A DNA stretch of 43,022 bases from an uncultured Candidatus Poseidoniales archaeon. GTDB lineage: Archaea; Thermoplasmatota; Poseidoniia; Poseidoniales; Thalassarchaeaceae. The notes beneath the pieces are model-generated. The model did no database searches and was not told the DNA's origin. It was given only the letters and a program-made list of their open reading frames with translations. Positions 1-43,022 of the stretch are shown here, piece by piece (the first letter of the stretch is position 1; each line of letters begins with the position of its first letter). Both the position numbers and the translations under genes were made by a program. The stretch covers positions 1-43,022 of the forward strand of contig CAZXZO010000017.1 in assembly GCA_964645485.1 (NCBI GenBank), read 5' to 3'.

Positions 1-71
1 AGAAAGGTATCCTCAAGGCGACCTAAATCCACAGCAACCACAACTGCGACAGAATACCGCCGCCGAACCAT
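1..71 (-). CDS. Possible 5' end of a CDS running off the window (MVRRRYSVAVVVAVDLGRLEDTF...)
   Basis: Minus-strand ATG at 71 with an open frame to the window edge, divergent from the giant ORF. Too short to identify. Confidence 0.3.
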   Translation of the reverse strand, partial: MVRRRYSVAVVVAVDLGRLEDTF

Positions 72-189
72 CCTACAGGTCTCTAATTAAGAATCCATCC
101 ATCCACTTTCAAAGGGTCAAAGGAGTATTGCGTAATGGGCAAACTTGACTATAGGTTCCCTACATCGTCAGATGAGGGGAGGGTATCCT

Positions 190-3100
190 GTGAAGCGTTG
201 CGCAGTCTTTTTGGTTTTCATGATGTTCACTATGTCATTAGTTGCATTCACTCCGAATCTATCCGAAATCTCGCCACAGGATGCAGAACTTGAGAAAGCA
301 GATGCAAATGGTTTTGCTTCCCTGAACTCAACAGAAGTTGTAACCATCAATAGCCATCCCAATGCTGTAACGAATTCTTTCAAGGTTGAAGTGCCGGAGG
401 GCGAAGCAGTTCGAAATCTCAGTCTTGAACTCTCACCCGCGGCCCTACCACGTAGTGAGGGAATATCTTTCACCGCCCCTAATGATTTCAATCAAACCGG
501 GGCTACTTCTCAAGGTGTAGACTACAATTCAACCGGATTACAGGTTTCAGCGATTGATGAATACTGGAGTTTTGAAGGTTCAACAAATCTTCCTTCTGGA
601 TGGACTTCCTCAAACACAAATTATGGGCGAATAAACACCATGTCTTGTGGTACCAACGGCAGTAGTTCTCGCTCCCTCACAGTTAGGCATGGTTCAGTGA
701 GTGTCACTTCTAATCAGATTGACCTATCTTCCCTTTCCAATGGACAAATCTCCTTCTGGATGCGAGAGGGCCAGTCGGGGTGTGGCGAAGACCCGGATAG
801 TAGCGAACACATGTTTGTTGAGTACATCAGATCAAGTGGGAGTTGGGGACAAATAACCTACTTCAATGCTGGTCTTGGATATCCATATTACACACCTCGA
901 AATGTGGCATTTAATTTACCAAATGATGCCTTCCATTCTAATTTCAAGTTTAGATTCAGACTCTCACATGGTTCGGGGACCTGCTGTGACTGGTGGTTTG
1001 TTGACGATGTTCGGCTGACTAAACCGGGTGGAGAAGGTAACTGGACTACTCCTGCTTTTGGCCCAAGTGCTAACAATGCAAACTTTCGCTCATTGCCAGG
1101 CCCTTACGGTATGATGAGTATAGATACTGATGCTCCTTCAAATGCTGTGACTTGGTCAGTTCTTGATGCCTCAAATAACACACCGCTTGATGGATTTTAT
1201 GAGCGCCAAGGACACTGGGCAGATTTAGGTGGAATTGACTGGCAAAAGCATCCAGCGATACGTCTGAAGGTGACTTTGGAAGCGATGGGGACGGGTTCTG
1301 TTACCAAAGTGAATGGAGTTCACATTCAAGGGCTATTTGTCAACAGTTTTGATGATAACCCTACAGATTGGAGTCTGATTGCGTGTAGTTGGGATGGTGA
1401 TAGCATTGTTGGCGATGGCGAGGCGTACTCGCCGACATTTATTTCTCGGCGGCCAATAAGTAGAATTTCTACTGATTTAACAGTGACTGGTGGAGGCCAC
1501 TTGGAGGCAACTATTGATGGCGGCGCTTGGGTGACGTTGCCAACTAGCGGTTTGACTAATCTAGATAATTGGGTGCATTCTGTTCAATTCCGATGGATTG
1601 GTCAAGGACAAAATTTCGATTTGCAAAGATTTGAGGTGGAATTACATGGTTCAGGATTACCAGAATCACCACTCATTGATTTGGGCAATGATGGGCATGA
1701 AGAATGGGGTCTGACCAACGACTCAATCGGTACTTGGGGCTGGCAAGACGTTCTTGCAGACGGAAATCGCTCAATTGATTTGAAATTCCCTAATCAGCAC
1801 AACATTGAGTTCTGGATACCTAAAGATTCAGCTGGAGATTTAGTGTTTGAAGTCAGTCCGGAATTGTCAACCGGCGTTACAGATTTACAGATTCAACTCC
1901 TGATTGGTGGTAACGTAATCTCATCATGGACATACGGAAGCGGAGATGATTCGAGATTATTGCGAGTTCAGCAAGCAGACAAGGCAAATTTGGTGGCTGA
2001 GTTAACGATTTCACCACCTGTTTACAGTCAAAGTGGAATAGAATATGTCGCTGTAGAGATGATGTTAGATGGTCTAGCAGGCGGAGTTAGATTCGGTGGA
2101 ATTGCAATTCCACATTCGCCTACAGCGGTGTTACAATTTGAGCCGGAATCAGATTTCATTCTCGGCCTGAACAACCTTGCTGGAAGCATGGCTGCTACCA
2201 ACGGCTGGGTATCGCTTCCACTGTCAATGAGTTGGGATTACTTAGGCTCAATGGAAGTAACACTAAGAGAATTGAATACAGGTTTAGCCACAGATATTTC
2301 ACTAGAATCAGCAGCAAACCTCTCAGCGACATTAACACCATCGTGGCAGATGTTTGAATTCAAGCATAATTTAACAGTAGATAGCGGCGAATTAGCAGCA
2401 TTAAGGTATGATTTAGTTGGCGTGAATAATGCAGTCACTTACACAGTTTGGCTAGGTGCATCGCCCCTTCCACCCGATGCAATTGAGGGCGATGGTGAGG
2501 CAATAATACTACCAGCAATTTTCGATACTGGCAATTATTCGACCCCTGCAGGTGCAAGTGGACCAGGAATCTGCTGTGAGTTGCATCCAACTCTTCGATT
2601 TTCACTGAATGCTTCTTGGGATGATGAAGATTTAGTAACTCTGACTTTGCGTGGGGTAATGGCTGATGGCTTGATCAGTTTACCATGGGTTCACATGTTC
2701 GGGGTTGGCCCTTCTCAGGGTGTAGAGAACGACATGAAAATCACTGATTGGAGGGTTTTGAATGACCTCGGAATTGAGATAGCAGATGAGACCTCCTATC
2801 TGAAGGCAGATTCGGATATTTCAGTTGAAGTAGAATTTGGTTTTGAGGGCTTAGAATCAATGTTTGCGCCCCGAAGCGATGACATTGAAGTCAGGTTACT
2901 TGAGAATGGAATTGTGAAGGCACAAACTAATCAATTGAACCAAGGAGTTGCTACTTTCAACACTAGGACTCCATTGGTTACTGGAGATGTTGAATATGCC
3001 GTAGAATTCGACCCACTTGTCGGCGGCGATGATGTGACTACAATTGTTCTCAACCGCAGTTTTGAAATCGATTCAATATCACCTATTGTAATCTATCAAA

Positions 3101-5415
3101 GTGTCAAAGCACACGACCACCTTGAGCCTTCACTTTCACAAACTCTGACCTTTGAATTGTATGATATGCCAGTGTTACCAACTGATGTAACCCTGATGTT
3201 GTGGCGCCAATGGCAAGATGATAGTGATGGGGATGGCGAAATTGATGCTGATGAATTTCAGCCACAAAATATGGTAATTCCATCTAATCTTTCAATTAAT
3301 AGAGGGAATTATTCCTTTACATTTGATGATACATTTGGCTTAGAAGGTGATTTAGTTGCAGGTTATTTGACAGGTTCAGACCCGGCAGGAAATGCAATCA
3401 TTGGTGGAGGTAGTCCCATAACGAATGCCCAATTATTTGTCTATCAACTCATGTCTGATGAAGCACCAAGCATTACTCGTGACGGTGCAGGCTGGACCGG
3501 TGGGCCAAGAGATTGGCTTCACCCTTCCCCAACTTATGGGTTAATTATTCCATTTGAAGAGGGCAACGGATTTTCAGATATAGACCACATCAATATCAAT
3601 TTAGCAGGCAATTCGATTGAAGACCAATTACGAGTTGGTTGGAATGCTAGTAGTGGAGAATGTGTCACACCAAGCCAACACCTAGAGATTGTCAATTGTC
3701 ACGTGCGTGCAAGTGTGGGGGCTATCAACGCCTTCACTAGCGATTTGTATATTCAGATTGACTTCAAACTTGCATGGGATTTACCTGATGAGGGTGACTT
3801 GAGAAGAGAACCAGACATTGAGGTAGTTGACCGTGCTGGACAAGGTGATTGGTTGGCTCTCCCTGAATTACGTTGGCGTTTTTCAACTGATTTACAAATT
3901 GAGCCAGATAGTATTCTAGTCGAGTTAGCAGAAGGAAAAAGATCAGCAAGCGGTGCTTGGGTTGCACCAAATAGTAACATCAGCATTTCAGGCAGGGTCT
4001 CATTTTCACCCACTGGTGATTTGCCCTCAGATGAGATGAAAGTCAAAGTCATGCTTGATGACAAAGGGTCAACTGTTCGAACTGAAAACGGTTGGTGGAG
4101 TGCAACGCTAAAGGCTCCGAGTCAAGCTAGTTCGGCAATTCCTATGACTTTTGAATTGACAGAAATACCGGCTCAAGCAAGAGATGTCACTGATACAGGT
4201 CTGACAATTCTACACATTATTGTGGATAGCACGCCACCAATACCTATCGATGTGGTCGGGCCAAGGATTGGAAGTGAAATCCAAGTTTCCTCACTTTCAT
4301 CAGTAGTTGTAGAAATTCAAATTAAAGAATTTGAACAACTTGACATAGAGACTGTTCGATTAAATTGGCTTGTAACACATGGCTCTAATCCATATGGAGA
4401 TGAAATTGTTAGCGGACAAAGCGTGGTGGTTTTGCCGGCACACAACCCTGCGGGTGAGGCAATACCTGTGAGAGCGACACTTGAGTTACAATCTCTTATT
4501 CCAGCAGTAATGCTATCCGAAGAACTAACGCTACACGCTTGGATTACAGGCAAAGATATGGTTGGCAATGAGATGGTGTCTGATATCCAATTTAATTCGG
4601 AAGGAAGCCCCTTCGCGGCTTGGGGAATACAGCAACTGCAAGCCGATTTGGTGGTAGAAGATGCTGACTTAAGTTACTCAAGAAACGGTGAAATTGAGTT
4701 GGGTGACAAAATAATGGTCACGGTTCAGGTGCATAATTTGGGTGAGGTATATGGAGTCGCAGAACTAACTCTCAAAGAGATTGATTCAGAGGGTGTGAGT
4801 AGGGTTATCACGCCTATTTACGCCACGGTGGGGGTAGACCCAGATGGCTCGAGCCAAGCACAAATTGACTGGGTGCCCGAGAGTGAAGGTCATTACTTCA
4901 TTGTAGTCTTAATGGGTGATGAGGAGGTTGCGACTGGTGACGTTGTTACTGTTACTCAACCGGCGGAATCTGGTTTACTCGCTGATTTGAATGAACAAGG
5001 ATTCACAATTCAATGGATTGGAATTCTTGGTGGATTATTGATTCTATTAGTTGCAGTCGTTGTAATTGGAATGCGGGCTAGTGGTGCGCCTGAGGATGAG
5101 TGGTTTGACGAAAATGATGATGATGCTACAGCCGTGGTAGAGGCTGAATTAGGTCAAAATCAACAGTGGACTCCTGAACAGATTGCCCTGTGGCAACAAT
5201 CACAAGCCCAGGCCGTACAAACTCAGCAACAATGGACTCCTGAACAGATTGCTCACTGGCAACAATCACAAGCACAGGGTGCACAAAATCAACAACAGTG
5301 GACTCCTGAACAAATTGCTTGGTGGCAACAACAACAGATGCAACAGCCAAGTAACGTTCAACAAGGTTGGGAAGGCTATCAACAGGTGCAACAAGATTCC
5401 TATTACCAGCAATAA
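190..5415 (+). CDS. Giant acidic membrane-anchored surface protein: N-terminal signal/TM, jelly-roll (reelin-subrepeat-like) domain, Ig-like/CARDB-like domain, C-terminal TM, Q/W-rich repeat tail
   Basis: 1756-aa ORF (track start TTG 145; GTG 190 after a G-rich SD-like run is more likely). Hydrophobic N-terminus CAVFLVFMMFTMSLVAF. CARDB-like segment QADLVVEDADL...VTVQVHNLG...YFIVVLM. TM segment WIGILGGLLILLVAVVVIGM. Confidence 0.85.
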   Translation: MKRCAVFLVFMMFTMSLVAFTPNLSEISPQDAELEKADANGFASLNSTEVVTINSHPNAVTNSFKVEVPEGEAVRNLSLELSPAALPRSEGISFTAPNDFNQTGATSQGVDYNSTGLQVSAIDEYWSFEGSTNLPSGWTSSNTNYGRINTMSCGTNGSSSRSLTVRHGSVSVTSNQIDLSSLSNGQISFWMREGQSGCGEDPDSSEHMFVEYIRSSGSWGQITYFNAGLGYPYYTPRNVAFNLPNDAFHSNFKFRFRLSHGSGTCCDWWFVDDVRLTKPGGEGNWTTPAFGPSANNANFRSLPGPYGMMSIDTDAPSNAVTWSVLDASNNTPLDGFYERQGHWADLGGIDWQKHPAIRLKVTLEAMGTGSVTKVNGVHIQGLFVNSFDDNPTDWSLIACSWDGDSIVGDGEAYSPTFISRRPISRISTDLTVTGGGHLEATIDGGAWVTLPTSGLTNLDNWVHSVQFRWIGQGQNFDLQRFEVELHGSGLPESPLIDLGNDGHEEWGLTNDSIGTWGWQDVLADGNRSIDLKFPNQHNIEFWIPKDSAGDLVFEVSPELSTGVTDLQIQLLIGGNVISSWTYGSGDDSRLLRVQQADKANLVAELTISPPVYSQSGIEYVAVEMMLDGLAGGVRFGGIAIPHSPTAVLQFEPESDFILGLNNLAGSMAATNGWVSLPLSMSWDYLGSMEVTLRELNTGLATDISLESAANLSATLTPSWQMFEFKHNLTVDSGELAALRYDLVGVNNAVTYTVWLGASPLPPDAIEGDGEAIILPAIFDTGNYSTPAGASGPGICCELHPTLRFSLNASWDDEDLVTLTLRGVMADGLISLPWVHMFGVGPSQGVENDMKITDWRVLNDLGIEIADETSYLKADSDISVEVEFGFEGLESMFAPRSDDIEVRLLENGIVKAQTNQLNQGVATFNTRTPLVTGDVEYAVEFDPLVGGDDVTTIVLNRSFEIDSISPIVIYQSVKAHDHLEPSLSQTLTFELYDMPVLPTDVTLMLWRQWQDDSDGDGEIDADEFQPQNMVIPSNLSINRGNYSFTFDDTFGLEGDLVAGYLTGSDPAGNAIIGGGSPITNAQLFVYQLMSDEAPSITRDGAGWTGGPRDWLHPSPTYGLIIPFEEGNGFSDIDHININLAGNSIEDQLRVGWNASSGECVTPSQHLEIVNCHVRASVGAINAFTSDLYIQIDFKLAWDLPDEGDLRREPDIEVVDRAGQGDWLALPELRWRFSTDLQIEPDSILVELAEGKRSASGAWVAPNSNISISGRVSFSPTGDLPSDEMKVKVMLDDKGSTVRTENGWWSATLKAPSQASSAIPMTFELTEIPAQARDVTDTGLTILHIIVDSTPPIPIDVVGPRIGSEIQVSSLSSVVVEIQIKEFEQLDIETVRLNWLVTHGSNPYGDEIVSGQSVVVLPAHNPAGEAIPVRATLELQSLIPAVMLSEELTLHAWITGKDMVGNEMVSDIQFNSEGSPFAAWGIQQLQADLVVEDADLSYSRNGEIELGDKIMVTVQVHNLGEVYGVAELTLKEIDSEGVSRVITPIYATVGVDPDGSSQAQIDWVPESEGHYFIVVLMGDEEVATGDVVTVTQPAESGLLADLNEQGFTIQWIGILGGLLILLVAVVVIGMRASGAPEDEWFDENDDDATAVVEAELGQNQQWTPEQIALWQQSQAQAVQTQQQWTPEQIAHWQQSQAQGAQNQQQWTPEQIAWWQQQQMQQPSNVQQGWEGYQQVQQDSYYQQ
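5158..5346 (+). repeat. Intragenic 66-bp (22-aa) tandem repeat x3, QQWTPEQIAxWQQ
   Basis: The TGG codon of WTPEQIA occurs at 5167, 5233 and 5299, an exact 66-bp period. Confidence 0.95.
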
Positions 5416-5480
5416 TTTACTTTTGTTATGAATTGGCTGGAGAAATATCTCTGACTTCAAAATCGGGGCTAACAGCCAAT

Positions 5481-5628
5481 AAATCAGATTTCATAGCCGA
5501 GTTTGCTTTGCTTCGCTACTTACTCTTAAACTAGCCAGAGGTCAATAAAATCGGATTTTATAATCGAATCTGCTTCGCTTTGCGACTTCTCATTAAACAT
5601 ACCAGAGATTCATAAAATTTGATTTCAT
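5481..5628. repeat. Degenerate 67-bp intergenic tandem repeat (~2.2 units)
   Basis: Units start at 5481 (aaatcagatttcata), 5548 (aaatcggattttata) and 5615 (aaatttgatttcatt). The first two share gctt(t/c)gctt, ttaaac and ccagag at equivalent offsets. Confidence 0.8.
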
Positions 5629-5845
5629 TCTGCGAGTTTCCTATCCTATGCTCAGTCCAACTAGCAGGTCTTTGTGCGAAGCGAATTTTACCTCGATTTC
5701 AATTGCTTCGCACCGACTAGAAAATTTCCTTCACTTTGTTCAGTCCAATTTTCTAGCCCAGCGACAATCATTGATTCTTAAACGAATCATTGATTTTCGC
5801 GGGCTTTTTAATTTCATATAATTAATTAATATTGAAATTAAAAAG
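5629..5845. repeat. Array of five inverted-repeat (hairpin-forming) units downstream of tRNA-Thr
   Basis: Stems: ctgcgagtt/aactagcag (5630-5667), gtgcgaagc/gcttcgcac (5674-5713), ctagaaaatt/aattttctag (5717-5756), a 17-bp stem with 2 mismatches (5761-5800), and ctttttaatttca/tgaaattaaaaag (5804-5845). Confidence 0.9.
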
Positions 5846-5918
5846 AGCCAACGGAGAGATTTGAACTCCCGACCACCTGATTACAAATCAGGAGCACTAC
5901 CAGCTATGCAACGTTGGC
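5846..5918 (-). tRNA. tRNA-Thr(UGU), intronless, CCA not encoded
   Basis: Reverse complement GCCAACGTTGCATAGCTGGTAGTGCTCCTGATTTGTAATCAGGTGGTCGGGAGTTCAAATCTCTCCGTTGGCT folds as a cloverleaf. Anticodon stem CCTGA/TCAGG with TGT, T-loop TTCAAAT, followed by a T-run. Confidence 0.97.
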
Positions 5919-5943
5919 GCTAAGCCACCCGACACCCCCATTG

Positions 5944-5957
5944 GTTTTGAATATCAC
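5944..5957 (-). promoter_or_regulatory. Putative TATA-like element of tRNA-Thr
   Basis: Minus-strand ATATTCAAAA lies about 28-37 nt upstream of the tRNA 5' end. Assigned by position only. Confidence 0.35.
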
Positions 5958-6011
5958 AGTCGGAGGACAGCCCTAACGGTCAAGAATGAACGGCCTACAC
6001 GAGATAATGAA

Positions 6012-6884
6012 ATGGGCGCCCAAGTTCTTGATGGGAAGGCGTGTGGCGCCGAAGTTGAAGCCGAAGTAAAAGCCAAAGCATCAGCCTTGAATGCACGTGG
6101 AATAACCCCTCACTTAGCAGTGGTAATAGTTGGGGACGACCCGGCTAGTCATGTCTATGTAGGTGCAAAAGAGCGCGCTTGTGCTCGAGTAGGGGTCAAG
6201 AGTACCCGCATTGATTTGCCTGCCGACAGCGATTTTTCAAAGGTGGTAGATGTTGTTGAAAAACTAAATTCTGACTCCACAGTACATGGGATTTTGGTGC
6301 AGTCACCTCTGCCAAAAGGGATGGATGAGTTAGCCATAACCGACTTGATAGATCCGGCAAAAGATGTTGACGGATTTCATCCAGTGAATCTCGGTAGATT
6401 AGTCCAAGGCCGTGCTGATGGGCTTTTGCCTTGCACTCCAGCGGGTGTAATTCGCCTTCTTGAGTGGGGAGGAGTTGAAACCTCAGGAAAAAGTGCCGTA
6501 GTGATAGGGAGGTCACGCATTGTCGGTTCTCCTGTATCACTATTATTAGGTCGTAAGGGAGTTGATGCAACAGTGACAATTTCACATTCGCGAACTAGTG
6601 AAATTGCCGATGTCTGCCGCGCAGCAGACATCGTGATTGCAGCAGTTGGACGCCCTGAGATGGTTCAAGCAGATTGGGTAAAGCCGGGAGCGGCTGTGGT
6701 TGATGTGGGCGTGAACAGAGTTGATGACGAAAGCCGCGAGCGAGGCTATCGGTTGGCTGGTGATGTCCATCCAGACGTTGCCGATGTAGCAGGCCACCTC
6801 TCGCCGGTTCCAGGTGGAGTAGGGCCGATGACGATTGCAATGCTGATGCTCAACACAGTTACCGCCGCTGAATCAAATTCTTGA
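6012..6884 (+). CDS. folD: Bifunctional methylenetetrahydrofolate dehydrogenase/cyclohydrolase
   Basis: Motifs ASHVYVGAK, HGILVQSPLP, KDVDGFHPVNLG, PCTPAG, VIGRSRIVGSP, PVPGGVGPMTIAML. Confidence 0.97.
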   Translation: MGAQVLDGKACGAEVEAEVKAKASALNARGITPHLAVVIVGDDPASHVYVGAKERACARVGVKSTRIDLPADSDFSKVVDVVEKLNSDSTVHGILVQSPLPKGMDELAITDLIDPAKDVDGFHPVNLGRLVQGRADGLLPCTPAGVIRLLEWGGVETSGKSAVVIGRSRIVGSPVSLLLGRKGVDATVTISHSRTSEIADVCRAADIVIAAVGRPEMVQADWVKPGAAVVDVGVNRVDDESRERGYRLAGDVHPDVADVAGHLSPVPGGVGPMTIAMLMLNTVTAAESNS

Positions 6885-6936
6885 AGCGGAATCTGATTAG
6901 ATAAGCACAAATATTCTTTCACATTGTCGATAAACA

Positions 6937-8283
6937 ATGTCAGTGCGGATAATAGCACCTCTGCTCTTTGTCTTGCTACTGGCTCCGATGGCTGCATCGC
7001 AAAGCATTGGTGAGACATTACAAGAATGCCCAGGTACTCTGACTGGTAGTACAGAGCCAAGTCAAATCCATTTACAATTAACCGATAACCCGTCGGAAGT
7101 AGTGGTAATGTGGGCAACCGCACGCAGAGGAAATGCTGTGGTTGAATGGGACGGGCAAAGTGCTGATGGTGATTCATATTGCTATAATCACGACATGGCT
7201 TTTCACATGGCAACGATGAGTGACTTAACTCCTGGAGAAGAGGTAACTTACCGAGTTGGTGATGGGAATGACTGGTCACAGGAATACAAATTCACTCCAA
7301 TTGATATAGATGCGAATCGGTTTGAATGGATTGCAATCGCAGATTACGGCGATTCTTCAGAGGCTGTTGATGTGAAGGAAGCAATAATTGCAGATACTAC
7401 TGCACAAATGGTAACAATTTCTGGAGACATATCATATGCTGATGGTGAACAATCAACTTGGGATGATTGGTTCGTAGAACAAGAGGAAAGTATGACTCAC
7501 ATTCCTTGGGTAACTGCAGTTGGAAATCATGAAAATGAGCCGGGTTATGGATTCACCCCGTATGCTCATCGATTTGATGCGGATGGAATGAAGGAAACAG
7601 AGCCATTTTGGTTCAGCAGAGACTTTGCTGGCGTACACATGGTATTCATGTCAACTGAGCATGATTATGATTTAGGAAGTTCTCAATATGCTGCTTTGGA
7701 GGCAGATTTGTCTGCGGCTAATGCAAACCGTGAACAACGACCATTCGTAGTGGTGGTCGCTCACAAACCCATGTATTCGAGCAATAGTTACCACGGTTCA
7801 GAAATTGCTTTGCGTGAAGCGGTTGAAGAGTTATATCAAACTCATGGCGTAGATTTGGTAATTGCTGGGCATGATCATTTCTATGAGAGAACTTGGCCGG
7901 TTTTCGACGAAGAACCCCAAAACTTCGGAGGTGAGGGTGGTACACTATTCGGTCAGGGATTTGGTCCGATTCATATTGTCGCAGGTAATGCTGGACGTAC
8001 CCCATACACTGAGGTCGATGAACCCCAACCCGCTTGGTCTGCTTATCGTGAAGTAGATTCTTTTGGTTACATGAAATTAATTTATGATGAAGGGTCACGT
8101 AGCCTATCCTTCACATTTCACCGCACAGATCAAACAATAGGTGACCAATTCACAATACAGGAAGGTGTTGTGGATGAAAAAGAAGATGATAAATCACAAT
8201 TAATCCCAGGGTTTGGTACACTTTTGCCTTTAATTTCCTTAATCGGCGCGGCCTTTTTTCGTCGTGAACTAGCCTTAGATTGA
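6937..8283 (+). CDS. Secreted purple acid phosphatase-family metallophosphoesterase with a PGF-CTERM-like anchor
   Basis: Signal peptide, FN3-like N-domain, and PAP metal motifs DYG, GDISY, GNHE, VVAH, GHDH. C-terminus PGFGTLLPLISLIGAAFFRRE. Confidence 0.88.
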   Translation: MSVRIIAPLLFVLLLAPMAASQSIGETLQECPGTLTGSTEPSQIHLQLTDNPSEVVVMWATARRGNAVVEWDGQSADGDSYCYNHDMAFHMATMSDLTPGEEVTYRVGDGNDWSQEYKFTPIDIDANRFEWIAIADYGDSSEAVDVKEAIIADTTAQMVTISGDISYADGEQSTWDDWFVEQEESMTHIPWVTAVGNHENEPGYGFTPYAHRFDADGMKETEPFWFSRDFAGVHMVFMSTEHDYDLGSSQYAALEADLSAANANREQRPFVVVVAHKPMYSSNSYHGSEIALREAVEELYQTHGVDLVIAGHDHFYERTWPVFDEEPQNFGGEGGTLFGQGFGPIHIVAGNAGRTPYTEVDEPQPAWSAYREVDSFGYMKLIYDEGSRSLSFTFHRTDQTIGDQFTIQEGVVDEKEDDKSQLIPGFGTLLPLISLIGAAFFRRELALD

Positions 8284-8391
8284 GGCTTAGCATAGGATAC
8301 CGTCGAGACATACAATTAGCGCGTGCGTGCACAGAGCGTTTTTGCTAGTTTCAACCAGTCAATTAATCAAGTTCTAGTTTAGGGGAGCATC

Positions 8392-9525
8392 ATGGCGAGA
8401 AAGTCAATCAGCGTCGCTCATGATGATAAATTAGTGAAATTCCCAGAATTTTCAACTGATGATCCCTTAGTTTATGAATTGTTTAGTAATCTTTCTTCAG
8501 ATGATTATGAGGATTCATTCAATGCAATGTTACATATCGGGGCATTGGCCTTGATGGAGGACCGTATTGCACATTTAATTGATTCAGCAGAAAAGGAAAT
8601 CTATCCTCAGTTAGAGAGATTCAAATTGATGTTTGTGAGAGGTAAGGCCGAATTCACCCAAACAGCCCAAAAAAAGGGTGAGAAAGCAGAAGTAAATATT
8701 GTTGACTTACTCGATGAGTTCGCATCTTCAAATGGTTGGACTGATGAAATAGAACAGTCAGGTAAGATTAAAGGAAATTTAGATGGAAACAAGGTTGGAG
8801 ATGTTTTAGCAACAATTGAATTAACTCCTTCTGATGGCACCCCAACTGAACATACAGTAATCGGTATTGAGGTGAAGTTCGACAAGAGTATCAGTTTAGG
8901 CGATCCTACAAAATTGAATGTCGAAACAGGTGATTCGAAGGACAAAGGATTCAAAGCAAGTACCCAAAAAACCGCGTGGTCACAACTCTTAGAAACAAAA
9001 GCAAATCGAGATAGCCCTTTTTCAATAATGGTTTTCGATGCCAATCTATTATCACCAGATATGAGAAAAAATGTTGAGGATGTTGCTTATATTCCGGGAA
9101 TTCCTGGTTTCGTTGTAGTAATCAACTCCCAGACTGGAGACTATTCCAACTTAAAACTCGTTTACAAAATAGCAAGAGATATGGCAATCTATCACCATAT
9201 AGGGGAATTAGATGTTGAAACCCAAGTGATTGAACTCATAGTAAAACGATTATTACATTATCTTGGAGATGCAAAGAAAATATCAGACAAAATCCTAAAG
9301 CATACAAAAGCAACAGTGAAGATGAATTCTGAGATTCAAAATCTCCTGATTCATGCAGTTGAACACGCGGAATATTCAGAAGCATTTCTTGAGAGATATT
9401 TGAGTACGAAGAAATTGACTTCTGTAGATTTTGCTGAATTCTATTTTGCACACCCAGTTGCAGAGAAATTGAGAGAATCGAGCAAGTCAGAAAAAGAGTT
9501 CGCAAATAAATTGTTAAAAGATTGA
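8392..9525 (+). CDS. Hypothetical protein with a PD-(D/E)xK-like nuclease core (RmuC/DUF2130-like)
   Basis: KKGEKAEVNIVDLL...KVGDVLATI...IGIEVKFDK fits the E...D...ExK order, flanked by helical regions. AT-rich. Confidence 0.55.
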   Translation: MARKSISVAHDDKLVKFPEFSTDDPLVYELFSNLSSDDYEDSFNAMLHIGALALMEDRIAHLIDSAEKEIYPQLERFKLMFVRGKAEFTQTAQKKGEKAEVNIVDLLDEFASSNGWTDEIEQSGKIKGNLDGNKVGDVLATIELTPSDGTPTEHTVIGIEVKFDKSISLGDPTKLNVETGDSKDKGFKASTQKTAWSQLLETKANRDSPFSIMVFDANLLSPDMRKNVEDVAYIPGIPGFVVVINSQTGDYSNLKLVYKIARDMAIYHHIGELDVETQVIELIVKRLLHYLGDAKKISDKILKHTKATVKMNSEIQNLLIHAVEHAEYSEAFLERYLSTKKLTSVDFAEFYFAHPVAEKLRESSKSEKEFANKLLKD

Positions 9526-9659
9526 TTTTCATTTTCAAAATACATCATCAACCGACATAGCATTCCTGTGAAATCGCGAGGGTTCTCTAAAACCACTCAA
9601 GTCATTATGGGAAATTACAATGGGTGTTCAGTCCGTCAGCACACTTGCTAACCATTCAT

Positions 9660-10409
9660 TCATTCTTCTTCGCCCAGTGATTCCGTGTTTTCAACGGGTT
9701 GAAGGTCTAACATGAAACTGAATACTGTAAATACAATTCCTAGAACAAGCAAAAATTCCCACATGGCAGCATAGTTTAGCATTGGGTAGATTGAGGATGT
9801 GCAGAATTCCATCATATCATGGCTAGATGAGTTCCAAGTATCCCAATCAAAATCTTCAGTCCAAACGGTGGATTGCGCAGAAATCATTTGCCACAGCCCC
9901 ACAATTGCGAACAGAGATGGGACTAAACGCGCTGTGAGGATTTTGCGAAGAGAAGAACTATTCCAGTGAACACGAAGGGTCACAATATTTACTAAAACGC
10001 ACCAGTAAATTCCCTTGTAAAACACATCAAACGCATAACTCCCATGCATGAATCCATCGACATTCCAAGGTATCTGACCTACCATGTAACAAGAGTAGGC
10101 AGCAATCATTCCTGGAAAAATTGCACTGTGATTTAGTAAATGCCAGATTATTTTTGCATCTTTCTTTAGAAGTTCCTCTCGATTATGCATTTGGAGTTCA
10201 AACATTACCCAGATTACTGTAACAGCAGAAAGGAATGTACCAAGGCTGAATATGAAGTCTCCTGGTTGATAGAGGTCGAAGTCTGAGATAAACGGCATGA
10301 ATGCCTTGCATCCATTTGCAATCCAAGTCAAATAACATAAAACCAGCCATGTGAGAGTTACACCGGTAAAAATCTGTAGCGAAAGTCGCTTCCGCTGGCG
10401 TTGTTCCAT
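9660..10409 (-). CDS. Multi-pass membrane protein, Frag1/DRAM/Sfk1-like
   Basis: About 6 hydrophobic segments. MPFISD after TM1 and AAMWEFL near the C-terminus resemble the Frag1/DRAM pattern. Confidence 0.6.
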   Translation of the reverse strand: MEQRQRKRLSLQIFTGVTLTWLVLCYLTWIANGCKAFMPFISDFDLYQPGDFIFSLGTFLSAVTVIWVMFELQMHNREELLKKDAKIIWHLLNHSAIFPGMIAAYSCYMVGQIPWNVDGFMHGSYAFDVFYKGIYWCVLVNIVTLRVHWNSSSLRKILTARLVPSLFAIVGLWQMISAQSTVWTEDFDWDTWNSSSHDMMEFCTSSIYPMLNYAAMWEFLLVLGIVFTVFSFMLDLQPVENTESLGEEE

Positions 10410-10569
10410 ACCTCCCCGGAAAGCATTTGAGATATCAAACCATCATAACCAATTTTGAAGCACGTCCTGATAGTTAGTAAGTGACCAAGGAGTGAAGATA
10501 ATGAAAACCCATTATTGAAATCCAAAAGGATTCGTTGATACTATAGAGTATTGATTATTGGATTAAGAT

Positions 10570-11823
10570 ATGGCAGGCGCTGGTTCAACAACTGAACTGG
10601 TGATACTTTCTCTAGGTTTATCCGGTTTAATTGGAGGGAGTTTCCTTTGGTTTACATTTCGAGATAAGAATACCAATATTGTCAGTAGAATGAATTTGCT
10701 AATAATGTCATTATTATTCTTAATAAATTTTACAATTTTTGCCCTTTACACATTTAAGAATCTGTCTTCTTTTGAGGGGGCTGATGAAATCATTGACCCT
10801 ATGTTTCGGTACCTAAACATGGCCTCATTCTTGCAGTTTGGTTTACTTTTTTTGTTATTTCCTTCACCGATATTTACTGAACGAAAGCCAATTCTTATTG
10901 CAATGTGTTCTCTTCCTGTAATCTCATTTTCAATGATTTTGTTTGCAAGATTATTTTTTGAGCACTGGGAAACCACTGCTTTCCTTTTCCAGCAAGCACT
11001 GTTTTCCGGATTGTTTAGTTTGATTGCCATTCGGTGGTACATCCTTCACCGAACGAGCGATAGTTTGGTAAAACGAAACCACGCTATTGCCGCAGTTTTA
11101 CTCATGTTTGGGCTTGTGGGTGCAACATTGACAAGATGGCCAGTAATATTCAGTTTAGGTGGAGGTGATTTGTATACTGAAGGGTTTGGTGGATTCACCC
11201 TTCTTGCTTTCACAACATCAGCGCCTCTGTTTCTAGTTCACCACTCATTAGAGTTAATACCAATTCTTGGATTGTTTTTAGTTCTGATTACAGAAATAAT
11301 GGTGCCTAAGGAGAAACGAGATAAGGTGGTCCTATCACTCAGTTTATTCTTCTTCATTTTCGGTTTAGTGAATGTGATGGTGGTAAAATTCATTGATGTA
11401 AATGTCGATTTCCGCGTTCTTTGGCTCCATTTTGCCGCATCTGGGACTTTCGGCTTAATCCGTCCTGTTCTCTTTGTATATTTGGCTATCAAGTTTAATC
11501 TAGTAGATTTGAATCAAGAAGCAATTAGGAAAAAAGTCAGACTCATCGCGATACTTTTGACAACTGTTTGGGCATCAAGCCTTTTCGAGATTATCCAAGC
11601 ATTCCTACCAGTTCCCCAAATACTTTCAGCAGCGATTATTGGGGTTATCTTATCATTTGGAATAGGTTGGGAACAGAAAATTTTTGATGGTATTGCAACA
11701 ATCTCCGATGATGATTATTTGAGTGGGCCCAAAGATATTTTCGAAGAGTCAGATCTATTTAGGGTCGCAATGGCAACCGTTGTTTTTACATTATTATTGG
11801 TACTGTTTGGGTTGGTTCAATAA
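10570..11823 (+). CDS. Polytopic membrane protein of unknown function (~11-12 TM)
   Basis: 417-aa ORF that is hydrophobic throughout, with no recognised catalytic motif. Confidence 0.75.
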   Translation: MAGAGSTTELVILSLGLSGLIGGSFLWFTFRDKNTNIVSRMNLLIMSLLFLINFTIFALYTFKNLSSFEGADEIIDPMFRYLNMASFLQFGLLFLLFPSPIFTERKPILIAMCSLPVISFSMILFARLFFEHWETTAFLFQQALFSGLFSLIAIRWYILHRTSDSLVKRNHAIAAVLLMFGLVGATLTRWPVIFSLGGGDLYTEGFGGFTLLAFTTSAPLFLVHHSLELIPILGLFLVLITEIMVPKEKRDKVVLSLSLFFFIFGLVNVMVVKFIDVNVDFRVLWLHFAASGTFGLIRPVLFVYLAIKFNLVDLNQEAIRKKVRLIAILLTTVWASSLFEIIQAFLPVPQILSAAIIGVILSFGIGWEQKIFDGIATISDDDYLSGPKDIFEESDLFRVAMATVVFTLLLVLFGLVQ

Positions 11824-11827
11824 GGTG

Positions 11828-12493
11828 GTGAGAAAGTTGTATAATCCATTATTTAAATCCGAAGAGGAAAGCGGTGAAAGAAATCAATTTATTTTCTTCG
11901 GAATTCTTGTTGCAGTGATATTAATTGACTCAGCAATATTGGTTTTGGGTGATTATAGTATTGATATCAATGACCAATTAGATAACGCTGATGAATGGGA
12001 AATTAAATTCTCTAATTTGACATTAACCTCAAATTCAGAAGTTCTAATTTCAGATAATAATGAAGAGATTGTAACATTTGAGGTTCCTTCAAATTTCAGC
12101 GATGATGGGTGGATGGTCCAGGAAATTAGTATTGTCATAACTTACTCCGAAACATCATTTGGGGATGTTGATTGTGACACTGTGACTGCTGAGTTTGAAC
12201 ACGATGAGAAAACCGGAGTAAGTAGTGTTTCTGAGCAGACAAGTGGAGAATCTTCTGATTGTACAGAAATTCAAATGAACAAAGCATGGATGTATTTCAC
12301 AGACGGTGTATATCAAGACATATCAAAATCAGATGCCGAGAATATCTTAGCAATGGAAGAAGTAGGAATTGATGTCTTAGCATATATCAGAGTAAATACT
12401 GATAGTACAATTCCGAATAACGATGATGATGAAAATATTAGTGTTGATTTTACAATAACTCTGCAAAAGATTGAATCTATTACAAGAGTATAA
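11828..12493 (+). CDS. Acidic membrane-anchored hypothetical protein
   Basis: The track ORF 11723-12493 overlaps the upstream gene; GTG at 11828, just after its stop, is more likely. One N-terminal TM (FIFFGILVAVILIDSAILVLG), then a D/E-rich beta-type domain. Confidence 0.7.
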   Translation: MRKLYNPLFKSEEESGERNQFIFFGILVAVILIDSAILVLGDYSIDINDQLDNADEWEIKFSNLTLTSNSEVLISDNNEEIVTFEVPSNFSDDGWMVQEISIVITYSETSFGDVDCDTVTAEFEHDEKTGVSSVSEQTSGESSDCTEIQMNKAWMYFTDGVYQDISKSDAENILAMEEVGIDVLAYIRVNTDSTIPNNDDDENISVDFTITLQKIESITRV

Positions 12494-12549
12494 TGTTAGT
12501 CAATTAAGTCAGTGCAATGGTTACCTAGTGCTTGTTCTATAGAGATGGT

Positions 12550-12876
12550 TTAGAATATACCCATATCCATCAATGCATCTTCACTAGCATGGATTTTTGG
12601 GTCCCAACGTGGACTCCAAACCAGATTGACATGCACCGTCTCAACATCTTCTGTTGATAATGCAGCCCGATGGACTGAGGCCATGATTTCTGGCGCCATC
12701 GGGCATCCAGGTGAAGTCAATGTGAGGTCAATTTCAGCATGAACATCGCCATCTTTTTCTGCCAAACGAACATCATAAACTAGCCCTAATTCAACAAGAC
12801 TGATTTCCAATTCAGGGTCTTCAACAGGGTGAATCGCTTCCAATACAGATTCCTTAGTTGCTGCCATTTCTATCAC
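12550..12876 (-). CDS. sufT: SufT/DUF59 (MIP18-like) Fe-S maturation protein
   Basis: VEDPELEISLVELGLVYDV, LTLTSPGCPMA, LVWSPRWDP. Last gene of the suf operon; the start may be ATG 12867. Confidence 0.9.
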   Translation of the reverse strand: MIEMAATKESVLEAIHPVEDPELEISLVELGLVYDVRLAEKDGDVHAEIDLTLTSPGCPMAPEIMASVHRAALSTEDVETVHVNLVWSPRWDPKIHASEDALMDMGIF

Positions 12877-13727
12877 TCCATCAACTGACGCGCTTCTTTG
12901 CGCACTTTAGTGAACATATTGAGGAATCCATTGGCCCGATTTGGGGTGAGGGTGTCTGAGAATCCAAGTTCCCTTGCGAAGGTCGCTGGGAAATCTGCTA
13001 CTTCTTCAGCGGATAACCCATTGATTGCTCTCTGAGTAATCGCCATCAATCCCTGAACAATTTGGGCATCTGCACCCCCCAGCATTCTGAAACCAGTTTC
13101 TTCGTCCATCGAACAGGTCACATGTGCTTCGGATTGGCAACCGTGAACTTTGTTGTCCTCATTCCACTCTTCAGGTGGTAATAACTCGCATTCACTTGCC
13201 CAGTCATAGAGCACTTCGTATCTCTCCATAGGGTCATCAATTTCTGAGAATTCATCAATTATTTCTTGTAGGGATGCCGGCCAATTCCCTGCGCCAAACC
13301 CAGCAACTTCGCCATCCCCAACTACCTTTGGGGTAGTTCGATTTGGTACTTCATCAATGATTTTCTCGACTCTTGAACCAACATCTTCCGCTAAATCATT
13401 GACAACGGGGTCATCAAACATTGCTAACATTTCGCGAGGTTCCATTGCCGAAACGATGACATCATCTCCTTCAACATGAATCGCAACATTGCAAGGCAAT
13501 AATACTCCAAGTTCTGGCCTTGCTTCCAAACCACGCGCTGCATGCTCAGGCATGCAAGCGCCAAGAATCAGATATGGCCGATACACTTCACCAAGAGATT
13601 GCATGACATTTCCAGCAACATCAATTTCACTAATTATACCAAATCCAGCCTCTGAAATCATTTCTCGCAAGATTTCAACGGTATCCTCAAAATTTGAATT
13701 GCTCTTAGCATGCCTCTCAAACTGCAT
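12873..13727 (-). CDS. sufE: DUF302-SufE fusion protein
   Basis: N-half has the DUF302 pattern (GFGIISEIDV, YLILGAC, GVLLPCNVAI). C-half is SufE-like (ERYEVLYDWA, KVHGCQSEAHV with the acceptor Cys, ADAQIVQGL, LTPNRANGF). Confidence 0.88.
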   Translation of the reverse strand: MQFERHAKSNSNFEDTVEILREMISEAGFGIISEIDVAGNVMQSLGEVYRPYLILGACMPEHAARGLEARPELGVLLPCNVAIHVEGDDVIVSAMEPREMLAMFDDPVVNDLAEDVGSRVEKIIDEVPNRTTPKVVGDGEVAGFGAGNWPASLQEIIDEFSEIDDPMERYEVLYDWASECELLPPEEWNEDNKVHGCQSEAHVTCSMDEETGFRMLGGADAQIVQGLMAITQRAINGLSAEEVADFPATFARELGFSDTLTPNRANGFLNMFTKVRKEARQLME

Positions 13728-13731
13728 ATTC

Positions 13732-15042
13732 TCACCTAGCCAGTCTCCCGACTACCCTTTCAAGGTGTGCAATGAAAGCATCTGCCTCTTCCCTAGTATT
13801 GTAAAGGTAAAATGATGCTCGGTTAGTTGCTGTAATACCCAATTTTCGCATTAGTGGTTGTGCGCAATGGTGCCCGGTACGAACGGCAAAACCCCCGAGG
13901 TCAAGGAAATGTGCTAAGTCCTCTGCGTGGATGGTTTCGTGTAGGAAAGACACTACTCCCGAACACGTTGGGTCGGAATGGTCACCGTAAACCTTGATTC
14001 CTGGGATTTTGGAAATTGCATCAGCAGTGTGTGCTGCTAAGTCGTGAATGTGTTTGTGTACTTCATGCATGTCAAATTGTGATAGATAATTTATCGCTGC
14101 ACCCCAGCCGATTGCTTCGGCGATTTTTGGGGTGCCAGCCTCAAACCGGTACGGGCCGGTTTGGAATGTGGAATGGTCAAGAAATACTTCCTCAATCATG
14201 TCTCCACCTGCCATGAAAGGTTGCATTTCATCTAGCATTTCTGGCTTGACAATTAAACTGCCAATTCCTGTTGGGCCACACATTTTGTGGCCGCTAACTG
14301 CAACAAAATCAGCATTTAATTCTGTGAGATTTAATTGCTCGTGTGGCGAAGCCTGGGCGCAATCAATGAGGACTCTCGCCCCCTTACCGTGATTTCCGCG
14401 GGTATGTGCCATTTCGATGATGTCTTCAACTGGATTTCTAGTTCCTAGCACATTGCTGGTGTGGACACAGCCGACAAAACTTGCTTCTTCGATAGAAGCC
14501 TCAAATTCATCCATGTTTAGTCGGTAAGTTTCAGGATCAACTGAGACGAAGCGAATTTCGATTCCTCTCTCTTTGGCAATTAGTTGCCAAGGAACGATGT
14601 CAGCATGGTGTTCCATTTCTGTAACTAATACAACATCGCCTTTCTTGAGATTCGCCCTGCCCCAACCATGTACTACCAAATTTATTGCTTCTGTAGTACC
14701 ACTTGTGAAAATCACTTGTTCTCTATCAACATAGAACCAGTCTGCAATATCTTGGCGAGCCTTCTCGTAGGAAGCAGTTGCCTCCCCAGCGAGCGTGTGG
14801 ACCGCTCGGTGGACGTTACTGTTGTTTTTCTCATAGTAATCCGTCATTGCTTGAATTACAGTTTTCGGCTTTTGAGTAGTGGCCGCATTATCCAAGTAAA
14901 CTAACTGGCGACCTGAAGGAAGCACTCGCGAAAGAATCGGGAAGTCTGCCCGAATTGAAGGTAGATTCAGTGACATCTTCCATCCTCTGTGGAGTCCGCC
15001 ATCCGACATCCCATTATCAAACCATGTTTTGTTAGAACTCAC
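13732..15042 (-). CDS. sufS: SufS-type (group II) cysteine desulfurase
   Basis: YLDNAATTQKP, NSNVHR, SGHKMCGPTGIG (PLP lysine), FEAGTP, VRTGHHCAQPL (catalytic Cys). Confidence 0.97.
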   Translation of the reverse strand: MSSNKTWFDNGMSDGGLHRGWKMSLNLPSIRADFPILSRVLPSGRQLVYLDNAATTQKPKTVIQAMTDYYEKNNSNVHRAVHTLAGEATASYEKARQDIADWFYVDREQVIFTSGTTEAINLVVHGWGRANLKKGDVVLVTEMEHHADIVPWQLIAKERGIEIRFVSVDPETYRLNMDEFEASIEEASFVGCVHTSNVLGTRNPVEDIIEMAHTRGNHGKGARVLIDCAQASPHEQLNLTELNADFVAVSGHKMCGPTGIGSLIVKPEMLDEMQPFMAGGDMIEEVFLDHSTFQTGPYRFEAGTPKIAEAIGWGAAINYLSQFDMHEVHKHIHDLAAHTADAISKIPGIKVYGDHSDPTCSGVVSFLHETIHAEDLAHFLDLGGFAVRTGHHCAQPLMRKLGITATNRASFYLYNTREEADAFIAHLERVVGRLAR

Positions 15043-15057
15043 ACCTACGGTGTGTTT

Positions 15058-16161
15058 TCACTCTAAAGAAGAAAGCCCACCAGAAATTAACTCGTCAAGC
15101 CATGAATGGATTTGTTCTGAACCCATTTCATTTAGAGTTGAATTAAGAAATGCTGTAATTAGCAGTCCACGTGCTCCGTTGTCTGAGAATCCGCGTGTTT
15201 TCAAGTAGAACATTTGCTCGTCATCTACTGGGCCACTTGCTGTTCCATGGCCACATCCAACTACTTCATTCTCGAACACCTCTAATTCTGGGATGGAGTC
15301 AGCCTCGGCATCTTTTGAGAGTAATAGATTATTGAAAACTTGAGCGGCATCTGAACCTTTGGCACCTTTAGCGATTTTTAGCATTCCAGTTCCAACAGTG
15401 CGGCTTTTCCCTCCACAGGTTGAATGCCAGTTCAAGCGACTGTAAGTTTCGGACTCTTCGTGCATGATTTCGACATGGTGGTCATTATGCTGTTTTCCGG
15501 CTGAAAGTATTGAACCGTTGACCTGAAGATTTGCGCCTCGCCCGGCTAGGAAATACCTCAAATCACCTTTAGTTTGAGTGCCACCAGAACCAACCGTTCC
15601 GAGTTTTACTTGAGCATCCTGGTGTAAGGTAAATTGCTCGATTCGAAGTAGTTTGCTCGACCCAAGTCGGTTTACCACTACATCGTTGAATATTGCAGAT
15701 TTGTCAATCGTGCCACACCTCATCAGTCCAAACCAATCTGCGCCACTCTCGATTAGAGTGAGTAATTCAGTTTGCGAATTTGCACCGACTGCAACTTCAA
15801 TTTGTATTCCACTTACACTACCTGCGCTTTCAAGTGTAAGTAGCAGAGGTTGCTCAATGGCGATGCCGTCATCAATTGTGATTTTTATTGAGCTCTCATC
15901 TGAAAGTGCTCGGATGAAAGCACCTCCAACATCTGAGTCAATATTCCTTGATAGATTACTTTCATTTGCAGAAATAGAAACTCCCGTTGGTAATTCACTG
16001 CCATCCAACATTGTTAGAGATACTAAAGCCGGAGAGACATCATCAGGGATTTCCTCCGGCTTACCTGTCGGGTGAATTCGGTGCCAAGGCGTGTAGCGCC
16101 ACAAATGCTGGGCCCGATCAGGTGCAGGAATAGCAAGATATTCTCCTTCACTTGACATCAA
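15058..16161 (-). CDS. sufD: Fe-S assembly protein SufD
   Basis: Beta-helix-type repeats, QVFNNLLLSKDAEADSIPELEV, GCGHGTASG, MFYLKTRG. Lies between sufB and sufS. Confidence 0.9.
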   Translation of the reverse strand: MMSSEGEYLAIPAPDRAQHLWRYTPWHRIHPTGKPEEIPDDVSPALVSLTMLDGSELPTGVSISANESNLSRNIDSDVGGAFIRALSDESSIKITIDDGIAIEQPLLLTLESAGSVSGIQIEVAVGANSQTELLTLIESGADWFGLMRCGTIDKSAIFNDVVVNRLGSSKLLRIEQFTLHQDAQVKLGTVGSGGTQTKGDLRYFLAGRGANLQVNGSILSAGKQHNDHHVEIMHEESETYSRLNWHSTCGGKSRTVGTGMLKIAKGAKGSDAAQVFNNLLLSKDAEADSIPELEVFENEVVGCGHGTASGPVDDEQMFYLKTRGFSDNGARGLLITAFLNSTLNEMGSEQIHSWLDELISGGLSSLE

Positions 16162-16200
16162 ATCACCTTCACACAGTCTAAATCGAATTTAAAATCGGTT

Positions 16201-17610
16201 TCACCCGATGCTGCCTTCCATTTCCAGTGCCATCAGTTTGTTGAGTTCTACAGCATATTCCATCGGCAACTCGCGGGTAAATGGCTCGAAGAATCCATTG
16301 ACAATTAGCGCCAATGCTTCATCTTCGGTGTGGCCTCGAGCCATAAGGTAGAACAATTGGTCATCACTAACTTTACTGACACTAGCCTCGTGTTCACTAC
16401 GGCAGGTTGGATTGGAAATTTCCATAGTTGGGTAAGTGTCAGATTGGCTGTCTTCATCAAGTATTAAGGCATCACAGACAACATTTACTTTGCAATTTTC
16501 TGCTTTCTTAGCGACAGTAACCATTCCTCTATAACTGCCTCTACCACCATCTTTGGAGATACTCTTTGAGAGAATTTTACTTGTTGTGTTACTCGCTAGA
16601 TGATGCACTTTTGCTCCAGCGTCTTGGTGCTGTCCCTCACCAGCGTAAGCGACTGAAATAACCTCAGCGTGTGCTCCTTCGCCCTTTAGAATCACAGCGG
16701 GATATTTCATCGTAAGTTTTGAGCCGATGTTACCATCTACCCATTCAACGGTGGCATTTTTGTTAGCGATTGCTCGCTTGGTTACTAGGTTGTAGACATT
16801 GTTTGACCAATTTTGAACGGTAGAGTATCTGATGTGAGCATCTTTGTGAGCAATCAGTTCAACTACTGCACTGTGCAGGCTTTCTGTGGAGTAAGTTGGC
16901 GCAGTACACCCCTCTACATAATGGATGGAAGAACCTTCGTCAGCGATAATCAGTGTTCGCTCAAATTGCCCCATGTTCTTCGCATTGATTCGGAAATATG
17001 CCTGTACTGGCATCTCAACTTTGACGCCCTTGGGGACATAGATGAATGACCCACCTGACCATACAGCGGTGTTTAATGCTGAGAATTTGTTATCTTGATA
17101 TGGAACTACTTTGCAAAAATATTCTTTGACAATATCTTCGTGTTCACGCAATCCTGAATCCATGTCAAGGAAGATTACACCTTGTGCCTCTAGGTCTTCT
17201 CTGATTGAATGATAGACAGCCTCACTTTCATATTGTGCTGTAACTCCTCCAAGCCACTTTTGCTCAGCATCTGGAATTCCAAGGCGGTCAAATGTTCGCT
17301 TGATGTCTTCGGGAACATCGTCCCAATCGTTCTCTGTTTTATTTCCGGAGCGTAAAAAGTAAGTTATCGCCTCAAAATCAATGTTGTTTAAAATCTCAAG
17401 ATTACCCCAACTTGGCATTGGTTGTTTCATGAAATGATGGAATGCTTTGACACGGATTTCAGTCATCCACTCTGGCTCATTTTTCAATTCAGAGATGTCT
17501 CGCACAACTTGTTCTGACAAGCCAGCATCAAATCGAACAGTTGAGGTTTCAGGGTCATGCCAACCTGCTTCGTATTCCCCAACCACATCACGTGCTTCGG
17601 AGTCACTCAT
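16201..17610 (-). CDS. sufB: Fe-S assembly scaffold SufB
   Basis: [49 protein letters not shown] 17610 overlaps the sufC stop (ATGA); the track start is 17637. Confidence 0.97.
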
Positions 17611-18365
17611 GCTGCCACTTCCTTCTGTTCGAGCCATTCATAGCCCTTTTCTTCTAATTTCAAAGCCAATTCTGGGCCACCTGAAGACACAATCTTGCCA
17701 TCAACAATTACATGGACAAAAGTTGGATTGACATGGTCAAGGATTCTTTGGTAGTGAGTAATTATCAGGCAGGCTGCATCTCCAACAGAGGCATTAATTC
17801 CTGTTGCAACAGTTCGTAATGCATCAATGTCAAGTCCAGAATCGGTTTCATCAAGTACAGCCAACTGCGGCTTTAGAAGCATTAACTGCAAAATCTCAAG
17901 CCGTTTCTTCTCGCCACCGCTAAATCCATCATTTACATAGCGGCCAAGGAATTTTCTGTCAACACCTAACAAGTCCATACAGGTTTTCAATTCCTTCCGG
18001 AATTCACGGGCTTTCGGTGCATTGTCACCCCGAATTGCGGCAACAGACTTTCGCAAAAAATTTCCAACTTGAAGGCCAGGAACTGATTGGGGGTACTGGA
18101 ATGACAAGAACACGCCAAGGCGCGCTCTCTCCCATGGTTCTAGGGAAAGGATGTCTTCGCCATCAATAGTTACGGTCCCAGCGGTCACCTCATATTCTGG
18201 GTGCCCCATCAAGACCTTTGCTAGAGTTGATTTACCACTTCCATTTCTCCCCATTAGGGCGTGAATTTCGCCCTTTTTCATGGATAAGTCGATCCCGTTT
18301 AGGATAACCTCATCACCAATAGAAACGTGTAGATTTCGAATCTCAATCACGCCTTCCCCTCTCAT
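17607..18365 (-). CDS. sufC: Fe-S assembly ATPase SufC
   Basis: Walker [46 protein letters not shown]. Confidence 0.97.
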
Positions 18366-18536
18366 CTCAATTCCTCCACAATTATCGTGGTTTGGTCGGC
18401 CTTTATGAAGGCGTGTTCACATCTTTCATGCGACAACTTGAATTGATATTTCATTAACAATTACGTAGAGCCTGTTTCGATAGTATATTCTAACGCAGGC
18501 AATGAGTCAAAGAGGTCGGCCTCGTACGGCCAAATA

Positions 18537-19010
18537 ATGGCTGAGGACGACCTCATGGATTCCTATGCCGCCGAAGTCGCTGCGAGCATGGCTGCAGAGG
18601 CAAAAGCGCGCATAGCAGAAGTCGTTAATCCAGATGATGAAGAACGATTTGCATCTCTCTCTCTTCTTGAGTTAGTGTCTTCAGGTGATGGTCCGGATTT
18701 GGTAGGTGCCATTATGGTCAGACTTGGTGAGGTTAGAGCGGCATTAGTTGGCCACGGTGGTGCAATAGTGGTTGACAACAGTAAGGTGATAACTGGCCAA
18801 AATGGCTCTCAGTCTCTAGAATTACAGTTGAATTTAGATGGTGCCTGTATTGCTTGTGGTGCGGCACCGGGGACTTTGCAAGGAATCCAAAATGATTTAC
18901 TGATGGATAAAGAAATCTCTGTAGTGACATTCAGTGCAACAATGCTGGAGCATTTTGATGATTTGACTTCGGAATTTTTGCAATTACATGCGAATGTGAA
19001 ATTTGTTTGA
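18537..19010 (+). CDS. NfuA/NifU-C-like Fe-S carrier
   Basis: VRAALVGHGGAIVV...LNLDGACIACG matches the NifU C-terminal domain (HGG...GACxxC). Divergent from sufC. Confidence 0.75.
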   Translation: MAEDDLMDSYAAEVAASMAAEAKARIAEVVNPDDEERFASLSLLELVSSGDGPDLVGAIMVRLGEVRAALVGHGGAIVVDNSKVITGQNGSQSLELQLNLDGACIACGAAPGTLQGIQNDLLMDKEISVVTFSATMLEHFDDLTSEFLQLHANVKFV

Positions 19011-19127
19011 GGTGAGAAGATTCCATCAGAAAGTAGTAATGTGAAAGTTGTTCGTGGTGATTAGATTTCATCAGGAAGTAGTAATGTGAAATTTGTTTGA
19101 GGTGAGAAGATTCCGTCCGCATCTAGT
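18993..19127 (+). repeat. 45-bp tandem repeat x3 spanning the NfuA-like stop codon
   Basis: Units at 18993, 19038 and 19083. Units 1 and 3 are identical over 32 nt (aatgtgaaatttgtttgaggtgagaagattcc); unit 2 differs from unit 1 at 7 of 45 positions. Confidence 0.95.
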
Positions 19128-19436
19128 CCTTGGCATCCAGATTTAGAAGCAGCATTACTCAAATCAGATTTCGGTCTTCCGGATGATTATGAATTACAAT
19201 GGACTCCACTACAACCCTTTGATGATTGGATAATCTATGTCTCAATAGATGGACATAATGCCGCGGTTGTGGTAACCGCACATCAAATGTCAATGAGTGA
19301 ACATCTGATTTCGTTGGTAAATGAGAATGCTTCTGGGAGATTAATCAAAATTATTGCCACTCCAAACCAGCGAGAATTAGATTCTGAATTACAATCAAGT
19401 CTTGACGCATCTGATATTCATCTTCTTCAGTATTGA
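19101..19436 (+). CDS. Unannotated 111-codon open frame, in frame with the NfuA-like gene, lacking a canonical start (GEKIPSASSPWHPDLEAALLKSDFGLPDDYELQWTP...HLLQY)
   Basis: Open from the TGA at 19098-19100 to the TGA at 19434-19436. Protein-like composition and fills the gap between two genes. First in-frame ATG is at codon 63. SD-like GAGGTGA is followed by ATT at 19110. Confidence 0.55.
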   Translation, partial: GEKIPSASSPWHPDLEAALLKSDFGLPDDYELQWTPLQPFDDWIIYVSIDGHNAAVVVTAHQMSMSEHLISLVNENASGRLIKIIATPNQRELDSELQSSLDASDIHLLQY

Positions 19437-19486
19437 ACCCACTTCCTACGGGGGTTTGATATTTGGGCACTGTAGTTGAGTACTTG

Positions 19487-19870
19487 ATGGCGGTGGATGA
19501 GGCGGCACAATCTGCGATTTCCCAAGCCACATCCGACACTTCTGATGACGGCATAAACCGCAAAGTAACAGTTGAAGTCGTGCATAAGCAAGAAGGCTTT
19601 GGAACTGCAGCATGGACGGTAGTTGGAATGCTCCTAGTTGTTGCCGCCGTAGGCTCTTGGTTCATGCTTTCAGGTGGTAGTTCAGATGGCGCCGGTGGCG
19701 GATTATTCGGCGGTGGCGGCAATTGTGGAGATGGCATTGACAATGACAATGATGGCAGGATTGACCGGGCTGATGGCGACTGTTATGACCAAGTAAATCC
19801 CGAGTGGAAGGGCTACAAGTCTGGACATATGGAAGATGGTAGAAATGACCCACCTAGTGGCGAAACTTGA
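19487..19870 (+). CDS. Small single-TM protein with a Ca-binding-type CxDGxDNDxDGxxDxxDxDC motif
   Basis: TM WTVVGMLLVVAAVGSWFML, Gly-rich linker, then NCGDGIDNDNDGRIDRADGDC. The track start is TTG 19463. Confidence 0.7.
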   Translation: MAVDEAAQSAISQATSDTSDDGINRKVTVEVVHKQEGFGTAAWTVVGMLLVVAAVGSWFMLSGGSSDGAGGGLFGGGGNCGDGIDNDNDGRIDRADGDCYDQVNPEWKGYKSGHMEDGRNDPPSGET

Positions 19871-19944
19871 TTCCCAGTAATTTCATTGACAGAGCCGGTG
19901 GCAACAAAAGGTAGAGGCTACCCCGCGTTTGTGTAGGTGAGGCC

Positions 19945-22065
19945 ATGAGCACTGACAGCGTTCACATTGTCTCGCCTTGTAAAGAAGGTGACCACGGTAA
20001 ATTCGAGGTCAAGTCAAGTGATGGCTGGGCTCGTCTAGGATTGTTTCATACTAACACACACAAACTGTCAACTCCAACCCTGCTGCCGGTAGTGAATCCG
20101 AATATTCAGGCGATATCCCCAAGTGAAATGTGGGACATTGGGTTTGAAGCATTAATTACTAACTCATACATAATTTGGAAAGGAGAAGAGCTCAAGCAAA
20201 AGGCTCTCAAAATGGGCGTGCATGAACTACTCAATTATCCAGGCGTGGTAATGACTGACTCAGGGGTTTTCCAGCAATATGTGTATGGCGATGTTGAAAT
20301 TGGTGAGGTGGAAGTAGTTGAGTTTCAACGTGATATCGGGGTTGACATTGCCACCATGATGGATGTGTTTGGCCGCCCTGACATGACCCGGGAAGAACTT
20401 GAAGATGCGGTTCTGGTGACTGCAGAAAGAGGTCCTGCGGCTCTAGAAGCGGCAAAAGGGACTTTGTTAAACGGCCCTGTTCAAGGTGGGACTTACTCTG
20501 ATTTACGCGAAAAATCAGCCTTTTTAATGTCTGAAATGGACTTTGCAGTTCATCCAATCGGAGGCGTTGTACCATTAATGGAAAACCAACGTTATCGTGA
20601 ATTAGTTGAATTAATAGTTGCTAGTAAGTCACAACTTACTCCTGAAAGGCCTGTTCATTTATTTGGTTGTGGCCATCCTATTTTGTTCCCAATATGTATC
20701 GCACTTGGGATTGATTTATTTGATTCCGCAGCATATGCATTATTCGCTAAGGATGACCGCCTTCTAACTCCAACTGGAACAATCAAACTTGGCGAAATCC
20801 AAGAATGGCCCCATATGTCTCCAGCTCTTTTTTCAATAACTCCCGCTGAGGTAAGAAAACTACCAAAAGAAGAAAAAATTGAATTGTTAGCACGTCATAA
20901 TTTACAAGTCACTAAAGCAGAACTTTCACGCTGCCGTGAAGCAATTCGAAATGACACAATATGGGATTTAGTTGAGCAAAGAAGCCATGCCAACCCTGAA
21001 CTGAGAGAAGCGACTCTCTGGTTGTACGAAAACATGCCTGCTGACTTGGTGTTGAACACTCCACCATGCCGTGCCGGAGGGATTCAATGGTCAACTGATA
21101 TTGACATGCACCCACGCATTGTCCACGCATCACACTGGTTGGACTGGGCTCCACCACCTTGTGACCATCTTGGTAATTCAATTAATATTGAAGATCGATT
21201 TGTAGTCGTAATTCACGGCAGTTCTGGACCTTGGCGAGAATCAGATGGTGCGATAATCTCCAAATTGGTGCGTAATTGGCCACAAATTGTACCCTTGATT
21301 TACACTCCAATTGGATTAATTCCTTTCCAACTTGAAGACATTAATCCGTTTGCCCACGTGCTGGGTCCTGCTATTCTTTGGGATGCCTCATTGCCTGAAT
21401 TTGCTGGGCTAGATGAAGTTGAAGAGTATTTTTTGGCTCTAGTGGAAGAATTGCTTGATTTTGATTGTGAGGGAATTGTACTTCATAACTCGGCGGATGA
21501 AGAGGAAGAATTGTTTGAGCGTTTGACAACTTTACTTGGTGACAAAATGCCATCGGGTGAAGGAAAGCGGTCTGATGTACGCAGCCATCACCAACGATAT
21601 GCAATATGTGACAAAATCAATATGTTTTCTGGATTAGGCTATGATGTAACTCACTCTATAGCAAACAACTTGACATTTGTAATGAGTCGAACTAGGCGAG
21701 TCAACAATGTTTTACTAGATGGTGTTCATATCTTCAGTCAGAGGCTAACTGATGGCGGTTTGAGTTTGACAACTGACGGAGCAAAGTGGATTCATCAATT
21801 GATGGTTGAAAAATCTGAAAATGTCGGCCTCCCGGAAGTTGTAATTGATTCAGATGCTGAACCTTTTGTTCGTGATGGCCGCAATGTCATGCATGGATTC
21901 ATTCTAGGCCATCAAGGATTGCTGCGTGCTGGTATGCCATGCTTAATCGTCAATCAATCAGGAGAGTTAGTTGCGCATGGTATAGCCCAATGCGGAGAAC
22001 GGGAATTATTGGCTTTCGGGAAAGGAATTGCAGTAAAAACACGCGGCGGCATCAAATTAGATTGA
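19945..22065 (+). CDS. tgtA: Archaeosine tRNA-guanine(15) transglycosylase with C-terminal PUA domain
   Basis: GWARLG, TPTLLPVVNP, ITNSYII, MTDSGVFQ, GPVQGG, IGGVVPLME, VHLFGCGHP, DLFDSAAY. PUA segment FVRDGRNVMHGF...GIAVKTRGG. Confidence 0.95.
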   Translation: MSTDSVHIVSPCKEGDHGKFEVKSSDGWARLGLFHTNTHKLSTPTLLPVVNPNIQAISPSEMWDIGFEALITNSYIIWKGEELKQKALKMGVHELLNYPGVVMTDSGVFQQYVYGDVEIGEVEVVEFQRDIGVDIATMMDVFGRPDMTREELEDAVLVTAERGPAALEAAKGTLLNGPVQGGTYSDLREKSAFLMSEMDFAVHPIGGVVPLMENQRYRELVELIVASKSQLTPERPVHLFGCGHPILFPICIALGIDLFDSAAYALFAKDDRLLTPTGTIKLGEIQEWPHMSPALFSITPAEVRKLPKEEKIELLARHNLQVTKAELSRCREAIRNDTIWDLVEQRSHANPELREATLWLYENMPADLVLNTPPCRAGGIQWSTDIDMHPRIVHASHWLDWAPPPCDHLGNSINIEDRFVVVIHGSSGPWRESDGAIISKLVRNWPQIVPLIYTPIGLIPFQLEDINPFAHVLGPAILWDASLPEFAGLDEVEEYFLALVEELLDFDCEGIVLHNSADEEEELFERLTTLLGDKMPSGEGKRSDVRSHHQRYAICDKINMFSGLGYDVTHSIANNLTFVMSRTRRVNNVLLDGVHIFSQRLTDGGLSLTTDGAKWIHQLMVEKSENVGLPEVVIDSDAEPFVRDGRNVMHGFILGHQGLLRAGMPCLIVNQSGELVAHGIAQCGERELLAFGKGIAVKTRGGIKLD

Positions 22066-22171
22066 ATTTTTCAATAAAAACCATCCTCTCGTTCATTCAT
22101 CCAATCGTTGGATACTAGTAGGGGATTGATTCAAGGGCTATGTTCCCCTCACGGAGTGAGGGGGACTTAGA

Positions 22172-23176
22172 TTGCAGACAATTATTGCAACTGAGAAACT
22201 CACCAAGATGTATGGCCCTCATGTGGCATTAGACGAAATGAGTCTCAAAATCAATAGTGGTGCGACTGCCCTTTTAGGTCCAAACGGTGCTGGTAAAAGC
22301 ACTATGATCAAAACATTACTTGGATTAATTCAACTCACATCTGGAGATGGAGAAGTCCTTGGTTATAACATCAGAACAGAAGGAGATAGTATACGCCAAA
22401 GAATTGGTTACATGCCTGAATACGATTGTTTGACTCCTGAGATGAATGCGATACATCAAGTGAAGTATTGTGGGGAATTAACCGGGATGAACACAAAAGT
22501 TGCGATGCAAAGGGCCCACGAGGTTCTCGAATATGTGGGTCTGAGAGACCAACGTTATCGTGAAATTTCAAGTTTTTCAACCGGAATGATGCAAGCTACA
22601 AAGTTGGCATGCGCAATTATTCATGACCCTGAACTTTTGATTTGTGACGAGCCTACAAATGGCCTTGATACCAAGGCTCGAGGTTTCATGCTTGATACAT
22701 TATTTCAGGTTGTTAAGCAAGGAAATAGATCAATTTTGATGTGCAGTCATCTGATGGATGATGTGGAAAAAATATGCGACAGAATTGTCATGATTCACAA
22801 GGGAAAACTGATTGCTCAAGGGAAAATTGAGGATTTGAAAGCAATTGACCGTGAAATCGAGATTTGGGTTTGGGGTGGTGCTTCTCGAATGGAGGAGGCA
22901 TTGAATGATGCTGGATTAACTCCCCGAAGAACTGGTAGAGTGATGCGAGTTGTTCGTCAGGATGAATCAACATATGACTTGGTTCTAGAATTAGCAGCCA
23001 AGGCGAAGGTTCAGATTCGCAGAATGGAAGATTATGAACCCTCATTAGAAGACCTATTCCTTGTCATCATGGACCGACTTGGGTATGGAGTAAAGTCCTC
23101 CTCAGATTTGTTGCAATCCCAACCACCGACCACTTCAGTTGCACCTGCGCCTTCACGACCGGGGGGTAATTTCTGA
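22172..23176 (+). CDS. ABC transporter ATP-binding protein (ABC-2 exporter type)
   Basis: Walker A GPNGAGKST, signature FSTGM, Walker B LLICDEP, H-loop CSH. TTG start. Confidence 0.95.
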   Translation: MQTIIATEKLTKMYGPHVALDEMSLKINSGATALLGPNGAGKSTMIKTLLGLIQLTSGDGEVLGYNIRTEGDSIRQRIGYMPEYDCLTPEMNAIHQVKYCGELTGMNTKVAMQRAHEVLEYVGLRDQRYREISSFSTGMMQATKLACAIIHDPELLICDEPTNGLDTKARGFMLDTLFQVVKQGNRSILMCSHLMDDVEKICDRIVMIHKGKLIAQGKIEDLKAIDREIEIWVWGGASRMEEALNDAGLTPRRTGRVMRVVRQDESTYDLVLELAAKAKVQIRRMEDYEPSLEDLFLVIMDRLGYGVKSSSDLLQSQPPTTSVAPAPSRPGGNF

Positions 23177-24378
23177 TGGTGGATGAAATTCCCGGTGTTG
23201 ATGATTTGTTTGCAGACGATGATTTAGCGTCTTCCCAGCCAATTTCTGTTGAACCCGCGCCAATCACAGAGCCGGTTCAAGAACCTCAAGTTGAAGTTCA
23301 TGAGATAGAATCTCAGGCGCCTGTAGAATCACCACCCCAATCTTTAGTTGCCAGGCAGGCTGATGCTGAATTCTTGGGTGAAAAGGGCGGTGTCGTCACT
23401 GGAAGGGGTAGAATGGAAGCCGCTTTTGGAACTGGAGACGGAGATGAAATAGCAACTGCACAAGTTGCTCAAGTATCCTCAGAAGTGGCAGCAGGTACAA
23501 TATTCCACCAAGTATATCGCCCTTGGCGTGGAAAATTGAATAGTCGTTGGGTTAGAAATTGGTCAATTTTGCGATACCATATTTACGGCCTATTTTCTAA
23601 GGGGCATAAACCATGGCCGATGATGACAAAACTGGTTGTTTTTGGCGTTTTGATACTTTCAATCGGCGATTTACTGATGCTAACCGTTGGTGCTGCAACA
23701 GGTGTGGAAGCAATTGAACGGCTAGCAGGTATTTCCCGCGGCAACTTGTATGGCCACGTCCTATCTTTTTGGTTTAGAAACGCCTGTACTTACCCAATAG
23801 TCACGGCCTTAATTATTGGGGGAATGATTAGTGAAGATAGAAGAAATGGGACATCTGCACTGTACTTTTCTCGCCCTGTTAATAGGCGGGATTATGCAGC
23901 CATGAAATTCCTTTCAGTTGCTATCATACTATCAGTTGTTGTATTATTCACTCTCTCTGCCTATTATTTGGGAGCAATCTTAGTTGGTGGTGAAGGTTGG
24001 TCATACGTTATGGACACCGGATTATTATTCCTAGGTGCCTTCCTTGCGGGTGCTCTCTTAGTGTTCACTTACACTAGTATTGGGCTGGCACTATCTTCGG
24101 TTAGTTCTGGTAAATTCTTCCCTGCAGTTGCATTTATTGGGTTAATTTTGGGAACAAAAATGGTGGCATTTTTGATTTGGGCATTATTTGATAGCAGTGC
24201 AATATACCTAATTTCACCCTATGATAACTTGGCTCATGTTGGGCAATGGATGCTCGGCTTGAATCATACATACGAGCATCCAGCATCTTGGAGTCTAGTG
24301 ATGTTGATTACAATGAATGCAATTTCTCTATACATTCTCTCGGCTAGAGTTTCTTCCTTGGAGGTGACGCGCGAGTGA
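23176..24378 (+). CDS. ABC-2-type permease with a long acidic, disordered N-terminus
   Basis: GGMISEDRRNGTSALYFSRPVNRRDYAAMKF and about 6 TM segments. Confidence 0.9.
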   Translation: MVDEIPGVDDLFADDDLASSQPISVEPAPITEPVQEPQVEVHEIESQAPVESPPQSLVARQADAEFLGEKGGVVTGRGRMEAAFGTGDGDEIATAQVAQVSSEVAAGTIFHQVYRPWRGKLNSRWVRNWSILRYHIYGLFSKGHKPWPMMTKLVVFGVLILSIGDLLMLTVGAATGVEAIERLAGISRGNLYGHVLSFWFRNACTYPIVTALIIGGMISEDRRNGTSALYFSRPVNRRDYAAMKFLSVAIILSVVVLFTLSAYYLGAILVGGEGWSYVMDTGLLFLGAFLAGALLVFTYTSIGLALSSVSSGKFFPAVAFIGLILGTKMVAFLIWALFDSSAIYLISPYDNLAHVGQWMLGLNHTYEHPASWSLVMLITMNAISLYILSARVSSLEVTRE

Positions 24379-25364
24379 TTCCAGATTTATCTCAGGTTGG
24401 AACTGCAGAGACCCAGGAATGGGCTCCAGTTGCAGAGGCCCCTCACATCATGCTTGACCACGTAACCAAAACCTATGGTTCAGTGATGGGATTGAACGAT
24501 GTGTCTATAGCAATCAAAGGAGGTGTAACAGGAATTCTTGGACAGAATGGGGCAGGGAAATCAACTCTGTTCAAATTGATTGTTGGCCGATTACAACCGT
24601 CGTCTGGGAATGTGCATTTGTTTGGAACAAATCCATTCAAAAATCCTGCACCATATTCGAGAATTGGATATGTTTCCGAATCAGAACATCTGTATGATTG
24701 GATGACAGGTCTTGACTTCGTAGCGACTCTCGCTAGGCTTTATGGTTACACTAGAGATGAAGCAAAAGAGAAGGCATTGCATGTTCTTGATTTCGTTGGT
24801 TTGAGTGATGTAGCCAACAAAGAAATAGGCAAGTATTCCAAAGGGATGAGACAAAGAGTGAAAATCGCTCATGCTTTAGTGAATGAGCCAGATCTAATTA
24901 TTCTTGACGAGCCTTTAGCCGGGTGTGACCCATTGGCGCGCACAACTATCATGAACGTTGTAAGAGAACTAGGTGCAACTGGAAAAACAGTCCTTGTAAG
25001 TAGTCACATACTTTCGGAAATTGAGAGAATAACAGAACAGATTATGATTCTACATAATGGCCGTCTATTGGCATTAGGGAACCTGCATGCTATTCGCGAA
25101 TTACTCGATAAACACCCACATAGGATATTACTACGGACTGACGACCCTCGAGGTTTGGGTACCGCGTTCCTCCCTCACAAAGATGTGTATGGTGTACGTT
25201 TCCCGAATAGTGATGAGTTAGTTGTTGAGACCAATAATCTCTCTTCTGTGCATCAAGCGCTTCCAAGTATTTGTCATCAAAGTGGAATCAGAGTTACCGC
25301 GATTGAGAATCCAGATGATAACTTAGAGTCGTTGTTAGGATATTTGATTGAAGGGAGGTCCTGA
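24375..25364 (+). CDS. ABC transporter ATP-binding protein (second)
   Basis: GQNGAGKST, YSKGMRQR, IILDEP, VSSH. Confidence 0.95.
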   Translation: MIPDLSQVGTAETQEWAPVAEAPHIMLDHVTKTYGSVMGLNDVSIAIKGGVTGILGQNGAGKSTLFKLIVGRLQPSSGNVHLFGTNPFKNPAPYSRIGYVSESEHLYDWMTGLDFVATLARLYGYTRDEAKEKALHVLDFVGLSDVANKEIGKYSKGMRQRVKIAHALVNEPDLIILDEPLAGCDPLARTTIMNVVRELGATGKTVLVSSHILSEIERITEQIMILHNGRLLALGNLHAIRELLDKHPHRILLRTDDPRGLGTAFLPHKDVYGVRFPNSDELVVETNNLSSVHQALPSICHQSGIRVTAIENPDDNLESLLGYLIEGRS

Positions 25365-25366
25365 AT

Positions 25367-26920
25367 ATGGAGGATGACCCGACTGATTTCAGTAGAGAAC
25401 CAAAGGTTCCTGCCGATGACGTGATTGCCGAACAACCCAATATTGCTTCAAATCCGCCAACTTTTGAGAATCAAGTTGAGCAAGCAGTGCAGGCTCAAGC
25501 ATCAGCAGTTGCGAACCAACACCAAGTCGCGACCCAAAGCCAACATTCTCCCATGGCAGAGGCTGCAGTAAGCCAATTCCAGAGGGTTCAAACTCAGGCT
25601 GCGCAAGCATTCCGACCTCTTACTAATTCAGTTTGGAGCAAATTAGACCGTAAAGCAACAGCAGTTACTGAATTCACATTGCGTCAGTACAGAACCAAGA
25701 ATTCGACATGGGTTGTGTTAGGAATCGGAATGGTATTCGTTGCAATGATATTGATGTTTTATGGTGAAGCAATGTCATCAGGTTTTGATTCAGTAGACAA
25801 TGATGGTGATTCACATGATTATGATGGTGATGGCTATCCAACAGGTCAAGAGAGGATTTATGGAACAAATCCGTGGGACGAAAATAGTCACCCTGACCCT
25901 GAATTAGTTGCACCTGACCCACCTGAAAAATGGATTGATGAGGATGGAATCGATTGGGATGGCGATTATTCAAACCCAAATCAAGGATATGATGACGATG
26001 GAGACTGCACAGGTGCAGGATGGGTTGATTCTCAATCATTTGAACTCCCTGTCAATCAAGATACAAACCGGGATGGAATTGACTGTAATGTTCGATACAC
26101 GATGAATTCGACTACAAAAACAATCTATTTGATCAAAGCAGACCCTAGTGTTGATGAGGACCCAGATGATGAAGAATTTCTCAAAGAATCGTTACATAGG
26201 GCCTTTGTCCTCGGTTTTGGGAAAATAGGATTCGCCTTTTTGATTGGAATCTTTGTTCCGCTATTCCTTGCAACCGGATTGGTTCGAGATGAAATGGAAA
26301 GAGGAACGCTACACTACATTATGGGCAAACCGATTGCCCGGGCTGAAATCCTTGCTTACCGCCTACTTGGATACATTGCACTTGTTTGGCCTTACGCAAC
26401 GGTGTTAATCTTACTAACAGCCACAGTTACAGGGTTCCTCGCGCCCTCAGATTCAATATTCAGATTCCATGACTTGTCTGCCTGGTTAGGGGTATTGTTA
26501 GCGTCTTGGTTGATGATGTTAGCATATGGTACGATATTCTGTACACTCGGCGTAATTAGTCCGAGATTTGGATTGTGGATTGCAATTGGATTTGGAGTTT
26601 GGGAATTTGCTATGGCGATGATATCTCTAGGTGCACCAAATTTCCCTCTCACGTGGTTATCTGTTTCTCACTGGGGTATTGAAATTATCAATTGTACATC
26701 AGTATTAGCCTATCCTGACCAAAGTTACTTGATAGAAATTGCGAGTATGAATGATGATTGGGGTAGTGAGGCTGCGTTAGCAGGATTCTATAGTCCGCCG
26801 AGTGTGGTCGCTGGAAGTCCCTTTGCGTCTCTTCTTATCTCAATTTTTGTGTTGGCTCTGTTCACAATTTTTGCACTCTTTATTGGCCAGTCTAGCCTAA
26901 AGAGAAAAGAACTCAATTGA
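25367..26920 (+). CDS. ABC-2-type permease with an extracellular Asp-rich Ca-binding loop
   Basis: GLVRDEMERGTLHYIMGKPIARAEIL. The loop carries DNDGD, DYDGDGYPTGQERIYGTNP, DDDGDC and DTNRDG repeats. Confidence 0.88.
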   Translation: MEDDPTDFSREPKVPADDVIAEQPNIASNPPTFENQVEQAVQAQASAVANQHQVATQSQHSPMAEAAVSQFQRVQTQAAQAFRPLTNSVWSKLDRKATAVTEFTLRQYRTKNSTWVVLGIGMVFVAMILMFYGEAMSSGFDSVDNDGDSHDYDGDGYPTGQERIYGTNPWDENSHPDPELVAPDPPEKWIDEDGIDWDGDYSNPNQGYDDDGDCTGAGWVDSQSFELPVNQDTNRDGIDCNVRYTMNSTTKTIYLIKADPSVDEDPDDEEFLKESLHRAFVLGFGKIGFAFLIGIFVPLFLATGLVRDEMERGTLHYIMGKPIARAEILAYRLLGYIALVWPYATVLILLTATVTGFLAPSDSIFRFHDLSAWLGVLLASWLMMLAYGTIFCTLGVISPRFGLWIAIGFGVWEFAMAMISLGAPNFPLTWLSVSHWGIEIINCTSVLAYPDQSYLIEIASMNDDWGSEAALAGFYSPPSVVAGSPFASLLISIFVLALFTIFALFIGQSSLKRKELN

Positions 26921-26929
26921 GGTTTTGCG

Positions 26930-28156
26930 ATGCTTGAAACTGACCGAAAAGGCACTTCAAGAAATTGGAACTCATTAGAGAAATTTGAAGGTGATTTCTC
27001 ATCATTTTGGCATCTAGATACTTTGCCCCCATTGCGACGATTATCATGGTGGTGGTGGTGGTGGTTAGTGATTATACCAGACCCAGATAGGCCAGGACGC
27101 AGTAAACAGTTGATGGTGCTCTGGTCAACAAGGGATTGTGAGCGAATTGACGTCAGTGGATTCGATTGGTGGGGTGGGGGTAGAACTCATACTGATGAGA
27201 ACGGTGGAATCGTTTTCCCTGGAATGGTTGCCTCTTGGTGGTTTGATGGAGAAAAAGTGTTTGAACCACTTGTGCTTAGAGAAGCGAGGATGGCATCTAT
27301 TGGTGCAGACCATCCATTATGGGGTGCTGAAGAAACTGACGGGGGGGGTGCTGTAATCCCCATCCTCAAAGATGATTTATCAATGGGGTTAGCAGCGGAT
27401 AGAAGCAAATTTTGGCTTAAATTAACATCTGATGAAGAGGCAATATCGGATGGCTCTCCTGAAAAATTTGATTTGAAAATGACACCTTGGAATAGTGAGA
27501 TATCAGCCCTTGAATACAAGCATAATGTATACGCTGGAAATATGGGTTACGATATTTTGAGAATTCACGGCACTAAATGCAGCGGGACGATTGATGGTAA
27601 GGAAGTAGAAGGAACAGCATATTTTCAAAAAGTAACGGTACAAGCACCATCAATTCCTTGGTTTTGGGGAATGTTACACTTTGATGATGGCTCATATTTA
27701 GATTGGTGGTTACCACACATTTCGCTTTCAGTAACTGCGAAAGATTCCGATCCTTGGAAGTTAAGGGATTTCACTCGTCTACCTTTGACAGGGGCTGGAA
27801 TGTTCAAAGATGCCGGACGGCAAAGAACTGAAAAATTTGAGCGCTGTGAAGTAAAATTAATTCAGCCTAAAGGGAAAGATGCTGAATACGATTCGGATGG
27901 TCAGGCTCTGCCTAAATTCCATATCAGAATGTGGAATGGTCGCACTCAGGTAGGATTGGTTGTAAAGGCGGTTGGGCGCGCACATTGGTCATTTAATCAG
28001 CCAACTAGGGCTCACTTGACTAGTCACTTCACCTACAATGAGTATCCACTGCAGGTTGAGAAAATATCTGTGCTTGATGAAAAAGGAGTTAGAACCCTGG
28101 GGGATTGGGGTTGGGTCCACGGGAATGCTGAGCATAGTTGGGGCATACTACACTGA
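26930..28156 (+). CDS. Trp-rich hypothetical protein, possibly AttH/CrtC/tocopherol-cyclase-like beta-barrel
   Basis: SWWWWWWLV near the N-terminus; second-half GTAYFQKV...PWFWGMLHFDDGSYL resembles the two-barrel AttH-like layout. Family assignment is tentative. Confidence 0.5.
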   Translation: MLETDRKGTSRNWNSLEKFEGDFSSFWHLDTLPPLRRLSWWWWWWLVIIPDPDRPGRSKQLMVLWSTRDCERIDVSGFDWWGGGRTHTDENGGIVFPGMVASWWFDGEKVFEPLVLREARMASIGADHPLWGAEETDGGGAVIPILKDDLSMGLAADRSKFWLKLTSDEEAISDGSPEKFDLKMTPWNSEISALEYKHNVYAGNMGYDILRIHGTKCSGTIDGKEVEGTAYFQKVTVQAPSIPWFWGMLHFDDGSYLDWWLPHISLSVTAKDSDPWKLRDFTRLPLTGAGMFKDAGRQRTEKFERCEVKLIQPKGKDAEYDSDGQALPKFHIRMWNGRTQVGLVVKAVGRAHWSFNQPTRAHLTSHFTYNEYPLQVEKISVLDEKGVRTLGDWGWVHGNAEHSWGILH

Positions 28157-28224
28157 GAATTCGTCTCTTGCATAGAATGATATATGGCGGGGTGTATCCC
28201 ACCCTTAGATACTGGGGTCTTGTA

Positions 28225-29295
28225 ATGTCAGGTGAAAGTTTATTATCAAAAATGAAATCTAAAATTGATGCTGAAAATGTCCATAAGCAATTTGATATGA
28301 CTTCCTATGAAACTGCTTACTATGCATGTAGGCCAACATTCTTTGCATTCTTAGCCAAATATATGCTATGTGTGGCAGTTCTTCTCGTCCACCTTCTCTT
28401 TTGGTGGGTCAATACTTCATCAGGTCTGGATGCTGAGGCTAATGGTGTTGCAAAATTCAGTTTTTGGTTGGTTGATTTCCTAGGAATGACCGGTTTTGTC
28501 TTTTTCATGTTGATTTTAACTTGGATTAATCGTTTTATGAATTGGTCTTCAAGTGGTGGCTGGTACACCACATCGCTACTTATAGTCACATTCACACCTG
28601 CACTCTTCACTTTAGATAACATAATTGCAACTGTTTCTGGATGGTTTGGAAGTGAATTTAGTGGAGTAATTCCCTTTGATTGGAATGACGCTTGGTACCT
28701 GTTTTTGGGTATTGGTTACTTTGCAATTCTGTTCAGTTTGACTACCTGGTACTGTCGTTCATTCAACTATGCAGTTTCTGACCGAGCATTATACCTCAAG
28801 AAAGACTTCATGTTGAACCACACAATGCACAAAATTGACATGGTTGATATTGATAACATGAAGTTAAATCAACCATGGTATGGGAAAATACTAGGTTTTG
28901 GGACGCTCAATTTGCTTACGGGTAGCGGTTTTGGAGTAAGAGAACACACCTCATCAGTGTCTGCTGGAACCATATCTGATGCTGCGTCCACAGTTGCTGA
29001 GGATGTAGGCTTCATTCGTAAATTTATTCGAGGATTTATCTTTGTAATCAGTCTCCAAAGAACTAGAGAAGAAATGAATACTTCAGAGCCTGAAGATTGT
29101 ATGTACGGAATTAAAAAACCATCTGAAGTATACAAATTAATTAGCGAGTTGAAGGAAGCTATCAGAAGCAAGAGTTCAACAGGACAAGGGACAGGGCAAC
29201 GAATTCCAGCCCCTGAACAAGAGGCTCATGCTGCTGAACCAACAGCAACAGAGGACTCTTTAGATGGTCTTGATGTTGACATGGATTTGAATTGA
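28225..29295 (+). CDS. Membrane protein with a bacterial PH (bPH_2-like) domain
   Basis: 4-5 TM, then YAVSDRALY...IDNMKLNQPWYGKILGFGTLNLLTG. ATG 28225 is preferred over the overlapping track start 28138. Confidence 0.75.
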   Translation: MSGESLLSKMKSKIDAENVHKQFDMTSYETAYYACRPTFFAFLAKYMLCVAVLLVHLLFWWVNTSSGLDAEANGVAKFSFWLVDFLGMTGFVFFMLILTWINRFMNWSSSGGWYTTSLLIVTFTPALFTLDNIIATVSGWFGSEFSGVIPFDWNDAWYLFLGIGYFAILFSLTTWYCRSFNYAVSDRALYLKKDFMLNHTMHKIDMVDIDNMKLNQPWYGKILGFGTLNLLTGSGFGVREHTSSVSAGTISDAASTVAEDVGFIRKFIRGFIFVISLQRTREEMNTSEPEDCMYGIKKPSEVYKLISELKEAIRSKSSTGQGTGQRIPAPEQEAHAAEPTATEDSLDGLDVDMDLN

Positions 29296-29367
29296 TTTCT
29301 GAAATTCTAAAAGCGTTTGATTCATAGATGAGTTGCCTTCAGCGTAGGCTATCCCGAGGGGCTTAGC

Positions 29368-29883
29368 ATGAGTAGTGAATTGATGGAATCAGCAATTGAG
29401 ATGTTCAGAGATGGAAATTTGGAAGGCGCTGTAGGTGAACTTGACGAGCAAATTAAGTCAAACCCCGGCGTTGCTGAATTACATCACACCTATGCTGAAT
29501 TTGCAAATATGCTTAACATGGAAGCACAAGATGATGTTGTCCCTGGAGGCAAAATCATGATGAATTACAAGAAAGCCATGGAATTAGATGAAGACAATGA
29601 TGAATACATCGCAGACTTCGCTGGATTTGCTTTAGAATGCAGGCGAGTTCCAATCGCTGTAAAAGAATTCCAGCGCTATAGCCGCCGTCTCGAACTAGCA
29701 GATATTCCAGTTGACGACATTCTTTACAATGCGGCAAGAAATATTGTTGATACAATAGAAGTCATCGATCCTGACAAATCCAATCCAATGGTAATTCCTT
29801 GGTTGAAGCAAGCACTCATTTGGTCTGTTGGCGGCTTAGGATACAATGCTGAAGACGCCGCAGAATTGTTGACCCAAGAGTGA
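29368..29883 (+). CDS. Helical TPR-like hypothetical protein
   Basis: AIEMFRDGNLEGAV...NPGVAELH...YKKAMELDEDN pattern. Confidence 0.6.
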   Translation: MSSELMESAIEMFRDGNLEGAVGELDEQIKSNPGVAELHHTYAEFANMLNMEAQDDVVPGGKIMMNYKKAMELDEDNDEYIADFAGFALECRRVPIAVKEFQRYSRRLELADIPVDDILYNAARNIVDTIEVIDPDKSNPMVIPWLKQALIWSVGGLGYNAEDAAELLTQE

Positions 29884-30764
29884 GGAATATGGCCGAGATG
29901 GTCGGAGTCGCATTTGCATTCTCCTACATTGGTGATGCATTTCACGGTAGCCAAATTCAACCAAAAGTTAGGACAGTCCAAAAGGACTTACAAATTGCCT
30001 TTCATAAAGCAAAATTTGCTGGTGAAAACCCATTATTGCGCCTTTCGAGTAGAACTGATGCTGGTGTCACTGCTCGAATGAATGTCGCGGTTTGTGTAAT
30101 TGAGAAGTCTATTTGGCAGAAAATGGGTGACACCAGATTCCGCCGCGCATTAAACGACCACCTCGATGATGTAGTCGTGTGGGCCGCAGAAGAAACCACG
30201 CCAGATTGGAACCCAAGATTGGCTACACGCAGAATATACAGATTCCGTTTGGAAACTATGCGCCAATTCAACAAACCTCATGACGAGAATACAATTATAG
30301 AAGTGATGAAACTGTTCGAAGGAACTCATGATTTTACTGGTTACTGCAGACCAGAGGCAGGAAGGGCGACAACAAGGACAGTTGATTATTGCAAACCATG
30401 GCGTATTGCAGGAAGACTCGTGGGATTCGAAATAGGTGCACAGTCCTTTCTTTGGAATCAAGTGAGGAGAATGGCTTGGGCGATGAGCGAGGTGGCTGTT
30501 GGAACTAGTTCAATTGAAGTAATACGTGAAGCGTTAGAGAAGGGTGAACAACCCCCGTTTTTCGGATTAGGGCCTTCAAAATGGCTAACTCTTTGGGAGA
30601 TTGAGTATGAGGACATCTCTTTTGACAACAAATTTGGTGAATTTTTCGACGGCCTTTCTGCACCCCCAGTCGGAATCAGTGGCAGACAATTTGAGGTCTG
30701 GCAACAATCTGCAGATCATGAACAAAAGCAATTGCTACTCAATAGTTGGCTGTCTTATCTCTAA
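29880..30764 (+). CDS. truA: tRNA pseudouridine(38-40) synthase
   Basis: YIGDAFHGSQIQP, SRTDAGV (catalytic Asp), FEGTHDF, SFLWNQVRRM. Confidence 0.93.
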   Translation: MRNMAEMVGVAFAFSYIGDAFHGSQIQPKVRTVQKDLQIAFHKAKFAGENPLLRLSSRTDAGVTARMNVAVCVIEKSIWQKMGDTRFRRALNDHLDDVVVWAAEETTPDWNPRLATRRIYRFRLETMRQFNKPHDENTIIEVMKLFEGTHDFTGYCRPEAGRATTRTVDYCKPWRIAGRLVGFEIGAQSFLWNQVRRMAWAMSEVAVGTSSIEVIREALEKGEQPPFFGLGPSKWLTLWEIEYEDISFDNKFGEFFDGLSAPPVGISGRQFEVWQQSADHEQKQLLLNSWLSYL

Positions 30765-31264
30765 AATGATAATAGAAGTTCATCTCCGTCAATAAGGTCG
30801 AATGCTTCTCTGAGGAAAGCCGATGCAATGACTTCTACAACATCTGTGTGCCGTGTTAGGTCTGGAATTAAGATTGCACAATCGATTGCATCGGTGGAAC
30901 CATCTATTGTGTTCAGTGTTGCAATTATGGCTGTAGCGCCTCCAAAAGAACGTCCTTCACGCTCAAATCCTTGAATTCTGGAGATATCAATTCTAGACAT
31001 GTCAATATTGTTGGCGGCTTGTCTAACACTTTCATCAATACCCGTCGTTTCAATTCCTGCTGCATTTCTCAATGCGAGATAACGAACAAAAGATTCTCCT
31101 TCAACTTTGATGTTTAGAGTTCCTGGCCACGCAGTGACTCCTAGCACCTGTTTGAATTGGTCTTGATAATGAGATTGAGCCATGAAGATGTGGGCTCTGC
31201 CAAGCCCACTACTCACGGTGCCGCACAACTCCATTGCCAAGCCTACTGCATTCACCTTATGCAA
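30761..31264 (-). CDS. ribK: Archaeal CTP-dependent riboflavin kinase
   Basis: GTVSSGLGRA, QFKQVLGVTAWPGTLN, RHTDVVEVIA, LREAFDLIDGD. Confidence 0.9.
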   Translation of the reverse strand: MHKVNAVGLAMELCGTVSSGLGRAHIFMAQSHYQDQFKQVLGVTAWPGTLNIKVEGESFVRYLALRNAAGIETTGIDESVRQAANNIDMSRIDISRIQGFEREGRSFGGATAIIATLNTIDGSTDAIDCAILIPDLTRHTDVVEVIASAFLREAFDLIDGDELLLSF

Positions 31265-31303
31265 TTTTCTAAACTTCGGGGTTGAAGAATTAGTGAAAAT
31301 AGT

Positions 31304-31981
31304 TCAATCATTTAGTAAATCATTTAGCCATTCTTTAATTCTGACTAATTCATCCATAATCACTTCATGCCCCATTCTATAGCCATTCCACTCGCAGGGA
31401 TTTCCTGCTTCTACCATGCTTTCAAGTGCTGCACGTCCCATCATAACTGGGACCATGTCATCATATACTCCGTGAGCAAAAAGAATCGGTGTTTCCCGGT
31501 TTTCCGCACTTGCTTCATCATCATAAGAATCTGCTAATACCTCATATGCTGAGAGTATCATCATCCCAGCCAATTTGTTTTCGAAACGAGAGCCAACATG
31601 CAGGGCAAGTGCTCCGCCTTGTGAAAATCCTGCAAGCACTATTTTTTCATACCCTATTCCTCTTTCATGTTCTTGTTCAAGTAACTTAACAATCAACTTG
31701 GCACTACTTCTGATTGAAGTCTCATCTTCTCTGTTTGGAGCCTCCCAGTCTAGCGTTTTAATGTCATACCAAGCAGGCATTTCCATACCCATGTTTATTG
31801 TCACACCCATTATTGGAGCATGAGGGAAAACGAATCTTGTATTGGGGCATTCAAGCATCGGGACTACTGGCTCAAAATCATTTCCAGATGCACCTAATCC
31901 ATGTAGCCAAACTACCGTGGAAGTGTGTTCCATTTCTGGTTCTACTACCACCGTTTGTAGGTCATCCATCATTATCCCCAA
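31304..31981 (-). CDS. Carboxylesterase/phospholipase (alpha/beta hydrolase, acyl-protein thioesterase-like)
   Basis: WLHGLGASG, MPAWYDI, GFSQGG nucleophile elbow, HGVYDDMVP, MGHEV. Confidence 0.93.
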   Translation of the reverse strand: MGIMMDDLQTVVVEPEMEHTSTVVWLHGLGASGNDFEPVVPMLECPNTRFVFPHAPIMGVTINMGMEMPAWYDIKTLDWEAPNREDETSIRSSAKLIVKLLEQEHERGIGYEKIVLAGFSQGGALALHVGSRFENKLAGMMILSAYEVLADSYDDEASAENRETPILFAHGVYDDMVPVMMGRAALESMVEAGNPCEWNGYRMGHEVIMDELVRIKEWLNDLLND

Positions 31982-32113
31982 ATGGCATCGCCCCCGGCCT
32001 TTCTCTTATCCCTTTTTCGTGGGCAGATGTGGGTATCCCTTCGGTTGTTCCATCGAACCAATTTTCACTGTACAACCGATTTGCTCATGGGCTGACGTGA
32101 TTACCGGTAGATA

Positions 32114-32992
32114 ATGGCGGAGGTCAAGGTGGTTTTGCTTGGTACCGCTCAAGACGGAGGTGTACCACAAGCGGGTTGTGCAAAACCTTGTTGCATGAAT
32201 GAGTTTGGTGGACCAACCAGGCATCGAAACCCGGTTGCACTTGGAGTTACAGCAGAAGATGGAAGCCGACATTTAATTGAGGCAAGTAGGACTTTAGCTG
32301 ACCAACTGATTCTTTGGTCTACATTTGATGGCCAGCCAGTCAACAAGTTAGATTCCATTTGGCTTACCCATGGTCATCTTGGCCACATAGATGGTTTGGG
32401 ACTGTTTGGTTGTGAAGCATGGGGCACCGAAAATATACCTCTTCACGCATCAGAATCAATGATTGGAGTGGTACAATCAAGCCCTCCTCTTGCCCCACTT
32501 TTTGACAATGACCATCTTACTCCTAATCCTTTTATTTCAGGTAAAAAGGTTGAGTTAACAACTGATTTGAGCGTGACACCATTGAGAGTTCCACATCGTG
32601 ATGAGCATACAGACACCTATGCATTCCTCTTTGAGGGTGCATCAAAACGGCTGCTATTTTTACCCGACCACGACTCTTGGAAAGAGACATTAGAACAGCA
32701 TTCTGTTGATAATCCACTTTCTTGGTTTCATTCCCTTTTCGTTGATATTGTTCTTTTAGACGGAACTTTTTGGTCAAGTGAAGAATTAGGCGGGAAAGCA
32801 GAGAAAATCGGTCATCCACCTGTAGAAGAGACCCTCGAATTACTTGGGGTAAAAGGCGTAAGCGACCCGCGCGTTGTGTTCATTCATCTGAATCATACAA
32901 ATCCTCTTCATGTGGAATCATCTGCAGAAACAGCCCGAGTTAGGGCTATGGGTTGGGAAGTTGCTCGCCAGCCGATGTCTTTCAATCTCTAA
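32114..32992 (+). CDS. PqqB-like metallo-beta-lactamase-fold hydrolase
   Basis: LGTAQDGGVPQAGC, LTHGHLGHIDG, VPHRDE, LPDHDSW, LDGTFWS, HLNHTNP. Confidence 0.85.
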   Translation: MAEVKVVLLGTAQDGGVPQAGCAKPCCMNEFGGPTRHRNPVALGVTAEDGSRHLIEASRTLADQLILWSTFDGQPVNKLDSIWLTHGHLGHIDGLGLFGCEAWGTENIPLHASESMIGVVQSSPPLAPLFDNDHLTPNPFISGKKVELTTDLSVTPLRVPHRDEHTDTYAFLFEGASKRLLFLPDHDSWKETLEQHSVDNPLSWFHSLFVDIVLLDGTFWSSEELGGKAEKIGHPPVEETLELLGVKGVSDPRVVFIHLNHTNPLHVESSAETARVRAMGWEVARQPMSFNL

Positions 32993-34574
32993 CTTGAACT
33001 GTCACAGCATCCGAAGTACTGGCTCGATCATTATCAGTGACTGTAAGAGTAAAAGTGTGGTTTCCGATTGGTAATTTGACTTTGATAACCGGGGCCTCGC
33101 CAATTACCCGATTACTGACATCTCTCCATGTGTGAGATACAATTACCCCATCCTCATCAAAAGAGCGTGAACCATCAAGGGTTACCACTGCTGTCCGGGA
33201 ATCATCGGCTTGGACAATCAAATCTTCACCAGCATCTGCAACAGGTGGGACATTCATTCTATCAGGTTCTGCAGATAACGCCGAGTCAAAATCAAATTCT
33301 TCTACTTGGGTTTCATCTGTGAGAGTTATCTCAGCCTCTAGCAAACCCATCAAATCGTCAGAACCGATTTCAGTTGCATCTCCACTTGAAAGTTGAGCCA
33401 TTTCATCCTCAGTAAGCAATTCTGAGTAATCATCATCTTCCCCATACAATGCTTCTACTGTGTTTGCACCGCGTTCACTTGGTGACGCAGTTGAGTATTC
33501 TTGTAAATCTGAGTCTATATCGTCTCCAGATTGCATCAAATACGTTTCAGCCGCTGAATTAAGAATCAATATTTGATTATCTCTTGTGTAATCATTCTGG
33601 TTATCTCCTGCAACAACAATGTATTGACCACTCTCACTAACCATAACCATCTCTGTTAGGCCAGTGTGTTCAACTTGCCATTTTTCCATGCCTTCCTTGT
33701 CAATAAGGTGCACTTGGAACCAGGTAGCGATAAGTAATTCTTCACCGATTGGAACTAGGTCGTTAATGCTATACTGTGACTTGAATCTTGTGTTTGGAGA
33801 GCGGTCTGAGTTAAACTCGATGACTTCTCCATCAAACATCCCACAAACAACTCCTGTAGTAGTGGGCCGCAAAACTTCACACCGCTGCCTAAGAGGTACT
33901 CGCTCAATTTCTTGACCCATGGGAGTCCACCATTCAAGGACAATTTCCTCTTCGTCGCCCATGGTCACATCTAGTGCTTCTCGGGCTATACATATGTGGC
34001 CATCTTCCAAGTAACATATCGCAGTGACTCTCTCACCTTGTTCACCGCGTGAATCTCGCTTGAATCGTACGTTTCCGTTTCTGTCAAGAACAGTTACATT
34101 TCCAACATCATCGACAATTGCAGCAGTATCACCTTTGGGTGAAACTGCAAGTAGAGTCAATTCTCCTGATTCATAATGAGTGAGGAGGCGACCACTGGAT
34201 GAAAGTAAATGGAGTAAACGAGCCCCATCAATAACGGCTACTAAATCACCTGAGCGAGAAACAGCAAGATGGTCACAACCACCTCCAAGGTGGTGACTCC
34301 AGCGGTGGCCGCCCAGTCTTTCATGGCCGTGTAATTCGCCGGAGTGGCTACCGACAATTACGGTGCCATCGGGAGCAAATGCCAATTTTGAGATGCCTCC
34401 TTCTATGGTTTTTGAGTCAGATTTGTTACCACCATCTACGTCACAAATAGTTAGTTCTCCACCTTCTTCCCCCCATGCAATGAACTTGCCATTTGAGGAA
34501 AAAGACACGTCGGTAACACGTGATTTTGGCTTTAGGATGTTGGCGGGGTCAATGGTGAGTGGCATCGCTATCAA
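32982..34574 (-). CDS. WD40-like beta-propeller protein with an acidic linker and C-terminal PKD/Ig-like domain
   Basis: Repeated blades (VSFSSNGKFIA, LAFAPDGTV, LAVSRSGDLV, LAVSPKGDTA). C-terminus PPVADAGED...LDGSRSFDEDG...FTLTVTDN. Confidence 0.85.
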   Translation of the reverse strand: MIAMPLTIDPANILKPKSRVTDVSFSSNGKFIAWGEEGGELTICDVDGGNKSDSKTIEGGISKLAFAPDGTVIVGSHSGELHGHERLGGHRWSHHLGGGCDHLAVSRSGDLVAVIDGARLLHLLSSSGRLLTHYESGELTLLAVSPKGDTAAIVDDVGNVTVLDRNGNVRFKRDSRGEQGERVTAICYLEDGHICIAREALDVTMGDEEEIVLEWWTPMGQEIERVPLRQRCEVLRPTTTGVVCGMFDGEVIEFNSDRSPNTRFKSQYSINDLVPIGEELLIATWFQVHLIDKEGMEKWQVEHTGLTEMVMVSESGQYIVVAGDNQNDYTRDNQILILNSAAETYLMQSGDDIDSDLQEYSTASPSERGANTVEALYGEDDDYSELLTEDEMAQLSSGDATEIGSDDLMGLLEAEITLTDETQVEEFDFDSALSAEPDRMNVPPVADAGEDLIVQADDSRTAVVTLDGSRSFDEDGVIVSHTWRDVSNRVIGEAPVIKVKLPIGNHTFTLTVTDNDRASTSDAVTVQVRD

Positions 34575-34598
34575 AATTGAGAGGTAATCAATTCGCTT

Positions 34599-35477
34599 TC
34601 ATGCTATCGCCGTTACAATTCCTGCTCTTTGGCGTAGTTCATCCATGTTTTCCTCAGCCCAACCCATGAGAGGTTCTAGTGTTGCCATTGGCACATTCCC
34701 GTCAGCCTCGTATGTCTTTTCGTGTAGGTCATCACCTACTACAGCCCAAACATTTCCAATATGTCCCGGGCCAGGAGCGGTTGCCAAATATGATTTCATC
34801 TCTTCATTAATTTGGGATGGGTCCCAATTTTTCACTAGCTCAAGAAGTTCGGGGTTAGAGTTAGGAGAAACGATCAATCGGCATCCACGTCTCATGACTA
34901 ACCATGATGCTAAGTAATCTCGCTCGTTGTTTAATTCAGTGATTACAGAACCCTGTACACCTGTTGGCAACCCGCCCTGACAAACGATTCTTTCTCCAAG
35001 TATGCCTACTTCTTCTGGCATTAGAGAAATTCTCACTGGCCACTCCGGGTCTGATAAATTGACTTTCAAATGCGGGGCTCGCTCTAAGATTGCAGCACCC
35101 ACTGCTCCAGCGAAGGTCTGACTTGTCCAATCTTGTTTTTCTCCATGGCGTTTGCACTGTACTGCAAAGGTTGCGCCTTCTTCTTTGGGTGCAAGATGGA
35201 TTACAGCATCTGCAACTTCGGCCACGTCAACGCCAACAGATGTTAAGGGGTCAACTGAGGTTAATCCAAAGGTATGGCGCATAGCATCCTCCGCGGCCTC
35301 AACCTCACCTTCTAACAATTCAAGAAATAGCATTCCTTGCCATTGCGTGACTTTGACTTTAGCCCCGCGAACTTGTGCTTGCATAACGAGGTGTCTTCGC
35401 AATGCTTTAACCATAAATCTTCTAACTTGGCGGGATTTTAGAATAATTTCTCCCATTCTCATTATCCAGCGCATCAT
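34599..35477 (-). CDS. THUMP-domain protein, degenerate ThiI homolog lacking the PP-loop
   Basis: RMGEIILKS (ThiI N-terminal RYGEIxLK), THUMP segment TFAVQCKR...VNLSDP, GGLPTGVQG. The SGGxDS position reads ITELNNERD. Confidence 0.8.
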   Translation of the reverse strand: MMRWIMRMGEIILKSRQVRRFMVKALRRHLVMQAQVRGAKVKVTQWQGMLFLELLEGEVEAAEDAMRHTFGLTSVDPLTSVGVDVAEVADAVIHLAPKEEGATFAVQCKRHGEKQDWTSQTFAGAVGAAILERAPHLKVNLSDPEWPVRISLMPEEVGILGERIVCQGGLPTGVQGSVITELNNERDYLASWLVMRRGCRLIVSPNSNPELLELVKNWDPSQINEEMKSYLATAPGPGHIGNVWAVVGDDLHEKTYEADGNVPMATLEPLMGWAEENMDELRQRAGIVTAIA

Positions 35478-35510
35478 CTCACCCCGTGAATCGACTCTAA
35501 CATTCCCACA

Positions 35511-37064
35511 TTAATCTTCATTGTGGATGTCCATGGAGTCAATTTCTTCAGGTTCTGAATCACCATTTCCGAGCTTAGCAGCGTCGTTGCGTTGCAATTC
35601 AAGCATCTGAAGATACTCTTCTGTGATATCTCCTGTGCAGTATTCACCGGTGAAACAAGAGGTGTCAAAGTCATGTGCATTTTCTTCTGAAATTGTGCAA
35701 GAAGCAATGAGGTCTTCTAAGTCTTGGTAGACTAGGAAGTCTGCACCAATTTCTTTTTCAATTTCTTTGATTGATTGTCCGTGAGCAATATATTCGTTTC
35801 TGGCTGGCATATCAATTCCGTACACATTTGGATGCAAAAGTGGCGGAGCAGAGGAAGCGAAATACACTTTCTTAGCGCCAACCTGTCGCGCCATCTCAAC
35901 AATTTTTCTTGAGGTATTTCCCCGGACAATTGAATCATCGACAAGCAAAACGGTTTTGCCCTCAAATTCATCTGGAAGCGGATTTAACTTTTTACGAACT
36001 GAATCTTTGCGTTGGGCTTGTCCGGGCATGATGAAAGTGCGACCAACATAGCGGTTTTTCACAAACCCTTCTCTGAATTCCACGCCAAGCCTAGCAGCTG
36101 TTTGAATTGCTGCATAACGTCCCGAATCAGGGATTGGCATCACAACATCAATTCCGTGGCCTGGCTTCAATCGCATAATTTTGTCCGCCAAGCGCTCACC
36201 CATGTTCAATCTCGCTTGATGGACCGACATTCCATCTATTACGGAATCAGGACGAGAGAAGTAAACGTATTCAAAAATGCAATTTTGTAGTTTAGGAGAT
36301 GAGTGGCATTGCTCAAGATACATTTTTCCATCAACTGAGATGAAAATACATTCGCCAGGTGCAACGTCTTGAATATCCTCGAATCCTAGAGTGTCAAGAG
36401 CAACACTTTCTGATGCGACTGCCCATTCAGTGACACCATTCTCATTCACGCTTTTCCCGTATACAAGGGGTCGAATCCCGAAGGGGTCTCGAAAAGCAAA
36501 GAGGCCATACCCGTTGATCATCCCTACTACAGAATAACCTCCACTTAACCGATAGTGGACCTCACGTACAGCTTTGAAAACTTGATGCACATCCAAATAT
36601 AGTCCATCTTCAATTTTTAACTGTCTTTTACCCAGTTTTTGTAACTCATGTGCGATTACATTCAGAAGAACTTCAGAATCTGAGGTGGTGTTGACATGTC
36701 GCAAGTCATCAAGATAGAGTTGTCTAGCCTGTTGCTTTGCATTGACTAAATTGCCGTTGTGGGCGATGGTTATTCCGTATGGTGAATTAACGTACAATGG
36801 TTGTGCTTCAGCCGATGAGCAGGTGCCAGCAGTTGGATATCGAACGTGGCCAATTCCCATCGAACCTTGGAGTCGCTCCATATGGCGCTCATGGAATACA
36901 TCTCGGACCAATCCATTAGATTTCCTTAGGTGAAGATGGTCATCATCACAGGTTACAATTCCAGCGGCATCTTGGCCTCGATGTTGTAGAACAAGAAGTC
37001 CGTCGTATAGCATCTTATTGACGTGCGAGCCGGGCTGGCCAGCAATGCCGATGATGCCACACAT
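35511..37064 (-). CDS. purF: Amidophosphoribosyltransferase
   Basis: MCGIIG, LQHRGQDAAG, GHVRYPTAG, HNGNL, YFSRPDS, LVDDSIVRGNT. ATG 37064 places Cys at position 2 (track start 37088). Confidence 0.97.
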   Translation of the reverse strand: MCGIIGIAGQPGSHVNKMLYDGLLVLQHRGQDAAGIVTCDDDHLHLRKSNGLVRDVFHERHMERLQGSMGIGHVRYPTAGTCSSAEAQPLYVNSPYGITIAHNGNLVNAKQQARQLYLDDLRHVNTTSDSEVLLNVIAHELQKLGKRQLKIEDGLYLDVHQVFKAVREVHYRLSGGYSVVGMINGYGLFAFRDPFGIRPLVYGKSVNENGVTEWAVASESVALDTLGFEDIQDVAPGECIFISVDGKMYLEQCHSSPKLQNCIFEYVYFSRPDSVIDGMSVHQARLNMGERLADKIMRLKPGHGIDVVMPIPDSGRYAAIQTAARLGVEFREGFVKNRYVGRTFIMPGQAQRKDSVRKKLNPLPDEFEGKTVLLVDDSIVRGNTSRKIVEMARQVGAKKVYFASSAPPLLHPNVYGIDMPARNEYIAHGQSIKEIEKEIGADFLVYQDLEDLIASCTISEENAHDFDTSCFTGEYCTGDITEEYLQMLELQRNDAAKLGNGDSEPEEIDSMDIHNED

Positions 37065-37169
37065 CTCGGTTCCCTGTTTGTGCCCCATCGCGGTAGGTAT
37101 TTGGTAATGTCCCCACGAGTAGGGCTTGGTTCAACTCATTTTTTGTCAAACTATGACAAATTAAGATGC

Positions 37170-37349
37170 TCAGTTTTTTGGTCGGCGGTTTTTCTTAGCC
37201 CAGCCGAATCCTCGGCGCTTAGCAGTAGCCCCATATCCACATGAAGAGCAGACGCTTTTCTGCTTGTGATACGAGTGCTTTCCGCAACGACGACAAAGAA
37301 TGTGTGTGCTCTTCTGGCGTTTACCCATGCTTGGTGTACCCTTACTCAT
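37170..37349 (-). CDS. rpl37e: 50S ribosomal protein eL37 (L37e), 59 aa, absent from the ORF track
   Basis: Translated by hand: [61 protein letters not shown]-like GGTGA upstream. Confidence 0.97.
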
Positions 37350-37407
37350 TCACTCACCACCTGCTATTTGCAGGCCGCCCGACCGACCCACCCATTATGA
37401 GGCTTGC

Positions 37408-37911
37408 TCATTCCTCTTCACTCTCAAAAGAGGTCGATTCCAACTCAAGTAATGGGTCAGACGGTGTTTCTCGACCTGTTACAAGGGTCAAAAGAATACC
37501 AAAACTAGCACTCAATGAAAGGAGAATAGCAAACTCCGCAGTTAACATCCGAATTGCGCCGATAGAAAATTGCGACCAGACATCAGTTGCTACGCCGGTT
37601 ACAGTCATCCCGGAGTCAACTAGCAATCCGTACAGTAAGGCGCCGACTACAGCAGCCAGAAGTGTTCCAAGCGCCTGCTCTACCAATTTTGCGTGTTTAT
37701 GTGATAATGCTAGGGTAATCATGAATAGAGCGCCGTTGACGAAAATGAAACTAATAATTGCAGAGTGGGCGAATCTTGACAAGATATCGACATCCTCTAC
37801 TTCACCGCGAACTTCTAAGTGAATATTTGCAATGAAAATTAACACTGTCAGGGTTAAAACAACTAGTGTGAGGGCCCGCCAATCTCGGACAACATCACCT
37901 TCATTCTTCAT
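37408..37911 (-). CDS. 4-TM membrane protein of unknown function
   Basis: Hydrophobic ORF with an ATGA overlap with the upstream gene. Confidence 0.75.
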   Translation of the reverse strand: MKNEGDVVRDWRALTLVVLTLTVLIFIANIHLEVRGEVEDVDILSRFAHSAIISFIFVNGALFMITLALSHKHAKLVEQALGTLLAAVVGALLYGLLVDSGMTVTGVATDVWSQFSIGAIRMLTAEFAILLSLSASFGILLTLVTGRETPSDPLLELESTSFESEEE

Positions 37912-38696
37912 TTATCCACCCCCGAGTTGGTTGAGATAATATCACGGATTGTAGCCGATTCTTCCTCACTTAATGGTTCAACAGATTCTGGTACACCCAT
38001 TCTTTTTTCGCCAAGCCAAACAAATGTGATGAAAATCATTAGTGCTAGGCCACTGCCAAACAACATTCCTCCAAGATCTCCTAATGCTCCCCAAGAAGCA
38101 CTTCTCCAAAACACCGGGTCATCTGAGTTTGTTCCTTGTGCTAAAAGATAGATTAATAGTAGGAATGAAGCAATTGAAATAAAGGCCATGACGGATGCTT
38201 CTTTGAACCTTGAATCACCCATGATTAGTGCGAAGGCAGCAGCAAATCCTGCAACTACAACTTGTGCGGTTAGGAAACTAGTCACGAAGTGTTGCCACCA
38301 AGGGTTTGCGACCCCGTCTATTGTGGGCCGAGCTTCAAACACCATCCATGCAAACCATGCGGCTGATAAAATCATCAATGCAAATCCAAATGGTCGAACT
38401 TTGCGTGGTAATGGGGCTACTGGAATCGGTCCTGAAAACAAAGTAAACCAAATGCCGAACAACATTGCAATTATTGGTCCGATAAGTGAAATCAATAGGT
38501 GTAAAGACCACCCTTCAGGGTTAGAATCTAAAGGACTAGGTTGAGCGATTATTGCTATCGTTAATAGAACCAAGAGGACTTTACCTGTGAATCTACGCTG
38601 AGATTCGTTGGAAACCACCAATCCGATTCCCAGCGGAAGTAGAAAGACAGGTAGCCAATACTGCCAGATGAGTGTTAGTCCAAGCATCTCAAACAA
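37908..38696 (-). CDS. Polytopic membrane protein of unknown function
   Basis: About 7 hydrophobic segments. Confidence 0.75.
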   Translation of the reverse strand: MFEMLGLTLIWQYWLPVFLLPLGIGLVVSNESQRRFTGKVLLVLLTIAIIAQPSPLDSNPEGWSLHLLISLIGPIIAMLFGIWFTLFSGPIPVAPLPRKVRPFGFALMILSAAWFAWMVFEARPTIDGVANPWWQHFVTSFLTAQVVVAGFAAAFALIMGDSRFKEASVMAFISIASFLLLIYLLAQGTNSDDPVFWRSASWGALGDLGGMLFGSGLALMIFITFVWLGEKRMGVPESVEPLSEEESATIRDIISTNSGVDK

Positions 38697-38838
38697 GCAC
38701 CGCGAGCAGGCTCATCACCTTGAAGATTGACTTTATGTACCTCAATTCTGCCTGTTCAAAATAGTGGGCTTAACACGACACTCTCAAATAGGGGTCGTCA
38801 GTGGGCGAGTCGCCCTAAGGGCATAGGTGATACATTCC

Positions 38839-39123
38839 ATGGTCAATCGTCCACGAAAAGTAAAGCGATACAGCCCTGCTGCTGGACGCCATACCGTGCA
38901 TACGATTGAGCGCGTGAAAAAGCGCCGTGCGAGTGAATTGAAGTGGGGTCAACGCCGATTCCGTAGGGTTACTGCCGGTTACCGTGGTTTCCCACGCCCG
39001 AAGCCAGAAGGACGAGAGAAGCCAACTCGCCGAGTTAACATTCTATACCGGTGCACAGAAACCGGTAAGGCACACACACCAAAGTGCTACAGAGCAAAGA
39101 AGTTCAACCTAACTGATGATTGA
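38839..39123 (+). CDS. rpl44e: 50S ribosomal protein eL42 (L44e)
   Basis: HTVHTIERVKKRRASELKWGQRRFRRVTAGYRGFPRP...EKPTRRVNILYRC. ATG 38839 follows AGGTGA; first gene of the conserved operon. Confidence 0.95.
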   Translation: MVNRPRKVKRYSPAAGRHTVHTIERVKKRRASELKWGQRRFRRVTAGYRGFPRPKPEGREKPTRRVNILYRCTETGKAHTPKCYRAKKFNLTDD

Positions 39124-39133
39124 GGTGAATACA

Positions 39134-39304
39134 ATGACAGGAAAATTTGTACGTGTATCTTGCCGTGATTGCGGAAATGAACAAGTTATCTTTGAGCGCG
39201 CTTGCACAAAGATTTCCTGTAATATCTGTGGGGCTACTCTAACTCAACCAGCAGGCGGCAAGGCAAAACTTGTCAGCGCTGCAGTGGTTGAAATTCTTGA
39301 GTAA
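39134..39304 (+). CDS. rps27e: 30S ribosomal protein eS27 (S27e)
   Basis: KFVRVSCRDCGNEQVIF...CNICGATLTQPAGGKA. ATG 39134 follows GAGGTGA. Confidence 0.96.
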   Translation: MTGKFVRVSCRDCGNEQVIFERACTKISCNICGATLTQPAGGKAKLVSAAVVEILE

Positions 39305-39324
39305 ACTCCGAGTGTGAATAACAA

Positions 39325-40116
39325 ATGACAGCAGATAATGATGATTGGCCTGAGGAAGGCGAAATTGTTGTTTGTGTGATTACCGAAGTCAAAAAGAATG
39401 GTGCATATGCCTCACTTGACAGTTATGGTGACAAAGAGGGTTTCATCTTCGTTGGTGAAATTGCTGCAGGATGGGTCAAGAATATTCGTGGATTTGTCCG
39501 CAAAGGACAGAGAATGGCTGCTAAAGTCATGAAGGTCAAGAAAGACCGCAAAACCGTTGAATTGTCTCTCAAATCTGTAAGTGAAGAACGTCGTCGTGAG
39601 GCGATGCAGAAGTGGAAGAACGAGAATCGAGCTACTCAACTCTTAGGGATTGTGGGAGAACGCGTAAAGTGGCCTGAGTCAGAAACTTCCGAGATGTCAA
39701 AAGAACTGGTGGAAGCGTTTGGCGACCTTTATACCGCATTTGAGGAATGTGCAATCGATGAATCAGCACTCAAAGATTTAGGATTCGAGGGCGACTGGTG
39801 TAAGATTTTCATTGAACTAGCAGTTGAGAATATCATACCGCCATTTGTCAATATTCGTGGATTTCTAGAAATCGAAGTTGTGGCAGAGGATGGCATCGAA
39901 GTCATACGAGAAGCACTGTCTGCAGCCGAAGAAGCAGGAACCGACACCGAAGATGAGACAGTTGTGACTTGTCACTATGATGGCGCTCCAAGATATCGAA
40001 TCGAAATAAGAGCGCCTGATTACAAAACAGCAGAAAATGCGTGGCGAGCAGCAGAATCAACTGCAATCCCTGTAATCAAGAGTGCTGGCGGCACTGCAGT
40101 CGCGCAGAGAGTCTGA
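39325..40116 (+). CDS. eif2a: Translation initiation factor aIF2 alpha subunit
   Basis: WPEEGEIVVC, S1 domain (GWVKNIRGFVRKGQ, VELSLKSV), GAPRYRIEIRAPDYKTAE. Confidence 0.96.
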   Translation: MTADNDDWPEEGEIVVCVITEVKKNGAYASLDSYGDKEGFIFVGEIAAGWVKNIRGFVRKGQRMAAKVMKVKKDRKTVELSLKSVSEERRREAMQKWKNENRATQLLGIVGERVKWPESETSEMSKELVEAFGDLYTAFEECAIDESALKDLGFEGDWCKIFIELAVENIIPPFVNIRGFLEIEVVAEDGIEVIREALSAAEEAGTDTEDETVVTCHYDGAPRYRIEIRAPDYKTAENAWRAAESTAIPVIKSAGGTAVAQRV

Positions 40117-40181
40117 AACCGAGGTTCGTTGGGCAATCGCTTTGAACCGTGTCCACTACAATTGGATGTAGGGTGGTGAAA

Positions 40182-40391
40182 ATGGCTCGCTCAAGAATTC
40201 AGAAATGCCGAGATTGTGGCAGTTATGGTCTTAGCACTACGTGCAAGAAGTGTGGAGGGGTTGCACAGGTCGCAGCCCCCCTCAAGTTTTCACCACAAGA
40301 CCCACAAGCAAAGCGCCGACGAGAATATGAAAATTTCACCGACCCAAAATGGGTGGAAAACCTCCCTAGTCCCAAGGAGGAAGAGGAGTGA
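40182..40391 (+). CDS. nop10: H/ACA RNP protein Nop10
   Basis: IQKCRDCGSYGLSTTCKKCGG...PLKFSPQDP...RR. ATG 40182 follows GGTGA; canonical position after aIF2-alpha. Confidence 0.92.
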   Translation: MARSRIQKCRDCGSYGLSTTCKKCGGVAQVAAPLKFSPQDPQAKRRREYENFTDPKWVENLPSPKEEEE

Positions 40392-41155
40392 GTAGGTCGA
40401 GAATAGTTTGGTATGGTGGGGCAAAAAAACTCCCCAAAAGTGAACTAATGCTTCACGCTGTTCCCGGTGTTGGAAATGTGGGTAAATTAGTGACGGACAG
40501 TCTCGTAAATACCCATGATAGCACTTTAGTCGCACGAATACTCCACCCTGACCTACCACCTCACGCAACTCTAAGTGAGAACGGAATTTTGACTCCACCT
40601 TCTCTTGAAATCCACTCTGTGAGTTTGCCAAGTGGAAGCAATATCATGACACTTTCAAGTAATTTTCAGCCTTTGACTCCGGCTGGTCAGTATGAAGTCG
40701 CTTCTTCATTTCTAGAATGCTGCAAGGATGCAAAAATCGGCCGTGTGTTGATTTTAGCAGGACTTTCGGCCGAGCCAGGCGATGAATCAGTTCATGTTGT
40801 ATGTGCGAGTGAAGATGATGTTAAAGAAATCACAGATATTGGTGTTGAAGTTTCCAAAGAGCATCCCGCTGCCGGAATTATTGGGATGACCGGGATGGTT
40901 TCATCTTTAGCACCCACGTTCGATCAGGCTTCAGCATGTGTAATCGCTGAAACGGTCGGCACCAGTGCTGATTCTGTAGCGGCCGACCGGATGGTCAATT
41001 TTCTCAAGGATTCATTCAAATTAGACCTTGGTCTTGAACTCAATAACACAAAAGAAACTGCTGAAAAGTTGAAGGCATTTTTTGACCTTGATGAAATCGC
41101 AGAAATGCCACTTGACTTTGATGTTGCAGAACAAGATGCAGGATTTTACGCCTGA
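40388..41155 (+). CDS. PAC2-family proteasome assembly chaperone
   Basis: AVPGVGNVGKLV, QPLTPAGQY, GIIGMTG; canonical position after nop10. Confidence 0.88.
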   Translation: MSRSRIVWYGGAKKLPKSELMLHAVPGVGNVGKLVTDSLVNTHDSTLVARILHPDLPPHATLSENGILTPPSLEIHSVSLPSGSNIMTLSSNFQPLTPAGQYEVASSFLECCKDAKIGRVLILAGLSAEPGDESVHVVCASEDDVKEITDIGVEVSKEHPAAGIIGMTGMVSSLAPTFDQASACVIAETVGTSADSVAADRMVNFLKDSFKLDLGLELNNTKETAEKLKAFFDLDEIAEMPLDFDVAEQDAGFYA

Positions 41156-41197
41156 CTTTGGTTCGTTTGGCATCTTTATTGTGCGACAAATGTGTAG

Positions 41198-41398
41198 TTA
41201 GCCACCTGATGAGACTATTACAAGTTCAAGGGAAACATCGCTGTTGAGTTGGCTATCATGTGGTACAATAATACCGTCATGTACTGCTAACACGGTACTT
41301 GGATGAATGTCCAGTTTGACTAGCAATTCTCGAATTCTGATGCCTTCATCACACTCAACCGAATGTGTCTTGTCATCATGAGTTAGGGATACGTGCAT
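41198..41398 (-). CDS. ThiS/MoaD/SAMP-like ubiquitin-fold protein
   Basis: 67 aa ending in VIVSSGG; IRELLVKLDIHPSTVLAVHDG. ATG 41398 follows GAGGA (track start 41434). Confidence 0.88.
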   Translation of the reverse strand: MHVSLTHDDKTHSVECDEGIRIRELLVKLDIHPSTVLAVHDGIIVPHDSQLNSDVSLELVIVSSGG

Positions 41399-41441
41399 AA
41401 TCCTCGGAAGTGATTGCCCATTTTGATTGTTCACATCTGGT

Positions 41442-41461
41442 AATAATAATTAATTATTATT
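41442..41461. repeat. Perfect 20-bp AT-only palindrome
   Basis: aataataatt|aattattatt. Confidence 0.9.
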
Positions 41462-41546
41462 TGACAAACCCTCTAACAAACGGGGTTTCGCTACCCATGG
41501 TGAATTTTTGTAGAACCTATCGTTTAATAGAGCCGGGTATTTCAGA

Positions 41547-42563
41547 ATGAATATGTCAGACAATCTCATCTGCTTAACATGTGGAAATAATCTTGTGGTA
41601 GATGAATTATTTGATGTCTATTCGTCAATCTGTTTTTCCTGCGGGGATGTGGGGAAATTCACTAAGACAAGAAGAATTACTTCTTCAGCAACTAGCATCG
41701 TTCTTGAGGCTTTGAAGGATGGGCTCAAACCCAACCCAAGAGCCGCTAGCCACAAAGTGTACCGGCACAAACTAGCGGATGAAAAGAAGATTGCGAAAGC
41801 CTTCCGTAGTACATTTCGTACTTTGATAAATCACAAGGATGGAATGAGAGATTGGGCTCCCCCAAAAGTTATGAGAACTCAAGAGCAATTTCTTGATGGT
41901 ACAAGAAAAGAATATAATATGCCCAAAAGGATGACAAAAACACAGATTGAAGGGGATTCTATAGGTGAATTGTATGAACATTATTTTTGCCATCTTGTTG
42001 CAGATCATCCACGGATGACGAGTCTAAATATGGAACAGAGAGTATATCTTGCGAATGGTGAAATGTTGCTGAGAGGTAAACCAGATTTTGCTTATCTATA
42101 CCAAGGAAAGGATGAGACAATGACTATTCCGGTGGAGTTGAAAACGGTAAAAGAAGATGTATTTGACCATGGAAAGTTGAGAGATGATACTCTAAAACAA
42201 GTTTCGAGATATGCTTATCTTGGCCAAAAAATTGGGTGGTCAAATCGACCAATTTGCGCGTTAATATTGGTCGCAAGAGATAGTGGCCGTTGTACAACGA
42301 TGATAATTGATGACAGATATTATTCAGAAAAGGACCATAAAAACAAATTAATTGAAAAAATTGGAGTTCTTGATGCAAGATTAAAGAATCATGATTCTGG
42401 TAAAGTGCCTCTTGCTAGAGCTTGGAATCTGCTTTCAGAAAAAGAGGATTTTGAGTCATTAGATGAAGGTGATGGCCTCTTAAGCATTGATAAATGGGTC
42501 ATCAATGCAGTGCAAGCAAGAATTGATAGAGTGAATAAACGTACAAAAAAAGTTGATTCATAA
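41547..42563 (+). CDS. PD-(D/E)xK nuclease of RecB/Cas4-like type with an N-terminal Zn ribbon
   Basis: CLTC...CFSC; IGELYEHYF, LRGKPDF, PVELKT, QVSRYA (QxxxY). AT-rich, K/R-rich. Confidence 0.8.
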   Translation: MNMSDNLICLTCGNNLVVDELFDVYSSICFSCGDVGKFTKTRRITSSATSIVLEALKDGLKPNPRAASHKVYRHKLADEKKIAKAFRSTFRTLINHKDGMRDWAPPKVMRTQEQFLDGTRKEYNMPKRMTKTQIEGDSIGELYEHYFCHLVADHPRMTSLNMEQRVYLANGEMLLRGKPDFAYLYQGKDETMTIPVELKTVKEDVFDHGKLRDDTLKQVSRYAYLGQKIGWSNRPICALILVARDSGRCTTMIIDDRYYSEKDHKNKLIEKIGVLDARLKNHDSGKVPLARAWNLLSEKEDFESLDEGDGLLSIDKWVINAVQARIDRVNKRTKKVDS

Positions 42564-42566
42564 AGA

Positions 42567-42957
42567 TGTCAAGCTATTGTGAAGGACAGAGAGATAGAAT
42601 ATTTTTGATTCTAAAAATTCCTTCACCATGATCAGTCCAATTCTACAACTATACGAGTTTTCAGTTGAAACTTTAATTTTGGAAAACTCGCGTGGTTCAA
42701 TTCTCTTTCCATTATATTGAAAATGCTGGGAAAGCCGAGAGGGAGATTTGCTCAGTGTCAGAATGGTGGAATTGTTGAGTTATGTCCAGTTCTGACTTGT
42801 TGCAAACTCCCCTCGCTTCGCTCAGTCCAGTTTGCAACCATCGCGTGTGCGGCCGAATTGTTGAGAATTGTACAGCACACGCTTGGTTCAAACTCCCTTC
42901 GGCACCTTCTTTGCAGTCATGTGCTATGAGCGAAGGCGCCGAGAGGGAGATTTGAAC
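42567..42957. repeat. Tandemly duplicated ~190-200-bp structured module downstream of tRNA-Ser, each copy ending in the tRNA 3' end
   Basis: Matching landmarks: tgtca 42567/42756, TCAGTCC ending 42638/42828, ggttcaa 42694/42885, gccgagagggagatttg 42734/42938. Confidence 0.85.
42734..42750 (-). repeat. Exact 17-bp direct-repeat copy of the tRNA-Ser 3' end (att-like)
   Basis: gccgagagggagatttg is identical to 42938-42954. Confidence 0.95.
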
Positions 42958-43019
42958 TCCCGCGTCACGAGGACAGTGGATTTCGAATCCACCGCGATAC
43001 CGGGCTATGCGATCTCGGC
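42937..43019 (-). tRNA. tRNA-Ser(CGA), long variable arm, CCA not encoded
   Basis: Reverse complement GCCGAGATCGCATAGCCCGGTATCGCGGTGGATTCGAAATCCACTGTCCTCGTGACGCGGGAGTTCAAATCTCCCTCTCGGCG. Anticodon stem GTGGA/TCCAC with CGA; G discriminator. Confidence 0.97.
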
Positions 43020-43022
43020 TGT

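Follow-up and report, generated by a model that had tools for sequence, protein, structure and literature searches.

The window, a stretch of 43,022 nt from an uncultured Candidatus Poseidoniales archaeon (Thalassarchaeaceae), carries the genes for tRNA-Thr(TGT) and tRNA-Ser(CGA), and both are followed by an array of hairpins. Each intact hairpin of the conserved type (P3) belongs to a module of 130–205 bp without genes. On the tRNA strand, the module is arranged in the order spacer, box, P2, P3 and a repeated tRNA 3′ end. The spacer (13–45 nt) frequently begins with TCA in place of the tRNA CCA. The box is the reverse complement of the T-loop, T-stem and acceptor strand of the same tRNA, P2 is a variable hairpin whose base is conserved while its top can be replaced freely, and P3 lies in either orientation within the module. 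The direct repeat spans from the T-loop to the discriminator or slightly past it, and modules are single or tandem. The following features were recognized in the window.

5845..5918, minus strand: tRNA-Thr(TGT), anchor of array 1 (ARAGORN; Rfam tRNA 64.1 bits; sequence)
5805..5844, minus strand: T-run and AT-rich hairpin adjoining tRNA-Thr (sequence, fold, coordinates)
5756..5804, minus strand: P2-type hairpin of the Thr array, base GCCCGCG...CGCTGGGC (sequence, fold, coordinates)
5717..5756, minus strand: P3 hairpin, Thr copy 1, 10-bp stem enclosing GGACTGAACAAAGTGAAGGA (R1 55 bits, E 1.1e-12; DNA fold z −2.96)
5674..5714, minus strand: intervening hairpin GGTGCGAAGC...GCTTCGCAC at the place of P2 in a truncated second module (sequence, fold, coordinates)
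5630..5667, minus strand: P3 hairpin, Thr copy 2, one stem mismatch (R1 48.6 bits)
5460..5629, minus strand: distal degenerate part of the Thr array (by reading of the sequence)
42935..43019, minus strand: tRNA-Ser(CGA), anchor of array 2, at the contig end (ARAGORN; Rfam 48.5 bits)
42885..42897, minus strand: box of Ser module 1, GGGAGTTTGAACC, inverted copy of the T-arm region in degenerate form
42843..42882, minus strand: P2 hairpin of Ser module 1, GCGTGTGC...GCACACGC (sequence, fold, coordinates)
42799..42838, minus strand: P3 hairpin, Ser copy 1, 10-bp stem enclosing GGACTGAGCGAAGCGAGGGG (R1 48.4 bits; DNA fold z −4.88)
42757..42796, minus strand: extra hairpin GTCAGAA...TTCTGAC between the Ser P3 and the tRNA-end copy
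42734..42750, minus strand: tRNA-Ser 3′-end direct repeat, exact over 17 nt, CAAATCTCCCTCTCGGC, same as 42938–42954; closes module 1
42653..42705, minus strand: Ser module 2, with box GAGAATTGAACC (42694–42705) and P2 hairpin CGCGAGTTTTC...GAAAACTCGT (42653–42692)
42611..42645, minus strand: P3 hairpin, Ser copy 2, motif GGACTGATCATGGTGAAGGA intact, stem decayed (R1 43.5 bits; no stable fold)
42584..42597, minus strand: second tRNA-Ser 3′-end copy, degenerate, CTATCTCTCTGTCC, weak similarity only

The original prediction described four copies of a 20-nt segment closed by stems of differing sequence, and these were read in the window at 5639–5658, 5727–5746, 42619–42638 and 42809–42828. Two of the stems are perfect over 10 bp, one is a 9-bp stem with a mismatch, and one is degenerate. 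The 5727 and 42809 segments are five changes apart, all of them transitions as claimed, and the distance from the proximal hairpin end to the tRNA 3′ end was measured as ~89 nt for Thr and 97–99 nt for Ser (90 and 99 in the prediction). Because both tRNA genes lie on the minus strand, the motif in the tRNA-sense reading is GGACTGA...GARGGA. The 7-mer by itself is not significant: 11 occurrences on the two strands of the window compare with ~5 expected.

In the Thr array, TCTTTTT directly follows the 3′ end of the gene, and the T-run with its hairpin occupies the place where intact modules have the spacer and the inverted tRNA-end copy. The base of the P2-type hairpin corresponds to the family form CTCCGCG...CGCTGGAG with compensating changes. 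Thr copy 1 of P3 has the top model score of the whole genome, and in copy 2 the 3′ half of the motif is displaced (GGATAGGA). The distal part consists of three ~58-nt repeats, each containing an ATAAAATCNGATTTTAT-type palindrome plus the word GCGAAGC or GCAAAGC, and reading of this part gave no recognisable tRNA 3′-end copy. The P3 hairpins are present in this array and the box and tRNA-end repeat are absent; judging from the other loci, it is probably a decayed tandem array. The Ser array still has one exact 17-nt tRNA-end repeat. In its ortholog in the congeneric genome G011, the inverted copy is complete (GCCGAGAGGAGATTTGAACCC) and the extra hairpin is missing. The second, degenerate tRNA-Ser copy lies just ahead of the stop codon of a convergent ORF at 42563.

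A covariance model of the hairpin (R1), built from an alignment of the four window copies (A1), scored these copies at 43–55 bits (E 4e-9 to 1e-12, whole genome). In the 1.94-Mb genome to which the window belongs (G000), 11 strong R1 matches were found, all 83–310 nt downstream of a tRNA 3′ end, and such stretches make up ~0.5% of the genome. In G000, the further copies and the tRNA restriction for which the prediction had proposed a search were both found, and what had been taken for a two-locus system is a genome-wide family at no fewer than 10 tRNAs. From one to three downstream copies of the tRNA 3′ end, at a spacing of 117–281 nt, accompany 9–10 of the 34 tRNAs of G000; upstream copies accompany none of the 34. 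These direct repeats define the modules and had been left unused in the earlier account. Further R1 copies were found in 5 of 20 congeneric genomes. There, 15 of 22 match loci have a tRNA at 30–400 nt, with the match always on its 3′ side; most of the remaining loci are interrupted by contig ends, and one exception (L012/L040) has no tRNA inside 2.3 kb. In the related genomes, P3 is antisense to the tRNA in ~40% of copies. Altogether, units lie at 15 or more different species of tRNA, and each unit corresponds to the tRNA at which it lies: the box shares 14–16 consecutive bases with that tRNA, versus 4–8 for tRNAs without units.

The fold of P3 differs from the one proposed, in which the conserved segment was an open loop read by a protein. 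The segment itself forms a helix, made up of two tandem G·A pairs, two Watson–Crick pairs and a covarying C(RNA)G mini-hairpin. The constant geometry with exchanged stems holds, as the outer stems covary: 9 of 10 pairs vary on both sides, and 84.7% of cells are paired versus 58.8% in shuffles (none of 500 as high). With the 3′ partners shifted by 1–3 columns, 23–44% of cells are paired. Inner pair 8–14 is GC in 22, AT in 7, CG in 7 and TA in 2 copies; inner pair 5–17 is UA in 17, UG in 20 and CG in 5, so that U·G makes up 20 of 45 copies. In 30 of 33 short copies the triloop takes the form R-N-A with C-G as its closing pair, and at the apex (GCGAAGC, CCGAAGG, ACAAAGT etc.) two pairs close the triloop with further sheared-type G·A flanking. 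Mini-hairpins of the C(RNA)G type are unusually stable in single-stranded DNA (PMC13037366, PMC3201870). In DNA folding against shuffled sequences, two of the four window copies are strongly beyond the shuffles (z −3.0 and −4.9), a third is borderline and the last has no fold. At the conserved G·A positions, the complementary strand can form nothing but C·T mismatches. G·T exceeds A·C in the P3 stem (29 versus 6), mostly in one column of related copies. The flanking hairpins fold equally well on both strands and have no RNA-type G·U strand bias.

The 22-nt centre of P3 recurs in small, palindromic, multi-copy repeats of unrelated hosts (Bacilli, Planctomycetota and spirochaetes). Because these bacterial repeats lie away from tRNAs, P3 is not bound to tRNA targeting. 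Within the genus, the Leu-CAA units A and A′ have one difference in 165 nt, and the P3 hairpins of three Asn copies in G001 are identical. The Ser-CGA units of G011 have the same P3 stem as the Leu-TAG units, and this stem differs from that of the G000 ortholog in three consecutive compensated pairs. P3 modules, as these stems indicate, are swapped between loci.

The modules are insertions, because orthologous sites occur both empty and filled with 22–31-bp direct repeats. At tRNA-Leu(GAG), G000 and G011 carry a 157-bp unit whose repeat measures 22 bp, and the site is empty in G004, G005, G013, G014, G016 and G017. At tRNA-Thr(TGT), G004 carries a single 165-nt unit and a repeat of ~31 bp, G001 has two units and a stub, and the site is empty in G005, G012, G013, G014 and G016. 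This directly supports one of the options offered in the original prediction, namely remnants of a non-autonomous element targeting tRNAs. The repeat always starts within the T-loop, and imperfect similarity extends leftward from it. In five arrays, CCA is kept on the distal copy, while the tRNA itself is then followed by TCA or TCT. In G004, two mismatches between the repeats are split reciprocally, the pattern expected from a crossover between them.

No recombinase is linked to any unit, in the window (as had been stated) or elsewhere, and in five carrier genomes no unit has a neighbouring integrase gene on its contig. G000 (82% complete) has a single tyrosine recombinase gene, on another contig and far from all units, which is presumably XerA-like. 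The HUH/REP option finds no counterpart, as the five carrier genomes contain no Y1 transposase. The genus does have integrase-bearing elements with the same kind of core. In G011 (contig C35), an integrase gene comes after tRNA-Ala, and a 16-bp repeat lies at a distance of 10.2 kb; P3 is absent from the single integrase element that was examined. Integrase elements and a CRISPR-Cas island were also seen at tRNA 3′ flanks of congeners.

Based on the above results, we suggest with moderate confidence that the hairpins are the P3 part of a family of gene-less 130–205-bp insertion elements at tRNA 3′ ends in one genus of Thalassarchaeaceae (Poseidoniales, Marine Group II), moved in trans, possibly as folded single strands. 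A crossover inside the T-loop would integrate the element, so that the element would provide the tRNA with a functional 3′ end, and the original one, often with an encoded CCA, would shift to the far side. Repeated integrations would give tandem arrays, which later decay. The elements are probably non-autonomous and served in trans by a site-specific recombinase, likely of the tyrosine type. It should be noted that self-matched units at 15 or more tRNA species are not easily the work of one sequence-specific integrase, and that a double-stranded DNA circle of 150 bp makes a poor substrate, with no excised form observed. These points count against our explanation, as do the lack of a linked recombinase, the missing box and tRNA-end repeat of the Thr array, and the bacterial repeats that share the P3 centre.

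Mobility through a folded single strand, probably of DNA, is possibly the answer, and the case for it is structural. Entire units fold into three-way junctions, in which the box pairs with the direct tRNA-end copy. This pairing would recreate the target in duplex form, P2 and P3 being side arms, and P3, with its tandem G·A helix and C(RNA)G cap, may be a recognition or priming feature of the single strand. The earlier analogy with attC remains the most attractive mechanism; the box pairing and the DNA-type apex speak for it. The units resemble integron attC sites and the attP(+) hairpin of CTX phage used by XerCD in several traits: the sites are imperfect palindromes (~60–140 nt) that vary in sequence and keep their shape, an inverted core pair pairs into the recombination site, arrays extend from one fixed site, and the same core ends each unit. 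Unlike them, the units have no linked IntI-type or other recombinase, their core is 13–20 nt of a tRNA gene rather than GTTRRRY or dif, no cargo gene lies between the sites, and the single-strand form is putative. A second likeness is to integrase-type tRNA elements and their derivatives without genes, the cis-mobilizable elements (CIMEs; PMC5704250), which also target the tRNA gene 3′ end, supply a replacement 3′ end and have direct repeats from the T-loop to the tRNA end. CIMEs share the tandem accretion and the absence of an internal integrase gene, and integrase-bearing elements with the same core type occur in the genus. However, the units are just 130–205 bp long without gene remnants, add an inverted target copy beside the direct one and a conserved hairpin pair, and lie at 15 or more different tRNAs; their mobilisation by a co-resident element is putative.

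It is possible, but unlikely, that the units are transposase-less MITEs of a structure-seeking DDE insertion sequence of the IS1182 kind, the tRNA-end repeat being a target-site duplication and P3 an internal hairpin. In the IS1182 family, long variable target duplications or targeting of DNA secondary structure, and small palindromic derivatives without genes, occur: ISBma2 makes 18–26-bp duplications of hairpin-forming targets (PMC2877748), and IS1272/TnSha1 inserts into hairpins (PMC4923244). Target duplication would account for a hit at any tRNA with the 3′ end preserved, the observed repeats (16–31 bp) are within an ISBma2-like range, and the P3 centre is common to the ~130-nt palindromic repeats of Bacilli. 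However, no conserved terminal inverted repeats mark the units, whose ends vary by locus. The duplicated stretch is no hairpin; it always starts in the T-loop and spans less than a whole hairpin, and the imperfect similarity to its left is not expected from a duplication made by insertion. Moreover, the inverted target copy inside the element is left unexplained, no PF13751 or PF05598 transposase was found in the five carrier genomes (incomplete metagenome-assembled genomes), and the inspected Bacilli repeats have their own ends, GTTGATT...AATCAAC, without a long duplication.

Rather improbably, the units are inert scars, that is, attP-arm leftovers of larger, internally deleted viruses or plasmids integrated at tRNAs, whose hairpins were protein-binding or terminator elements without mobility of their own. 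Contigs of G000 frequently break just downstream of tRNAs, the flanks of congeners' tRNAs hold the integrase elements and CRISPR-Cas island mentioned above, one G011 array ends as a unit stub followed by unrelated coding DNA, and decay is common among the copies, Thr copy 2 and Ser copy 2 being examples. Against this, units at 15 or more tRNAs share one compact build in which cargo genes have left no trace, tandem copies are near-identical (Leu-CAA, Asn), double changes preserve stem pairing, P3 modules are swapped between loci, and P3 is missing from the integrase element examined.

An action as RNA, whether as the pre-tRNA trailers of the original prediction or as sense or antisense small RNAs, in which the G·A-rich centre would bind a protein (e.g., L7Ae) or serve as a stabiliser or processing signal, is quite improbable: transcription from the tRNA promoter could run on into sense copies where no T-run intervenes (Ser and Leu loci), the CUGA and GA words of the centre pair box C′/D′-like (G·A, A·G, U-A or U·G, C-G), and U·G is common at pair 5–17, but the units are insertions missing at orthologous sites of close relatives, ~40% of P3 copies are antisense, T5 directly follows the window tRNA-Thr, a K-turn fits neither motif register in our pair analysis (no 3-nt bulge beside a Watson–Crick stem), the apex has a triloop like that of DNA mini-hairpins and no GNRA or UNCG tetraloop, the flanking hairpins lack a G·U strand bias, and no Rfam family matches the hairpins.

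The P3 apex is similar to the DNA mini-hairpins d(GCGAAGC) and d(CCGAAGG) of single-strand initiation signals and phage origins (PMC13037366). A primase or origin role is putative for P3, whose conserved context, T-GGACTGA...GARGGA-A, is longer than that of the mini-hairpins.

The hairpins of the window lie behind two tRNA genes, which were located with ARAGORN and Rfam:

5845-5918, minus strand, tRNA-Thr(TGT)
42935-43019, minus strand, tRNA-Ser(CGA)

The four 20-nt segments of the original prediction were all found at their predicted positions downstream of these tRNAs, and the stems, the five transitions between the copies at 5727 and 42809 and the distances to the tRNA ends agreed with its description. 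On the tRNA strand, the segments share the consensus GGACTGA-N-C-NNN-G-N-GARGGA and belong to a conserved hairpin, P3. The Thr array is bounded by its tRNA and the stop codon of the convergent ORF 145-5415, and the Ser array by its tRNA and the stop codon of the convergent ORF 41547-42563. An exact 17-nt repeat of the tRNA end (42734-42750 = 42938-42954) and a second, decayed repeat were found in the Ser array. The Thr array includes two P3 hairpins and variable hairpins of a second type (P2), with neither a tRNA-end repeat nor a box, as we call an inverted copy of the tRNA 3′ end. In its distal part (5460-5629), there are three repeats of ~58 nt, each with a ATAAAATCNGATTTTAT-type palindrome and GCGAAGC or GCAAAGC; these may be older decayed units or a separate hairpin family. 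The ORF converging on tRNA-Thr encodes 1756 aa, and its sole domain match is a weak one to a Reelin subrepeat. Its 3′ end is kept in congeners, while the adjoining intergenic array is not.

The window is the entire contig C17 of a 1.94-Mb genome (55 contigs, 82% complete). GGACTGA alone occurs 178 times in this genome, which is nothing unusual. When flanking complementarity was required, extra copies were found on C18, C2 and C13, every one behind a tRNA-Leu gene. A covariance model (R1) built from 11 aligned copies (alignment A1) gave 11 matches in the genome with E values of 3e-6 to 1e-12, all of them 83-310 nt downstream of a tRNA 3′ end (Thr-TGT and Ser-CGA, two each; Leu-TAA, two; Leu-CAA, Leu-GAG, Pro-TGG, Gly-TCC and Phe-GAA). 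Weaker matches came from a contig end, from the Leu-CAA array and from a site 83 nt downstream of tRNA-Ser(GGA). Among the 100 relatives searched, copies were present in 5 of 20 congeners (1-9 each), and three more distant genomes of the order had one weaker copy apiece. A tRNA was found 30-400 nt away in 15 of the 22 loci retrieved from relatives, with the hairpin on its 3′ side every time; the hairpin strand was that of the tRNA in ~60% of copies and the opposite one in ~40%. The expected further copies form a genome-wide and genus-wide family, and all 11 strong matches in the window's genome are tRNA-linked.

Based on a reading of 500 nt behind five tRNAs, the hairpin at each array is embedded in a unit of 130-205 nt with the following parts, in order from the tRNA:

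spacer, 13-45 nt, tRNA strand
box, reverse complement of the tRNA T-loop plus the 3′ strand of the T-stem (of the acceptor strand in units of the antisense type)
P2, hairpin with the base CTCCGCG...CGCTGGAG and a top that differs in every unit
P3, conserved hairpin
direct repeat, tRNA 3′ end from inside the T-loop

Downstream tRNA-end repeats were found at 9-10 of the 34 tRNAs of the genome, spaced by 117-281 nt and with up to three in tandem; a scan upstream of all 34 gave none. For Leu-GAG, Leu-CAA, Ser-CGA, Pro, Gln and Thr (the last in the congener G004), the direct repeats are 16-31 bp long, begin in the T-loop and reach the tRNA end or go past it. The box matches its own tRNA over 14-16 consecutive bases for Leu-TAG, Pro-GGG, Arg-CCT, Leu-TAA and Leu-CAA, as against 4-8 bases for tRNAs without units. 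When whole units were folded for minimum free energy, the box paired with the tRNA-end copy at the unit terminus (P1), giving a three-way junction. There are two architectures. Type B units have P3 in the sense orientation relative to the tRNA. Type A units have it in antisense and next to the terminal copy, in many cases with an enlarged apex. The unit termini vary by locus, and no conserved terminal inverted repeats were found. Other unit families lie behind tRNA-Gln(CTG) (C1:131967-132284), tRNA-Phe (C19) and tRNA-Gly (C3) in the same genome; the three units at tRNA-Gln(CTG), 117-155 nt long, have the usual layout with a different hairpin apex, TAGCGCTTGCAAACAATTGA.

Comparison of orthologous sites revealed that the units are insertions. 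At tRNA-Thr(TGT), the flanking genes are conserved across the genus, and the 426-nt array of the window is without counterpart. The empty site of five congeners holds only ~65 nt, made up of the tRNA, whose CCA is encoded, a short hairpin and a run of Ts. In G004, exactly one type-A unit of 165 nt is placed here between repeats of ~31 bp, with the original terminator retained past the distal repeat, and the congener G001 has two units and a stub. At tRNA-Leu(GAG), a type-B unit of 157 bp is present in the window's genome and in the congener G011 and missing from six congeners. At the empty site, the sequence is ...CTCTGCA|TCAAAACACA, and the filled site has the 22-bp repeat AAATCCTGCCCTCTGCATCAAA. 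At both sites, the tRNA is intact in the filled and the empty state. In five arrays, CCA follows the distal copy and TCA or TCT follows the tRNA itself, as would be expected if the original tRNA end is the distal copy.

The filled sites resemble products of Campbell-type insertion, in which the units would have entered by a crossover within the T-loop. Four features point to this: the direct repeat begins at the second to fourth T-loop base; imperfect similarity extends leftward past the repeat start; element sequence follows the proximal copy and native flank the distal one; and the two mismatches between the repeats of G004 are reciprocally distributed. Like CIME (cis-mobilizable) and other att-type elements, the units have direct repeats that include the 3′ part of the tRNA, the Thr array of the window excepted, and are present or absent at orthologous sites with the tRNA intact. 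As they lack genes and conserved ends, they can be read as non-autonomous, CIME-like elements (PMC5704250). Among the options listed in the original prediction, that of a non-autonomous tRNA-targeting element is supported.

Less probably, the units are DDE MITEs with a long target duplication, of the IS1182 type. MITEs of the IS1182 family share conserved terminal inverted repeats with a full-length member of that family, and a target duplication is made over a hairpin-forming target. This origin would neatly account for the preservation of any tRNA; moreover, IS1272 targets hairpins (PMC4923244), and the published duplications of ISBma2 measure 18-26 bp (PMC2877748), compared with 16-31 bp for the unit repeats, which start in the T-loop and are not palindromic themselves. 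Against it are the lack of conserved termini, that T-loop start, the imperfect similarity left of the repeat and the absence of an IS1182 transposase (PF13751, PF05598) from five carrier genomes. Another possible reading takes the decayed copies as inert attP scars, with which near-identical tandem copies, compensated stems and the exchange of P3 modules between loci fit poorly.

A folded single strand would be the likely substrate of the recombination. An inverted copy matched to the target, such as the box, serves no purpose at ordinary double-stranded att sites and is present in attC and in the CTX-phage attP(+) hairpin, and the analogy with these leads us to prefer the folded form. Integron attC sites are imperfect palindromes with the cores RYYYAAC and GTTRRRY, and an intI gene with attI lies adjacent. 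Their inverted cores pair in one folded strand, as the box and the tRNA-end copy of a unit do, an analogy of shape only; in contrast to attC, the unit cores are tRNA sequences, and no integrase gene was found adjoining any unit array. Integration and excision of att-type elements are catalysed by a cognate integrase, which the element encodes or a related co-resident element provides. The window's genome has one tyrosine recombinase gene.

The genus has integrase elements with a core of the same kind as the units. In G011 (C35:1-15423), a ~10.2-kb integrated element is located at tRNA-Ala(TGC). An integrase gene (2861-3748; PF00589, 3.6e-24) follows the tRNA, and a further copy of the 16-bp tRNA-Ala 3′ end lies 10.2 kb away (13054-13069), where it overlaps the 3′ terminus of another integrase-like ORF; the region looks like two elements in tandem. 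As a full-length parent of the units this element was rejected, since it contains no P3. The same genome has a complete unit on C8, ending ...CCCTGCACCA, that is preceded by a thrombospondin-repeat protein gene and has no tRNA within 2.3 kb. On its contig C26 (2900-4504), the last unit of an array breaks off once past the 5′ base of P2 and leads into a 508-aa ORF without a Pfam match. The ORFs adjoining such orphan or truncated units were considered as genes of a parent element and rejected, being surface-protein-like or without a Pfam match; none is a recombinase. Across viral and metagenome collections, the pattern GAACTCCGCG-N(20-50)-CGCTGGAG matched about as often as expected by chance, with no real unit among the loci retrieved.

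The structure of P3 was analyzed in 48 model-aligned copies (A2; 45 distinct sequences). Covariation in the stem, on which the original prediction depended, was borne out: nine of the ten outer-stem pairs change on both sides, and the stem is paired at 84.7%, compared with 58.8% in shuffles and 23-44% when slid. The closing pair is T-A in 42 of 45 sequences. Inside it, positions 2-20, 3-19, 6-16 and 7-15 are G·A or A·G (37-42 of 45), with pair 4-18 C-G (42 of 45) and pair 5-17 U-A (17), U·G (20) or C-G (5). Pair 8-14 is GC in 22, AT and CG in 7 each, GT in 3 and TA in 2, and pair 9-13 is C-G in 37. The central triplet is R-N-A in 30 of 33 short copies, and other copies have a longer hairpin as apex, e.g., GGAAC-GTA-GTTCC behind tRNA-Ser(GGA). 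Judged from these counts, the centre is two tandem G·A motifs with two Watson-Crick pairs between them and a C(RNA)G mini-hairpin as cap. By the same pairing pattern, the supposed protein-read 20-nt loop is a helix of G·A and Watson-Crick pairs, and that part of the original prediction was abandoned. Because G·A pairs are ignored in nearest-neighbour folding, it underrates P3.

GCGAAGC and CCGAAGG are common among P3 copies. Both are classic, extraordinarily stable DNA mini-hairpins that occur in single-strand initiation signals and phage origins (PMC13037366), and the C-G pair that closes them is needed for this stability (PMC3201870). Read on the opposite strand, the G·A positions of P3 become C·T mismatches, so the purine-rich strand would be the folded one if the non-Watson-Crick positions matter. 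In a strand test, the flanking hairpins folded equally on either strand; the asymmetry is confined to P3, and it is therefore P3 alone that bears the folded-strand claim. The folded single strand of the original prediction may hold.

Its further option, that the hairpins function as RNA in a structured tRNA trailer, is disfavoured by the insertion polymorphism, the presence of P3 in both orientations, a T5 run behind tRNA-Thr, the type of the apex triloop, flanking stems without G·U bias, and the lack of a K-turn register and of an Rfam match. A K-turn combines a Watson-Crick stem, a 3-nt bulge and tandem sheared G·A pairs, to which C/D RNAs add RUGAUGA, CUGA and guide regions. CUGA and the G·A positions are present in the P3 centre; neither register gives a 3-nt bulge beside a Watson-Crick stem, and RUGAUGA and a guide region are absent, so that the C/D-box, K-turn and K-loop readings were rejected. 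Likeness to the hammerhead or sarcin-ricin motifs was also rejected, as the core words fail to align. Rfam 15 identified tRNAs only in the window and five unit-bearing loci, and permissive thresholds added only unrelated matches at archaeal, bacterial and phage loci.

Two other mobile systems fit poorly. Elements of the REP/RAYT or IS200/IS605 type are single-strand elements whose hairpins are read by a Y1 HUH transposase; the co-occurring HUH gene that had been considered was not seen, with no PF01797 match in five carrier genomes (G000, the window's own, and G001, G004, G006 and G011, all incomplete). Casposons encode a Cas1 casposase and a family B polymerase, have terminal inverted repeats and give rise to a duplication of 14-15 bp at the 3′ end of a tRNA; they were rejected since the units lack terminal inverted repeats and the sole Cas1 in the five genomes is a Cas4-Cas1 fusion of a type V CRISPR-Cas locus. 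That locus lies directly downstream of tRNA-Phe(GAA) in G001 (C35:1-7453) and comprises a 1475-aa Cas12b-like ORF (PF22126), the fusion, Cas2 and a CRISPR array. Few Marine Group II archaea are known to have CRISPR-Cas.

To look for the P3 centre outside archaea, the exact 22-nt pattern T-GGACTGA-NC-NNN-GN-GARGGA-A was scanned in one genome per species. The total of matches listed was near chance expectation, and yet these matches were clustered. Among them, many copies per genome were found in Planococcaceae, Bacillaceae, Planctomycetota (including Kuenenia), Treponema and other Spirochaetia (loci L064-L143); a Candidatus Thalassarchaeaceae record (L139) was also listed. In Sporosarcina, Psychrobacillus and Lysinibacillus, and likewise in the Planctomycetota and Treponema, listed matches lie in multi-copy palindromic repeats. 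Three related tailed-phage contigs from IMG/VR (L059, L061, L062) have the motif in an intergenic spot. In the multi-copy bacterial families, the centre is in a hairpin or at the apex of a palindromic repeat of 85-130 nt, with positions 8 and 14 complementary, whereas scattered single matches show neither this setting nor the complementarity. Among the matches listed, no tRNA lies within 600 nt of a bacterial copy and no neighbour protein recurs; the phage copies, too, are away from tRNAs, and the motif has no Rfam match at the bacterial and phage loci. Small repeats in different domains thus have P3 as a common module.

It is possible, though we consider it rather unlikely, that the units are an archaeal counterpart of integron cassettes and CTX-type folded attP sites, i.e., cargo-less, self-folding ssDNA moved by a tyrosine recombinase, with the P3 centre as a cross-domain signal. 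In that case, the units would dock at the T-loop-to-3′-end segment of any tRNA gene, each holding its target in both direct and inverted orientation, and a tyrosine recombinase of the host or of a helper would move them. The P3 helix of G·A pairs and mini-hairpin would act as an ssDNA priming or recognition signal in common with the bacterial repeats.

Gene-less att-type or MITE-like insertion elements are already known as a kind, of which the units are a variant; a limited literature search found no description of such units. They raise two unusual questions, on the enzyme that would move them and on the cross-domain centre, whose occurrence in unrelated bacterial repeats points to a common reader or a common ssDNA function, still nameless. 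An element with both target orientations and nothing else is a small system in which structure-guided site-specific recombination can be tested in archaea. The partial tRNA copies of the units risk misannotation as tRNA pseudogenes or provirus att sites, and R1 can serve as a marker for island borders. Tiny elements that repeatedly rebuild tRNA 3′ ends may explain part of the tRNA-flank instability in the abundant, uncultured Marine Group II. In these archaea, foreign DNA enters mainly at tRNA 3′ flanks, and assemblies break there. The assembly of the window's genome likewise seems to break at variable tRNA flanks. Five contigs (C2, C4, C20, C22 and C36) stop 0-40 nt past a tRNA gene on its downstream side, C54 does so at 121 nt, and an end of the window contig lies 3 nt upstream of tRNA-Ser.

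Follow-up and report, generated by a model that had tools for sequence, protein, structure and literature searches.

Behind the tyrT–tyrV genes of Escherichia coli lie 178-bp repeat units (rtT/RttR, tpr), each of which contains the last 17–19 nucleotides of the tRNA; an RNA, RtT, is made from the tyrT trailer, and the tyrT repeats are assumed to be a local duplication without mobility and, to our knowledge, have not been described as inserted into the gene. Among systems that move by recombination, integrases prefer the T-loop sublocation in tRNA genes, and the attC sites of integrons are folded single-strand recombination sites. The elements of tRNA-targeting tyrosine integrases leave gene-less remnants (CIMEs), which are stacked by accretion (PMC5704250), and REPINs are doublets of REP sequences that are mobilized by RAYT/Y1 transposases (PMC2817692).

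A first-pass annotation of the locus described here had likened the repeats behind a tRNA-Ser gene to those of E. coli tyrT. The likeness is sound in that both loci have tandem trailer units, each with a tRNA 3′ end, but it does not extend to an inverted copy of that end, which is absent in E. coli (in the tyrV trailer the tRNA 3′ end recurs at +159, +337 and +515, each time in direct orientation), or to the distribution of the repeats, which in E. coli are found at a single locus. The window analysed here is a complete 43,022-bp contig (C17) from an 82%-complete, 1.94-Mb MAG, labelled G000, of an archaeon placed by synteny in Marine Group II (Poseidoniales, Thalassarchaeaceae-type), and the genomes with which it was compared are MAGs or species representatives. 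Marine Group II is among the most abundant archaeal groups of the ocean.

The module stack behind tRNA-Ser(CGA)

The 17-mer GCCGAGAGGGAGATTTG is the complement of the T-stem and acceptor 3′ strand of tRNA-Ser(CGA), and we found it, as annotated, in two exact copies 204 bp apart, of which one (42938–42954) is the 3′ end of the gene and the other (42734–42750) is its duplicate. These were the only occurrences in the whole window, even at three mismatches, and two matches were obtained in none of 100 shuffles. The degenerate tandem repeat of approximately 200 bp that had been proposed was also recovered, with unit 42751–42957 aligning to 42547–42750 at 122 identities over 173 aligned positions (70%) and with an alignment score of 51, against 5.6 ± 3.3 for shuffles (maximum 22; z 13.9). 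All of the hairpins annotated earlier were present, their positions shifted by at most one base, and the shared loop string GAATTGTTGAG was located at 42769 and at 42855 (previously given as 42854). Assembly artefact, which the annotation had named as a finding that would overturn it, is contradicted by the 30% divergence between the units, because copies that are only 70% identical are too divergent to be an assembler duplication. The contig stops 3 nt past the 5′ end of the tRNA gene and was joined to a second contig, C37, on the basis of a 55-nt overlap (window 42968–43022 = C37:1–55), which leaves the repeats unaffected; C37 holds the tRNA promoter and the OB-fold gene. The break within the tRNA gene is probably an ordinary k-mer break, because this tRNA is 100% identical in several congeners.

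Read along the tRNA strand, each unit (hereafter module) has five parts, beginning with a spacer and continuing with the inverted tRNA 3′ end, two or three hairpins, the hairpin H1 and finally a direct copy of the 3′ end. The features of the locus, with the evidence for each in brackets, are as follows.

42935–43019, minus: tRNA-Ser(CGA), the host gene (ARAGORN; Rfam RF00005, 48.5 bits)
42907–42934, minus: spacer 1, the trailer on the element side of the functional 3′ end, with CCA not encoded (sequence)
42885–42906, minus: inverted copy 1, comprising T-loop, T-stem and acceptor 3′ strand (sequence; predicted closing stem of the module fold)
42843–42882, minus: hairpin H2, with 8-bp arms at 42843–42850 and 42875–42882 (inverted repeat, fold)
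42799–42838, minus: hairpin H1, with 10-bp arms at 42799–42808 and 42829–42838 (stem covaries between genomes)
42808–42830, minus: H1 apex motif, CTGGACTGAGCGAAGCGAGGGGA on the tRNA strand (sequence)
42757–42796, minus: hairpin H3, extra in the proximal module, with arms at 42757–42763 and 42790–42796 (inverted repeat, fold)
42734–42750, minus: direct copy of the tRNA 3′ end, the exact 17-mer, at the boundary of modules 1 and 2 (exact match)
42711–42733, minus: spacer 2, in the distal module (sequence)
42694–42710, minus: inverted copy 2, degenerate (sequence, unit alignment)
42654–42690, minus: hairpin H2′ of the distal module, with arms at 42654–42662 and 42682–42690 (inverted repeat)
42617–42640, minus: decayed H1′ apex motif of the distal module, with 17 of 23 positions kept and the stem lost (unit alignment)
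42586–42603, minus: possible remnant of a third copy of the tRNA 3′ end, strongly decayed, at the outer limit of the stack (by eye, weak)
41547–42563, plus: ORF of 338 amino acids with an N-terminal CxxC...CxxC (phrog_1706, E 3.5e-4; PADLOC Cas4, E 4e-3)

The stack fills the 370-bp gap between the tRNA gene and the ORF, and the modules are protein-less, with no ORF inside them. Spacer 1 is unlike the trailers of relatives at tRNA-Ser. With two one-base bulges, inverted copy 1 is able to pair with either of two partners, the direct copy or the 3′ end of the tRNA, and in the fold predicted for the tRNA strand of the proximal module its pairing with the direct copy encloses H1, H2 and H3 (−65.2 kcal/mol, z −4.4); the fold predicted for the opposite strand is equally good (z −4.5). 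Hairpin H2 differs from module to module, H3 is a paralogue of H2 (a 47-nt repeat at 74% identity) and the arms of H2′ are identical to arms in the modules of a congener, G011. The first TTTT on the tRNA strand falls only past the direct copy. The inverted copies, the conserved H1 loop and the genome-wide family described below are additions to the earlier description of the locus.

Behind a second tRNA gene in the window, tRNA-Thr(UGU) (5845–5918, minus), stand three hairpins in succession (region 5560–5918), of which the first is AT-rich, the second H2-like and the third, at 5717–5756, of H1 type; the loop of the third is the apex variant GGACTGA-ACAAAGT-GAAGGAA, and a second motif-like stretch lies further on. 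The decayed loop of the distal Ser module resembles this tRNA-Thr(UGU) loop over 30 nt at 87%.

Modules in relatives and at other tRNA genes

The gene order eIF2alpha – PAC2 – thiS-like – tRNA-Ser – OB-fold gene is conserved across the genus. Module number at tRNA-Ser(CGA) varies among relatives, as the annotation had supposed it should: there are none in most, two here and three or four in G011, where they lie between the tRNA and the next gene, and no extra copy of the tRNA-Ser 3′ end was present within 1.5 kb in 10 of 11 relatives. Two of the G011 modules are 150-bp tandem copies that are 91% identical, with the order of parts seen in the distal module of the window, and one G011 module is present at both tRNA-Ser(CGA) and tRNA-Ser(GGA), at 92% identity, these two tRNAs having common 3′ ends. 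Relative to arrangement-matched relatives, G000 has approximately 1.5 kb of extra, lower-GC DNA between thiS and tRNA-Ser, made up of the modules and the ORF at 41547–42563. Metagenome scans with a species-specific spacer and with a motif–gap–tRNA-Ser pattern gave no match, and neither circular junctions nor polymorphism between strains was seen.

Between congeners, tRNA-Ser(CGA) and its promoter differ in orientation with respect to the two flanking genes (window 41201–43022 with C37:1–700), one orientation being found at loci L004, L006, L009, L011, L012 and L002, and the other at L003, L007, L008, L010 and in G000. In the group of L004 a degenerate, T-loop-like remnant lies beside the start of thiS, which hints at a break in the T-loop.

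The annotation had also proposed aligning relatives in search of empty sites, and five were found (in G014, G009, G013, G012 and G005), at a sister locus, tRNA-Leu(CAA). In these genomes the end of the tRNA is followed immediately by CCA and an AT-rich trailer. In G000 the same gene (contig C2, 58167–58650) has four copies of its 3′ end over approximately 480 bp; the CCA and the ancestral trailer are present only at the most distal copy, and the copy joined to the tRNA body runs into element sequence. Because the CCA and ancestral trailer stand on the distal copy alone and the relatives are empty, the modules must have entered the gene bringing replacement 3′ ends with them. Insertion inside the 3′ part of the tRNA gene, with distal displacement of the original end, is thus seen at tRNA-Leu(CAA), and is extended to tRNA-Ser by analogy and by the variation among relatives; the direct copy at 42734–42750, which has weak trailer resemblance to relatives, would on this analogy probably be the displaced older 3′ end of tRNA-Ser. 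The 3′ end now joined to the body of tRNA-Leu(CAA) is followed by CTT rather than CCA, and likewise in G011; with the loss of the encoded CCA, the tRNA is now dependent on CCA addition.

The same design recurs behind other tRNA genes, and the arms of each module copy whichever tRNA hosts it. With a strict tRNA-end probe (14 nt, at most two errors), we found within 500 nt downstream of 19 host tRNAs 22 direct and seven inverted copies of the tRNA's own 3′ end, compared with one direct and no inverted copy in mismatched controls (n = 282). Across G000, one or more additional direct copies of the 3′ end were found downstream of 10 of the 33 usable tRNA genes and upstream of none, control tests giving 2 + 2 matches in 966. 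The ten are Gln, Leu-CAA, Gly-UCC, Pro-UGG, Pro-GGG, Ser-CGA, Leu-GAG, Phe, Met and Ser-GGA, with Leu-UAA as an eleventh; the stacks after tRNA-Gln, Gly, Phe and Met (contigs C1, C3, C19 and C23) are read in part as N, and their content is legible in part. Variant apex motifs stand behind several of the G000 host tRNAs, including the tRNA-Thr(UGU) of the window, and near-exact matches to the H1 loop on other contigs of congeners were, where inspected, situated just downstream of other tRNAs and flanked by copies of the 3′ ends of those tRNAs. Of 121 family genomes sampled, 11 contain the apex motif, in a patchy distribution (the reversed control pattern gave one match), and most of the motif matches checked for tRNAs in those genomes lie 46–420 nt downstream of one.

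Modules are 140–205 bp in size and gene-less, and they occur in two layouts. Behind Ser, Leu and Asn tRNAs the CTGGAC... form of the loop is on the tRNA strand and an inverted copy lies within 7–30 nt after the tRNA, and behind Asp, Trp, Gly, His, Glu and Ala tRNAs the loop is on the other strand, approximately 66 nt away from the tRNA gene, and is contiguous at the T-loop with the direct copy; the strand of the H1 loop relative to the tRNA therefore differs between module types.

The earlier proposal that the approximately 190-bp module is itself the integrating or excising unit stands in so far as it makes the module a discrete unit of insertion, as indicated by the variation in number among congeners, the same design at other tRNAs and the empty sites at tRNA-Leu(CAA). 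The 17-bp repeat, which had been called att-like, behaves as such a junction; direct repeats of the tRNA 3′ end bound each unit. As the two copies in the window are old (70% identity), module activity may be long past.

The apex motif and candidate enzymes

The consensus of the H1 apex is GGACUGA-[mini-hairpin]-GARGGAA, 23 bases in length. The pattern YTCCYTCGCTTCGCTCAGTNCAG gave at least 120 exact matches in bacteria and archaea, where approximately one chance match was estimated; among the matches listed are Treponema and other Spirochaetia, Kuenenia and other Planctomycetota, Sporosarcina, Lysinibacillus, Planococcus, Psychrobacillus, Sphingobium, Rhizobiales, Patescibacteria, Parabacteroides, Halobacteriales and Marine Group II. 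With up to two mismatches allowed (control 0), there are 139 copies in a Kuenenia MAG, 70 in a Spirochaetia MAG and six in the closed genome of Sporosarcina thermotolerans. At the bacterial loci examined the motif does not adjoin tRNAs, so that the motif alone cannot specify tRNA targeting. Alignment of three bacterial groups placed the apex on top of unrelated foldbacks of 85–140 nt that have nothing else in common. These families measure approximately 135 nt in Treponema/Spirochaetia, 85 nt in Kuenenia/Planctomycetota and 140 nt in Bacillaceae, and their copies often stand at contig ends, the assemblies being broken there.

Over 85 distinct sequences, the five positions on each side of the apex can pair in 69–96% of cases, with bases that are lineage-specific. 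Within the apex, the middle base of the inner 7-mer GCGAAGC is variable and compensatory changes are seen (ACGAAGT, CCAAAGG, CCAACGG and ACAAAGT); the 7-mer is replaced once by a 5-bp hairpin, and the flanks GGACTGA and GARGGAA are fixed. Judged from the sequences, the H1 apex is a structure. The strand that carries CTGGACTGAGCGAAGCGAGGGAAG folds better in 85 of 100 distinct segments, by a mean of 5.1 kcal/mol (p 2e-11, the copies not all being independent), and this asymmetry points to a single-stranded form, either RNA or ssDNA. Orientation relative to flanking ORFs was 18 versus 6, in a crude count from crude gene calls, and in the closed S. thermotolerans genome the orientation of the motif showed no flip between replichores (six copies, a small sample).

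Rfam gave only the tRNA at E ≤ 1 in 41000–43022, and nothing over the motif in 17 loci at gathering score; the exact motif was absent from 2.9 million viral contigs; and the exact string was unmatched in the searchable literature, in which keyword searches gave no description. Comparison by eye of the consensus with a box C/D K-turn or K-loop, a hammerhead or twister core, SRP helix 8 and a sarcin–ricin mimic revealed a misfit in each case, and these identities were rejected. The heptamer GCGAAGC is an extraordinarily stable DNA mini-hairpin that is found at single-strand replication origins (PMC13037366), which we take as a lead only.

Our searches revealed no recombinase linked to the modules and no integrase cognate to them. 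G000 has a single tyrosine recombinase, which is most similar to archaeal XerA (203.7 bits, slightly below the cut-off of 220), and neither a serine recombinase nor a Y1 transposase was detected in this 82%-complete genome; PF01797 (Y1 transposase) was not found in G000, G011 or G006. A link to Y1 transposases was also considered through the motif-rich bacteria, in which the gene is abundant, but was rejected, there being no motif within 1.5 kb at four inspected loci and no such gene in the archaeal genomes. Clustering of the ORFs within 2.5 kb of the motif at 80 loci yielded no recurrent protein except spurious frames over the repeat itself.

The ORF at 41547–42563 was likewise rejected as a mobilizing enzyme, since its matches, to Cas4/PD-(D/E)xK, are weak and its distribution does not follow that of the modules: Pfam and NCBIfam gave no match, and the gene is present in 3 of the 121 family genomes but in none of the module carriers G011, G001 and G005.

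A classical integrase element is present in G011, on contig C35 (2732–14291), unlinked to the modules. It occupies tRNA-Ala(UGC): the gene for a 295-residue integrase adjoins attL, attR (14 nt, exact) is 10.25 kb distant, and another integrase gene (417 residues) starts right at attR, as in tandem accretion. The element has neither the inverted copy nor the apex motif, and most of its cargo ORFs have no Pfam match.

Explanations and known systems

It seems probable to us that the stack in the window consists of two copies, with a possible third remnant, of a miniature, gene-less integrative element of Marine Group II tRNA genes. Such an element would insert by site-specific recombination within the 17–25 bp held in common from the T-loop to the 3′ end, under the action of a recombinase that it does not encode and that would act in trans, candidates being a tRNA-targeting tyrosine integrase (such as that at tRNA-Ala in G011) or the host XerA. 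Pairing of the inverted copy with the tRNA end would allow a single strand to fold into a duplex copy of the target site, and the H1 apex might be the handle by which a mobilizing or maintenance factor recognizes it. Stacks would then be enlarged either by new insertions at the regenerated site or by unequal crossing-over, after which old copies would decay. Several observations weigh against this reading: no recombinase linked to the modules and no circular junction was found, G000 (82% complete) yielded only the XerA-like enzyme, the window copies are old, the H1 loop is on either strand depending on module type, the apex in bacteria stands away from tRNAs, and the classical element of G011 has neither inverted copy nor motif.

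One alternative, which we regard as unlikely, is that the modules are functional structured RNAs, either transcribed together with the tRNA precursor or cut out of it. A stem like that of a tRNA's acceptor and T arms, made by pairing of the inverted and direct copies, would then attract RNase P, RNase Z or the CCA-adding enzyme; a conserved protein would be bound at the H1 apex, and the spread among tRNAs would be secondary. The closed multi-helix junction predicted for the tRNA strand would suit such an RNA, but the opposite strand folds just as well, and in the modules of Asp, Trp, Gly, His, Glu and Ala tRNAs the better-folding strand is antisense to the tRNA. Read-through is plausible, given the position of the first TTTT past the direct copy; variation at the apex preserves structure; the strand asymmetry and the crude ORF orientation bias given above fit an RNA; and the E. 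coli tyrV trailer is annotated as a small RNA, RttR. Against this, most congeners have no module at tRNA-Ser, the copies decay (as the distal module of the window has done) and no Rfam family is matched. Moreover, the displaced original 3′ end records a DNA insertion event, whatever an RNA might do later. Neither the strand asymmetry nor the folds decide between an RNA and a DNA element; it is the two orientations of the loop, together with the dispensability of the modules among congeners, that favour the DNA reading.

It is still less likely, in our view, that the repeats are scars (CIMEs) of larger integrase elements that integrated successively into tRNA-Ser and lost their interiors, the ORF at 41547–42563 being the last of the cargo. 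Tandem accretion and decay at tRNA 3′ ends are established (PMC5704250), the extra lower-GC DNA of G000 includes this rare Cas4-like gene, and the tRNA-Ala element of G011 has its second integrase in tandem. Such scars, like a local duplication, fit the repeats themselves, but random decay would not be expected to leave the same ordered design at many tRNAs and in many genomes, and it offers no account of the inverted copies, which the genuine integrase element of G011 lacks. Nor was an att-like copy found in the window past the ORF, which is itself missing from other module-bearing genomes, and our searches found no full-length parent element for the modules.

That the repeat is an immobile local tandem duplication (by slippage or unequal exchange) or an assembly artefact is very improbable, for although the two units are neighbours with a common order of parts, the 91%-identical pair in G011 implies that local amplification does occur and the contig ends in the tRNA, the artefact is opposed by the 30% divergence and local duplication is largely refuted by the host-matched copies at unlinked tRNAs, the genome-wide count and the insertion at tRNA-Leu(CAA), and explains neither the G011 module at two loci nor the inverted copies.

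A broader proposal, which goes beyond the miniature element preferred here and which we hold to be doubtful, is that the archaeal modules and the bacterial foldbacks form one cross-domain, protein-less class defined by the apex, whose members would move as folded single strands; in archaea the inverted copy and the tRNA end would rebuild the target duplex for a host recombinase such as XerA, and the apex would bind a factor common to bacteria and archaea. If true, such a class would represent a new principle of mobility and a new universal nucleic-acid motif. Apart from that proposal, the presence of an identical 23-base apex in archaea, spirochaetes, planctomycetes, bacilli and others, at up to 139 copies in one genome, points to an unrecognized factor or constraint in both domains.

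The modules occupy about a third of the tRNA genes of G000, the 3′ ends of which they rewrite, and, if they are mobile, we know of no smaller integrative elements. They make tRNA genes hot spots of rearrangement, tRNA-Ser being flipped relative to its neighbours between sister species, and their repeats break assemblies and can mislead the annotation of tRNAs and att sites. New here are the empty sites, which prove insertion into the gene, the count of tRNAs across G000 and the cross-domain apex motif with its structure.

Among known systems, the E. coli tyrT repeats differ from the modules of the window further in having no conserved apex hairpin. The modules resemble integrase elements and CIMEs in their insertion in the 3′ part of a tRNA gene, in the element-borne end that restores the gene, in the direct repeats that bound the units and in tandem stacking. 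Unlike CIMEs, they are gene-less units of 140–205 bp with a conserved internal design, in which the target is present in inverted form and one hairpin bears the conserved apex; extra 3′-end copies stand behind about a third of the G000 tRNA genes, and no integrase cognate to the modules was found.

With MITEs and REPINs the modules have in common that they are small, gene-less, multi-copy foldbacks with a patchy distribution between genomes, and the bacterial carriers of the apex motif are REPIN-like, with 70–139 copies, GTGG-type ends and many Y1 transposase genes. The terminal inverted repeats of the archaeal modules, in contrast to those of MITEs, are not constant but are copies of the host tRNA, and what corresponds to the ‘duplication’ is 14–25 nt of that tRNA. 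The modules keep the tip and vary the stems, whereas REPINs keep the stems and leave the tip free, and, in contrast to REP/REPIN–RAYT systems, no Y1 transposase was found with them in G000, G011 or G006.

The attC sites of integrons may be compared in principle only: both would have imperfect inverted repeats with bulges, a possible duplex site formed from one strand, gene-poor tandem units and an asymmetry between strands. No integron integrase or attI was seen, and, in contrast to attC, the recombining sequence proposed for the modules is the tRNA end itself.
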